Shown here: positions 1 through 64,000 of the stretch, in pieces | Layout of the letters: each line of letters starts with the position of its first letter | Position numbering within the stretch: the first letter of the stretch is position 1 | Origin: Eledone cirrhosa | Taxonomy: Eukaryota | DNA length: 64,000 nt | NCBI GenBank assembly: GCA_964016885.1 | Contig: OZ024753.1 | Coordinates: 12,462,001 to 12,526,000, forward strand | Direction of reading: 5' to 3' | The notes under the pieces: model-generated | Told to the model about the DNA's origin: nothing | Database searches by the model: none | The model's input: the letters and a program-made list of their open reading frames with translations, nothing else | Program-made: the position numbers and the translations under genes

Positions 1-82
<82 letters not shown>

Positions 83-115
83 GAGTTTATGTTGGTTGTG
101 TACCAACACCTCAGG

Positions 116-152
<37 letters not shown>

Positions 153-186
153 TTACAATAATCAAAGTTCAGTTTAAGTCATTTAT

Positions 187-235
187 TTGCTTACAATTGT
201 TTCCTCCAAACCGAGGTTTGGATTCTTCGGAGCAA
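187..235 (-). ncRNA. Minimal type-I hammerhead ribozyme motif (U4C core variant)
   Basis: Minus strand reads UUGCU-CCGAAGA-a.UCCAAACC.uc.GGUUUGGA.g-GAAA-CAAUUG-UA-AGCAA. Stem I is UUGCU/AGCAA, stem II has 8 bp and stem III is palindromic. Next to (TA)n. Confidence 0.65.
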
Positions 236-440
236 CTATTTACTGATCTATAACATACTTGACCTCCTTTTCAACCCAAGAGACATATAAAACATATATA
301 TATGTATATGCAAAAGTTTTATTTAAAGTTGTTGGGTTACAACAAGTAAATATTTTATAACCGATATAAAGCACTCGACAAGTTTTTGGAGTAGATATAC
401 GATATTAAACAAATGGAAACTATATTTATAAAACCATATT

Positions 441-506
441 TATTTCATTATACATATTTCAGGGATACCATAATAAAAATAGGGCATGCCTTCGTCAGAT
501 AAAATA
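441..506 (-). ncRNA. Hammerhead ribozyme, family A left arm
   Basis: UAUUUUAU-CUGACGA-stem II-GAAA-UAUGUA-UA-AUGAAAUA on the minus strand. Confidence 0.75.
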
Positions 507-610
507 CAATATATAAGCAGTTTTATAAATAATTTTGACGTACCATAAATCTTAATGGTCGCTTATATTTATGGTACGTCAAAATTATTTATAAAACTGC
601 TTATATATTG

Positions 611-676
611 TATTTTATCTGACGAAGGCATGCCATATTTTTAATATGGTATCCCTGAAATATGTATAATGAAATA
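611..676 (+). ncRNA. Hammerhead ribozyme, family A right arm
   Basis: tattttat CTGACGA aggcatgccatatt ttt aatatggtatccct GAAA tatgta TA atgaaata. Stem I 8 bp, long stem II, minimal stem III, AUA cleavage triplet. Confidence 0.8.
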
Positions 677-1054
677 AATATGGTTTTATAAATATAGTTT
701 CCATTTGTTTAATATCGTATATATATATATATATATGGACGTTTATTTTGTATATGGGTACATCGTATCATTCTGATGTATTTTGGATTTTGACTGAGAT
801 AATCTGGACTCGCATATTTTTGTTAACTACTTGTACATTCTTGCAAGTATTAATTTAGGACATTACCAGAATATAACTTAATGCATATGCAAAACGACTA
901 ATACATTTATTAACGCTCTTCCAACAACTCTGCAATATATCTTAACACTATGACTTACTAAAGTAAACAAATCACTATTCTGATGGCCTCCAAAAGCAAC
1001 GGTCAATTTTTAAAGGGGTACGTCAATGTCTATTTATAAAACTGTTATATATTG

Positions 1055-1119
1055 TATTTTGTCTGATGAAGGCATACCATAATGTAACTTGGTATCCTTG
1101 AAATATATATAATGAAATA
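1055..1119 (+). ncRNA. Hammerhead ribozyme, family A
   Basis: tattttgt CTGATGA aggcatacca...tggtatcctt GAAA tatata TA atgaaata. Confidence 0.8.
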
Positions 1120-1155
1120 AATATGGTTTTATAAATATAGTTTCCATTTATTAAT

Positions 1156-1200
<45 letters not shown>

Positions 1201-1204
<4 letters not shown>

Positions 1205-1404
1205 TTAATATAGATGAGTTTCTACAGGACTAGAACTTTTTCATTCTTGAGAAATCATCAGGAATCTGCAGATTCAAGTTGATTTCTCAAGAATGAAACA
1301 GTTCTAGTCCTGTAGAATCTCATCTATATTAAAACTTTTATACTCTGCTATGTATTGAGTACCTAACTTACTGTTGTTACCTCAGATTCAACCAGGAATA
1401 ACTT
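1201..1404. mobile_element. Family D palindromic HHR mini-element
   Basis: Inverted arms 1201-1266 and 1271-1336 centred on gaatc-tgca-gattc. Minus-strand HHR at 1218-1266. The plus-arm core is mutated (aagttga). Tail 1337-1404 with TACTC..TTGAGTAC. Confidence 0.75.
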
Positions 1405-1411
1405 ACCTATA

Positions 1412-1467
<56 letters not shown>

Positions 1468-1536
1468 AGCACACTAATGCGCACACTCAAAAACACACAT
1501 ATAGACACACACACACACAAACACACACACACACGC

Positions 1537-1603
<67 letters not shown>

Positions 1604-1674
1604 TATACGAGTGTTTCTTTACATATGTGTATATATACATGTATATTTATGTTGAGAGAAAAGTGACGTCGAGC

Positions 1675-1721
<47 letters not shown>

Positions 1722-2274
1722 AAATATAGATATTTTCTCGTTTCATTTCTCTCTCTCTTTCTAACCTTCTAGAGAAGGTTAGAAAGAGAGAGAGAAATGA
1801 AACGAGAAAGAGATATAGAGAAAGAATATACCCCAGTACTGGACTAGTAGTTTTTTTAGCGACCTCGAGCGACTTAGAATAGTCATGTAATTCGTTACAT
1901 TTCACATATAAAAAGAAATATATAATGATTACTGTTTAGAGGACATAAATTGTTTGGTCATTCAAACGGTATGGAATGTCTGCGAGACGAGCTAAAGCTA
2001 TAAAAAGTGTGAAAAAAAAACCAAAAAAAAAAACCGAGACACAAAATGCTGTCCACTTACGATAGAAAGAATGCAAATGTGTTTCTGTGTTCGATCAACA
2101 TGTAATATGTCTGTAACTGCCAGCAATATTAGTATAATTATAACTTTACTCAGTTTATTGCATGAATTACTTAACGCCTACTAGAGTGCCACCATAAATC
2201 CTTATATCTCTAAATTGTTTCCAGTTCATGAAATATAAAACATATATCACATTTCTAATAAAATGGCTCTATAG

Positions 2275-3365
2275 CAGGCGCATGGGGTTTACACTAGTGA
2301 GGTTGTGAATTCGATTCTTGGTCCGGGTGATGCGTTGTGTCCTTGATCAATACACTTAATTTCATGTTGCTCCAGTTCACTCAGCTGTAGAAATGAGCTT
2401 CAACGTCACTGGTGCCAAGCTGTATCGGCCATTGTCTTTTATATCGACAACATCATATATATTGAGTATATAGTGTATATAGAGAGTATATAGTGTATAT
2501 ATAGAGTATATAGTGTATATATAGAGTATAGTGTATATGTATAGAGTGTATATATAGAGTATATACTGGATATATAGAGTATAGTGTATATATATAGAGA
2601 GTATAGTGTGTATATAGAGAGTATAGTGTATATATATATATAGTGTATACATAGAGTATAATGTATATATGGAGTAGAGAGTGTATATATGGAGTAGAGA
2701 GTGTATATATATAGTACAGTGTATATATATAGAGTATAGAGTGTATATAGAGAGTATAGTGTATATGCATAGAGTATAGAGTGTATATATAGAGTATAGT
2801 GTATATATAGAGAGTATAGAGTGTATATATGGAGTAGTGTATATATAGACTATAGTGTATATATAGAGTATAGAGTGTATATAGAGATTATAATGTATAT
2901 ATATAAAGTATATAGTGTATATATAGAGTATAGAGTGTATATATAGAGTATAGTGTATATATAGAGTGTATATATGGAGTAGAGATTGTATATATAGAGT
3001 AGAGATTGTATATATAGAATAGAGATTGTATATATAGAGTAGAGATTGTATATATAGAGTAGATATTGTATATATAGAGTAGAGATTGTATATATAGAGT
3101 AGAGATTGTATATATAGTGTATAGAGTGTATATATGGAGTAGAGAGTGTATATATAGAGTATAAAATATATATGTTGTGACGTCACTGGTACCAAGCTGT
3201 ATCAGCCATGACCTTTCTCTTGGACAACATCAGAGGCGTGGAGAGGGGAGACTGGTATATATAGGTGACTGCTGGTCTTCCACAAACAACCTTGCCCGGA
3301 CTTGTGCCTCGGAGTGGACTTTTTAGATGCAAATCACATGGTCATTCGTGACCGACGGAGGTCTT
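2275..3365 (+). mobile_element. tRNA-derived CORE-like SINE interrupted by a minisatellite
   Basis: B-box-like gaattcgattc and gtccttgatcaatacactt core at 2305-2360. The segment acgtcactggt(g/a)ccaagctgtatc is duplicated at ~2403 and ~3180 on either side of the array. Confidence 0.55.
2455..3175. repeat. ~18-22 bp minisatellite (gagtagagattgtatatata-like)
   Basis: Directly visible tandem units. Confidence 0.9.
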
Positions 3366-3509
3366 TACCCATACCACCCTTCAAATAAATATATATTAAG
3401 TCATCATACATATGGATGGAAGCAATCATCAGGGAGATATTGGAGTCTGCGGAAATAATTCAAATTTCTCTATATATATTTGTTATGATTTATATAATCG
3501 TTTCTTATA

Positions 3510-3710
3510 TAGGAACAAGGGCAACAATTTGGGAGGAGAGGGGGCATTCGATTAAATCGACCCCAGTGTGTGACTGGTACTTTATTTTACCGACCCCGTA
3601 AGGATGAAAGGCGAAGTTAACCTTGGCGAGATTTGAACTCAGATCATAAAGGGCCGTAACTCTATGCTGAAAAGCATGGCGCCCGACCCTCTACCGATAT
3701 TGCCAGTCCA
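3510..3710 (-). mobile_element. tRNA-derived SINE family 1
   Basis: Reverse complement has A box tggcaatatcgg, B box gagttcaaatc and ctttcatccttacggggtcg..aaaataaagtacc. Confidence 0.8.
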
Positions 3711-4819
3711 TGGTTTATATAATAAGAGAAACTACTGTAAGAATTCGTACGTGTTCATTAATATAAAACAAAACATTTAATAATCATGTATTGTCTTCTG
3801 TTTATCCAACATACAATTTTATACATGGTAGTTGTAATATAACGATGTAAGCAAACTTTAAAACATTTACATCTTATACGTTTGCTTACGTCTGATTAGA
3901 ATTGAAATATTATATAGATAAAAATATACATTAACTATGTGAATCACTCTATTTGAAATGTTTTTATTGATTAATCATAGAAAGAAAGAAATGGGATAGG
4001 AATTGGTAGAGGTGTTCTATATTTATAAACGTGAAGTGTCATTATTAAGAATTCAAATCAATAACTGATTTAAATTGTCTAACATTATTTTTGTTACTGT
4101 TTTCTTGTTAAACTGAGCTACCATTAACAAAATGTTTTGGAAAATTGTATGAAAAAAATAAAGACAACTTTCTGATGAAAGAGACTTCTTTCAAATATAG
4201 TCTTAAATATTCTATGAGTTTTTCTAGTTGAATACAAGCTGAAATAAATTATTCGATAAACGATATGTTGCTTCAAAATTGGGTGAGATGTTATATTTAA
4301 ATATTCATAGATAGTGTATATATGAAGACGAAAGTTTATATACGACAGGACCTTTAATACGGAAAGATATATATTTTAGTATCAATAGTTAAATAAATCT
4401 CCATTTTGTTTATCGTAAACCACAACCTACAATGCTGAATACTCTAAAACAGTGACTAACTTCTAGAATATAAAGAATATATATAATATATATAGAATAT
4501 ATATTACCTTCGCAACGTGTTATGGTCGTGTTATGGTGTGTTATGGTCCACCTGGTATCTTACGACACCCTCTTTGTTATATATATATATATATGGGTAT
4601 GTATATATATATATGGGTATTTATATTTATATATATATATATAAATATAAATATTTATGATATATATATATATCTATATTAGAAAGTGAGGCTTTTTTTA
4701 CAAAATGAAAAATAACCGAGGTATCCTACACGAGTGAAAGTATAAAGAAAAAGAGATGAAATCGAAAATGCAACTGGAGTCTTATTTTAAAAAAAATATA
4801 TATATATATTTATTTGGTT

Positions 4820-4857
4820 CCTTTACCGGTTTCGCAGTTCTTCTGCTTTTCAAAAGG
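4820..4857 (-). ncRNA. Hammerhead ribozyme with U3-A8 compensatory core
   Basis: Minus strand: CCUU-UUGAAAA-GCAG.aagaa.CUGC-GAAA-CCGG-UA-AAGG. Confidence 0.7.
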
Positions 4858-4904
4858 TGAGTTGAGATGGAGGGTCTGTGGTTTTTCTCACATCAGATGT
4901 GAGA

Positions 4905-5035
4905 AAATATATATGTATGTATATATATATGTATGGGTATTTATATATATATGTATGTATATATATATATATATATGTATGGGTATTTATATATATATGT
5001 ATGTATATATATATATATGTATGGGTATTTATATA

Positions 5036-5080
<45 letters not shown>

Positions 5081-5085
5081 ATGGG

Positions 5086-5156
<71 letters not shown>

Positions 5157-5177
5157 GTATATATATATATATATATG

Positions 5178-5216
<39 letters not shown>

Positions 5217-5245
5217 GTATATATATATATATATATATATATATG

Positions 5246-5342
<97 letters not shown>

Positions 5343-5343
5343 G

Positions 5344-5392
<49 letters not shown>
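4905..5392. repeat. (TA)n array interrupted by recurrent GGGT
   Basis: Repeated atgggtat cassettes with variable TA spacers. Confidence 0.9.
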
Positions 5393-5395
<3 letters not shown>

Positions 5396-6580
5396 TCGTG
5401 CGGTACTGTAAGAAAAATAGACGGGGACATCATATACTCTAGATGTAAACACTTGCTTTGATATTATTTCACATTGCTAACCCTGTAAATGGGGCATTCT
5501 ACCAAGTAGTTAAGATTTAAATTAATTATATAATTCAATAATGTAATGATAAGTCTTCGTTAATTGTTAAATCTATTTACAAAGAAGACTTACGAATAAT
5601 TACTGTAAAATATTTTATTTAACTTTGAGTTAGCATAACATGCTACTACTAATTAATTTAAGCATGTTAAACATTCTTTTTTCCCTAAAAACATTTTCCA
5701 ATATATTTTGTTGAACGTAACTAAGTTTAAAACAATGAATTGTTTACAAAACTAAAGATATCAAGTTAGATAATTGAACAGTGATATTGATCTGCTAATA
5801 AGTAGAACCCATTATCATCACATTATCTTCTTTTCATTCTAATAATGGTCGATGCAAAGTCACTTTTGTTTTACATGTTGATGTAGATGACTAAGCGTTT
5901 TATAAAATATTTTCTCTAATGCAATTGTCATCCAAATGTAACCATAACTTGCAGATCTGAAATAGTTCAAAACTGTTTACGACGGTATCTGATGGCAGTT
6001 TCTATAGAAGATGATGTATGAGAGATAACATTTATTAAACCTTGTACTTTGAGATATAACTACAGGGATATTATATTAGGTTCTATTTTACACAAAGAAA
6101 AACCCACACTGTATCATCCTGTACCGTCTTTAATAATACCTTAATGTCAGCCCTGTGTGGCTAATAAAGACATTATCATTAGTCACAACAATTGTAGAAT
6201 GTACACTATTGAGTCTATACATAAACAGACTCATTAACTGCTTAATGAACACAACCACAGGGATATGGTCCGAACGTGTAAGAGCCGAACTCCCACTGTC
6301 ATCGCCTCCATCTCTCTCGTCCTCTAAGCTTTCTTTAAATACAATAATTTCTATGCCATCTTGAAGTAAATATATCTATTTACAAACAGTTGACACGTAA
6401 ATAAATACAATAGTTTAAAAAAAAGTCATTCAATACATATATGAAAGTGACGTCCGAACGAGTATTTTCCACTACCAACTAAATAAGCCTCCATCTTTAT
6501 ATCTTGTGCATTGTAGTACTGTCAATGATTAAGATAAACTTATATATTCTCATATACATACTAAACCAATAATTGATATA

Positions 6581-6755
6581 CAGTGAAATTCCGTTATAAC
6601 GAAATTCACGGGGTATAAACAAAATTTGTTGTAATGAAAAATTCCTTAGAACCAGATCGACCGAAACAGATCGAACGTTTGTTTATTATTATTTTGGGTA
6701 TTGCAAAACATTTCGTTATACTGAAAACATTCTTTATAATGGATTTTCACCACTG
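6581..6755. mobile_element. pogo/Tigger-type MITE
   Basis: TA|CAGTGAAATTCCGTTATAA ... TTATAATGGATTTTCACCACTG|TA. Second copy at 8114-8286. Confidence 0.7.
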
Positions 6756-6982
6756 TAATCTACTATATAGAAGGTCTCCCTCAAAATATATACACACTTC
6801 AACAGCATTTTAATAAATATTGCCTGTACAGGTAATCAAACTGTGTATACATTTTTGTGGAGACACCCTGTATATACGCTTGTAATGAAAGGGACAATAT
6901 TTAAATCTAAAACTGATTTTTCTACAAGTATAAAATTGAATATTTTCTTTAATATTTTAGGGCCTTAAGAAAGACCCATTTA

Positions 6983-7483
6983 ATGATGAAAGTGGTAGAA
7001 AAGCCAGGAACTACCATAAAATCCCTGATCAGCAGAACATACCCCTTTAAGAAAATCCACTCTACAAATAAGAAATGTGTTATATGTAAAATGAACCCCC
7101 AGATACATTTTAAAAATAGAAATGTAGTCTATAGCATAAGATGTACAGAGGTTACTTGCAGAAACATGACTACAGCATATATAGGTGAAACAGCTCGTAG
7201 CATAGTAGAAGGAATAGAGCAACACTGGGGGGAACTAAAAGGACAAAAGAAAATCCGTTCTGTACTATATGAACATGCCAGACAAAGACATGACGGTAAT
7301 ATAGACAGCATAGAAATTAAAATAATATCCAAACATAGAAATGACCCAACAGGTAGGCAAATCAGAGAAACAACTGAGATAGAACTAAAAAGACCAAAGT
7401 TAAACAGAAAAAATGAATGGAATAACAACAACCATTCCCAAACAAACAATACTGACTTAAGGAAAATACAAATAAATACATAA
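6983..7483 (+). pseudogene. Penelope-like retroelement 3' fragment: GIY-YIG endonuclease
   Basis: KVVEKPG..CVIC..NVVYSIRC..AYIGETAR..EHAR..RQIRE..LNRKNEW are GIY-YIG motifs of PLE type. 5'-truncated, with a degenerate HHR ~220 nt downstream. Confidence 0.85.
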
Positions 7484-7697
7484 ATAAATATTTACAAAGT
7501 TTCAATAACAACTACATATAAACACACAGTAGTAAACAAAGATAGAATACAAAAACAAAAATACATACTCAAACGCGAACACACACACCAAACATTATAC
7601 ACACACTCAAAACGCATGTGCGGAGACAGAGACAAGAAGAAATAAATAAAAATAAAAATGGCGTAGACATACAATACAATAGGGGGAAACATATTAG

Positions 7698-7741
7698 TAC
7701 CACTGATGATGTCGCAGATGTGCAACGAAAGAACTTTGATA
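7698..7741 (+). ncRNA. Degenerate hammerhead in the 3' pLTR of the GIY-YIG PLE
   Basis: tacca CTGATGA t gtcgca gatg tgcaac GAAA gaac TT tgata. One mismatch each in stems I and II. Confidence 0.6.
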
Positions 7742-7960
7742 GACTATATATATATTTATATCTGTATTGATAACCGTTTGTCAGTCAATGATAAACATTG
7801 ATTGCCAAATAAATTAACTATGGAGATATAAAAGATACAGAAGCGAAAACCAACCAAACAATGAGTGTGTTATTATTTCTGGCAATATTATAACAATATG
7901 ACCCTCCCCCAGTATAACAATATATATATATATTTGTATATGTATATTTGTATATGTATT

Positions 7961-8046
<86 letters not shown>

Positions 8047-8113
8047 AATACATATACAAATGAGAAAATCTCGATCAGAAACAAAATTGTTTATATATAT
8101 ATATATATATTTA

Positions 8114-8286
8114 CAGTGAAATTCCCTTATAACGAAATTCGCGGGGTATAAAAATATTCGTTGTAACGAAAAAATCTTTATAAGGAAATTGACCTAATAC
8201 ATCGAGCGTGTGGCCGGGGATAGAAAAACAATCGTTATACTGAAAAATTCGTTATAATGGTATTCGTCATAATGGAGTTTTACCTG
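8114..8286. mobile_element. pogo/Tigger-type MITE (copy 2)
   Basis: TA|CAGTGAAATTCCCTTATAACGAA ... TTCGTCATAATGGAGTTTTACCTG|TA. Confidence 0.7.
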
Positions 8287-8350
8287 TATATATACATAGA
8301 GAGAAAGATAGACATGTATGTGGGCATGTGTCCTTATATATAATATAATA

Positions 8351-8575
8351 TATGTTGATTTAAAACTTCACTATTCACAAGTGTTTTCTAAGCATCATAT
8401 CATGTATCCCTATTTTATCTGATGAGAACGCAGATATCATCCCATGATGATATTTGTTTTTGAAATGCGCATAATAAAATACTTGGAACTCTTTTAACCA
8501 TCTTTTGATCTTATATTATTTATACTCCAGTCCTACAAACTGTTGAGTGCTACTTATCCGATATTTGCATTGCTT
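8351..8575 (+). mobile_element. Family G HHR mini-element with tail
   Basis: Matches 17461-17625. Has an extra tail with TACTC (8523)..TTGAGTGC (8543). Confidence 0.7.
8411..8481 (+). ncRNA. Hammerhead ribozyme, family G
   Basis: tattttat CTGATGA gaacgcagatatcatc ccat gatgatatttgttttt GAAA tgcgca TA ataaaata. Perfect 8-bp stem I and palindromic UGCGCA stem III. Confidence 0.85.
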
Positions 8576-8603
8576 TATTGTGCTACAATAAAACACACCT
8601 CCT

Positions 8604-8742
<139 letters not shown>

Positions 8743-8776
8743 GGTATGATGTGTTTATGTATCTATGTATATATAA

Positions 8777-8831
<55 letters not shown>

Positions 8832-8865
8832 GGTATGTTGTGTTTATGTGTCTATGTATATATAA

Positions 8866-8901
<36 letters not shown>

Positions 8902-8930
8902 TTATTGTGCTACAATAAAACACACCTCCT

Positions 8931-8999
<69 letters not shown>

Positions 9000-9033
9000 G
9001 GTATGATGTGTTTATGTATCTATGTATATATAA

Positions 9034-9076
<43 letters not shown>

Positions 9077-9110
9077 GGTATGTTGTGTTTATGTGTCTAT
9101 GTATATATAA

Positions 9111-9163
<53 letters not shown>

Positions 9164-9270
9164 ATGCGGCTATGTTGTGTTTATGTATCTATGTATATAT
9201 AAATATATATAAATATGTATATATATATATATATATATATAAATATGTATATATATATATATATATATAA

Positions 9271-9320
<50 letters not shown>

Positions 9321-10029
9321 GTAGATATATGTGTGTGTATGTATTTGTATATTTCTTCGTGTATATCGATATTTCAGATATGTTGTACTACATGTAATAT
9401 ACATTTCTCTTTCATTGGTTTCTGACGACATTACATCATTGAAACCACGTTCAATAATTTCCTTTTCATATGTTTTCTTATTTTTTCCAATATCCTCTCG
9501 AATCGATTAAGAGGATTGAATGAATAAAGGTAGCGTGCTATCATTATATTCGTCTTCAATCTATGTCACCGTTGAAATACCTGAAAATAAGTTATTTTGA
9601 AGAATGCGATAGATTTCACTCTGGTTCTGTAGGAGCCACGATATCCCACTCAATAATTCTCTTCCTGTGTGTATTTCTTAAGGCAGGAATGAATCAATAA
9701 ACTGTACGTGACATCCTTTATTATATTCTCTACACGGAATTTTTTTCGAGTGACCCTCTTTAGTAATGTGTAAACCTCAGGACTGGATTTGTATTGGGCT
9801 GTAACGCATTTTCTTCTTCTAATCTTCCCCCGAATGACATTTGCACCGTAGAAATGTAAAGAAAAAGTAGTTTTGCGTTAGATATTTACACAAATACAAA
9901 TGGCAAATGGTAATCTCGTGTGTTTCTCGTACCCTAACGTGCTGTTGGGTGTGTTGAAAACAATCTGTTCAACCATAGTAATAATGCATGTTTATATATT
10001 GCTTATCTAAGGTTGCATTACACATTACA

Positions 10030-10908
10030 ATAAACACCGTACTCTCTTTCATTATAATAACCCACCGTACTCTATATCATTATATTACCACCGTACTCTA
10101 TATTATTACAATAACCACCGTACTCTATATTATTACAATAACCACCGTACTCTATATTATTACAATAACCCACCGTACTCTATATTATTACAATAACCCA
10201 CCGTACTCTATATTATTACAATAACCACCGTACTCTATATCATTACAATAACCATCGTACTCTATATCATTACAATAGCCACCGTACTCTATATCATTAC
10301 AATAACCCCCGTACTCTATATTATTACAATAACCACCGTACTCTATACCATTATAATAACCCACCGTACTCTATATCATTATAATAACCCACCGTACTCT
10401 ATATCATTACAATAACCACCGTACTCTATATTATTACAATAACCACCGTACTCTATACCATTACAATAACCACTGTACTCTATATCATTACAATAACCAT
10501 CGTACTCTATATCATTACAATAGCCACCGTACTCTACATCATTACAATAACCACTGTACTCTATATTATTACAATAGCCATTGTACTCTATATAATTACA
10601 ATAACCACCGTACTCTATACCATTACAATAACCACCGTACTCTACATCATTACAATAACCACCGTACTCTATATTATTACAATAACCACCGTACTCTATA
10701 TCATTACAATAACCACCGTACTCTATATTATTACAATAACCACCGTACTCTATATTATTACAATAACCCACCGTACCCTATATCATCACAATAACCACCG
10801 TACTCTATATCATTACAATAACCACTGTACTCTATATCATTACAATAACCACAGTACTCTACATCATTACAATAACCACCGTACTCTATATCATTACAAT
10901 AACCACCC
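10030..10908. repeat. 24-25 bp minisatellite (ccgtactctatattattacaataacca-like)
   Basis: More than 30 visible tandem units. Confidence 0.95.
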
Positions 10909-11129
10909 TTATCTTAATGATTAGTTGACATGTATTTTGTGATTTAATGTTTTTTAATGCCTCAGTACCAAACATGGCGTCAAGCCACTCACAGTAAAGG
11001 AGAATGAAAAATGAGAAGGCGAAAGGCGTTGAAAGGGTTAGGGAACATGTATCATTTACGAATGTATTGCCGTGTCCTTATTTAAATGTTTTGTAAGAGG
11101 AGAAACGTAAATTATTTCGTGGAATACAA

Positions 11130-11410
11130 ATTCAGTGATCTCAGCTGCGATACTATGGGCAGGTGGTTAGATAATCTCAGGAAAGAATCGCTGGACAGAT
11201 TTTACGGGCGAAACCAGCTTGTAGGAGACCCCGGGGGTCGATCCGGAGAAAGATGTTTGGATAACATGCACGAGCTTGGTTGGTCACGCTTGGGGTATAT
11301 AGCCGGATCAGTTCGAGATGGGTGGTTCTGACAGGACCTGTTGGATGGAGTGTTTGAGGACCATGCCCCCAGGACCCTTCCAGGAATAAGTGGCGAAGAA
11401 AGTAAGAAGA
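11130..11410 (+). mobile_element. RTE-type LINE 3' end fragment
   Basis: ctcaggaaagaatcgctggacagattttacgggcg.. matches 46693-46920. Confidence 0.65.
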
Positions 11411-12022
11411 GGAACGATATCTGAGATCAAGTAATGACAATATGGGGAAGATCGATTACAACTTTATGAATTAATAGAACATTCCTAAGAAAATTATGAC
11501 AGAGAAAAATAGTGTATATATGATAGACTTTAAATGGCAGCAGCGATGAACTATTTCATGTAAGGAGATATGTACTTATCAGGGCTTTCTTGACGATTTT
11601 CTTCGAAAGATCCGGTTTTACTCCTCTAGAAGCCATTTTTATATTTAATTTGTTATATATATATCAATGATATTAATAAATGGAAACTATCTTTATAAAA
11701 CCATATTTATTCTATTATATATATTTCAAGGGTACCAAAACTTTGGTACGCTTTGGTACACCCAAATTCAGATATAGTAGGTGTCGAGGGAGCTGGGTTG
11801 GTCATGTGATTAACATAGGATATAGATATCTGTGTGTCACTCTATCTTGTTCACCTTCTCCCTCTATCTCTCACTCTCTCTCCTGTTTTCCATTACCCAT
11901 TCTCCTTACCTACACGAACATTAACACACACACAGAACCAGACAGACATACCCCCCCCCCCTACACAAATATAGATACAGAAACATATATATAGAGATGT
12001 AGAGATATAGATATATGTAAAT

Positions 12023-12057
<35 letters not shown>

Positions 12058-12058
<1 letters not shown>

Positions 12059-12272
12059 GTAATAATAATAAATTTGAAGACTAAAATCCAAAGAGGGCTC
12101 CATAAGGATAAATATATATCAAATATATAAGAACCGTAGAGCAAATATTTATTAAAATAACAGATTAAAGTTTAAGCAAAGAATCGCTGCTTTCATCCTT
12201 AACGGGATCTTCTGAAACTAACAAAGTCAATCTGTGAACGCAGAAGTGAATATTACCGTCTGGGTCCTGACT
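12058..12272. mobile_element. Family E arm (minus, HHR 12169-12219) joined to a C' short arm (plus)
   Basis: Minus strand: AGUUU-CAGAAGA-u.CCC.guuaa.GGA.u-GAAA-GCA..UGC-UU-AAACU. Followed by ccgtctgggtcctgactcttttcctat then (TA)n. Confidence 0.7.
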
Positions 12273-12277
12273 CTTTT

Positions 12278-12322
<45 letters not shown>

Positions 12323-12327
<5 letters not shown>

Positions 12328-12452
12328 AAAAGAGTCAGGACCTAGACGGCTGAGCGGCCGTTTTGACTGCTAGATCCGAACTATTACCCACTCATTCGAC
12401 TACTCAAGTGCGTTCTGGCCAACCTGGTATCTTACCACGCCATCTTTGTTAT
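12323..12452. mobile_element. Family C' element
   Basis: ataggaaaagagtcaggacc.. arm plus tail ctattacccactc...cctggtatcttaccacgccatctttgtta, related to family C. Confidence 0.6.
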
Positions 12453-13498
12453 ATATATATATATATATAATATAATATAATATAATATATTATAGACTCC
12501 CGACCCGATGGTTGAGCTCTTGCCGTTTCAACAGCTAGTTTTAGACTCCGACACTTTATAATATAACTATACCTTACTACCCGAAGTATCGAATATATAT
12601 ATATACATATATATACATACATGCATTGACTTGTTTCAAGAAACACTAGTGGCATTGACTCTTATATAGAAGGAGATGAAGAAAGCAAGCTGAAGACAGC
12701 GTAGGGGAGAGAAAGGGAGTTAACGAGAGAGAGAAATATATATATATATATATATGGAGAGAGAGAGAGAGAGAGGAGGGGTGTGAGAGAGTAAAGTAAA
12801 CGGGTGTATTGGATAGGGAAAATGTAATAGAGATTGAGAGAAGGATGTGTTAGGCGTTAAAACTAGAGAGAGACTTAGAAAAAAAAAGAGTGAAAGGATT
12901 GGAGTTGGGTAACAAAACAAATATCAATGTAGACACGACATTAAATTGGAAGAAACTTTATTAGTTGGAAATGTTTGGAAATAAAAGTTTCGATGAAATT
13001 AAAGAGATATATATGCATTTGTAAATAGACAATAGACGAGCGTGAAGACAAAGAGATTTGAATAAACGTTAAGAAATATTTTGTCAATGACGAGAAAGGA
13101 ACGCCCAAATTTCAAAGCGAACGATATACATACGATGAGAAAGTAGGGAAATGTTTTGTGTCGTATTATGCCTAAACTTATTAAATTATCTCAGTGATAG
13201 TAAGCCAAACAAAAGCATAGCTGGTGGATTATAAGTAACAGAAAATAGAATAAAACAAGGAAGATATCATGGAAAGTATTACAACCGCTGTAGTTGAGAT
13301 CTCAGAAAATAGCCTCTGACCGCTAAAATTATCTGAATTGAAACTGAATTCTTACTGTATTGGAAGCAACATTGTACGATTTAATTCTAATATAATGACA
13401 TTTTACGCAACCACAAATATTGATCTTCTCTTTTCAATGTAGAAGAATATAAACATTGTGCATTATTGATTTATTTACTTGCTTTATTTTATATATGG

Positions 13499-13532
<34 letters not shown>

Positions 13533-13767
13533 CTGTGTATGTGTGCGTGTGTGTGTATATATATACATATATGTATACATAATATATATATGCACATATA
13601 TGTACACATGAATGCATATGTTTATATAATATATATATATATATGCACATATATCTGCACATATATATACACATAAATATATATGTATATGTGATATACA
13701 TACGCACACATATATATACACATATATGTATATATAATATATATATATATGCACATGTATATACACA

Positions 13768-13815
<48 letters not shown>

Positions 13816-13897
13816 TAAAACTGTATTAATGAATGCATGTATGCAAGTATGTGTGTTTGTGTATATTTGAGTATATCTTAGAATGTGTATGTGTATG

Positions 13898-13987
<90 letters not shown>

Positions 13988-14235
13988 CACACACACATAC
14001 ATACACATACGCATGTACATTCGGAGACATTATATATATATATAAGGCTCTGAATGAGAATGTGTGTATAAATATATAGGTGTTTAGTGTTACCCTACAC
14101 ACGAAGTATACAAGGGGAAGGGTCAGAAGTCAAACTGGTGGGTTAACTATATTGTGTTTGGTCTTATTCAAATTATTGTTGGTATTTGTAGACATTACAA
14201 TGAAGAATAGATACCAATACACTTACGGGAAAACA

Positions 14236-14260
14236 CACATATAATCACATTTTCCACACG

Positions 14261-14321
<61 letters not shown>

Positions 14322-14340
14322 TTGTATATATATATATATT

Positions 14341-14384
<44 letters not shown>

Positions 14385-14388
14385 TACA

Positions 14389-14443
<55 letters not shown>

Positions 14444-14487
14444 CTAAATATATATATATATGTATGTATATATATATATATATATAT

Positions 14488-14586
<99 letters not shown>

Positions 14587-14657
14587 AATATATATATATA
14601 TATATATATACAATTATATATATATATGTATATATATATATGTATATATATATACAA

Positions 14658-14696
<39 letters not shown>

Positions 14697-14733
14697 AATA
14701 TGTATCTAAATATATATATATATATGTATGTAT

Positions 14734-14770
<37 letters not shown>

Positions 14771-14992
14771 CAAATATATATATATATGTATATATATATA
14801 TATGTACATATATATACAAATATATATATATATATGTATATATGTATATATATACAAATATATATATGTATATATGTATATATATACAAATATATATATG
14901 TATATATGTATATATATACAAATGTATATATGTATATATGTATATATATACAAATATATATATGTATATATATATATATATGTATATATATG

Positions 14993-15027
<35 letters not shown>

Positions 15028-15152
15028 GTATATATATATCTATATATGTATATATATATCTATATATGTATATATATGTATATATATGTATATATATGTA
15101 TATATGTATATGTATATATATGTATATATATGTATATATATATGTATATATG

Positions 15153-15183
<31 letters not shown>

Positions 15184-15422
15184 GTATATATATGTATATA
15201 TATGTATATATATGTATATATGTATATATATATATATGTATATATATGTATATATATGTATATATATGTATATATATGTATATATATGTATATATATGTA
15301 TATGTATATATATGTATATATATGTGTATATGTATATATATGTATATATATGTATATATATGTATATATGTATATATATGTATATATGTATATATATATA
15401 TATGTATATATATGTATATATG

Positions 15423-15455
<33 letters not shown>

Positions 15456-15466
15456 GTATATATATG

Positions 15467-15519
<53 letters not shown>

Positions 15520-15543
15520 GTGTGGAAAATGTGATTATATGTG
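14236..15543. repeat. 1.3-kb degenerate (TA)n tract bounded by a perfect 29-bp inverted repeat
   Basis: cacatataatcacattttccacacgtata (14236) and tatacgtgtggaaaatgtgattatatgtg (15515). Confidence 0.85.
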
Positions 15544-15731
15544 ATTAAAATGTGATTATATATATATACATATGTGTATATATATAAGTATAGATATATA
15601 TACTTCCTACGCACGCACACACATACCTATATGTATGTGTACGTATATATATATATATATATATATAGTTGTGGTGTATTTATGCTCATATATTACCTAT
15701 ATACTTATCACACACACACACACACACACTC

Positions 15732-15806
<75 letters not shown>

Positions 15807-16231
15807 CACACATATATGTATATACAGATTAGTTTAAACAAGAATATCAATGGACACACAGATGTAAAATTAATGAGATAGTATATATTGGAAACAGTGA
15901 TTCCACAATACATACTTCATTTCTTTCAGTTATTGATGATTCCAAATGTTACTATTCCGTCTTAGTAACGATTGTGCCAAGTAGAGAATAGGAAACAAAC
16001 GGTTTACATCCAATATCACAGTTTATCGCTCCCCGTCCTCATAGAATGTAGTAAGGAGATTAGATTCCTTCCTTATTAGAGTTAACAAACAACGAACATA
16101 TCTATCTTCTGTCCGCCAAAATAATATTTAGAGCGATATGTGTATATATGTAGTGAATGCTAACGAGAGTGTACAAATCTTGTATGTATATAGATGCATG
16201 CCTCGGCAGCGTAGATTAATTATATATTTAA

Positions 16232-16640
16232 GGGCGGTGGATTGGCAGTATCGGTAGAGAGTCGGACGCCATGCTTTCCAGCACAGTTACGTCCCTTTAC
16301 GGTCTGAGTTCAAATCCCGCCGAGGTTTACTTTACCTTTCATCCTTACGGGGTCGATAAAATAAAGTACCAGTAATGCACTGGTTAATTGCTGGCCTTGT
16401 GCCTAAAGTAGAAACAATTATTATTATATATTTATTAATTCTATATATAAGAGTGGTGGATTGGCAGTATCGGTAGAGGCTAAGACGCCATGTTTTGCAA
16501 CAAAGAGTTACGGCCCTTTATGGTCTGAGTTCAAATCCCGCCGAAGTTAACTTTGCTTTTCATCCTTACAGGGTTGATAAACTAAAGTACCAGTAATGTA
16601 CTAAGTAATTGCTGGCCTTGTGCCAAAATTAGAAACAATT
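16232..16640 (+). mobile_element. Two tandem SINE family 1 copies
   Basis: Both have gtggattggcagtatcggtaga (A box), gagttcaaatcccgcc (B box) and a ..gaaacaatta end. Confidence 0.85.
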
Positions 16641-16691
16641 AATTATATATATACATACATGCATATGTATATATGTATAATATATACATAG

Positions 16692-16723
<32 letters not shown>

Positions 16724-16832
16724 CTCTCACTCTCTCTCTCTCTCTCTCTCTCTCCCTCGTTCTCTCTCTCTCGTTCTCTCTCTCTCTCTCTCTTTCTAAT
16801 TACATATATATATATGTATATATATATAAGCA

Positions 16833-17002
16833 GTCGATTGACTTTGGTCAAATCGGACCGAGGAAACAATGTTTCCGTTGGTCTTTCCAATTGCTAATAC
16901 TATCTATCGGTCGCAACTGCAAGTAGAAGGAGGAACGTGAAATAAAGTGTCTTGCCCAAGTAGACAACGCATCGCCCGGTCCAAGAATCGAACTCAGCCA
17001 CG
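16833..17002 (-). mobile_element. SINE family 2 (CORE-like)
   Basis: Reverse complement of 18313-18522. Confidence 0.7.
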
Positions 17003-17520
17003 TGCCTTCATACAAGGACGATTTGATAAGCCTTCATTACGTTTATTGATTGTTAACGCGCATTTCATCATTGATCAGCTCAAGGTTCGATTTGTATCGA
17101 TCTGGCTCGACTCTGGAATCAAAGGCTCGTTGGACCTCTATTTTAGTATTAATATATATGTATTTCCTCACTCAAGAAGGCTTCAAACAGAGGCATCGCT
17201 TGATATATGACAATTTCTGTGACGCATGGCATTGCTGGCCATCGGCAAACCCCAAGAGGACAAGCAAGCCATGTCCGTAATTCCCTAATAATCTTGCTTA
17301 CGTATCAAGCTATGGCATTACTTGAAATCGTGTAGTAGCCATCATATATATATATATATATAATGTAGGAGGTCAGTTTTATTTTTCATCCTTTCCACCA
17401 ACCCCCCCCCCCCCTCAATTTTTTTCCCAATATCACACATCAATCTAAAACTACTTTTCATATGTTGATTTAAAACTGCACTATTCACAAGTGTTTTTTA
17501 AACTTCATATCATGTCTCCC

Positions 17521-17591
17521 TATTTTATCTGACGAAAACGCAAATGTCATCGCATGATGATATTTGTTTTTGAAATGCGCATAATAAAATA
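17521..17591 (+). ncRNA. Hammerhead ribozyme, family G (tailless copy)
   Basis: tattttat CTGACGA aaacgcaaatgtcatc gcat gatgatatttgttttt GAAA tgcgca TA ataaaata. Confidence 0.85.
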
Positions 17592-17644
17592 CATGGAACT
17601 CTTTTAACCATCTTTTGATCTTATATATATATATATATATAGTA

Positions 17645-17822
17645 ATAATAACTGTTTCTACTTTTGGCACAAGGCCAGCAATTAACCAGTGTATTACTGG
17701 TACTTTATTTTATCGACCCCCGTAAGGATGAAAGGCAAAGTTAACCTCGGCGGGATTTGAACTCAGAATGGCAAGGGCGGTAACTCTATGCGTCAAAGCA
17801 TGGCGTCCGACCCTCTACCGAT
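17645..17822 (-). mobile_element. SINE family 1
   Basis: tggtactttattttatcgacccc..aaggatgaaaggcaaag..ggatttgaactc. Confidence 0.85.
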
Positions 17823-17990
17823 TAATGAATTTGAAGACTAAAATCCAAAGAAGGCTCGATAAGGAGAAATATATATCATATATATAATAACCGTAGAGCA
17901 AATATATATATGATCTGGCTGTCGAAACGGCCGGAGATCAACCATCAGTATCCTGACTCTTTTCCTATATATATATATATATATATATAT

Positions 17991-18300
17991 GCAAAAGTTC
18001 TATTTAAATTGTTGGGATACACCAAGCAAATATTTTTATAACTGATATAAAGCACTCAACAATTATTTGGAGTAAACATACGATATTAACAAATGGAAAC
18101 TATATTTATAAAACCATATTTATTTCATTATACATATTTCAATGACACCAAGTTAAATTATGCTGTGCTTTCATGAGACAAAATATAATATAGATCAGTT
18201 TACTCTAAGGACCTACCCTTATTGAGTACTTTGCTACTCATTCCTAATTGTAGGACGACTTTGCTTGGCCGCAGCCTAAGCCTTGATTTCACTCAGCTTC
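17991..18300. mobile_element. Family A long arm (minus; core mutated to CUCAUGA) joined to a family J-like tail (plus)
   Basis: 17991-18200 matches 310-520. 18201-18290 (tactctaagg..ccttattgagtac..) resembles the reverse complement of 45195-45290. Confidence 0.6.
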
Positions 18301-18312
18301 CACTTGTATATC

Positions 18313-18522
18313 AGCGTGTGGCTGAGTGGTTAGAGAATTGGATTCACAATCTTGAGGTTGTGAGTTCGAGTCCTGGACCGATCGATGCGTTATGTCCTTG
18401 AGAAAGACATTTTATTTCACGTTGCACCTTCTACCTGGAGTTGCGACCGATAGATAGTACTAGCAACTGGAAAGACCGATGGAAATATTGTTTCCTCGGT
18501 CCGATTTGACGAAAGTCGATCG
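18313..18522 (+). mobile_element. tRNA-derived SINE family 2 (CORE-like)
   Basis: A box tggctgagtgg, B box gagttcgagtcc, then gtccttgagaaagacatttt. Copies at 22300-22450 and 43370-43500. Confidence 0.8.
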
Positions 18523-18528
18523 CAAAAA

Positions 18529-18600
<72 letters not shown>

Positions 18601-18637
18601 GTGTGAGTGTGTGTGTGTCTATCCCCATTTCTTTCTT

Positions 18638-18688
<51 letters not shown>

Positions 18689-19265
18689 TATATATAATGT
18701 AGATTACTATGAAATCCATTCCAGTTTACATTGATTTTACATATGCATATTAAACAATTCTTGTATATGTATAAACTCACACCATAAAATCTCGCGATCT
18801 CCCCAGTCAAAAGATTACTAAAAATAAAAGAAAAAAACGATTTATTAACTTAGTTATTAATTGGCTCACATTCTACATTTTATATACATCATTTAGTTAC
18901 TTAGAACCGTCTAAACACACACAACCCTCACATAAACATCGATATAGCTGCGTCTATTCAAACATTTCTGCATTCATATTCAGTGAAACGTAACATAACC
19001 GTCCATGAGTGACACGAAGATCACTGCTGTCAATTTTAATCACTATTATTTGCCTTTCTGAACCTTAGACTATTCTCTGAATGAATACAGGCAATTTTGT
19101 AAGAGTTCAGTTGTTAGCCATAGAAAACCTCATCCATATGACAATGCCTCATCAATAATGGTCGATCGGCATTATATCGAATGAGTTGCTGAACATAAAC
19201 ACAGTGGTAAATTAAATAAGATATTCGTGTGTTGGTATGTGGAGTGTCGGGGTCCTGACTCTTTT

Positions 19266-19304
<39 letters not shown>

Positions 19305-19305
19305 T

Positions 19306-19365
<60 letters not shown>

Positions 19366-19463
19366 TGAAAAATGGCGTGTTGTGTTGTTGCAAATGTGAT
19401 ATATATATATATATATATATACAATATATTAACAAATGGAAACTATATTTATAAAACCATATT

Positions 19464-19529
19464 TATTTCATTATACATATTTCAAGGGCCACCAGAGCAA
19501 ACTATGGTGTGCTTTCATCAGATAAAATA
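19464..19529 (-). ncRNA. Hammerhead ribozyme, family A
   Basis: UAUUUUAU CUGAUGA aagcaCACCA..UGGUGgccc uu GAAA UAUGUA UA AUGAAAUA. Stem II covaries with the 1055 copy (UACCA/UGGUA). Confidence 0.8.
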
Positions 19530-20779
19530 TAATATAGGTTAGTTTTATAAATAAATATTGACATACCCTTAAAAAATGCAACCATTCTGGTTGGAATCTC
19601 CTGGATAATGGAGTTATTAGATTTATTGTTGGTTTATTATGCAAATTAGTGTTGGAAAGGTTTAAATAACAGTATATTTAAATTAGTATATTTAAATTAA
19701 GCCGTTGGAATAGGGAAAAAAGAAAAAAAGAAAGAATATATTGTATATTTACTCCAATAATGTGTTGAGTGCTTTATATCAGTTATAAAAATATTTAGCT
19801 TGTATCCCAACAAATTAAATATAACCTCTACACATATATATATATGTGTGAGTGTATGTGTGTGCGTGTTTGTGTGTGTATGTGTGTGTGTAGCTTTTGT
19901 GGAAGGGAGGTGGTTGTTTCGTTGAAGCTTATCTCTGTGTACATGCCTAATGAAATATAGAAAAACATAGAAATAATATATATATATATGTATATATATA
20001 TATACACACATATATATATATATACACACGGATCATTGCATGAACAATGTCTAGACCTCTCGGTATTTCTCTCTCTTTCTTTCTGTATATATACACACGC
20101 ACGCATATATATATTATTATACTTTGGGAGGGTCATGTTGCCAATAAGAAACACACGCACCATGCTTCACTCCAATTTATTATAAATTAAATTTATAAAT
20201 TTAAGAATTTATAAATATCCGGTTGGTTGGTTGGTTCCATAACCGGACGGTTGTTCATATATTGTCATAGTTCTTTCGTCACACATTATGTGACCTCTTC
20301 AGTGACTGGGGATTTTTTCTTTGTTTTTGTGCCTCTCCTTTGTTCTGTCCTACGCCATCTTGTTTTTGTGTAACACACAAAAACAACATGACCCTCCCAA
20401 AGCATAACAATATCGGTTTCAACACACGTTTTCAGATAAAGAATATTGCTAAACAAATTCAGAAAAGAAATATATATATATATGTATATGTGCGTGTGTA
20501 AAAGTACAGTTGAAAATAATTTCATTGAAACGAAACTCTCCTCTGTAAACTTATACTTATCCAAGTTTCCACGTAAGAAGTTCTTTCTTAAACGTTAGAA
20601 ATTCCAAAGCAATGATTATACTCATGTACCGCAGCATGCCCACATTACAGCTGTTAAAATATATTAAACCCAAGGGATGTATATATCTGATAGAGAAAAT
20701 GATCTTGACTATATTATATAGAGACATTTGTGGAGGGGAGAAAATTATTTATCTACTATATAAATTGGAAGTGGTCGGA

Positions 20780-21160
20780 CGTTGAATATTTAAGTAAGTA
20801 GGTTTAGCCGGATAAACGTCGAAACGGCTTGGTGGAATGCAGCGAAAATGTACACAGTTATGCAGAATGACCCGAGAAGGCGTTGAGTCGAGCTTTAGGG
20901 TACAAGCTTCCACGGAGCAAATCGATGAAACAGCAATTTCCCATTCAAAATAAACTGAGAGTAATTTGTGGACGCAGAAGTCAATATTTCGAGAAACGTT
21001 CCAACCGAAGGAAAACAGGAAGACGATTTTTGGTTCGTGAAGACGTTCTCTGGCAATGAACGGGGGGAAAAGCGAGGATAATACGTCGTTATGTGGAGTG
21101 TGAAGAACAATTTCATGTAAAGACAAGACCAAGTTTCCGGTATAAATGGAGTCGTTAGAC
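20780..21160 (+). pseudogene. Possible highly decayed pogo/Tigger transposase relic
   Basis: Fragments across frames resemble pogo motifs: ..KRRNG.., IDETAI, ..KTKFPV.. Several stops and frameshifts. Confidence 0.3.
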
Positions 21161-21398
21161 TAATATTCTATTTAACATAACAGAATAATTTTCAGCCCCG
21201 GAGTTTAAGAATGATGTAAATAAAATTGAAAACGAAAATGACAGAGGTTATTAAAATAGTAAAAGTAAATAGTGAAGATTTAGGCCAGTACATACGTATG
21301 CCCCGATGAACATACACATACATACGCACACACAAATACATACCCCCCCCCCCCACACACACAGACATATCATACACACAAACACACACACAAGCACA

Positions 21399-21449
<51 letters not shown>

Positions 21450-21452
<3 letters not shown>

Positions 21453-21898
21453 AGCGCGCGCGTGTATAAAACTTATGCATTTCTACAGTATTTTCACCAA
21501 ACTTAAGACATAGGTTACTTATGTACTACGGATGGTCATGGGCACTTTCATTTTTACAAATATTGATTACAGGGCCTCCCAGCAGATAACCCCCTTTATC
21601 CACTTCCTTGGAGTCGAATGAAGCACTTCAGTGCAATGCAACAAAGCGTCATAACTTCTTGAGTTCGCAACCGATTTTCACAAAACTTGACACTTGGGCT
21701 ACGTTTGTCCTACAGATGAATATGAACTCTCAGAATTAGCACATATTGAGTAGGGGACCCCTGGGGGCAGGAACCCTCTTTTGGAAAAAGCCGATGATTT
21801 TGTAAAAGTATAGTTTTCGAAGTAGCACTGAAGTATTGACATAAATGGTATACACAACTGCTATTTAATACCCGAGCAACGCCGGGTACCTCTACTAG
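21450..21898 (+). mobile_element. Non-autonomous Helitron-like element (3' end)
   Basis: Hairpin tacccg-agcaacgc-cgggta followed by CTAG|T. 5' boundary uncertain. Confidence 0.6.
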
Positions 21899-22025
21899 TA
21901 GAATATAAATTGAAAAAACATACAAAAGAATATAGCAGCGTTTCTCTCAAGATTTTAGAATTAAACATTTTTTGGGAACTACATTTGGAATCTATATATA
22001 AATTTCAGCAATTTCCGTCACACTG

Positions 22026-22107
<82 letters not shown>

Positions 22108-22508
22108 TGTGTGTGTGTCAATGAATGTTTGTGTAAAAGAAAGGAAGGGGAATGTAGCAAAACAGTGATTGGCGTTACGTTTGATACACTGTGTTTGAGT
22201 GTATGTGTTTGTTTGTGTAAATGTATGTGTGTGTGTTTGTGTGAATGTATGTATGTGTTTCTGAATACATGTGTATATTTGTGTAAATGTTTCTGTGAGT
22301 GTGATTTCGATTCCCCGACCGGGCAATGTGTTATGTCCTTGAGCAAGACACTTTATTTCACGTCGCTCCTTATGGCTGGATTTGCGGCCGACAGATAGTA
22401 TTAGCAATTGGAAAGACTAATGGAAACGTCGTTTCCTCGGTCCGATTGGAGAGCTCCACCCCATTCGTTCAGCGAATGAGGTCTGGGATCTTGTCGATCG
22501 ACAGTCTC

Positions 22509-22625
<117 letters not shown>

Positions 22626-22694
22626 GTGTGAGTCAATAGATACGTATGTTTTGTATCGTATATATCAATTTATGAATGTATACAACTTAAGCGT

Positions 22695-22885
22695 AATGGT
22701 TTGTCAGTATCGGATAACATGTTTTGCGGCATTGCGTTCTGAGCTCGAAATCACGTCGAGGTTAGCTTTGCCTACCATCCTTACGATATTGATAAAATAA
22801 AGTACCAGTAATACACTGAAGTCGATTTATTCGACATTCCACTCTTCTAAAATTGTTGGCCTTGTGTGTAAATCAGAAATTATTA
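22695..22885 (+). mobile_element. Degenerate SINE family 1
   Basis: cagtatcgga..gaggttagctttgcc..gataaaataaagtaccagta. Confidence 0.65.
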
Positions 22886-24639
22886 ATATATACAGCTGTC
22901 GGAAAGTGGAAACAAATATTTTCAACGTGGAAATGATACGAACTTGCGCTGAGATATTTGGTTTTACGTGTATATAATTATTTTCTTCTAATCAGCATAT
23001 GCTTACCGATATTATTGATATTAAACATATGAAGCTAATATGTATGTGATTGATAGGGTCTGTATCTGACCTGACTCGTGGATAAACAACATCAAAACTA
23101 CAGCAGCGCCAATAATATTAAGGGATAATTGATAAAATGATATATGGAGCTTTCTGTATCTGTAATGTTCAAGAAAGCAGAATATATGAATGTGTTATGG
23201 AGAACTGTATTTAGATTCCGTTACTCTCAGTAGAGATCAAAGACATTGTTAGTAAATATTTATTTACATCTAATTTGTCATTTACTTGAATGTAATACTT
23301 GAGATTCGGGGTGAAGTTTGTGGGGAAAGAAAACCGCCATTACGATATCTTTCTTTCATGTAGCTAAACGGAAAAGGAAGTTTAAATAAACTCCCTACGA
23401 TAGCATCATTCTTTAACACGACATTAAGATATGTTTATGTTAGCATGTCAAATCCAAGGTTAATATACATAAAAGTAAGCTTCATAAATTTGCAAACATA
23501 CGAGATTTATGATCTGGAATTCATATTTTACTCATAATTACGACATGCTATTTACGTAGAGTTAATGTTTCCATTATAGATCAGGCGAGGAATTAGCGGC
23601 ATATTAGATGCTGGAAATTTTGAATTTTATAGTTTACATTAGTTTCGCATTATTGCGTAACCCTTTAGCATATACATTGCTCTCTATTTACTATTATATT
23701 TTCATGGTAAAGGCTTTACCTCATATAATTATCTCACATAATATGGAAACTATGAGATTTTGATATTATTTATTTTGAGCACAATACCTTCACATAAGTA
23801 TGAGTGGTCAGTTACAGCCGGTTTGAACAGAAAGAGATGAACATTCTGACCGGATACCACCTGTTTAAATGCTAAAGGGTTAAACTAATATAATTCTAAA
23901 TCTGGGCATTTGTGATGAAGCAACATTTAAAAACAATGAATTATAGGGCTCCCAAAGATAGGATCCAAGTTGACAACTTTCATAACATTAGTCATTATTA
24001 CTAGTCTAAGGTCTAAAGTCTATCACGAGCTCGGAGGCTCAACAGGCCAGTCTTTAACCTGGTTTCCGTGGCATGAAGGACTGGCATCCTGTCCTCACCT
24101 GGACGGGATGCCAGTCCTTCTTAACAAACTGGGTTTGATGAATTCTTTTATAACGCCTCCGAGCAGATATGAGCTGTATTTTGGCTACACATGTAAAACA
24201 AATTGTCATTTGTCATTTGTCTTCGTCTTATCCTTGTTTGACGTCAATCCATTATTTTTGTTGACATCCATCATACAATTGTATTCAATCGGAGAGAAAA
24301 GTGATTGCCAGTCAAAATTATATATAATCCCGCCGAGGTTTACTTTGCCTTTCATCTTTACGGCGTCGATAAAATAAAGTACCATTAATGTACTTGGTAA
24401 TTGATGGCCTTATGCCAAAGTAGAAACAATTATATATATATAAATATATATGTGTGTATGTATGTGTTATGTATTTCCGTAGAAAAGGTAAAGGAAAGAA
24501 GGGTGCTCTATGTGTAGTACAGGGCTATTTAAATATGTAATAAACAACACAGTATAATTATTCCATTACCTAAGGTTTCATGAAATTAGACGATTCTAAC
24601 AGAAACGTCCAGTCTGCTCATCAGATTATATATATATAT

Positions 24640-25136
24640 TAAAATAATTGATTACAGTTTAAGCAAAGAATCGCTGCTTTCACCCTTAACGGGATCTTCT
24701 GAAACTAAAAAAATCAATCTGTGAACGCAGAAAAACGTTGCAACCGAAGGGAGACAGGTAGACGATACTTTGGTTGGTGGAAACGTTCCCTGGCAATATA
24801 TATATATATATTATATATATATATATATAAACGTTCCCTGGCAATATATATATATATGTATTATATATATATATATAAACGTTCCCTGGCAATATATATA
24901 TATATATATTATAGTAATAATAATAAATTTGAAGACTAAAATCCAAAGAGCGTTCGATAAGGATAAATATATATCAAATATATAAGAACCGTAGAGCAAA
25001 TATTTATTAAAATAACCGATTAAAGTTTAAGCAAAGAATCGCTACTTTCACCCTTAACGAGATCTTCTGAAGATCCCGTTAAGGGTGAAAGCACCGATTC
25101 TTTGCTTAAACTTTAATCTGTTATTTTAATAAATAT
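24640..25136. mobile_element. Family E cluster: HHR arm 24656-24706 (minus), reiterated cassette, palindromic copy 24912-25136
   Basis: Palindrome 25000-25136 centred on gatcttc-t-gaagatc (25068), inside the ribozyme core. Confidence 0.75.
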
Positions 25137-25154
25137 ATATATTATATATAAATA

Positions 25155-25222
<68 letters not shown>

Positions 25223-26310
25223 GTTCCCTTGCAATATATATATTATATATCAAATCTAAATAAGCAGAAGTGGTGGAGGAAATTAATCTCGTCTTTAGAA
25301 TCAGCGACGTCAGTATATTCAAAAGTGGATCTCAGTTATAAGTTACCAAAACATGCCATCCCTACTGGGTTCTCAATTTCCGTGGGTGTCCTTTGTTTTT
25401 AACTAAGAATATCTGGCAACATTTCCCTTTACTTCATTTTAAGCAACAGTTTAGACCCTTAAATTATAGGCATGAATTGTCCCGTAACTACTGAAGGAGT
25501 CGTAGGGACGCCAGAGTGACATACAGCGTTACTAGGGCGTTTTAAAATCTGGCGGAGCCCATCTCACCTCCAGGTGTGTTTACGGAAGATTTGTTCCAGA
25601 GAAAAGAGAGTGAGAAAATGTATGTGACAAAATTATATAGATGAACAATCGACCCAAGTATTTGACTAGTACTATTTTATCAATCTGGAATGTATCAAAG
25701 GTTAAGTTAATGTCAGCGAGATTTCTACTGAGAAAGAAAAGACCCGAACCGAATACTGCAAAGCACTCTAACGAACCTACTACTTCACCGCTTCACAAAC
25801 TATATAGCCATTGATTAATATCATGAATTCCCTATTTACGAAAATACCAAATCAAACACAAATCATCATGTTTAATAATTATCTTTATTTAGACACGATT
25901 AATATTTGTATTGCGGATTTACTGAAGTGATACCTCCAAAATGTTCAATTTATTATGTGTCTCTTACTGATCATATCGATGATTGCTTCTTCTCGAAATA
26001 GTTTTACCACACAAAAACCAACAATGTCTTCCCTAACGTCACACATACAGGAAATCGTATATATCTTTAGAAACACTTGTAGTGATGCTGACAATTCGAG
26101 GATATTGCCACGTTACTGCATAATTGTATCATATGTTTATTTAGTTATTTTTAACATTTTATGTAGAACGAACATTTACAAATGCACATTCACACGCACG
26201 CACACACATGCACACACACGCACTCACACACACACACACACACACGCACACATACACACACGCACACATATACACACACATACATATATATATATATAAA
26301 TATATAAAAA

Positions 26311-27530
26311 TCTATGTTGATCCTATGGAGGAGAGGAAGGAAAATATGGAGGCGATGTGATGAGGGAAGAACTCTGTACCACTTAAACTGAGGCCAGAGA
26401 TGAGGCGCTGGAGAAAGCGGTTGACAGCTCTGGGTGTAAGGAGAGTTGGATGATCATCAACGAGATCACAAGTAGGAAGAGAAAGGGTTCGAATCAGATC
26501 CAGGGAACAGGGCCCGAGGAGAGGAAGAGGAAATGGCTGGACCATTTTAGGACCCTGCTGGGAGAGTCACCCTCCACAGCCAAGAACAATGGGGAGATCA
26601 TGGGCTGTTTGAGGAACTGGATATTGAGACAGGACACTTCACCAGAGAAGAGCTTCAGAGAGGCAAGAAGAAGATTAAAGAGGGAAAGGCTAATGGAGAA
26701 GATGGAGCGCATCAGAGGTGATGAAGAGGTGTGATTTTGATGATATCATCCTGGGGTTCTGTAAACAGGCACTGGAGAAAGAAGTTGCCCCGAATCAACA
26801 GAGGATCAGTAACATCGTCCCAGTGCCAAAGAAGGGAGACCTCTCTAACACCAACAACTACAGGGGTATGTCACTGACGTCACTTTTGGCAAAGACCCTC
26901 AACAGGATGATTCTTAACAGGATCCAGTCCGAGATACTCAGGGACATCCAGAACGGCTTCAGAGAGGGAAGATCAACCACCAGTCACATTCTGATGCCAA
27001 GGAGGCTATTAAAGGGAGCTAGAGGAAAGAGTCTGACTGTTGTCATGGTTTTCATTGATTTTAGGAAGGCCTTTGATTCTGTGGACCGTCACTGCCTGAT
27101 CAAGATCTTACAGGCTTATGGAATCCCCAAGATAGTGAACCTGATATCACTGCTCTACCAAAGCCTAAGTTATTATACCTGATGGGATGACGGAGTTCTC
27201 TGAGATACTGGCTGAAGTGCTCCAGGGAGATACATTAGCTCCTTACCTTTTTATCATCACAGTGGGCTATTGTAAGCGCCTTGCGCTGGGGAAACACCAG
27301 GACTCTGGCTTCACTGTAGCACTGGCTCAGGGCAGGAGAGTTAAGGCAAAAAAGGAATCGGATGCTGAATTTGTCGACGACATAATTTTGGTGACAAATA
27401 CAGTGAAGGAGGCAGATGAGTTGATGCAGGAGGTGGAGACTGTGTCGATGAGTGTGGGGCTGAGAATGAATGAGATTAAGACGAATTATCTGGTAGAGAA
27501 TATTAAGAAGCCAGTAGAAATTATTATGAT
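26311..27530 (+). pseudogene. RTE-like LINE reverse transcriptase remnant
   Basis: IVPVPKKGDLS..NYRGMSL..QNGFREGRST..FIDFRKAFDSV..QGDTLAPYLF..FVDD. Frameshifted. Confidence 0.9.
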
Positions 27531-27699
27531 AATAAAAGTATGGTTAAACATATACTGTTGAGTGCTTGAAGTCTGTTATATATAAGTCAGCTGATTATAA
27601 ATCGACTAACTCTTTTTCATTGAACATGTGACCTCCACCCATCCCAATGACCACCCTCTCCTACCACCAGAAAAGTTATAAATACCACCATATTACTTG

Positions 27700-27843
27700 G
27701 ACAGTCAGCTTCCTGATGATTTCTCCCGAATCAAACAATACTAGTCCTGTAGAAGACATTTCTATATTAAATATTTATACTCTGCTATGTATTGAGTACC
27801 TTACTTACTGTGGTTACCCCCGATTGAACCCAGGATAAACTTA
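27700..27843 (+). mobile_element. Family D element (HHR with GAAA>CAAA; stem I CUUC/GAAG) with tail
   Basis: cttc CTGATGA tttctcccgaat caaa caatactagtcctg TA gaag. Tail tactctgctatgtattgagtacc. Confidence 0.7.
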
Positions 27844-28423
27844 TATATATACATACATACATTTGTATGTATGTGTGCGTGCGTATGAATGTATGTATGT
27901 ATTTGTTGTAGGGAAACTGGAAAAATACTATACCAAGGTAGATATTAAACCATTTATAGAAACAGAGTTTGTATTGTAATATCTTATCGGAGGCCCAATT
28001 CTGTTTAGCCTGGCCTACGACTTAATAGAATTTAAAAGCTAGTGATATTGTAGGTCACCAAAATGTAGAATGGGCACTCCTTTGGGGTTTTAGTAATTCC
28101 TATACTAAGTGTGCACCTAGATATTATGTGGAACTTAATCTGTGGTGTTGCTTTCCGGCTTTCGGTAGCGAGAAATCACACGCAAACACACACATACGAA
28201 CACGCAAACACACACAAACACACATACGCACACATACACGAATACACACACACATAAGCACATAGACACACATATATATATGTACGTGTGTATATATATA
28301 TATATATGTATATATATGTATATATATATATACAAATATAAATTATATATATATATATATATATACAAATATAAATTATATATATGTATATATATATATA
28401 TATTTATACAAATATAAATTATA

Positions 28424-28455
<32 letters not shown>

Positions 28456-28472
28456 CACAAATATAAATTATA

Positions 28473-28510
<38 letters not shown>

Positions 28511-28561
28511 AATATAAATTATATATATGTATATATATATATATTTATACAAATATAAATT

Positions 28562-28630
<69 letters not shown>

Positions 28631-28809
28631 AATATAAATTATATATATGTATATATATATATATATACAAATATAAATTATATATATGTATATATTTGTA
28701 TGTGTATGTGTATATGTATGTATATGTATGTGTATATATATATATATATAAATTCAGGGGAAGAGACCGAGAAATAGATAGATAAACAGGTAGATATGTG
28801 ACTTAAAAC

Positions 28810-28867
<58 letters not shown>

Positions 28868-29419
28868 GAGAGAGAGAGAGGACTTAAAGCTATGTTCATA
28901 TATAATTTGATTTCTAGCCAATATCTGATAAATCATATTAGTGTAGAAATATTATTCTCTCGACAGCTCATCACTGCAACCAGCTTCTTCTACACACACA
29001 CCACTGTAATGAGGACATAACTCGTCATAATGTATATTACGCATCTTCATAAGAAGTATCAGCACAATAACGCGTCAATTAACTTTTTTCTCATTACGCT
29101 AATTAAATTCTTTGAACAAGTTAATATAATTGGCTATTTTACATTCGAGGCGGAATATAGATCTAAAAAATACAAATTGGAGGGCATCACTGAATATTTT
29201 TGATTAAAACTATTGAATTCATTGATCCGGGGTATTTAAAGAATATTTCATAGGTATAGCTTCGATTTAATTCGATATATCTTATTTTTTATTGTTTCTT
29301 CCTGAAATATATTTGTCTGATATATTTCATATATATTCTTTATTTTATTTTTATTACTTTGTTCCAGATATTTTTAGTTCCTTTTTCATTTTTTTTTTTC
29401 ATTTATATTTTCATTAGTT

Positions 29420-29715
29420 TCTTCCATCCTCCTCCCCTTCCTCCTCTTCCCCCTCATTTTCTTCTGCCTTCTCTTGCACTCCTTCCTCTCCTTCCTCTTG
29501 CACTCCTTCCTCTCCTTCCCTTCAACTTCCTTTTCTCCCCTTCCTTTTCTTCCACTTCACCTTCCTCCAACTCCCCTTCCTCTTCTTCCTTCTCTTACTC
29601 ATATTCCTTCTCTTCCTCTTTATTTTCCTCAACGTCATCTTCCTCCTCCTCCTGCTCCTCTTCTTCCATCTCTTCCTTTTCATATTTCTCCTCTCCCTCC
29701 TCCTCCTCGCCATCG

Positions 29716-29749
<34 letters not shown>

Positions 29750-30360
29750 GTACCTGATATACATCCTTATGTACTATCAATCCCCTCCAAACATCATCGC
29801 TCTCCTCCACCTCTTCCCCCATCCTCCACTTCATTATTGTCATAACCATCATCATCATCATCATCTTCATCGGATTCATAGTCCACCTATTTCTCCTCCT
29901 ACACATCTTCAATATCATCCTCATCATCATTACTATCATCACCACCACCACCACCACCATCACCATCATCACCACCGCCACTATCACCACCACCATCATC
30001 ACCACCGCCACTATCACCACCACCATCATCACTACCGCCACTATCACCACCACCATCATCACCATCACCATCGCCACCACCACCACCACTACTACCATCA
30101 CCAAACACACACACACCACCACCACCACCGCCGCCGACATCACCAGCACCACCGACATCACCACCAGTACCAGCACCACCACCACCACCAACATCACCAC
30201 CGCCTTCCCCACCGCCACCACCACCTCCACCACCAACAATATCATCACCACCACCAACACCACCAACACCACCACCTCCACCACCACCAACATCACCACC
30301 ACCTCCACCACCACCACCAACACCGCCTCCACCCCCACCTTCACCCCCATCACCACCACC
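29420..30360. repeat. Trinucleotide low-complexity block (CCT/CAT/CAC)
   Basis: Visible triplet repeats. Confidence 0.9.
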
Positions 30361-30500
30361 TTACATATATATGTTTGATGCTATTTTCTCTGTTGGATTG
30401 CAAAGTACGCAAACTCTACTTTCGAAAAAATATAGATTTCATAGATAAATCAATAATTAGATTCCCTGTGGCGACCATATTGAATCGATTGGCGGCATTA

Positions 30501-30548
<48 letters not shown>

Positions 30549-30564
30549 ATATACATATATATAT

Positions 30565-30757
30565 AGTAATAATAATAAATTTGAAGACTAAAATCCAAAG
30601 AGGGCTCGATAAGGATAAATATATATCAAATATATAAGAACCGTAGAGCAAATATTTATTAAAATAACAGATTAAAGTTTAAGCAAAGAATCGCAGCTTT
30701 CGCCCTTAACGGGATCTTCTGAAATTCTTGAGTTTCAGAAGATCCCGTTAAGGGTGA
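30565..30757. mobile_element. Family E element with partial fold-back
   Basis: Minus-strand HHR 30676-30726, centre aattcttgagtt, inverted cagaagatcccgttaagggtga. Confidence 0.7.
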
Positions 30758-30945
30758 TTGTGATGTTGATGATGTTGATGATGATGATGATGATAGTGAT
30801 GATTCCTTTACCAGCCACACAAATGTGTTCATATAATACGGTAAACTTTACCACCACATGTGCTACAATACATATATTAGTGTGTGTGTATTTATGGGGT
30901 GAGGGTGCACACGATATTCTAAACGAGATTAAATCTAAACACATG

Positions 30946-31002
<57 letters not shown>

Positions 31003-31333
31003 CTCTCTCTCTCTCTCTCTGTCTCTCCCTCTCGTGCTCTATAATCCACTTCTACAGAAAACGCCAGCATCAACAGTTTTTGCAAGAGATGTCAACACGA
31101 ATGGACCTGTTTTTTGTCTCTAAAATTTTTTTTCCAATTCCACCCCGCCTGACCCTTCAATCTTTTTCTAATTTCTCATCCTTTCTTCTGATGATAGACT
31201 AGCGTCCGAAACGTTAACATCCTCCTCTTGCTATTTCAAGCGTTCGCCTAATATATTCCTTCCTTATACTGTATCGATAATGTTGTTATTGCTGTTTACT
31301 TTTGCACACACACACATACTCACACACACACCT

Positions 31334-32538
<1,205 letters not shown>

Positions 32539-32580
32539 GTTTTGCGAGGTTTTTTATATGAAATCGTGTGTCGAAACAGA

Positions 32581-32818
32581 TATTGTTATATTTGGGGAGG
32601 GTCATATTTGCGTAATATTGCCAGAATTAATAACAGAACACACTCACTGTTTGGTTGGTTTTCGCTTCTCGCTGTCTTTTATATATATATATCTGCGATC
32701 TAACTTACTCGGTATATATATATATAAAAGACAGCGAGAAGCGAAAACCAACCAAACAGTGAGTGTGTTCTGTTATTAATTCTGGCAATATTACGCAAAT
32801 ATGACCCTCCCCAAATAT

Positions 32819-32825
<7 letters not shown>
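32581..32825. mobile_element. Family I near-perfect ~110-bp inverted repeat
   Basis: Arms 32581-32692 and 32712-32825. Related single copies at 7830-7925, 20110-20160 and 20375-20420. Confidence 0.75.
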
Positions 32826-32870
<45 letters not shown>

Positions 32871-33352
32871 GTAGGTTATTATATGAGTAGTAACTTGTGG
32901 TTACGAGCGGCGACGCTGTTTGAAGTCCGCGATGATGTTACTGGGCCCGTCTCTCTTCGGGTTGTGCTCCAGGTTTAAGGCGGCTGTAGTGTGCAGAGTG
33001 TATATAAAGTGACAATAAGAATTGCAGCTCTCTCTATCTCTCTCTCTCTATCTCTCTCTCTCTCTCACACACATACATATATACATATATACATATATAT
33101 ATACATACATATATACATATATACATACATATATACATATATACATACATATATACATATATACATATATATATACATATATACATATATATATACATAT
33201 ATACATATATACATACGTATATACATACATATATACATACATATATACATACATATATACATACATATATACATACATATATACATACATATATACATAT
33301 ATACATACATATATACATACATATATAGATACATATATATATATATACATAT

Positions 33353-33548
33353 ATAACAAAGGAAATGTGGCAAGGAACCAGATGGACCATAACGCACCAG
33401 AGTACTCAGTACTTAGAGTAGTAGAGTGGGAAATAGGAAAAAGTATGACCTCGACGGCAGAGATCAAGTCGTTTCGATGGCTATTTCTGTCCAGAAATAT
33501 CCGTCGAAACGGCTTGAGCTCTGCCGTCGAGGTCGTACTTTTTCCTAT
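33353..33548. mobile_element. Family C palindromic element (3' half of an HHR mirrored)
   Basis: Palindrome 33433-33548 with GAAA-CGGC-ttgagctct-GCCG-TC. Tail 33353-33432. Confidence 0.75.
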
Positions 33549-33619
33549 ATATATATGTATATGTGATAAAGGTAAATGACGGGAGGCCTAAAAGGTTGAA
33601 TTTTCTTAAGTATTATTTC

Positions 33620-33840
33620 TGCAAAAAGACTACAGTTTGCTGGTCAATGTCACCGAGCCGAGAAAGGATTCATTTCGTCTCTCCTTCTGGATAGGTCTAG
33701 TCACGAGAACTAACTTTCCCAGACGCCAGTGCTGGACATATGGGACCTGGGGACAGCAATGCAGGAGCAAACAGTGTAGAAATGGATTGTCAACAGGGTT
33801 CCGTCTGCTCACGGGGGAGTCGAAGTATGATGATGAATAA
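33620..33840 (+). mobile_element. RTE-like LINE 3' end
   Basis: aaaagactacagtttgctggtca (RLQFAG) shared with 43960-44200. Ends in gatgatga. Confidence 0.7.
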
Positions 33841-34050
33841 AAAACATACAAGTCAGCAACCCATATATCATCGTTGAATTCGCATCGGCAGAGTGCGGGA
33901 GAGCATTCTCTGGTGCTCAGAAACACAGGCAGCCTCGTGTTTGCGGAAGATAGCGAGTGACATGCGATATGACAATAGATATTACAAACTGTGGGGCTCA
34001 CTCTTGAGGTTATCGAACAACCCAAAACATAATACCGGGGAGAAGGGAGT

Positions 34051-34137
34051 ATTATACATATTTCGGATGTACTGTTGTACATCCGAAATATGTATAATAA
34101 AATGTAATTGATCAAAAGAACATCTATTTTATTAATA

Positions 34138-34138
<1 letters not shown>
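34051..34138. mobile_element. Family B fragment folded back at HHR loop II
   Basis: attatacatatttcggatgtac-tgtt-gtacatccgaaatatgtataat is a perfect 22-bp palindrome. Compare 44770-44850. Confidence 0.7.
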
Positions 34139-34187
<49 letters not shown>

Positions 34188-34242
34188 CAAATGAATGAAT
34201 GGATGAAGGAGTTACAAGCCGTTAAAACAAGTCCTTTATATA

Positions 34243-34282
34243 GCTCTTAAACGTGTTTCGCCTACAGGGGCTCTTCAGAGGC
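34243..34282 (-). ncRNA. Degenerate hammerhead in an inverted segment 5' of the PLE RT
   Basis: Minus strand: CUGAAGA GCCC cugu AGGC GAAA cacguu UA agagc. Stems I and III are imperfect. Confidence 0.5.
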
Positions 34283-34289
34283 AGAAGTT

Positions 34290-35690
34290 CTTCTCTCAAG
34301 TTTATACCGTTACCAAGCAGAAAAACTCACCTTAAGCAACTTATTGCTGCGACTAATTCGTTTATACGTAGAGTCACATGGAAGGCCTGCCATATGGACA
34401 AGGATGCAGATAAACAACCGGTGCTTAAAGAAAGGTATAGATTTAACACCTACAAGAACCCTCCGCATAACACACTGCTGGATACCTTTGAGGAGGACCT
34501 ACTCAATATGATCAAGAACGTCAAGTTTAAGAATAGGCGTAAATGTACTAATGCTGTCCTGAACTCTCTGGACACCCTGATCACTAAAATAAAAAAAATG
34601 ATAAGGGCATATTTGTAGCCTCTGATAAAACCAAGAACCTGTATAAATTGGATGTAAGTAGATATAGACAATTGATCTCAAATGAGCTGAGCAAAAAATG
34701 CAACCCCTCCCCCCACACACACACACCTAGTAGCACACTCAAGGACATAAACAAAGGAGGTAAGCACATTGTAACTAACTTAGATATAGATAAATACACA
34801 GACCCATACTTACCTATGACACCAACATTCTCTCTTAAGGATCACAAATGTAACTTTAATGAAAACCCCTCTGTTAGATTAATATGCCCCTCCACTTCGG
34901 ATATAGGTAGAATTAACAAAGTGATCCTTGATAGGATAATACCCGTACTTAATAGTAACGCTAAGGTCCGCCTTTGGAACAATACGGACCAGGTCATCAA
35001 ATGGTTCACAAATATTCGAGATAAGGATTCTTTAATATTTATTCAGTTCGACATGGATAATTACTATGCTTCTATCTCCCCTATAATCCTAAATAAGGCC
35101 CTCATCTTAGCTAGATCTAATACTAGTTCAACTAAAAAAGAAATAGACATAGTACTTGCAGCGAGACGAACCATCATATACTTCGAAGGCTCATACGGGA
35201 CCCGAGCCAACCGTCCTGATAATTTCGATGTCACGATGGGCTCGAGTGACTCGACACAGGTAACCGACCTAGTTGGAATATACCTCCTACATAAGGTCAG
35301 GGATGATATCCCCGTACTACAAGGAGTTGTAAATAGGGACGACGCCCTATTTACTGTTAGGATTCACAACCCCCGTAGGACAGAAAACCTTAATAAACAT
35401 ATACATAAGTTATTTAAAACGTACGGCCTCTCAGTTACAATAGACCATAACCATAACATAGTTAACTTCTTAGATGTAACATTAGAGTTAGATACTGGCC
35501 TATACAGACCGTACGACAGGCCGGGTGAGGTCCTGTCTTACATTAAGAAAGCTTCTAACTACTCTAAATCTGCACTTAACTCTATAGTGAGTAGCATCTC
35601 ACACAGAATCTTCAGGCTGTCGGCCAACGAAAACGTCTTTGATTCTTTATCTCACCTCTGTATGCCTCTCTTACGAAACCTGAACCCTAT
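34290..35690 (+). pseudogene. Penelope-like retroelement reverse transcriptase (possibly Naiad-type), frameshifted and 3'-truncated
   Basis: FIRRVTWKA..FEEDLLNMIKNVKF..SDKTKNLY..VRLICP..FIQFDMDNYY..FDVTMGS..DLVGIYLL..RDDAL..NFLDVTL..YRPY. Frameshift near 34600. Confidence 0.88.
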
Positions 35691-35753
<63 letters not shown>

Positions 35754-35754
35754 T

Positions 35755-36149
35755 AAAAAAGGAATTCCAACTCTGTCTAATTTACTCTTTTTATTTACAA
35801 TCCTTTAACATTATAAATATTATAATGAAATAGTATGGTAGAATATTAAATGTTAATTGAACAAGTACTTTCATGCTTTCACAATCTTCAGGGTCATATT
35901 CAGTGGTGACAGTTAAGTTTGCAATTTTCAACAGTTAAAAATTGCAAACTTGACTGTCACCACTGAATATGAACCCGAAGATTGTGAAAGCATGGAAGTA
36001 CTTGTTCAATTAACATTTAATATTCTACCATACTATTTCATTATATCATTATAATTTTAAAGGATTGTAAATAAAACGAGTAAATCAGACAAAGTTGGAA
36101 TTCCTTTTATTACTATAATCTTGTATACACAATCATACACACTCGTGTA

Positions 36150-36150
<1 letters not shown>
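35755..36150. mobile_element. Family F palindromic HHR mini-element
   Basis: ~170-bp arms centred ~35933. Minus-strand HHR 35858-35896: CUGAAGA-uUGUgaaaGCAu-GAAA-GUAC-UU-GUUCA. Tail on the right arm. Confidence 0.8.
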
Positions 36151-36208
<58 letters not shown>

Positions 36209-36476
36209 TCGACAAGTATCAAAATTGTAGAAACTTGTAACAAAAGTACAAATCTCTACAAATTCCATACTTGACGACCCGATGTATATAAATATATATC
36301 TTGTAAAAACAATTTATTTTATAAAGAAATCAAAAATCATTTTTAGATATAACCATAATTATAATAATTCTTTCTAATTTCTTTATTATCTATTTACTTA
36401 TTAATCGTAATAATAATGTAAACACATATAGGCACACATCTGTATATATGTATATATGTATATGTGTGCGAGTGCC

Positions 36477-36518
<42 letters not shown>

Positions 36519-36539
36519 ACTGACAGAATGTGAAAGCAA

Positions 36540-36602
<63 letters not shown>

Positions 36603-36879
36603 TTATTGAAAAGGAAATCAGATAACAAAATTCAAAAATGGAAAAAAAAACAAACCTACAATTAAATATTAGACATTTAGTCTCAGTACGGTTATATGAT
36701 TCTCAAGAACGTAATGGACTGATAGATCAGAAAGCAGATAAACACTCACTCATAAGCATACTTAAATTCATCCGCACCCTTCCACTATATATATATATCT
36801 ACCCCCCACTCTCTTGAGCGTGAAAGTAATAAACATTTATTGTACTGCCTCTCTGTTTTGTCCCTGTTCAAATTTTTCC

Positions 36880-36925
<46 letters not shown>

Positions 36926-37109
36926 ATACATTAGTAGAGAAAGCTTTAAGCAATACTCCGACCGACTTCCGCCCCACTCAACAAACAATAGGATATACCT
37001 TAGTATAATCCCAATTATACGTTTGGGGTGCTAACTATACGTATTTTGAGGATAGACAGTTGTATTATTTTATATGAGACATAATTAAATACATCACTCT
37101 TTATATATA

Positions 37110-37493
37110 TAACAAAGGAATTGTGGTAAGGAAACAGATGGACCATAACGCACCAGAGTACTCAATACTTAGAGTAGTAGAGTGGGAATAGGAAAAAGTA
37201 TGACCCCCACCCCACGGCAGAGCTCAAGCCGTTTCGGCGGGTATTTCTGGACTGAAATAGCCGTCGAAACGGCTTGAGCTCTGCCGTCGGGGTCATACTT
37301 TTTCCTATATATATATATATATATATATATATAATGAAGGAAATGTGGTAAGGAACTATGTGGACCATAACGCACCAAAGTACTCAATACTTAGGGTAGT
37401 AGAGTGGGTAATAGGAACGAGTAGGACCCCGACGGCTGAGCTCAAGCCGTCGGTCGAAACGGCTTGAGCTCAGCCGTCGGGGTCCTACTCGTT

Positions 37494-37498
<5 letters not shown>
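37110..37498. mobile_element. Two tandem family C elements separated by (TA)n
   Basis: Palindromes ~37188-37308 and 37411-37498, each with a tail on the left. Confidence 0.8.
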
Positions 37499-37534
<36 letters not shown>

Positions 37535-37796
37535 AAATATAATTATATATATATATATGTGTAAATATAATTATATATATATATATGTATGTATATATAT
37601 ATATAATGTCTATAAATATGTATGTATATAAGTGTTTATGAAAATATTTTTGCCCTCATATTGGAATATAACATTAATTTTAATGTTAGAAAAATGCACT
37701 TTGTATGCGTACTATGGCTTAATGATATTCACAGATGTAGGCATATAGACACTTACAGAAACAACATATACTCACACACACACACACATATATATA

Positions 37797-38061
37797 TGGT
37801 GGCTGCCAACTCGTTTTCGAGTACGGCCACTACTCTATATCCATGTAGGAGAACCCCTACCGATGCGCTGAACGAGTGTGACTTTTTAGTCCAGCCAGCG
37901 ACTTGAAAACTCTGGTACAAACACTACACTTGTGACAATTATTGACACATAGTGCTGGGCCCATGGTACCATCTGACGACAAGTGCAGAGAGATCTCCAG
38001 ATATAAAGCAATGCCTGTGCCGTGAAGCTTTTATAGTGAGCAAAGGCACTGCACAAAGCTA
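37797..38061 (-). mobile_element. Family K repeat (partial)
   Basis: Reverse complement of 53021-53283 and 56460-56722. All three end at gccacc. Confidence 0.75.
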
Positions 38062-38115
38062 GTATATATATATATATACACACATACATACTCACATATA
38101 TGCATACACACACAA

Positions 38116-38166
<51 letters not shown>

Positions 38167-39204
38167 CACATATATACATATATATTTATATATATGCATA
38201 CACATATATATTTATATATTCATGAGTGTGTGCATTAACGTAGGTGTCTTTACTTGTGTATATATATGTGTGTGTGTGTGCATGTGTTTGTGTATATATA
38301 TATATATATATATAATGGGTATTTGTGTGCGCATTAATGTATGTGTCTTTCCGTGTGTAAATATATATGTATATGTACACTCACACATATATGCATGTAT
38401 AATGTCTATAAATATATATAATATAAATATATATATAATGTGTGTGTGTTTACGTTTGTATGTGTGTGTGTGTGTGTGCGTGTATTGTATTTCTGTGTGC
38501 GTCTGTCTTATAGGACAGCATCTCAATCACGTAAACATAACTTTCTAAATTTATGTAAATGATTAATTCTGAAAATTCCCAGATGAAAGTTTAGTTTACT
38601 ATCCATAAAAAATCAATTTAATATATTGTAATTAATTTCCAAGTTACAACAATTATGGAAAAGTAATTGATCGAATGATAACTTATTTCAGAATTGCTGG
38701 CAAGCTTTACACTCAGTTTAAAAAAAAGTGAAATGATCATTAAACATAAAACCACTTATTTTACTTTCTTTTATTCCTATAATAGTTCCAATAATTGAAA
38801 TACAGCCATCTTGGGGCACCACCTTCACCGGCGATATTCAATCTTATCGATCCGAGTAATTACTACATTCTAATATTTATTTCATCGATCTCTGACTATC
38901 GACTGGATACATTATACATTTATATAGACTGACATGATGTTACGCTTGGAAGAAATATAGGCACTTATTCTAACCAAATACAGACATGCCTATAAATATC
39001 GGTTCCATCGACTAGATCCACACAGAAACTAATGTTCAACCAAAACTTTTATTAGAAACAATCGGCTCATATTCCAAACAGCAATATTGATCAGGAACAA
39101 CATATTTAAGACCAAGTGGTCCTCTCTACAAAATGGCTAAATCTGCATATAACAATATTTAGATAATATTTTATAGTTAATATGAAACATTGTCAGATAT
39201 GTAA

Positions 39205-39828
39205 TAATTGTTTCTACAATAGGCACAAGGCCAGCAAATACACCAGTGTATTACTGGTATTTTATTTTATCGACCCCCGTTAGGATGAAAGGCAAAGTTA
39301 ACCTCGACGGTATTTGAACTTAGAATGGCAAGCACCGTAACTCTATGCTGTAAAGCATGGCGTCCGACCCTCTACCGACACTGCCAATCCACCACGCTTG
39401 TGAGATATATAATGGTTTCTTATATAGGTACAAGGCCAGCAATTTTGGGAGAGGGGGAACTCGATTAAATCGACCCCAGTACATTTCTGGTACTTTATTT
39501 TATCGACCCCGTAAGAATAAAAGGCAAAATTAACCGCGGTGGGATTTGAACTCAGATCATAAAGGGCTGTAACTCTGTGTTGCAAATCCACCGCCCTTAT
39601 GTATAGAATATAATGGTTTCTTATATAGGCACAAGGCCAGTAATGTTGGTGGAGGGGAAAGTCGATTAAATCGACCCCAGTGCCTTACTGGTTCTTTATT
39701 TTATCGACCCCGTAAGGATGAAAGGCAAAGTTAACCTCAGTGGGGTTTGAACTCAGATCATAAAGAGCCGTAACTATGCTGCAAAGCATGGCGTCCGACC
39801 CCCTACCGATACTGCCAATCCACCGCCC
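39205..39828 (-). mobile_element. Three head-to-tail SINE family 1 copies
   Basis: Three repeats of caaggccag..atcgacccc..atttgaact..aatccacc. Confidence 0.85.
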
Positions 39829-40595
39829 TGAGATATGTAATAATAATTGATTGTTTAGGAGTTGGACCAGTTAAGCGAGAAGACATCGTTCTGTTTTTTT
39901 GTTTTGCATTTGGAAAGAGGGTGATAACCCTGAAATATCAGGTGATGGTGGTAAAAACTCCCAGGAGAGCTGGGCACCAGAAGGTCTTCAGAGAAGAAAC
40001 CACCCCGCTTAAGCGACTGTTTCCACCCTTAAATTCTTACATTTTAAGGGGGCCGAGTCGCATCCAGATCATGACATTTAGCCATTCAGAAAAATGGGAG
40101 ACTTGCTGTGTATTTAAACCGTATAAAGATTTTGTTGGCAGGAACTAGCTGAAACTGTTCTCCGTTGACTCTGCTTTCATAATTATATTTAAACACTTTC
40201 TTGAAATAAAAAAAATAGCGTTGGTAGTCATGGTAGCGGTGAGACGTCAGCAGTATCTCCGGTGCTATCACCAGACATGTACCCTTTATATATTTCCTAA
40301 CACATTGAACCGGCTTTCCTATCAATTATTATTGAGATAATATTTTGCTACACCACTTTGTTTCATATCCTAACTGTACGTTGATCGAAATAAAATACCA
40401 GTAATACACTGGGATATTTGCTGGCCTTGTGCCTATTGTAGAAAGAATTATTACATATCTTTCACCCTAATCCATCTTTATAACAGGGAACCTACATACG
40501 AAGCTGATCTACACATATCCAAACTGTAGTTTTCTGTATAGAATAATTTAATATTTAATGCGATGTTTTAAAGGAAAGTGCAATTTTAATATATA

Positions 40596-41415
40596 CTAGA
40601 CCACCCGTGACCCGTTGGGTCCCGTTCACTTAAACATCATTTAAAAATAATTAAAATGTACACAGACATGCATATAATGTAAAATGAAATTGGAAGGTCA
40701 TTCTCACTTAAGAATATTTTTTTTATATATGCCAAAACATATTTTTTTAATCGTATTCACTTGAAAATAATTGTAAAAAAATGTGTAAATACTTTTTGTA
40801 TTTTCGATAAAAAAAAAAATTAAAAGAAAGCTAAAATATAAATGTTTAATGTAAGAACAACTTGTATTTTCTATAAAAAAACAAACTAAAATAGTGTTTG
40901 TGTAAAGAAAGTTAAAATATAAATACTTACTGTACGAACAACTTGTATTTTCGAAATAACATTCACTTAAAAATATTTCTATATAATTAAAATATTCTGT
41001 TTGTTAAACAGATTTACGCCAAACTTGTTTTATTCCGTTTGTATTCCCATTTCAGGGTTATTTTAATTTCGGAATATTTTCCCATTATGCACTGTTTTGG
41101 CTATTTAGGAAGGTACCCCCAAAAAACCATATCTCGGGAACCCGATTTACGCGAAACTTGTTTTATTCCATTTGTATTCCCATTTTAGGGGCAACTTCCT
41201 TTCAAAGTATTTTCCCATTATGATGCCTTTGGGTTGTATTACATTACAGACAAGACACAGTCACAGACTTTTAGTATTATACTAGACCACCCATGACAGG
41301 TGGGGTCATGTTTACTTCAAAATATTTTTTTTAAAATCATGTTCACTTAAAAAATAATTTGAAATGATTAAAATATACACAGACATGTATATAATGTGAA
41401 ATGAAACTGGAAGGC

Positions 41416-41459
<44 letters not shown>

Positions 41460-41897
41460 ATGTGTATATATATATGTATGTGTGTGTGTATATATATATA
41501 TGTGGGTGTCTGTGATCTATTATACGGTCATAGACACACACATATATACACACACACACACACACTCCCATATATTTATGTACTCAACAACACCACCAGC
41601 TCTCTTCCATTCTCCTCTGACTCTTCTCCCTCTCTCTATGTCTCTCTTTCAATCTAATCTCCCACAACCACTATCCCTTCGTCTCTAGCTTTCTCTCTCT
41701 TTGTTTATGATGGTACACGGAAAAAACCCATATCTCGGTAACCCGTGGTCCGATTTACACGAAACTTGTTTTATTCCGTTTGTATTCCCATTTCAGGAGC
41801 AACCCCATTTCAAAGTATCTCCCATTACGCGCGGTTTTGGCTGTATTACATTACATACAAGCAAGCAAACAATCACAGGCTTTTAGTATTATATAGA
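40596..41897 (-). mobile_element. Two tandem non-autonomous Helitrons
   Basis: Minus strand starts A|TCTATATAATACT at 41897. 3' hairpin plus CTAG at 41282 and 40596. Internal segments repeat (aaacttgttttattcc..tgtattcccattt). Confidence 0.7.
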
Positions 41898-42837
41898 TTG
41901 GTCACTATTTCTAGCAATACCCTCGACGCGTATATGCACAATTAACGATATATTCTCGTTAATGTTCTCTAGCAGGTGAAATATAGATTATCGGTTATGT
42001 GTACTTTCGTGTATTTCTCGCACCTACTGCTATGATTGAAGTTGCTACTCAAATTGTATTTGTCTAATTCCTGTCTCCTGAGAATATATATTATATTCAT
42101 TTATGAGTTTCTAATTTCATTTCATTTCTACTGATGTGACTTCTATTGATAACATTTTAATTTGTTGGTACATACTGCATTTAATTCGCTTTAGCCTGCT
42201 TTAACTAGGTTACCTCTCTACTGAATTTCGATTTATCTTATCGTGAAGTTGTTTTACCGGCTCAAGTTCTGTTTGTTTGAAGTTTTATTATCGGAAATCG
42301 CTGTACATGTTTCAAAACAAACTGTAGAGGAATCACCTTGAATTCCTATGCTTCTAAAAATTCATGTTTTACTGTGGATAAATTCACTTTTAAGTCCGTT
42401 TACATGCGTATAGATGTGCCTACATTTCCCCGTTCACTATATATCTTGACATGTTAACACTAATTGTCGCACAGACTAAGCTTTTGAATTCATAGCCGTA
42501 TCATTTGACTTCAGATCCACTGTCGAACAAGCCTAACTTCGGCGAAACTCAGTGGTAAGAAATTCCCAGGTGAACTGGTCAGCAGAAGCTCTTCATAGCA
42601 TAACCCCCCTCCCCCCATCCCTACTCCATGTAAATATTTCTGCCCTAAACGTCTGAGAGCTGAAACACTTACATATTGTGAACATGGGGTAATATATATA
42701 TATACAGGATATACAGGGTGGCCACTGAAAACCTGTGGAAAGAGTCTGTATTTGTGAGCAGAAAAATGGTGGTCATTTGAGGGACGTTGTTTTTCACATA
42801 TAATACTGAAAAAAGTCCAGTACTTATATTTCCAAAT

Positions 42838-43027
42838 GGCGGTGGATTGGCAGTATCGGTAGAGCCCCAGACACCATGTTTTGCAGCATAGAGTTATGGC
42901 CCTTTACTTTCTGAGTTCAAATCCCGCCGAGGTTAATTTTGGTCTTTCATCCTTAAGGGGTCGATAAAATAAGTACCAGTAATGCACTGGGATAAGTGCT
43001 GACCTTCTGCCAAAAGTAGAAACAATA
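42838..43027 (+). mobile_element. SINE family 1
   Basis: A and B boxes, and ctttcatccttaaggggtcgataaaataagtacc. Confidence 0.85.
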
Positions 43028-43559
43028 TATATATATTGCCAAATAAAATAATAATAAAGTAAAAAAAACATGTTTTTAAAAGTTATTTTTGTATTTTATA
43101 TCATTCATTCTTTCAGTGGACAACATGTAAATGGTGGGAGTACGATTTGTTATTGAATAGAATATATTTATATATTTATAGTCTCCAACTTAATGCGAAA
43201 AACCTTCGCGAGGGAAGTGTTTTCGCCTATACATGTTGGAAAACATGACTATAGAATTTATGCATCTAACTTTGAAATGTTTGGTTGTTAAACTGATAAT
43301 ACGTTGAGCCATTTGACACACTCTCAGTATTGTTGCTTGGGTCAACCTTATATTAGGTTAATATATATCGTGTGGCTTTGCGGTTAGGGTATTTGTAATG
43401 TTGTTAGTTTGATTCACGGCAGCGCTTTGTCCTTGAGCAAGACACTTTATTTCACATTGCCCCAGCCCAAACAGTTGGCAAAAATGAGTTGTACCTGTAG
43501 TTCGATATTATGTGTCGTCACACTGAATCTCCCTTAGAACTACCTTCAGGGTACGCCTG

Positions 43560-44200
43560 TAATGAGAGTAAGACAGAATATATCACAACCTCCGCTGAAC
43601 CATCTGATTTGAAATCACTCAATAATACATCCATGGAAAGGGTCGAGAACTTTAAATACCTTGGCTCTCATGTCATAGACTCTGAAAAAGATTTCTGCAT
43701 CCGTAAAGCTCTGGGATGAGATACGTGCAATAGGCTTGACAAGACTTGGCGCTCAAATTTATCATCATCTTTCGAACATTGATTGAACCAGTACTACCAT
43801 ATGGATCAGAAAGATAGACCTTATCTGTTCGTCTTGAAAGACGGCTGGGTGGAGGATATAGAAATCTGCTCAGAAGAAACAAAAACATAATCTGGAGATC
43901 ACACGCAACACTTGAAACCATCTACGGAGATTTGATTCCAATATGCCTCAGACTCAAGCAAAAAAGACTACAGTTTGCTGGTCACTGTCATCGAGCTGAC
44001 AAAGAAATCATTTCATCTCTCCGTCTGTGGCATCCCTCTCGATGTGTCTATTCACTAAAACTGACTTTCCCAGACACCATAGCTCGGGACTCAGAGCTGG
44101 ACATAAAGGATCTGGGGACAGCAATCAGGACCAAACAGCGTGGAAAGGGAGTGTCAAGAGAATTCCGACTACCCACAGAGGAGTCAAAGGATGATGATAA
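43560..44200 (+). pseudogene. RTE-like LINE 3' coding remnant
   Basis: NESKTEY..VENFKYLGS..IRKALG; IEPVLPYGSE; RLQFAGHCHRA. Contains stops and frameshifts. Confidence 0.8.
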
Positions 44201-44519
44201 TGTCTATGGAATGCTCAGCCACTAGCACGTTAATTTCACGAGCAGTCTGTTCTGTTTATCGGATCAAGTGGAACGCTCATCGCCCTAACCGACGGAGTGC
44301 TTCAGTTACATATATCGTGCCTCACAGGGGATTTTCTCTCGCTTGTACTCGGTGTGTAGCCGTTTATAATATGCACTTGTTAAATAGCGAAATTTACATA
44401 TAATTGTTTGAGAAAGTTTAATTATACGTAAGTATAATTCTGTGTCCGCGTCTGTGTTTGCACGCGTGAGTGGGTGTTTGCCTTGATGACTGCCTATATA
44501 TATATATGACTGCCTACAC

Positions 44520-44578
<59 letters not shown>

Positions 44579-44691
44579 GGGGTAACAGATTGGTGATCGA
44601 ATAACGTGAAAACAAGCGGGTAGCGATCTCTAGACCTACCAGTTCACAGAAACAATTGTCAGCAATGAGATTAAAAACCTTTTTTGTATAG

Positions 44692-44763
<72 letters not shown>

Positions 44764-44799
44764 TACAAATATTAATAAAATAGATGTTCTTTTGATCAA

Positions 44800-44846
44800 T
44801 TACATATTTCGGATGTACAACAGTACGTCCTCATCAGACAAAATAT
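44800..44846 (-). ncRNA. Hammerhead, family B (3' strand of stem I deleted)
   Basis: UAUUUUGU CUGAUGA GGACGUAC uguu GUACAUCC GAAA UAUGUA. Confidence 0.65.
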
Positions 44847-44969
44847 AATGATACATGACATACCCTGAGATGTTAAATGGTTAAGATTTAATCAATCTAC
44901 TGTAAAACTCATTCTTTGATATACTCATTGAATCTTGTTTAACACTTTAATATATATATAATATAGTAC

Positions 44970-45165
44970 GTTATTCCGGGTTGAATCGGAGGTAACCACA
45001 GTAAGTAAGGTACTCAATACATTGCAGAGTATAAAAGTTTTAATATAGATGAGATTCTACAGGACTAGAACTGTTTCATTCTTTAGAAATCATCAGGAAT
45101 CTCAGTGATTCCTGATGATTTCTAAAGAATGAAACAGTTCTAGTCCTGTAGAATCTCATCTATAT
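44970..45165. mobile_element. Family D perfect palindrome carrying two intact divergent hammerheads
   Basis: HHRs at 45053-45101 (minus) and 45107-45155 (plus): GAUUC CUGAUGA uUUC uaaa GAAu GAAA CAG uucuaguc CUG UA GAAUC. 5-nt spacer. Confidence 0.85.
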
Positions 45166-45192
45166 ATATATATATAATATATATATATATAA

Positions 45193-45505
45193 TTTAGTAC
45201 AGCATAATCGAGGCTCTGACTACAGCTAAGCTAACGAATGCAATCGGGGTGTGCAGCTAAGCACTCAATAAGGTACATTACCTTAGAGTTATAACATTAC
45301 GTTTAGACAGCTTTGCAAATTGAAGACAGCGACCGATAGGCGAGCCGCAGTGACCAAAGAGACGAACAAACTGAACTCAGGAAAATATGACAAACCTGGA
45401 CCGTCGCGTTGATACTGTATATAACATACAATATATAAAATTCATAATATATATAAAATATATAACATACAATATCTCCGCTAGGTTTCTGTAAATCCGA
45501 AAAAA
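45193..45505 (-). mobile_element. Family J repeat (shares the tail hairpin; no HHR recognised)
   Basis: Diverged copy at 50018-50333. The minus strand has actc-taaggtaatgtacctta-ttgagtgc. Confidence 0.6.
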
Positions 45506-45959
45506 CCATTACGTATCATTTTAACTAAACGATCAATAGAGTAAATTAAAATTCAATTGAGAGACATTAGCAGTAGAGGATAATTATGAGGTGAATTTCA
45601 AATTCACGTAATGATGTAAAGCTGGTGTGAGCGAAAAGGAAAGCACAATATTTAATTCATGCGATTCTCTATGTTGTTGAATAGAGTAAATGAGCTACCA
45701 CTTGTATATTGATGTTTTAATGATATATACAGACATTGACACTATTATAAATCTAATGAATATTAAACAAATTTCAGTAAAATTCAACAACTTACCAGTA
45801 ATTAGAATTCATCAAAATAGAACTGATTCAAACATAAAGGCTGGAATTAAAATAATTTAACTTTTCACAGACGAAGGTGTGATTACTAATTATATAATAT
45901 TTACATATTAAGTTTCACACCAATTTAGCATATATAGAAATAACAAAGGGCTTCCTTCG

Positions 45960-46920
45960 AAGGGTCTTTGGAGTAACGTTACTCGATAGTGTGTGTAGCT
46001 CGGAGATCAGTGAGTCACTCCAGGTAGAGCCACTACTTCTACGAATTGAGAGATCACAGCTCCGACACTATGAGCATGTGGTTAGAATGTCTCAGGACAG
46101 ATATATAGCTCGGAGATCAGAGAGTCGCTCCAGGTAGAGCCCCTACTTCTCCGAATTGAGAGATCACAGCTCCGACACTATGGGCATGTGGCTAGAATGT
46201 CTCAGGAAAGAATCACTGGACAGATTTATAGCTTGGAGATCAGAGAGTCACTCCAGGTAGAGCCCCTACTTCTACGAATTGAGAGATCACAGCTCCGACA
46301 CTATGGGCATGTGGCTAGAATGTCTCAGGAAAGAATCACTGGACAGATTTATAGCTCGGAGATCAGAGCGTCGCTCCAGTTAGAGCCCCTACTTCTACGA
46401 ATTGAGAGATCACAGCTCCGACACTATGGGCATGTGGCTAGAATGTCTCAGGGAAGAATCACTGGACAGATTTATAGCTTGGAGATCAGAGAGTCACTCC
46501 AGGTAGAGCCCCTACTTCTACGAATTGAGAGATCACAGCTCCGACACTATGGGCATGTGGCTAGAATGTCTCAGGGAAGAATCACTGGACAGATTTATAG
46601 CTCGGAGATCAGAGCGTCGCTTCAGGTAGAGCCCCTACTTCTACGAATTGAGAGATCACAGCTCAGATACTATAAGCATGTGGTTAGCATGTCTCAGGAA
46701 AGAATCGCTGGACAGATTTTACGGGCGTACCAACCAGTAGGAGACCCAGGGGTAGACCTCGAGCAAGACGGTTAGATAACATCCATGAGCTTGGCTGGTC
46801 AGCCTTGGGGATCCAGCCCCGAATCATTTGGAGACGGATTCTTCTGACAGGACCCGTTGGAGGGAGTGTTTGAGGACCCTGTCCGCCACGACTCTCTCGG
46901 GAATAAGTAGCCCAAGAAGA
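45960..46920 (+). mobile_element. RTE-type LINE 3' end with an internal 123-bp tandem array
   Basis: EPLLLRIERSQLRHYGHVARM repeated. Units start at 45998, 46108, 46231, 46354, 46477 and 46600. Confidence 0.85.
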
Positions 46921-47337
46921 ACAACAAAGCAGTCTTTATCAGCGTGAAATAAACAAATGAGTAATTTTACCAAAAGACAAATTGAAATAACCCTCTTGAA
47001 CCATTTGAAATCTATACATGGCAGAGTCTCACCCATTTGATCTTACATCTACAGAAGAATTCGATTCTGCTGAGAAGCGAACAGCAATAGTGAGCATACA
47101 CGTGTCAGTTAGGAATGCGAGAATTAAATGCTGATAGTCAAATAAATTATCTGCAATTTAGTAGCAGTAGTAGTAGTAGTAGTAGTAACCATGTATGTAT
47201 TAGGTCAAAATACATGAATGTGAAAGTGATGAGATTTTAGTATTTGCACTCGATTACTTAGAAAAGTCATATGTATATACATACATACATACAACCACAC
47301 GCACATACACACACATACGCCCCCCCCCCACACACAT

Positions 47338-47370
<33 letters not shown>

Positions 47371-48734
47371 AATATGCGGCAGACACATCTATCAGAAAGT
47401 CAGATAATATAGAAGTTGAAAAGGTTACATTGAAATATTAAATTTGGGAGTATAAAGAAAAATCGATTAATCGATATGCAATTGATATAAATGCAGCATA
47501 ATCAAAAATGAATAATTAGCGATATTTAAATCTTTATATTGATATTGGAAACTTTCCCAGTGATGCACTTTGAATGTCGTATGCATATATTTAAAACTAG
47601 GGTAATATTGGTAAGCTAGAGAACTGAAAGTATTTCTGAATGAACTGAAAGTAAAACAGTAGAGATAAGAAAACCGTGAAGAGTTAGTGACATTTCTTCT
47701 TTACAAAGGGCAAAGGAGAGGACAGATCTAAGTATTATATGAAAATTACATCTACTCGATTAGAACTGTTTCATTTGTATGAAATTGTCAGGTTGTCAGA
47801 AATGGTCAATGATTTCATTCGAATGAAACTCTTCTAAATTTGTAGAAGTCAGACAAACTCACACCACTAAAAATAGCATCCCGGTTTACTTGTCTACAGT
47901 TAGTATTCTGTTCACCTTAGCGAATCTGGTCCCTTGCGATTTGAACACATATATGTATATGTCTGTGTTCGTTTTTCTTTTTCTTATATATATATATACG
48001 TATGTATGTGTGTGTTAGACGTGTGTGTATACGTGTGACGTGTGTATGTCAGTGAAAGTTAAATGCTATGAGAACCAATTTTCCAGTTGTTTAGTAAGTC
48101 CATTTATGTGAGAGTAGCAGATAATTCTGTTACATACTATATATGGCAACAAAACAACCAAAACGCAACATTCGTTGCAATGCTTCAATACAGTATTCAG
48201 TTGTTTTTTTAAAAGACTTTCTAATCACAACTGTATATCTTCAATAAATCGCTTTATTCTCTAAGCTCTTATTATATCTCATATTGTTATATGCACCTTT
48301 TGTTTCTTCTGCATTGTCTATTTAGCTTTTTATTGAATTCAACCATGAAGAGTATTTTATTTGCTACTTTCATATTTACTCTTCGATATTTATTTCAATG
48401 CGTAAATTTCCTTTATTCCGTACATCTTCGATTATAGTGTGTTTTACTCATTCTTATTTCACCTATCATATTCTTTAAAACATGCCTTCAAGTTTCTATT
48501 AAATTCAATGAGATTTTCTATAACCTCTGATTTCTACTCCAACATCGAATCTGAGCTTTCATCTATTAGACTTAGGAAATATTGGAAATCCAGTTAATAT
48601 TGCTCCGACTTTATACAATGAACAGAAGCTGTCAGCGCATTAGATGCAGATGGGGACATTTAACTGTATTCTCGCTGAAATACACACTCACATACACAAG
48701 TACACACGCTGGAATACATGCGCATACACATACA

Positions 48735-49000
48735 CACACTCACCCACTCACTCGCTCACTTACTCACACCATCACTCACTCACTCACTCCATCACTCACT
48801 CACTCACTCACTCACTCACTCACTCCATTAATCCACTCACTCCATCACTCCACTCACTCTATCACTCACACATTCACTCCACTCACTCACACGCTCACCC
48901 ACTCACTCCATTACACCACTCACTCCATCACTCACTCACTCCACTCACTCGCTCCATCACTCACTCACTCACTCACTCACTCCATCACTCACTCGCTCTC
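48735..49000. repeat. (CACT)n-like microsatellite
   Basis: Visible. Confidence 0.9.
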
Positions 49001-49316
49001 TCATACACACACATCCGTACACACGAATTTCCCTGTCAATTGAACAAAATGATAAGTTGAATCGATGTTCGGCCCTAACTGGTTCTTCATCAGCGGTTGT
49101 GTATATCAGCCAAACAACTAGAAAGAAACATGTCTTCGATGTGCTTTTATAACCATTTACTCTTGCATTATTCTGAAATGGACGTACAAATATGCATATA
49201 ATGCATATGGTTAGCAGTGTGCTGGTAATTAGTCAACACGTAGATTAAGAAGTGCGCTAACAGCCTAAGTGTGCGATAAAGTTATATATTTATACATACC
49301 GAGTGCGTATATACAT

Positions 49317-49354
<38 letters not shown>

Positions 49355-49556
49355 ATATATATATATATGGAATAAACATTAAGACTGATGTTACATAATC
49401 GTATTTAGCGTATTATACGTATTTCAATGACGCCAATGTGAAGATGTTATTTAATCATTACAACAGCAAACGGCACCATCATGTGAGGGAGTTGATATTT
49501 CGCCGGTTAAACGCTTTCATGTTTGCGAATATTAAGTGTTTTATATATATATAATA

Positions 49557-49752
49557 GGGGCGGTGAATTGGCAGTATCGGTAGAGGGTCGGACGCCAAGC
49601 TTTGACGCATAGAGTTACGGCCCTTGCCATTCTGAGTTCAAATCCCGCCGAGGTTAACTTTGCCTTTCATCCTTACGGGGTCGATAAAATAAAGTACCAG
49701 TAATGTACTGGGTAATTTGCTGGCCTTGTGCCAATAGTAGAAACAATTATTA
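49557..49752 (+). mobile_element. SINE family 1 (well preserved)
   Basis: ggggcggtgaattggcagtatcggtaga..gagttcaaatcccgcc..gcctttcatccttacggggtcgataaaataaagtacc. The central block resembles the Meta-SINE domain, from memory. Confidence 0.9.
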
Positions 49753-49795
49753 TTATTTATCAACTCTTGTGGTTAATAAAGAAAGCATTAAGTGT

Positions 49796-49855
<60 letters not shown>

Positions 49856-50606
49856 GAAATAGTTCTTTGCTCATATAATATATATATATATATATATATA
49901 TTATATGAGCTAAGAAATATTTCATTTGTTGGTAATTCCTAAATAAATATAGTTTCCATTTATTAATATCATTGATATACATACACATACACACACATAT
50001 ATATATATATACACACATTTTAGTACAGCATCAACGAAGCTTTTAGCTGCGGCCAAGCTAACGAATGTAGATTCGGAATGCAGCTTACCACTCGATGGAC
50101 AATATTACCCCAGAGTTATAACAATGCGTTTAGACAGCTTTGCAAATCAAATATAGCGACCGACAGTCTGGCCGCATTGCCATAGCAACCAAAAAAACTG
50201 AACTCAGGAAAAGATTTTGACTGACCTGGACCATCGCGTGGACATCGAATGCAACACATAACGCATAACGTATAGCATACAATGTACATCACATATAACA
50301 TACAACATCCACGCTACGTTTCTGTAAAACCGAGATCGATAAATTCTGCTTGCAGGGGTCTGCAAGTTAATGGCCTTTCACGACAGAAAAAAGGATTTAC
50401 TTCGTCAAAAAGTCTTGCGGTGTGTATTTTCTAGCAGTAATTTTCGCTATAGACACGTGGTTTTCCCAAATGGAGGTAACCCCCGTTTTGGCAGTTAATT
50501 CGAAATTTGTGACAAAGGAATGAAATTCCCTTAGACAAACCGAATTAAGCACCCAACCAGAAGTTATCAAACAAACAAACAAAAAATTAATCAATCAATA
50601 GAATTG

Positions 50607-50641
<35 letters not shown>

Positions 50642-50644
<3 letters not shown>

Positions 50645-50775
50645 CGAAGGAAGTGTGGTAAGGAACCAGATGGACCATAACGCAGCAGACTACTCAATAC
50701 TTAGGGTAGTAGAATCGGTAATAGGAAAATAGCCGTCGAAACGGCTTGAGCTCTGCCGTCGGGGTTAAACATTTT

Positions 50776-50780
<5 letters not shown>
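50642..50780. mobile_element. Family C element with one arm deleted
   Basis: Tail..ataggaaa|atagccgtcgaaacggcttgagctctgccgtc..ttttcctat. Confidence 0.7.
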
Positions 50781-50808
<28 letters not shown>

Positions 50809-51747
50809 TCGTCACCTTGTCTGTCATCTTCATTTATCATATCGTTATTCAGACTATGTTAAAGGATCTACAGTGCAATTTTGGATTTGATCTTAACCTC
50901 TGATAAGATTGGTGCTGTACAGAAATTGAGCCTATTTCAAATTATCCCAATACGTTCGGTTTGAAATAAAAAATTGTTCAGTCTATATAAATATTCATTA
51001 TACACACGTATCCACTCTGTAGATTAAACTATACGCTTATCAATAAATTCATATTAACTGGCAATGTTTGTTTCGATAAACACAAAGGTCTCACGCCATG
51101 ATAAACTGTTTTGTCAGACATTTATATATAAATGGCGAATTAAATAGAGAAACCAGAAAAATCATAGAAATTCTAATCGATATAAGATTCTCTAACAAAT
51201 TACTAGATACATAAAGGAAATGTGCTGATCAGCAGACAATGAAAATAATGTTTATTTGAATCTGTTCTGGGCATTCTATATAAAAAAAGGTAGTCCCCAT
51301 AGCATATTAGCGGTTCGAAACGATTGAAGGTGTTTCAGGATGTTATTTGCTTTATTTTATTTATTCGTCGTATTTTCGAAACCATTTTAATAGAGCAAAA
51401 CACTGCATAAGGCCGCCAGATTCACTTACTCTCTATTGCCATATAAATGTTTATTCCATAGTATCTTTGGTAGTATTAATCAATTATGCTCTAGTATTGT
51501 ATAGCTTCAGGCTAAACGAAATTGAATAATAAGAAACATTCGTATATTTCTTTAGCACCAAAACAATCAAACTACGAAGGCTTTTGCGAACAATAACCCT
51601 TCTACATCACTATCCTGTAAAACATTTTCGAAATGATTATTGCGCCACTTTGCACCTATTAGTGAGTTCTCACTTCTATTCATTGATTTACTTCCATTGC
51701 TTCAAGACAGAGTTGGAAATGGTAACGAAACAAAGTATTATTATTAT

Positions 51748-52028
51748 CATCGGTAGAGAGTCGGACGCCATGCTATGTAGTATAGAGTTACGGCCCTTTG
51801 AGGTCCGAGTTCAAATCCCGCCGTTGTTAACTTTGCCTTTCATCCTTACGGAATCGATAAAATGAAGTATCAGATAATTGTTCGCCTTGTGCCAAAAGTA
51901 GAAACAATTATTATTATTAATTGGCAGAATCTGTAGAGCGTCGGACACCATATGCTTTGCGGCATATAGTTACGGTTCTTTGCGTTCTGAGTTCAAATCC
52001 CACCGAGGTTAACTCCTGTCTTTCATCA
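51748..52028 (+). mobile_element. Two SINE family 1 copies
   Basis: B boxes gagttcaaatccc at ~51807 and ~51989. Confidence 0.8.
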
Positions 52029-52379
52029 TTGTTTGTTTTATAGGTTTTCGGCCCCTGGTCTCAGTTAAGTTTCTTATTATTGCATATGGTAGGGGAATAC
52101 GAGGCGGTGACAGGAGAGAAAATTAACCAGGAAAATTCGGTGGGGTTGTGGTATTAGATACCTTTAGAAGAAATATGCTTAGCGTCCAACACCATTGTTG
52201 GATGTTTGAAGGACGGACCGCTTACACTTCCTGAGTCCAGACTACCAGATGGACAAAAATGGGATTGAGGTCATGAGCAGAATGAACGGTCTCACTTTGA
52301 ATAAGCACACGTGGAATAGAAGAACTGGAGTGAGGTGCTTGTTCGTGCAATCAAGGGCGGAGACCACATCGATGGTCAG

Positions 52380-52762
52380 TTAACTTGGACCTCACAATAT
52401 CCTTGTAACGAAGACGGAAGAGATACGCCGTGATATACATGTGGAAAATCCTAGAGGGACTAGCACCAAATTTTGGCATTGGGATCTGGACCAACCGTCT
52501 AGCAGGACGTCACTGTGTGGTGCCAAAGGTCCTGTCTTCCACATCTAGAATAAGGAGCAGATATTGCAATAGCCGGGGGTTTAAAGGACCTCAACTCTTC
52601 AACAAGCTGCCGAGGGAACTGAAAGATCTGTATGGTGTGGACGTGGATGTTTTCAAGAAAAATCACGACACCTTGCTATCCAGGATCCCGGATGAGCCCA
52701 CAGCAAGGCACGAGAGAATCCTAGGGGCAGCAGCAGCGAACTTCCTCTTGCACCAGTGGCCA
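52380..52762 (+). pseudogene. CR1/Jockey-group LINE 3' coding remnant
   Basis: RRKRYAVIYMWKILEG..GPQLFNKLP..VFKK..IPDEP. Confidence 0.7.
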
Positions 52763-52820
52763 TGTATGTATGTATATATAAATATAAGTATGTAAATATA
52801 TATATATGTATATATGTATG

Positions 52821-52865
<45 letters not shown>

Positions 52866-52866
52866 G

Positions 52867-52897
<31 letters not shown>

Positions 52898-53283
52898 GTA
52901 TGTGTATATATATTTATGTATATATATATGTATGTATATATGTATGTATATCAGAGTTGCAGGTGTTACATCAGAGTTCTTCTTTTTGGTAAATATCATC
53001 TTGGTTAAGAGAGTGGGACTGGCTTTGTGCAGTGCCTTTGCACACTATAAAAGCTTCACGGCACAGGCATTGTTTTATATCTGGAGATCTCTCTGAACTT
53101 GTCGTCACATGGTACCATGGGCCCAGCACTATGTGTCAGTAATTGTCACAAGTGTAGTGTTTGTACCAGAGTTTTCAAGTCGCTGGCTGGACTAAGAAGT
53201 CACACTCGTTCAGCGCATCGGTAGGGGTTCTTCTACATGGATATAAAGTAGTGGCCGTACTCGAAAACGAGTTGGCAGCCACC

Positions 53284-54106
53284 GACGGCTCTTTCGACCT
53301 AACTGTCAAGGATGGGTGGCACATTTTCTTCCTGTTAGAGTGACGGCAATGGCTGCACATTCCCGACAGACTTGAAGAGCTTGGTGTAGAAGTATTCGCA
53401 AACCTTTTCCACATCACTCTTGTCACTGACCGGTACTCCAACTGTGTTCTTCAGGGTCGTCACCTCCGATCTGTACTTTGTCATGTCCTCCTCGCATTTC
53501 TTGAGGCTCTTCTTTTCCTTGGCGGCCTTCAGGAGCTTCTCCATCCAGTACGCCTCGAAGTCTCTCTTCAGTTTTTGACGTATCACTCTGCTGAGAAGGG
53601 AATATTCGAGGTGATCTTCAGGTGTCCTCTTCATATTCTTCCACTTTTCACCCTCTTCAATAGCACAGTTTTACCTGCAATGTTATATGGCAGTGAAACT
53701 TGGGCTACAACGAAAAGAGAAGAGCAGAGGCTGGTAACGGCTCAAAGAGCAATGGAGAGATCAATGTTAGGAATCTCGTTGAGAGAGCACATCAAAAGCG
53801 AAGTCATCCGACAGAAGTCCGGCGTAGAGGGACGTCATCACGGAATATATGCGCAGCAAGTTCAGATGGGCTGGACACGTCGCCCGGTTCACCGATAATC
53901 GGTGGACCAGCGCAGTTGCCGAGTGGTACATGCGCGAGCGGAAACGACCACTCAGACGGCCTCCACGAAGGTGGAGTTACGATTTTAGGAATATGATTGG
54001 GACTACATGGATGAGGAAAGTACGATCCAGAGAGGAATGGACGGCGTGCTGTGGCCAGCGGCGCCGAATGGTCGCCCGACAGACTGGTCGGTCAAGGTCA
54101 AGGTGA
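53284..54106. pseudogene. RTE LINE with a 5' inversion
   Basis: Minus 53634->53284 encodes the pre-RT linker (..CEYFYTKLF..). Plus 53650-54106 encodes the C-terminus (LPAMLYGSETW..RWAGHVAR..RPPRRW). Confidence 0.75.
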
Positions 54107-54193
54107 TAGGTATGTATGTATGTATATATATATATGTATTATGCATGTATATATGTATATATATATATATATATATATTTATGTATATATGTA

Positions 54194-54242
<49 letters not shown>

Positions 54243-54247
<5 letters not shown>

Positions 54248-54652
54248 TACACGGGAGTGTATCATTGTGTATAGAAGATTATATTAATAAAAGGGATTCC
54301 AAGTTTCTCTGATTTACTCGTTTTATTTACAATCCTTTAAAATTATAATGATATTATAATGAAATAGTATGGTAGAATATTAAATGTTAAATGTTAATTG
54401 AACAAGTACTTTCATGCTTTCGCAATCTTCAGGTTCCTATTCAGTGGTGACAGTCAAGTTGGCAATGTTCAACTGTTGAAAATTGCCAGCTTGACTGAAT
54501 ATGAACCTGAAGATTGCGAAAGCATGAAAGTATTTCAATTAATATTTAACATTTAATACTCTAGCATACTATTTCATTATAATATCATTATAATTTTAAA
54601 GGATTGTAAATAAAACGAATAAATCAGACAATGTTGGAACCCTTTTATTAAT
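54243..54652. mobile_element. Family F palindromic HHR mini-element (tail on left)
   Basis: Intact minus-strand HHR 54399-54436: GAAC CUGAAGA uUGCgaaaGCAu GAAA GUAC UU GUUC. Centre ~54472. Confidence 0.8.
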
Positions 54653-54776
54653 ATATATATATATATATATATATCAAGTAAGTATGTTTTGAAACAGTGA
54701 GCGAGTTTGAAATTAGAAAATATATAGCTTTCACCGTATTTTTGACTTTAGTATATATATATATCAAATTCCTTTA

Positions 54777-54816
<40 letters not shown>

Positions 54817-54916
54817 ATTAGAATACTGGAGCGTGTTTGAGTCAAACACCCTCTTCGTATTATAGAAATGACAGTAAAAGGTATAGCTCAATGCAGTTAA
54901 ACAGAGCCAATAAATT

Positions 54917-55003
54917 AAGAGAGTAAAACAAAGAATCCTTTAATACATTGTCGGCTAATAAAAACTTTTGATGTATTAAAGGATTCTTTGTTTTACTCTC
55001 TTA
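54917..55003. repeat. ~32-bp-arm inverted repeat
   Basis: aagagagtaaaacaaagaatcctttaatacat / atgtattaaaggattctttgttttactctctt. Confidence 0.8.
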
Positions 55004-55050
55004 TATCAAAATGAAAATCTGAAGGCAAGGTAAAATTCCAATCATTTTAA

Positions 55051-55124
55051 TCACGACACATGTTTCAATAAGAGATAGATCGATCGTAAAGCCATGATCA
55101 ATTATCACTGATCTCATCAGGTGA
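55051..55124 (-). ncRNA. Hammerhead with extended stem II
   Basis: UCAC CUGAUGA (47 nt containing GAUC/GAUC pairing) GAAA CAUGUG UC GUGA. Confidence 0.6.
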
Positions 55125-55382
55125 AAATGAATTGTCTGCAAATTCTTGATATAAGAAAAATTAGCAATGTTCACTCACAGAGTTTATTCCTTCATATGAA
55201 GTTCCAGTAGTCAGAAATACAGCGACTGCTGTCAGCTTCAGTTAGGGTCATAAAACTGTCAAATCTCCATAGCTGCACAGGACGCTGGACATTAATCAGA
55301 TCTGTAGAAATACAGTCGGTCACGGTTAATGTGAGTGGGTACACACACACTCAACACCCATACTCACTGGCTCGAGGTCACA

Positions 55383-55442
<60 letters not shown>

Positions 55443-55523
55443 GTATATATATATGTATGTAAGTATGTGTATATATATATACAATATATTAACAAATGGA
55501 AACTATATTTATAAAAGCATATT

Positions 55524-55589
55524 TATTTCATTATACATATTTCAAGGGCCACCAAGGTAAACTATGGTGCGCTTTCATCAGATAAAATA
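55524..55589 (-). ncRNA. Hammerhead ribozyme, family A
   Basis: Near-identical to 19464-19529. Confidence 0.8.
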
Positions 55590-55731
55590 TAATATGGGGT
55601 TAGTTTTATAAATAAATATTGACATACCCTTAAAAAATGCAACCATTCTGCATATCTACAGAATCCCTTTTATTAATATAATCTTCTATACACAATCATA
55701 CACTCACATGTATATATATATATATATATAT

Positions 55732-55924
55732 ATAGGAACAAGTAAGACCCCGACGGCTGAGCTCAAGCCGTTTCGACGGCTAATTCTGGACTGAATTAGC
55801 CGTCGAAACGGCTTGAGCTCAGCCGTCGGAGTCTTACTTGTTCCTATTACCCATTCTACTACCCTAAGTATTGAGTACTTTGGTGCGTTGTGGTCCACCT
55901 GGTTCCTTACCACATTTCCTTCGT

Positions 55925-55927
<3 letters not shown>
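55732..55927. mobile_element. Family C palindromic element (tail on right)
   Basis: Palindrome 55732-55847, loop tggact, GAAA-CGGCT-tgagctc-AGCCG-TC. Confidence 0.8.
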
Positions 55928-55959
<32 letters not shown>

Positions 55960-56119
55960 GTATGTATATATATATATGTATCCATGTATATATATATATA
56001 TATGTAAGTATGTGTATATATATGTATGTATGTAAGTATGTGTATATATATATATATATGTATGTATGTAAGTATGTGTATATATATATGTAAGTATGTG
56101 TATATATATATATATATAT

Positions 56120-56723
56120 GTCAGGTCACCAGTTGGTGCTACTGGTAACATGTATCCCAGTACAACCTGTCTTATGGTCGTTGGCGACTAAACTGGCAAC
56201 CCCACCAAGGTTTCTTGGTGAAGAGGGTGACTTTGGACATCCTGCAGGACTAAAAACAAAACCTGTCAAAGGGCAAAGGAGCTCTTAAGAGTCAATGGCC
56301 ATCCAAAATCACCGGGAGAGATGACCCCTTAGCCTTTGTCAAGGCAGAATTCTAGGAGAAGGAAAACTATGATATAACACCTGCAACTCTGATGGTATCC
56401 AATAATGTTGACTTGTTCTTCTTTTTGGTAAATATCATCTTGGTTAAGAGAGTGGGACTGGCTTTGTGCAGTGCCTTTTCTCACTATAAAAGCTTCACGG
56501 CACAGGCATTGCTTTATATCTGGAGATCTCTCAGCACTTGTCGTTACATGGTACCATGGGCCCAGCACTATGTGTCAATAATTGTCACAGGTGTAGTGTT
56601 TGTACCAGAGTTTTCAAGTCGCTGGCTGGACTAAAAAGTCACACTCGTTCAGCGCATCAGTAGGGGTTCTCCTACATGGATATATAGTAGTGGCCGTACT
56701 CGAAAACGAGTTGACAGCCACCA
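56120..56723 (+). mobile_element. Family K repeat, longest copy; 5' part resembles an RTE 5' UTR
   Basis: ctaaactggcaacccc and ggagaaggaaaact motifs. TA-rich repeats on both sides. Confidence 0.55.
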
Positions 56724-56749
56724 TGTATATATATATATATGTATGTAAG

Positions 56750-56780
<31 letters not shown>

Positions 56781-57067
56781 GAATGTAAGTATGTGTATAT
56801 ATATATATATATATGTGAGTATGTGTATATATATATATATGTATGTAAGTATGTGTATATATGTATATATATATATATGTATGTAAGTATGTGTATATAT
56901 GTATATATATTTATATATATATATGTGTGTGTATATATATGTATATGGATGTATATATGTGTGTGTGTATATATAGATATGTATATATGTGTGTGTGTGC
57001 ATATACATCTGTGTGTATATATGTATGTATATATAAATTTGTGTATGTGTGTGCATATATATATATG

Positions 57068-57105
<38 letters not shown>

Positions 57106-57469
57106 ATGTGTGTGTATATATGTATGTATATATATATGTGTGTGTGTATATATATGTATGAATATATGTCTAACCCTATGCTAGCGTGGAAGATAGATGT
57201 TAAACGACGATGATGATGATGATGATGATGAGTGTGTGTATGTGTGTGTGAATACACAAACCCTGAATAAATATGAATATGTCGCACGAAAGTTTAGTGA
57301 AATATTTTTATCTTTAGACAACATATTATTCAAATATTACCGACGCATTGTCCCACGGAAGATTACACATATAATCGTATCTACAGACATTTACTACTAA
57401 AAACATCACACATATTAAATATATATACATATGTTAGTATCTCTATATCTCTCTCTCTCTCTCTCTGTA

Positions 57470-57514
<45 letters not shown>

Positions 57515-57515
<1 letters not shown>

Positions 57516-57565
57516 GTTTCAGAAGATCCCGTTAAGGGTGAAAGCAGCGATTCTTTGCTTAAACT
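57515..57565 (+). ncRNA. Hammerhead-like motif, family E (CAGAAGA core)
   Basis: agttt CAGAAGA t ccc gttaa ggg t GAAA gca gcgattctt tgc TT aaact. Confidence 0.65.
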
Positions 57566-57581
57566 TTAATCTGTTATTTTA

Positions 57582-57644
<63 letters not shown>

Positions 57645-58354
57645 TATATTTTGAGAATAAACTCTCAGTCGTTTACAATAATTAAGCTCCAGGAAAAGGG
57701 GCTCTTCCGAGCAGTTAAATACATTTATAATATATGATAAACAGAAGAGACAGACAAATTGTATTCACTTTAATTAGTTTATTTCATTAATAGCTAACTT
57801 TGTCTGTTGCAATATAAACACATTTCGTGTTTATCATATATTTTAAATATATATATATATGAATAAAGTTAGTCCTTCATCAGTGATCTTCCAACCATCA
57901 TTGGTATTTAATCGCTTTAAAGACCATATACCTCCGGTTGGTGCGAGCAACGGCTAAAGAAAGTCGTTGGGACACGTAAATAAGGGGAACGAGCGAGAGT
58001 GTAAACAAACAAAGATGGTAAAGTAACGAAAAGTGAGGAAGAAAGAGTCAATCCCAGATTTCCATGAATATGAGTTCGGTGAAATCGTGAACGTGAGAGA
58101 ATAAAGACCATGAAACCTAGTCGAAATGTGAGCAAGGAAGGAATTCCGCACAGGTCAAACGGGATGAAGTAGGAGAGGTAGTAGCAGAGAGTGAGTGAGT
58201 GAAGGGTGAGGAAGAGGTTAACAGAGAGAGTGACTGTTAGAGAGGGTAAAGATACAGAGAAAGAGGAAGCAGTAAGAACGAAATAGACGGGTCACAGCGG
58301 GGGAAAATATATGTGTGAATATGAGAACAAACGTGTTGCGTGGTTGCAAATGGG

Positions 58355-58439
<85 letters not shown>

Positions 58440-59034
58440 TATATTTATGTGTGAATTCACAAATCAAACGCTGAATAAATAAGAATCGTGGCACGGGATG
58501 TTAGAAAAATATTTATATCTACAGATACAAATTATCAGTGTTTGTATGATAAAAGATTTATAATTACGACCAATGGGAAACGAAACACTTTAATTTAATT
58601 ATACGTTTTTATAATTTACTATATATCTTTAGAGATTAATCTATGCTGATAGATAACTGATGATTATTCATAAATCTACAGCGTGTTCATAATTTCCTAC
58701 ATAATTATTCAGCTTCTGAACTAGTTTCTAGAATAAAATTATTGAAATATTTCTTCTACAAAATGTTTTGCTGATAAGTTTTAAGTAATTATCATTTTTT
58801 TAAAGGGTGGTTTTTGATTTCCTATGTGAGATAATATTATCAGAAAAAAGATCAAAATTTGCGTTGATTTATTCTTTTGAAATTACAACTTAACCGATAT
58901 ACTTATGAAATAGTTTATGATATAATTTAATCTAAGTATTGTCATATATTTATAGAAAAATATGTCATATTTTATAGAATGGGAAAGTGCATCAAACTGT
59001 TATGCTCCTTAAATACTTAAACCTCTATCTAAAT

Positions 59035-59636
59035 CAGAGGTTCTCAAACATTTTAGCCACGCCCCTCACGGCCATGTAATGCCCTCAACGCCCCCAATCC
59101 TAGTTCAAAAGACACCTGCCTACACGCAAATTGTAAATAATATATAAATAAAATCGTTAAATTATATATTATACATAATATGATATGAAACACAAATTAA
59201 AATTTTGAAGACCACCACAATGCGTTATGAAAAATGTCAAATTGCCAACATAACAAAAGAATCTTATGAGATAAGATTGACTTGCTTGTTTGGAAGCAGA
59301 TTTAAATATAATATAAACTATGTATAAATACGTATTATATATTTTTTATTTTACTATATTTATATACAATATGTATCATTTGATATTCAATATACTATTA
59401 TACTATTATACTATTATACTAAGGATAGACACTGATCTGTTGGAGACGCAGGACATGGCAGCGATAATGAGGGACAGAGACCGCTGGAGAGAACTCGTCC
59501 ATGGATCTCGGGAATTTTACCCGCCTTAGATAGATAGATACTATTATATCATCTCTACCGCCACCCTAGGCCCAAGTGCCCTACTGGACCTTCTCAACGC
59601 CCCAGGGGGCTGTAGGGCCCACGGTGGGAAACTCTG
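59035..59636. mobile_element. hAT (Charlie/Buster-like) non-autonomous element
   Basis: TIRs CAGAGGTTCTCA / TGGGAAACTCTG, exact 8-bp TSD ATCTAAAT (59027-59034, 59637-59644). Contains a LINE 3' tip at 59420-59540. Confidence 0.85.
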
Positions 59637-60429
59637 ATCTAAATGTCACATCTGTTTCAACACCCTCTTAATACATATATACACAACCCTCTGTGGTGTC
59701 TATTCTCATGTGGTGTCTATTCTACTCGGGTTTGTTCGGCCAATTTAAAATGATCTTTGAAGTAAATGTACGGGAGTTATTGATGTGAGAGATAAGTTTG
59801 ATAAATTTGGGCCAGTATAGGCCCAGGCCATGTAACATGCATAATTTCATAAACGTTGCAAAATCATTACATGGTGTTGTTTCCGTGGATCGATGTACAA
59901 AAACATACACACACCAAGAGAGAAATAGATATATATATAGAGAGAGAGATATAAATATAGTGTGATAGATTGATTGATAGAGAGAGAGAGAGAGAGATAG
60001 GCAGAGAGAGAGAGAAGGAGATAGAGAAAGATACGGAGAGAGAGAGATGAGAGGCAGAGAGAGGTGAGAGAGAGAGAGAGAAAGAGATGAGAAGCAATGA
60101 GAGAGAGAGAGATAGCGATGAGAGAGGGAGGGAAATGAGGGGCAGAGAGAGATGAGACAGAGAGAGAGAGCGATGAGCGAGGGAGAGAGATGAGAAGCAG
60201 AGATAGAGAGGGAGGGAGAGAATGTTATTGGGAATTCTTATGTTATACAGATATATACACATCACAAAATTCAATAAAATTTACGATTGTAATGGAGTGA
60301 GCTATGTTGCATGTTAAAGCTGACTAAATCAAAGTCATATTGCCGGAGGTTTGTCATCAAATAGACAGATGTTAAATTGCTGTCTGTTTTAATTGCGATC
60401 GGATAAGATGAGTGCCGTATGTTATCCTT

Positions 60430-60890
60430 GCTGGCAGTATCGGAAGAGCACCGGACAATATGCTTTGCAGCATAGAGTTACAACCCTTTAAGTTCTGCGT
60501 TCAAATCCTGTCAAGGTCAGCTTTGCTTTTCATCCAAATGAGGTCAATAGAATTATATAAAATACCAGTAACGCACTGTGGTCAAATCCTGTTAAGGTTA
60601 GCTTTGCTTTTCATCGGAATGAGGTCAATAGAATTATATAAAATACCAGTAACGCGCTGGGGGCAAATCCTGCCAAGGTCAGCTTTGCTTTACATCCGAA
60701 TGATGTCAATAGAATTATATAAAATACCAGTAACGCGCTGAGGATAATTCCTGCCAAGGTCAGCTTTGCCTTTCATCCAAATGAGGTCAATAGAATTATA
60801 TAAAATACCAGTAACGCACTGGGGTCGAATTAATTTACTTTTCCCTATCCCATAATTGTTCGCCTTGTGCCTAAATCAGGAAATATTATT
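60430..60890 (+). mobile_element. SINE family 1 with a 4x internal 81-bp repeat
   Basis: Units start at 60502, 60583, 60664 and 60745. Confidence 0.8.
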
Positions 60891-61077
60891 AACAAACAAT
60901 AATTTACAAGAATCATTTGCAATCGATTCTGTGCATAACATTTTCTGTATTTTGATATTCCGGGAAATTACTTGGTCACCATGTGTATTTTCTCATTTAG
61001 GGAATTCCCATGTGTGATGAAGATCGGCGATTATATCTGTCCTCTAGATGAGTTTTTAGTACATTACTACTTTGACG

Positions 61078-61670
61078 CTAAACCCCGCCAATTGCAGACT
61101 GAGCATCAACATGAAATATTTTTATCCACAAATTTCGATCACCAGCAGTAGAGTTTAAAGAGTAAAGATCAAGTCCAGTCGATAAGTTGACATTATCAAA
61201 CCATCGTTTTGGCTGCCGGCCTCTACTTCTCTTACCAGCCAACCTTCCTTCCAGGAATATATAATACCTTTCGATTCCCAACAGCAGAGTTTAAAGAGCA
61301 AAGAAGAAGTCCAGTCCATAAGTTGACATTATCAAACCATCGTTTTGGCTGCCGGCCTCTGCTTCTCTTACCAGCCAACCTTCCTTCCAGGAACATATAA
61401 TACCTTTCGATTCCCAACAGCAGAGTTTAAAGAGCAAAGAAGAAGTCCAGTCCATAAGTTGACATTATCAAGCCATCGTTTTGGCTGCCGACCTCTGCTT
61501 CTCTTTCCATCTTTCCAGCCAATCTTCCTTCCAGGCATAACCTACTCACACCATGAGTTGATCTTTTTATATGGCCGTATATTTTGAGTACTCTTGACTT
61601 GACAATTGATGTAATTGGTCTAAGTCTGGTAATGTTGAGCAGCTCACTGATACAGATACGGTCGCTGGGC
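61078..61670 (-). pseudogene. RTE-type LINE 3' remnant with ~3x 136-bp repeat
   Basis: LKIYGHIKR..LEGRLAGKRSRGRQPKRWFDNV repeated. gagtttaaag at 61151, 61287 and 61423. Confidence 0.8.
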
Positions 61671-63313
61671 CGCTTGCCAGTCATAAGTACTTTATTGGAA
61701 GGCAAATGATCTAATCAGAGCGAACAACCTAGAATGTATGCATATACATCATTTACACACATTATCTATGTAACAAAAATCATACATGCCCACAAACTAT
61801 GTTTTAGAAAGTTGACGGTTTAAGGGAACAATCGAAAAACTTGGATATAATGTAATTGTGTTTAAAATCGGGAGAGGTAACATCCTATCCGGTAAAATAC
61901 CTGGGTACAAAACCTTTAGAAGGAATTATATCTGATTAGCTACCTTGCCTTGTAAATACAAGTCTAGACAAGTCTAGAGAAATTTCATAGATTATCTGGT
62001 GTTTTATTATGTTTTGATAATTATCATAAAACAGCAAACATAAATATAATCAGGTATAAGGTACGTTAATATGATTAAAATATAAGACAACGGTATTTAT
62101 CTGAGGAAGCAATATAAGTTGGGCAAAATGACAGAAGCAATAATGGTTTATAGTGTGGTAATACTAAAATAATCGGTCATTAGAAACAATTACATTGTGT
62201 TTTGTACGCAGGAAGAATTTCATCGTAAAATTATTCCATACATAATATGAATATAATAACTACAGTTATGATTATAAATGTAGGAGACGTATTATATTAA
62301 TAAAGCTATCAGATGTTTGTAATTCATAATTTTACGAGGTTGAGGAACTCATTTTAGAACTGAATCGTGAGTTAGTTGTCTATATATAACTGTAATACTG
62401 TATAGAAACTTATAAATTTGTACTTTACAAAGTAACTCTTCGTGTGACCTTGCAGCAGTGACTTTCATATAGTATAAATGTGTTTTAGTGTATTATATAC
62501 ACGCATATATCGAAAGGAACAATGTTTACGTTTAATTAATTTTAAATCAAATGTAATTCATTTGAAAAATTATTCCTCCAGATATTTAAATTAATTCATA
62601 TTTACATTCATATTAATTTAGCCAGGATATTTTTTCAGACAGAAAAGAACAAAATTTATTGGCAACATGGAAGGTGTTGTATGTGTATCTCAAAATCTTA
62701 CATGTTAATATTTGAACAACAGAAAACCACGACAAAAAATATATATAATGATTCTTCAAGACAGGAAGACATAAAAGTTAGCAAATTGCTCAGCCTACGC
62801 TAAAATGCTGTGATGTTGTAAAATAAAGTTGCAATAAAAGAGCATTATATCCTGCTGCACAATGTTTATAATACAAAGGAAACTTTTTACCGATAAATTG
62901 GTTAGATTCCATCCGGACCGAAGTATTAAAGAGGAAAATATAGGATGTATGTTATTGCTAAATGTTACTTACATAATAATGGCGACAGGAAACAAACTGT
63001 AGTATATATCCACTAGTAACATAATTATTGCTTAACGATTTAATACAAAGCATAATACCTCATTCGTTATACAAATGAATTACTTATTTATGTATTAAAG
63101 ATCTATCGTGCGATAGTGAATAAAAACATAAACCTGCATCAGAATATGATGAAAACACCAGATAGGTATCTAGTTAGTTAGTGTCAGGAATAGGTAAAAA
63201 AAAAGCTTAAGCTACAAACACATACACAGGCAGCTAGGTAGTGTTAGAAACACGTAAGAAAACAAATACATAAATACACTCTTCATACACACACAGACAC
63301 ACATATATATATA

Positions 63314-63564
63314 AGTTTATCCCGGGTTCAATCGGGGGTAGCCACAGTAAATAAGGTACTCAATATAGAAGCAGAGTATAAATATTTAATATAGAAATGT
63401 AGAAGCCATACCTATATATATATATATATATAGGAACAAGTATTACCCCAACGGCAGAGCTCAAAGGGGTCATTCTTGTTCCTATTACCCACTCTGCTAC
63501 CCTAAGTATTGAGTACTTTGGTGCGTTATGTTCCATCTGGTTCCTTACCACACATCCTTCGTTA
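63314..63564. mobile_element. Family D tail (minus) and a family C element with deleted centre
   Basis: 63314-63400 is the reverse complement of 27757-27843. 63431-63564 has family C arms plus tail. Confidence 0.7.
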
Positions 63565-63733
63565 TATATATATATATATATGAATGTATGTGTGTATATA
63601 TATATATTTGAATGTATGTGAGTATATATATATATATATATATATATATGAATGTATGTGTGTATATATATATATATAAATTAAGAAAGAAGAGTGACAC
63701 GGTTTGCTATACAAAAAGGTTTTTAATCACTTT

Positions 63734-63839
63734 GCTGACAATTATTTCTCTGAACTGGTAGGTCTAGAGATCGCTACCCGCCTGTTTTCGCGCCAATCGA
63801 TCACCAATACATAGTTGTAACCAGTCAATTCATCAGAGC
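63734..63839 (-). ncRNA. Hammerhead with a ~80-nt stem II insertion
   Basis: GCU CUGAUGA aUUGACUGGU...ACCAGUUCAGa GAAA UAAUUG UC AGC. A second copy at 44580-44695 (plus) has GAAA CAAUUG UC AGCAA. Confidence 0.6.
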
Positions 63840-64000
63840 TAGCGAGAATGAGGGGAATACACAGGCAGGGCTTCTATATATAGTAATGGCATTCAATCAG
63901 AACAATAACAACAATACTAACAGTGCTAGCAATAAATTATTTGAAATAATCACAACATCAATCTAAGTAAGACATAGAGTATACTTAAGACTTTAGCATG

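Follow-up and report, generated by a model that had tools for sequence, protein, structure and literature searches.

We present here a short bulged hairpin that occurs in tandem, as a first (H1) and a second (H2) copy, at the pLTR-ORF junctions of Hydra-clade Penelope-like elements (PLEs), with inserted copies ending just 5′ of one hairpin or the other. From the positions of these ends and the covariation of the stem, the hairpin is likely (probability about two in three) to be an RNA binding site that positions the reverse transcriptase (RT) internally on its template. How PLEs choose an internal start, and why they have a tail, inverted arms, and tandems, stayed open even after the first in vitro system, as reported in PMC11167929. 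A short, duplicated, clade-wide structure that predicts both ends leads to a direct mutational test, offers a defined RNA-protein target for structural study of the closest relatives of telomerase RT, and provides an annotation rule by which H1 and H2 show where a Hydra element truly ends and where its ORF starts. The hairpin pair would explain the long-puzzling tail, and the motif recurs from corals to Eledone cirrhosa, whose genome carries roughly 130,000 strict-pattern matches in excess of control.

The bulged hairpin and its carriers

The window analyzed is a 64,000-nucleotide stretch of the E. cirrhosa assembly GCA_964016885.1 (3.0 Gb; contig OZ024753.1, positions 12,462,001 to 12,526,000). 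It is AT-rich animal DNA, rich in (TA)n and in short inverted repeats with minimal hammerhead cores. A first-pass annotation had reported a tail hairpin, ACTC pairing with GAGT, shared by five families. All of the plus- and minus-strand sites that it named are present, plus-strand sites starting at the ACTC, and four further minus-strand sites were found (Table 1). The window contains 13 motif matches versus a mean of 0.15 (maximum, 2) per shuffle in 100 dinucleotide shuffles. Genome-wide, there are 152,822 matches versus 21,476 for the reversed pattern, the matches being transposon copies and not independent events. The motif strand is sense to the hammerhead and the ORF. Below, "short" denotes the tailless end of a copy and "long" the tailed end. 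A non-LTR reverse transcriptase fragment at 26694-27561 (RVT_1, E value of 7e-16) is unrelated to the hairpin.

Table 1. Hairpins, arms, and related features in the window (window coordinates; "first pass" marks sites named by the first-pass annotation and "further" marks additional sites)
Feature	Position	Strand	Remarks
H1, family A, tailed arm	371..392	-	Hammerhead core 457-498; first pass
Tailless A arm	559..720	+	Hammerhead core 619-660; end in (TA)n just before H1 position
Inverted tailless D arm	1201..1268	-	Minimal hammerhead core 1239-1261; end 5 nt before expected H1 start
Family D tail	1337..1413	+	From short to long end; meets (TA)n at 1414
H1, family D	1342..1362	+	ACTC / TGC-loop-GTA / TT bulge / GAGT-AC; first pass
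Control without hairpin in tail, family K	6953..7730	+	GIY-YIG end and hammerhead; Neptune-type
H1, family G	8524..8550	+	Hammerhead core 8419-8465; long end near 8606; first pass
H1, family A	18052..18073	-	First pass
H1, family J	18202..18229	+	5′-truncated copy, head-to-head with A arm; first pass
H1, family A	19751..19772	+	Partner tailless arm 19412-19650 (-) extends far further 5′; first pass
H1 variant, another hammerhead family	24503..24525	-	GCCC/GAGC, TA bulge
H1, family D	27779..27799	+	First pass
H1, family C	33402..33427	-	One mismatch
Inverted tailless arm of RT fragment 34244..35700	about 34186-34290	-	
Broken Hydra-clade RT fragment	34244..35700	+	About 70% identity to 927-aa full-length ORF elsewhere
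H1, family C	37158..37183	-	Further
H1, family C	37380..37405	-	Further
H1, family D, tailed arm	45010..45030	-	Tailless arm end at 45164 (+); further
H1, family J	45261..45289	-	First pass
H1, family E	54886..54907	-	GCTC/GAGC form
H1, family C	55853..55878	+	One mismatch
H1, D-type copy	63356..63377	-	Further
H1, family C	63491..63516	+	Long end 63565; first pass

The motif is not a plain hairpin; it has the form RCTC-[covarying stem-loop]-UY bulge-GAGYRC, with a 3′ bulge of 2 nt (mostly UU or UC, also UA). A plain hairpin with a U/U mismatch was ruled out by a register test of 87 matches, in which the upper stem averages 3.1 bp with a bulge of 2 versus 0.0 to 0.8 bp in other registers. Covariation was assessed in related elements, at 89 loci on metagenome and MAG contigs, searched with the anchors RCTC..GAGYRC alone, which gave 151 sense versus 21 antisense matches. 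Pairing at a bulge of 2 is found in 90 of 101 non-redundant sense motifs (other registers, 6, 5, 19, and 28), a set that contains some chance matches inside ORFs and for which pairing was not required for inclusion. The bulge is TT in 62, TC in 17, and TA in 12 of these. The first upper pair is C-G in 55 and U-A in 30, and the next two positions show all four Watson-Crick types. At each of the three positions, the observed pairing was reached by 0 of 5,000 shuffles, under a null that ignores kinship. The lower stem occurs as GCTC/GAGC, ACTC/GAGT, TCTC/GAGA, and GCAC/GTGC, and the unpaired 3′ RC(T) is kept across motifs. A 50-row alignment is 98% paired, with 56 two-sided changes; because its rows were hand-picked, the count among the 101 motifs is the unbiased test. 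Register and shuffle tests thus bear out the covariation of the ACTC/GAGT stem that the first pass had proposed to look for. The covaried form suspected in family E is present as a GCTC/GAGC variant, but its sequence is GCTC..TTGAGC and not TCGAGC.

Folding energies are weak (z, -0.2 to -2.4) and the stems thermodynamically marginal; the predicted minimum-energy fold departs from the motif fold in families C and A and shows a 1-nt-bulge register in D. Such folding would fit an element that is stabilized by protein. Rfam 15 models gave no window matches at gathering score and none at an E value of ≤1 in four junction loci, a search of limited sensitivity that missed the minimal hammerheads as well.

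The families that carry the motif had been taken as unrelated. A, C, and G are instead pLTRs of Hydra-clade PLEs, a single clade, with ORFs that are 37 to 53% identical. Through the RT fragment at 34244-35700, we identified 927-aa ORFs of a further family, N1, whose 3′ UTR contains a degenerate hammerhead, the short end, a GCTC/GAGC motif with a 55-nt loop, and the long end. RWK, DKT, and CxCX5C define the Hydra clade as described by Craig et al. (2021; PMC8557442). The N-terminal RWK motif reads RVRWK in N1, RLRWR in C, RIRWR in A, and RLRWT in G; DKG is altered to DKT (SDKT) in all four; and the CxCX5C linker precedes a C-terminal GIY-YIG in N1, C, and G, the A copy being frameshifted before the linker. 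These shared features and the 37 to 53% identity mark N1, A, C, and G as related families whose pLTRs have diverged. In a tree built without published Hydra reference proteins and with an arbitrary root, the E. cirrhosa ORFs group together (94/71) among outside relatives, far from family K. Family D is probably also a Hydra-clade pLTR; its one candidate link to a Hydra ORF is a junction at L287, where the start of a broken, Hydra-like ORF is present. A Neptune identity for the motif-bearing ORFs was considered and dropped on clade definitions. A Pfam search of the PLE proteins gave no matches, and no relatives were found in viral contigs.

The hammerhead lies in the pLTR on the sense strand, with a canonical minimal core in A, D, and G and a degenerate one in C and N1. 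In N1 and C, both abundant, the core reads CTTGAGAAG instead of CTGANGA (pLTRs L102 and L412; window 37230-37270); canonical self-cleavage may thus be dispensable while the hairpins are kept. Read by eye, the published consensi Hydra-2_Amil, Hydra-1_Ajap (two copies), and Hydra-2_Ajap, from coral and sea cucumber, contain the motif, Hydra-1_Crog has degenerate forms, and Hydra-1_Amil stops before the motif; none was clear in Hydra-1_Obim.

Several side observations were made in these elements. Several bacterial MAG contigs contain Hydra-clade animal retroelements (L198-L209), probably through host contamination. A 58-bp satellite of at least 8 kb is made solely of the family C hairpin region (G000:C1:14234976-14242868). 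The longest family D copies have in common a long internal (TA/TG)n microsatellite in the 3′ UTR, about 450 nt before the hammerhead (L290-L319). The H1-containing tail is duplicated or triplicated in tandem in D copies L240, L241, and L242, and L032 contains three tandem repeats of a ~3-kb unit that includes an inverted element of family D.

Twin hairpins, copy ends, and inverted pairs

The first pass was right that tails contain a hairpin, but it had only the first of two. At pLTR-ORF junctions the order is hammerhead, 48 to 67 nt, H1, 55 to 164 nt, H2, about 13 to 26 nt, and AUG. The positioning idea predicted a second hairpin just 3′ of the tailed end, and this held for A, C, G, N1, and one D copy. 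The H1-H2 spacing is 78 nt in C, 90 nt in G, 91 to 92 nt in A, and 164 nt in N1. Searches for H2 gave 158 matches in A and 270 in G versus 0 for the reversed control in each; a C junction with H2 was found at locus L211, and Hydra ORFs follow H2 in the junction loci read for A, C, and G. In the D copy at L287, H2 and the broken ORF start lie behind a (TA) run between the end and H2. Three of four D searches returned no junction, their hits being chiefly duplicated tails or nested copies. For J, a junction search had 0 matches, and no H2 was found. Junctions of outside elements contain 38 tandem motif pairs (some redundant) spaced 55 to 83 nt apart, with H1 48 to 67 nt past the hammerhead GAAA and H2 3 to 40 nt before an ATG. 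Of the 34 outside junctions in which a hammerhead is present, two strict copies occur in 25, one in 5, and none in 4; recognizable variants are seen in most of the exceptions. Tandem N1 copies continue past the short and long ends into the next ORF, and because the element runs past both ends in junction copies, both ends are internal to the template. H2 remains only in more-than-unit copies and is missing from the ordinary inserted copy.

Copy ends were surveyed in 207 copies anchored 5′ of H1, drawn from 1.06 Mb of contiguous sequence and 49 loci picked by body or RT. A clean TA junction was found in 174, while 6 run through H2 and 27 are unclear. The 174 comprise 85 short ends, 86 long ends, and 3 in between. 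Short ends lie at -12 to +2 nt from H1 in 84 of 85 cases (mode, -5), and long ends lie at -9 to 0 nt from H2 in 53 of the 55 cases for which a reference H2 was available, as it was not for the 31 D ends; most ends are 2 to 12 nt 5′ of H1 or 3 to 7 nt 5′ of H2. In other animals, 14 of 16 ends are ≤12 nt 5′ of H1 or H2. Ends scattered independently of the hairpin would have told against the original proposal; the ends observed are tightly tied to it. For contigs of one outside DNA sample, depth (which is not copy number) steps down at both hairpins of an A junction, and loose (TA)n ends occur at H1.

The tailless arms had been described as stopping at a TAT or TATA and running straight into (TA)n. 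Arms of A (720), C (33548 and 37308), G (17626), and D (45164) do stop 5′ of the motif and pass into (TA)n. However, the D arm at 1201 ends in AAAACT with 1 nt of homology, and the short arm of E adjoins only ATAT and another element.

Among 85 head-to-head pairs, 55 join a tailed to a tailless arm, none joins two tailed arms, and none joins two tailless arms; the remainder have an unclassed arm (27) or a read-through arm (3), and a few pairs are segmental duplicates. At window 17975-18310, a tailed A arm (-) meets a 5′-truncated tailed J arm (+), the J tail at 18202, with no TA run. This fusion may have arisen by template switching from one family to another or by deletion afterward; were it a single event, it would be a tailed-plus-tailed exception across families.

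Neptune-type family K served as a control. It has the linker CX2-5CxxC (CTNRKCIIC) in a 1,176-aa frame of Neptune/Nematis type, and its ends form two TA-joined clusters about 43 to 46 nt apart (22 and 11 of 43 ends). No motif was found in K tails and junctions, nor in several other hammerhead families in the sequence examined (window 35749-36200 and 31188-31320; L280:942). The motif is therefore specific to a clade and not general to hammerhead-family tails; since K has two internal ends without it, the hairpin is not needed for a two-end pattern in general. By eye, a weak 3-bp stem with a 5-nt loop lies a few bases 3′ of each main K end (L404, minus strand; window 32505-32825), and one of these loops reads ACACA, which recalls the AC-rich stem-loop of the anole element discussed below.

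How the hairpins may set the ends

We take each hairpin to be a predicted binding site for one RT subunit. In the mechanism that we propose, one junction-reading RNA, tandem or circular, would bind two RT-endonuclease subunits, one per hairpin. The endonuclease would cut (TA)n, and each DNA end would prime one subunit just 5′ of its hairpin, with 0 to 6 nt of TA pairing selecting the exact start base. The two cDNAs would copy the same upstream RNA and then join head-to-head. A hairpin that sets a start would never itself be copied, so the tail would equal the H1-H2 spacing, and the confinement of H2 to more-than-unit copies would explain why a tandem is needed for full mobility. A circular template was suggested earlier (PMC4209133); the position of H1 and H2, shortly 3′ of the hammerhead, would suit it. 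Copies of D and G show no cluster of 5′ truncation points immediately 3′ of the hammerhead core, and the core is retained in most copies of D, G, and A; with cleavage sites mapped only approximately, this disfavors cleaved linear RNA as the sole template. We hold this fuller scheme, a two-site RNA ruler in which twin hairpins on one RNA (probably circular) recruit an RT dimer and both (TA)n ends are primed at once, only tentatively, at somewhat less than even odds from the sequence patterns above. If true, one step would yield the tail, the obligatory tailed-plus-tailless inverted arms, and the tandem requirement, and the 25-nt element could be portable, directing a telomerase-related RT to start anywhere inside an RNA.

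Three other accounts were weighed. If the hairpins were RNA 3′-end processing signals, with cutting or termination just 5′ of them followed by end-initiated TPRT, the genomic geometry would be identical, and for the anole element RNA-seq read ends are reported to match the start sites (PMC11167929). Two independent RNA species, however, should also make pairs of two long or two short arms, which are absent (0 of 55), and the anole protein, from a different clade, is described as starting internally on uncut RNA and requiring RNA 3′ of the start (PMC11167929); we consider processing unlikely. That the element acts instead as single-stranded DNA, either as an endonuclease recognition hairpin or as a block to the polymerase within the cDNA that halts fold-back synthesis of the second strand just before H1, is very unlikely. 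In its favor, either strand can form the lower stem with Watson-Crick pairs, and counts of G-U versus A-C pairs pick no strand across outside families (13 versus 10), favoring the sense strand (38 versus 5) only in non-independent copies of this genome. The Drosophila virilis tail was reported, according to PMC11167929, to be required for the endonuclease to recognize DNA, and the two arms reach similarly far 5′ in 37 of 55 pairs. Yet H2 marks the long end while missing from the inserted copy, copies with ORF sequence also close in tailless ends, and in 15 of 55 pairs the tailless arm extends >15 nt beyond the tailed arm on the 5′ side, a shape that simple fold-back could not have given those pairs.

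The least probable account is that TA microhomology alone picks the ends, the hairpins serving translational control of the AUG or hammerhead gating and lying beside AT-rich linkers by chance. An ATG does follow H2 within 3 to 40 nt, a TAT or ATA lies ≤15 nt 5′ of 69 of 95 motifs versus 39 of 101 downstream, and TA homology averages 2.2 nt at short ends and 2.7 nt at long ends, above the null of 0.7 to 1.6 nt. Against it, the long ends track H2 as the spacing goes from 78 to 164 nt, and TA tracts as good or better (5 to 9 nt), including longer ones upstream and inside tails, go unused. Homology is only 0 to 1 nt at 37 of the 85 short junctions and at 19 of the 86 long ones, although single-copy references may undercount it. 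These 56 of 171 clustered ends also fail to support an obligatory annealing of the nicked (TA)n end to UAU(A), as the first pass had envisaged; with TA homology enriched but often 0 to 1 nt, annealing would be secondary.

Comparison with known systems

Hydra-clade PLEs as described in PMC8557442 share with the present elements RWK, DKT, CxCX5C, the C-terminal GIY-YIG, and a sense hammerhead, and also (TA)n targets, partial tandems, inverted 5′-truncated arms, and an optional tail. The words "hairpin" and "stem-loop" are absent from the main text of that paper, which ascribes the tail to endonuclease resolution; tails are 55 to 164 nt here versus 30 to 40 nt there. No description of the motif was found in the literature searched, which did not extend to subscription papers or Repbase notes.

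For Poseidon PAc of the green anole, Frangieh et al. (2024; PMC11167929) report internal RT starts at two sites bounding the tail, a requirement for RNA 3′ of the starts, extension of both strands, and a predicted dimer. By that published description, PAc starts lie at an AC-rich stem-loop inside the ORF, without target homology, and no repeated conserved element is described; in the present elements, each start is placed 5′ of its own copy of a conserved bulged stem, which occurs twice in the 5′ leader, and TA homology is partial.

The telomerase TBE and the Tetrahymena TRE, as described in PMC5855555, are RNA elements beside an internal template that are thought to position a TERT-related RT. 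The TBE is 5′ of the template and stops copying (PMC5855555), whereas the present hairpins are 3′ of the starts, on the TRE side. By this position, and because tailed copies include H1, the hairpin does not behave as a template boundary element. Unlike the telomerase elements, it is duplicated and copying runs for kilobases; the likeness is an analogy. In hepadnavirus epsilon and the R2 3′ UTR, structured cis RNA both recruits the RT and determines where it starts. Epsilon, a bulged stem, templates a protein-primed start within the bulge, and R2 starts at the RNA 3′ end. Unlike in either, the start proposed here would be outside and 5′ of the stem and DNA-primed. Internal initiation at two sites is already known; what appears to be new is a bulged stem, duplicated and found clade-wide, from which both ends can be predicted, together with the strict tailed-plus-tailless rule.

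Follow-up and report, generated by a model that had tools for sequence, protein, structure and literature searches.

The question raised by this 64,000-nucleotide stretch of Eledone cirrhosa DNA (hereafter the window) is how a short mirror-image repeat carrying what looks like half a hammerhead ribozyme multiplies, and whether the apparent half ribozyme takes any part in it.

Layout and copies of the repeat

The repeat, family C, is a non-coding mirror-image unit of ~200 bases (about 195 bp) with no ORF. Its palindrome is head-to-head and has a tail of ~77 nt at just one of its sides, and the whole lies between two (TA)n runs. The original prediction listed six copies; all six are present at the places given, but only three of them are intact. 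TA runs flank both sides of all six copies, so that a target duplication would be unreadable inside them, and in 6/6 the tail stands at one end only, with one arm internal and followed by the tail.

The three intact copies have the same palindrome centre. Copy 1 (33353..33548, minus strand, TA on both sides) consists of tail (33353-33432), tail-side arm (33433-33487), loop (33488-33493) and distal arm (33494-33548). Copy 2 (37109..37308, minus strand) has its tail at 37109-37187, a tail-side arm with a 5-nt insertion at 37188-37247, a reversed loop at 37248-37253 and its distal arm at 37254-37308. Copy 5 (55732..55927, plus strand) runs from distal arm (55732-55786) through loop (55787-55792) and tail-side arm (55793-55847) to tail (55848-55927). 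The other three copies have other centres, which later deletion could equally explain. Copy 3 (37331..37498, minus strand), which forms a tandem with copy 2 with a TA run between them, keeps the tail (37331-37410) and a shortened palindrome (37411-37498). Copy 4 (50641..50780, minus strand) keeps the tail (50641-50720) and the distal arm, without tail-side arm and loop, and its junction lies at a 4-5 nt ATTT(T) microhomology. Copy 6 (63430..63565, plus strand) has lost its centre, with only the outer arm ends (63430-63485) and the tail (63486-63565) remaining.

A diverged subfamily with another loop lies at 12256..12452 (plus strand), where an arm end (12256-12282) and a TA run precede distal arm, loop and tail (12323-12452), with no tail-side arm; its loop type is a common loose end among the reads of two other individuals. 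A lone arm of the same subfamily (17908..17968, plus strand) adjoins a family D tail.

Family C has a very high copy number, and the reads of these two individuals contain it. An assembly or polishing artefact is ruled out by its presence in these reads and by the differences between arms inside copies. An open frame across tail and arm in some copies is attributed to chance, being broken in others and having no homologue among proteins of 35-114 aa. Scans with the family C pattern gave 0 and 0 matches in viral contigs and 0 and 0 in prokaryote genomes; two metagenome matches, alike only in a 19-mer and a few bases within unrelated DNA, were taken as chance.

A hammerhead-like 3′ half, probably a remnant

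In copy 5 the hammerhead-like 3′ half occupies 55775..55827 (plus strand) and comprises a 12-bp stem II (55775-55804), GAAA (55805-55808), a near-palindromic stem III (55808-55826) and GUC (55825-55827). The predicted hairpin-GAAA-stem III-GUC arrangement is therefore present, and as predicted it comes without CUGANGA on either strand. The features are those of type I, with stem II closed by G10.1-C11.1 and then GAAA, stem III and UH, and stem II can pair because the arms form a palindrome. The half-hammerhead pattern alone, defined after the motif had been seen, occurs in 518 of 20000 shuffles (2.6%), and the fold is far beyond chance (z -16; 0/200 shuffles).

Neither CTGANGA nor a covaried X-TGAN-X'-A core was found on either strand of the six copies and three diverged pieces. 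Reading CCGTCGA as a decayed core in a shifted register was ruled out, since no GAAA comes afterwards. The unfolded parent with a complete core that had been proposed (gacccc-CTGANGA-gacggct type, that is, CTGANGA with family C flanks) was not found within the 64-kb window, and no CTGANGA parent was present among the 24 of 870 read loose ends listed. At gathering score, Rfam had 0 matches for the window, in a scan so insensitive that complete hammerheads of sister families were missed too, and its E-value scan returned hairpin and TA-repeat noise, with no hammerhead among the 150 of 379 matches listed.

At least five other families of the window have tail, palindrome and TA runs (A at 401, B at 1202 and 45048, D at 25003, E at 35757 and 54286, F at 32582), and three of them (A, B and E) contain CTGANGA...GAAA. 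In family D, 4/5 of the copies shown have CAGAAGA, and the centres vary. In the family B palindrome and tail at 44958..45165 (minus strand), both arms contain a complete type I hammerhead. The GUA site of family B precedes the arm end by 15-21 nt and the tail end by about 98 nt, a spacing that family C matches, with 17-20 nt from GUC to the arm end and 100 nt from GUC to the tail end. The two families also have a tail hairpin in common (GTA-TTGAG-TAC at 55868..55878, plus strand, in copy 5), 14/15 identical between them, which 19/5000 shuffles do as well; it is a candidate protein-binding site. In family G, a copy at 44758..44880 (minus strand) keeps CTGATGA-stem II-GAAA (44837) with a 12-nt deletion over the cleavage site, and another at 34050..34150 (plus strand), folded at stem II, is without CTGATGA, which makes the same step plausible for family C.

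On these sequence comparisons the 3′ half of family C is probably a genuine hammerhead remnant, and it is plausible that the family derives from a hammerhead cut off inside stem II. Stems II and III have the same 6-mer, so the half-hammerhead could also be a by-product of fold-back duplication. In folding predictions, the half freed from its mirror arm would form stem II, an open GAA, stem III and GUC at about -30.5 kcal/mol, versus -102.8 kcal/mol for the full transcript, in which the half pairs to its mirror and would be buried by about 72 kcal/mol. The half ribozyme is predicted to be catalytically inactive and not needed.

Arm variants sort by copy and loops run in both directions

Six arm columns follow a copy pattern and none a side pattern (permutation 1 of 120), and no side-specific variant is common to any two copies. 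The expectation that arms match by copy is borne out, and left arms do not group with left arms (side columns 0). Matching is short of identity, since the arms of a copy differ at 5/55 positions in 33353, 3/55 in 37109, 1/55 in 55732, 0/38 in 37331 and 4/22 in 63430. Nor does every copy have an arm type of its own, as had been claimed: 33353 and 37109 have one type, their distal arms differing at 3/55, which is no more than the arm-arm difference inside each copy. In an arm tree one within-copy pair is supported (94/94) and the remaining branches are mostly unresolved. Sister families give copy-pattern to side-pattern columns of 1:0 (B) and 3:0 (E). In the reads, variant frequencies agree at mirror positions for 8 pairs, of which one fits badly (6% vs 0.9%); this agreement fits the model set out below but is confounded, as tail-side arms can map onto the distal arm.

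The original prediction left open whether the second arm is regenerated at insertion or homogenised later. Private mutations are 9/406 (2.2%) in arms versus 9/307 (2.9%) in tails (Fisher p 0.63, at low power with 18 changes), and this equal load favours arms rebuilt at insertion over constant repair or later homogenisation; some repair could be masked by the CpG richness of the arms. It is likely, judging from the sequences, that both arms are copied anew from one arm at each landing.

As originally described, the loops at 33488 and 55787 point to the tail and the loop at 37248 points the opposite way, which gives 1/3 reversed when only intact copies are counted. The closest pair of copies, whose tails differ at 4/79, carries opposite loops. 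Reversed loops also occur as loose ends in the two other individuals (687 and 608 reads); these are RAD reads, in which family C counts are biased and no flip:flop ratio is obtainable. A read-end pile-up at 55785, 55794 and 55797 was considered as a loop effect and rejected, as it falls on two AATT sites and is most likely the RAD enzyme cut.

A likely Penelope-like passenger, proposed to be primed twice

The one-sided tail and the TA runs, both of which the original prediction omitted, point to the identity of the element. Insertions of Penelope-like retroelements (PLEs) are described as an inverted, 5'-truncated copy with a tail at one end only (PMC8557442, Craig et al., 2021), and PLE head-to-head repeats show palindromes at the junction (PMC3846280, Arkhipova et al., 2013). 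Family C has the inverted head-to-head copy, the palindrome at the join, the one-ended tail and the AT-rich/microsatellite target of a PLE derivative. Since this layout, which the original prediction did not recognise, is the published inverted-pLTR-plus-tail arrangement, family C is likely a non-autonomous PLE. No family C arm or tail matched the PLE-like ORF regions of the window, where an autonomous PLE was sought, and Pfam gave no name to the PLE-like ORFs. According to passages of PMC11167929, a purified PLE protein in vitro nicks AT-rich DNA on both strands and extends them, it begins at two positions on the RNA that bound the tail, and its insertion is equal when the hammerhead is dead.

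We therefore favour, as moderately probable, a joint model in which a PLE passenger of hammerhead ancestry is primed twice on one RNA and joined through a hairpin at stem II. A PLE protein supplied in trans would nick both strands of a TA run, and reverse transcription of the element RNA would be primed from two points, the tail end and an arm end ~77 nt inside. Both cDNAs would copy the same arm, enter the stem II hairpin and be joined via its self-complementary stem, so that the loop could come from either cDNA (flip or flop). The outcome would be two arms with the template's variants and a tail on one side. A join downstream of CUGANGA would also leave nothing of an ancestral type I hammerhead but its 3′ half. 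The layout, the pattern of the arms, the orientations of the loop, the lack of a core and the abundance are observed, while the PLE identity, the double priming, the joining at the hairpin and the ancestry in a hammerhead are inferred. We propose more tentatively, and with less than even confidence, that there is no unfolded master and that family C perpetuates itself as a palindromic PLE parasite, each copy serving as template, daughter arms coming from the tail-side arm and stem II being kept as a cDNA splint.

Alternatively, the same PLE passenger may gain its second arm by snap-back self-priming at stem II, its loops being reversed later by host template switching or arm recombination. PLE junction palindromes have been interpreted in print as products of self-priming (passages of PMC3846280); when template switching occurs between inverted repeats, the spacer is reported to become inverted (PMC8604942, in part); and in copy 3 (37331) the centre looks like a short, local snap-back that took place at stem III rather than at stem II. 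Snap-back on sense RNA, however, fixes the loop direction, yet the closest two copies differ in it and reversed loops are common in reads, so a second, frequent process would be required. We regard this explanation as unlikely.

An inherited palindrome, with arms homogenised and loop inverted after insertion by template switching (quasi-palindrome correction) or gene conversion, is less likely again. One known process yields both effects (parts of PMC8604942 and PMC8794818), and the arms of 55732 and 37331 are near-perfect despite 1 and 3 private tail changes. Against this, pooled arms have as many one-sided mutations as tails, 33353 still has its 5 uncorrected mismatches, and the side-specific variants that an inherited palindrome should leave in common are found in no two copies.

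Could the element be DNA-based, MITE-like, Helentron-like or a rolling-hairpin replicon with parvovirus-like flip/flop ends, with an accidental hammerhead likeness? Flip/flop loops are typical of hairpin-primed DNA replication, TA targets are common among DNA transposons, and the shuffle rate of the motif leaves room for accident. MITEs and other TIR DNA transposons have inverted repeats at both termini, whereas in family C the repeats are not terminal, one arm being internal with the 77-nt tail beyond it in 6/6 copies. Moreover, sister families of the same layout have full hammerheads, one of them with the same tail hairpin, and the 10 ORFs scanned gave no recognised transposase, Rep or helicase. 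We consider a DNA-based origin very improbable.

Finally, of the two fates originally offered for the half ribozyme, lost catalysis is favoured, and cleavage in trans by an RNA supplying the CUGAUGA strand is highly improbable: although the freed half is predicted to fold and GAAAC is unbroken at 7/7 positions still retained in the six copies, the full transcript would bury the half, the window holds no CTGANGA strand with the needed flanks, PLE hammerhead cleavage is dispensable in vitro (PMC11167929, in part), and a trans-acting ribozyme pair finds no support.

Comparison with known systems

The finishing of PLE insertion and the formation of inverted repeats are treated as an open question in passages of PMC8557442, PMC11167929 and PMC3846280. 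As family C is short and very abundant, and as its arms are marked and its loop asymmetric, counting can separate snap-back from two-cDNA joining and from later repair, and the family offers the in vitro PLE system that already exists a ready template. On the favoured joint model it would show that a PLE passenger is able to multiply without its ribozyme. If the tentative master-less reading were true, loop orientation at each of many thousands of loci would tell which of the two cDNAs had provided the join, and the second-end step of PLE insertion, still unsolved, would have a natural read-out.

With EN+ PLE insertions, as described in parts of PMC3846280 and PMC8557442, family C has in common the head-to-head repeat, the join palindrome, the one-ended tail and the microsatellite target. 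It differs from them in having no ORF, a ~195 bp unit, both loop orientations, very high copy number, the same centre in 3/3 intact copies and a tail of about 77 nt versus 30-40 bp. The minimal, type I hammerheads of PLE pLTRs (PMC4209133; Cervera and De la Pena, 2014), which in Schistosoma are paired motifs on opposite strands 100-700 bp apart, likewise have C11.1 before GAAA, a palindromic stem/loop III, a UH triplet and mirror motifs; unlike them, family C has no CUGANGA, a long stem III (6 bp) and two halves on one stem II. Poseidon PAc of Anolis (Frangieh et al., 2024; PMC11167929) provides the biochemistry needed by the model, with the hammerhead dispensable in vitro, but it is autonomous and from another host, and the joining step is absent from the PMC11167929 passages drawn on here. 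Animal non-LTR retrozymes, as partly described in PMC7229834 and bioRxiv 10.64898/2026.07.22.740005, are also short, non-coding, hammerhead-related and proposed PLE derivatives. They form head-to-tail tandems with a complete type I hammerhead per unit, whereas family C is head-to-head with an incomplete one and so falls outside the non-LTR retrozymes. The layout of family C is already known.

Family C copies and their surroundings

In the window the DNA is AT-rich, at GC 0.16-0.44 per 2 kb, contains plentiful TA, CA and GA microsatellites and resembles that of an animal; the 10 ORFs scanned in it are retroelement debris only. Six copies of family C, a palindromic repeat of about 200 bases, are present (named by their starts: 33353, 37109, 37331, 50641, 55732 and 63430), as the original prediction had largely correctly observed. 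With all copies set in one orientation, each begins in (TA)n and runs through a distal arm, the loop, a tail-side arm and the tail into a second (TA)n. Three of the six are intact (33353, 37109 and 55732); 37331 has a different centre, 50641 is without the tail-side arm and 63430 lacks its centre. Four diverged pieces lie at 4534-4580, 12256-12452, 12496-12550 and 17908-17968. The family is very abundant: 19,574 and 17,478 contigs (two runs, one sample) and 24,034 of 12,467,656 and 24,716 of 12,785,554 reads (two other samples; 0.19%) match one copy at 80% likeness, counts which cover four of the seven runs listed and of which those from RAD are biased because reads stop at AATT sites within the element.

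The same TA runs gather different palindromic families (37109-37498, 63306-63565, 55474-55927, 12055-12600 and 17823-18201). Family A, a tail plus a long palindrome (401-716, 1017-1167, 11669-11740, 17981-18201, 19414-19586 and 55474-55647), carries a complete minimal hammerhead with palindromic loop III in each arm, and several of its copies are one-armed. Family E comprises 350-bp palindromes with a hammerhead-like motif (35757-36160 and 54237-54655); its tail is also found at 55661-55723 and 49954-50011, adjoining unrelated DNA. Family F (32539-32824, 7839-7928 and 20385-20454) has a tail and a 245-bp palindrome with TA runs within both arms, and a motif scan of the window gave no CTGANGA...GAAA match in it. 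Other hammerhead-like singletons occur at 8350-8516 (8419), 17460-17626 (17529) and 31188, and a tail-plus-palindrome element, in which the core (the CTGANGA strand) was not seen, at 54814-55003. LINE-like RT fragments lie at 26387-27561, 43818-44225, 46086-46775 (a tandem repeat of an ORF piece) and 52409-53898, with RVT_1 matches at 26694 and 27169.

Debris resembling Penelope-like elements (PLEs) at 34244-35700 matches homologues, the best match of the ORF being from Argonauta hians (40% identity), which points weakly to a cephalopod host. Within 34185-35700, this decayed RT ORF (plus strand, start about 34290) comes after a minus-strand hammerhead motif (34278), with a very small palindrome where the two are joined, the classical arrangement of inverted terminal repeat (pLTR) and ORF. 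A stretch at 6953-7480, which we take from its motifs to be a GIY-YIG-like end, has no Pfam match and no alignment to P0008; the interval 6953-7745 holds this presumed C-terminal piece of a GIY-YIG-like ORF, in which a CxxC-like motif occurs, and after it a hammerhead-like motif in sense orientation (7703) and then a TA run. None of the PLE-like debris in the window has the ends of family C.

Arms are specific to each copy

The two arms of a copy differ at 5/55 (33353), 3/55 (37109), 1/55 (55732), 0/38 (37331) and 4/22 (63430) positions. Over the 22 columns common to these five copies, true arm pairs differ by 7 in total and permuted pairs by a mean of 15.6; only one of 120 pairings was that low, namely the true one. 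In six columns both arms of one copy share a state absent from both arms of another, and the ratio of copy-pattern to side-pattern columns is 1:0 in family B and 3:0 in family E (two copies each). The comparison of divergence within and between copies supports the sorting of arms by copy. Left arms clustering together, which the original prediction had named as evidence against it, are seen in no column; an arm tree supports a single within-copy pair (94/94) and leaves its other branches open.

Private changes affect 9 of 406 arm sites and 9 of 307 tail sites in the four long-armed copies (50641 and 63430 excluded; Fisher p 0.63), in a test that is small and in which CpG-rich arms may conceal some repair. 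This suggests that arms and tails decay alike, which is the pattern expected from arms that were identical at first and drifted afterwards. Regeneration of the second arm at insertion is accordingly favoured over later homogenisation, the other route that had been proposed.

Loop orientation appears not to follow lineage

In two of the intact copies, 33353 and 55732, the loop points to the tail, and in the third, 37109, it points the other way; the same orientations had been read at 33488, 55787 and 37248. The closest pair, 33353 and 37109 (tails differ at 4/79), has opposite loops, so that in this small sample of three intact copies orientation does not follow lineage. Among loose ends (parts running beyond the match to a reference copy), those that finish in the reversed loop come from 687 and 608 reads; those with another type of loop, which the window has at about 12376, come from 1285 and 1328 reads. 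For the 33353 loop two readings fit, an in-register mix of both orientations or one substitution; the letter concerned makes up 12% of depth in X1.

A probable hammerhead ancestry

Neither CTGANGA nor a covaried core occurs in any family C copy, which bears out and extends the earlier remark that CUGANGA was missing. Once released from its mirror, an arm is predicted to form a 12-bp stem II followed by an open GAA, then a stem III of 6 bp whose loop is palindromic, and GUC. The half-hammerhead pattern, defined after it had been sighted, recurs in 518 of 20,000 shuffles and taken alone is modest evidence. Descent from a hammerhead is likely, and core loss appears to be tolerated in these families, because of the contexts of families B, G and D. 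Family B (1202-1413, 44958-45165, 27706-27849 and 63306-63395) has the layout of family C plus a complete type I hammerhead with a 4-bp stem III. The distance from its GUA to the arm end is 15-21 nt and to the tail end about 98 nt, as against 17-20 nt and 100 nt for the GUC of family C, and a 15-nt tail hairpin is common to both (19/5000 shuffles). The two palindromic copies of family B have different centres. In family G, CTGATGA precedes stem II in copy 44837; copy 34050 is folded at this same stem II, with the complement of the 3' side replacing CTGATGA, and so appears to show the proposed core loss by folding at stem II, in one case with a short mirror part. The hammerhead-like family D (25003-25133, 30562-30757, 12055-12216, 24628-24703 and 57518-57593) has CAGAAGA instead of the core in 4/5 copies shown, with a variable fold centre; at 25003 this centre falls within the core, so that one strand reads CTGAAGA.

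Cleavage in trans by an RNA supplying CUGAUGA, one of the two alternatives originally proposed, is unlikely, since the hammerhead half is predicted to be buried in the full RNA (-102.8 kcal/mol, against about -30.5) and since the window's loose matches, 29 and 15 in number, include none whose flanks fit around an intact core. The search for an unfolded parent likewise yielded no CTGANGA-bearing parent among these matches or among the 24 of 870 loose ends shown; a rare master bearing CTGANGA is possible.

A proposed insertion by two cDNAs

In the accessible text of the papers cited here, PLE insertions frequently include a 5'-truncated copy in inverted orientation, with a tail on one of the two ends, and Naiads favour (TA)n targets (Craig 2021, PMC8557442); junction palindromes in head-to-head repeats are interpreted as self-priming (Arkhipova 2013, PMC3846280); and with a purified PLE protein both strands of AT-rich DNA are nicked and extended, synthesis starts at two RNA sites on either side of the tail, and hammerhead mutations have no effect in vitro (Frangieh 2024, PMC11167929). 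Combining these findings, we infer that one target end would prime at the tail end of the RNA and the other at the arm end, and that both cDNAs would copy the same arm and meet within the stem II hairpin. Such joining would explain why arms are specific to a copy, why the tail is on one side and the centre fixed, why sequence 5' of stem II is lost, and why the loop can lie either way. One snap-back to make the second arm would account for all of these features but the two loop orientations. Host template switching can, according to the accessible parts of PMC8604942 and PMC8794818, homogenise arms and invert spacers, but it predicts that arms should be cleaner than tails and that some variants should be specific to a side; neither was observed.

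Comparison with known systems

Among titles and abstract openings, no description was found of a PLE passenger that is palindromic, of fixed length and equipped with half a hammerhead and a reversible loop; family C may already bear a name in subscription journals, Repbase or Dfam. Family C is not a hammerhead ribozyme, as the core is absent, nor a MITE, nor a non-LTR retrozyme as characterized in the accessible part of bioRxiv 10.64898/2026.07.22.740005. Paired hammerheads on opposite strands are described in Schistosoma (Cervera 2014, PMC4209133) and inverted pLTRs with 3' extensions are treated as routine in a curation guide (PMC8969392), in the accessible portions of both. Judged by its sequence, family C would work like the PLE insertions with inverted pLTRs, of which it displays three structural features.
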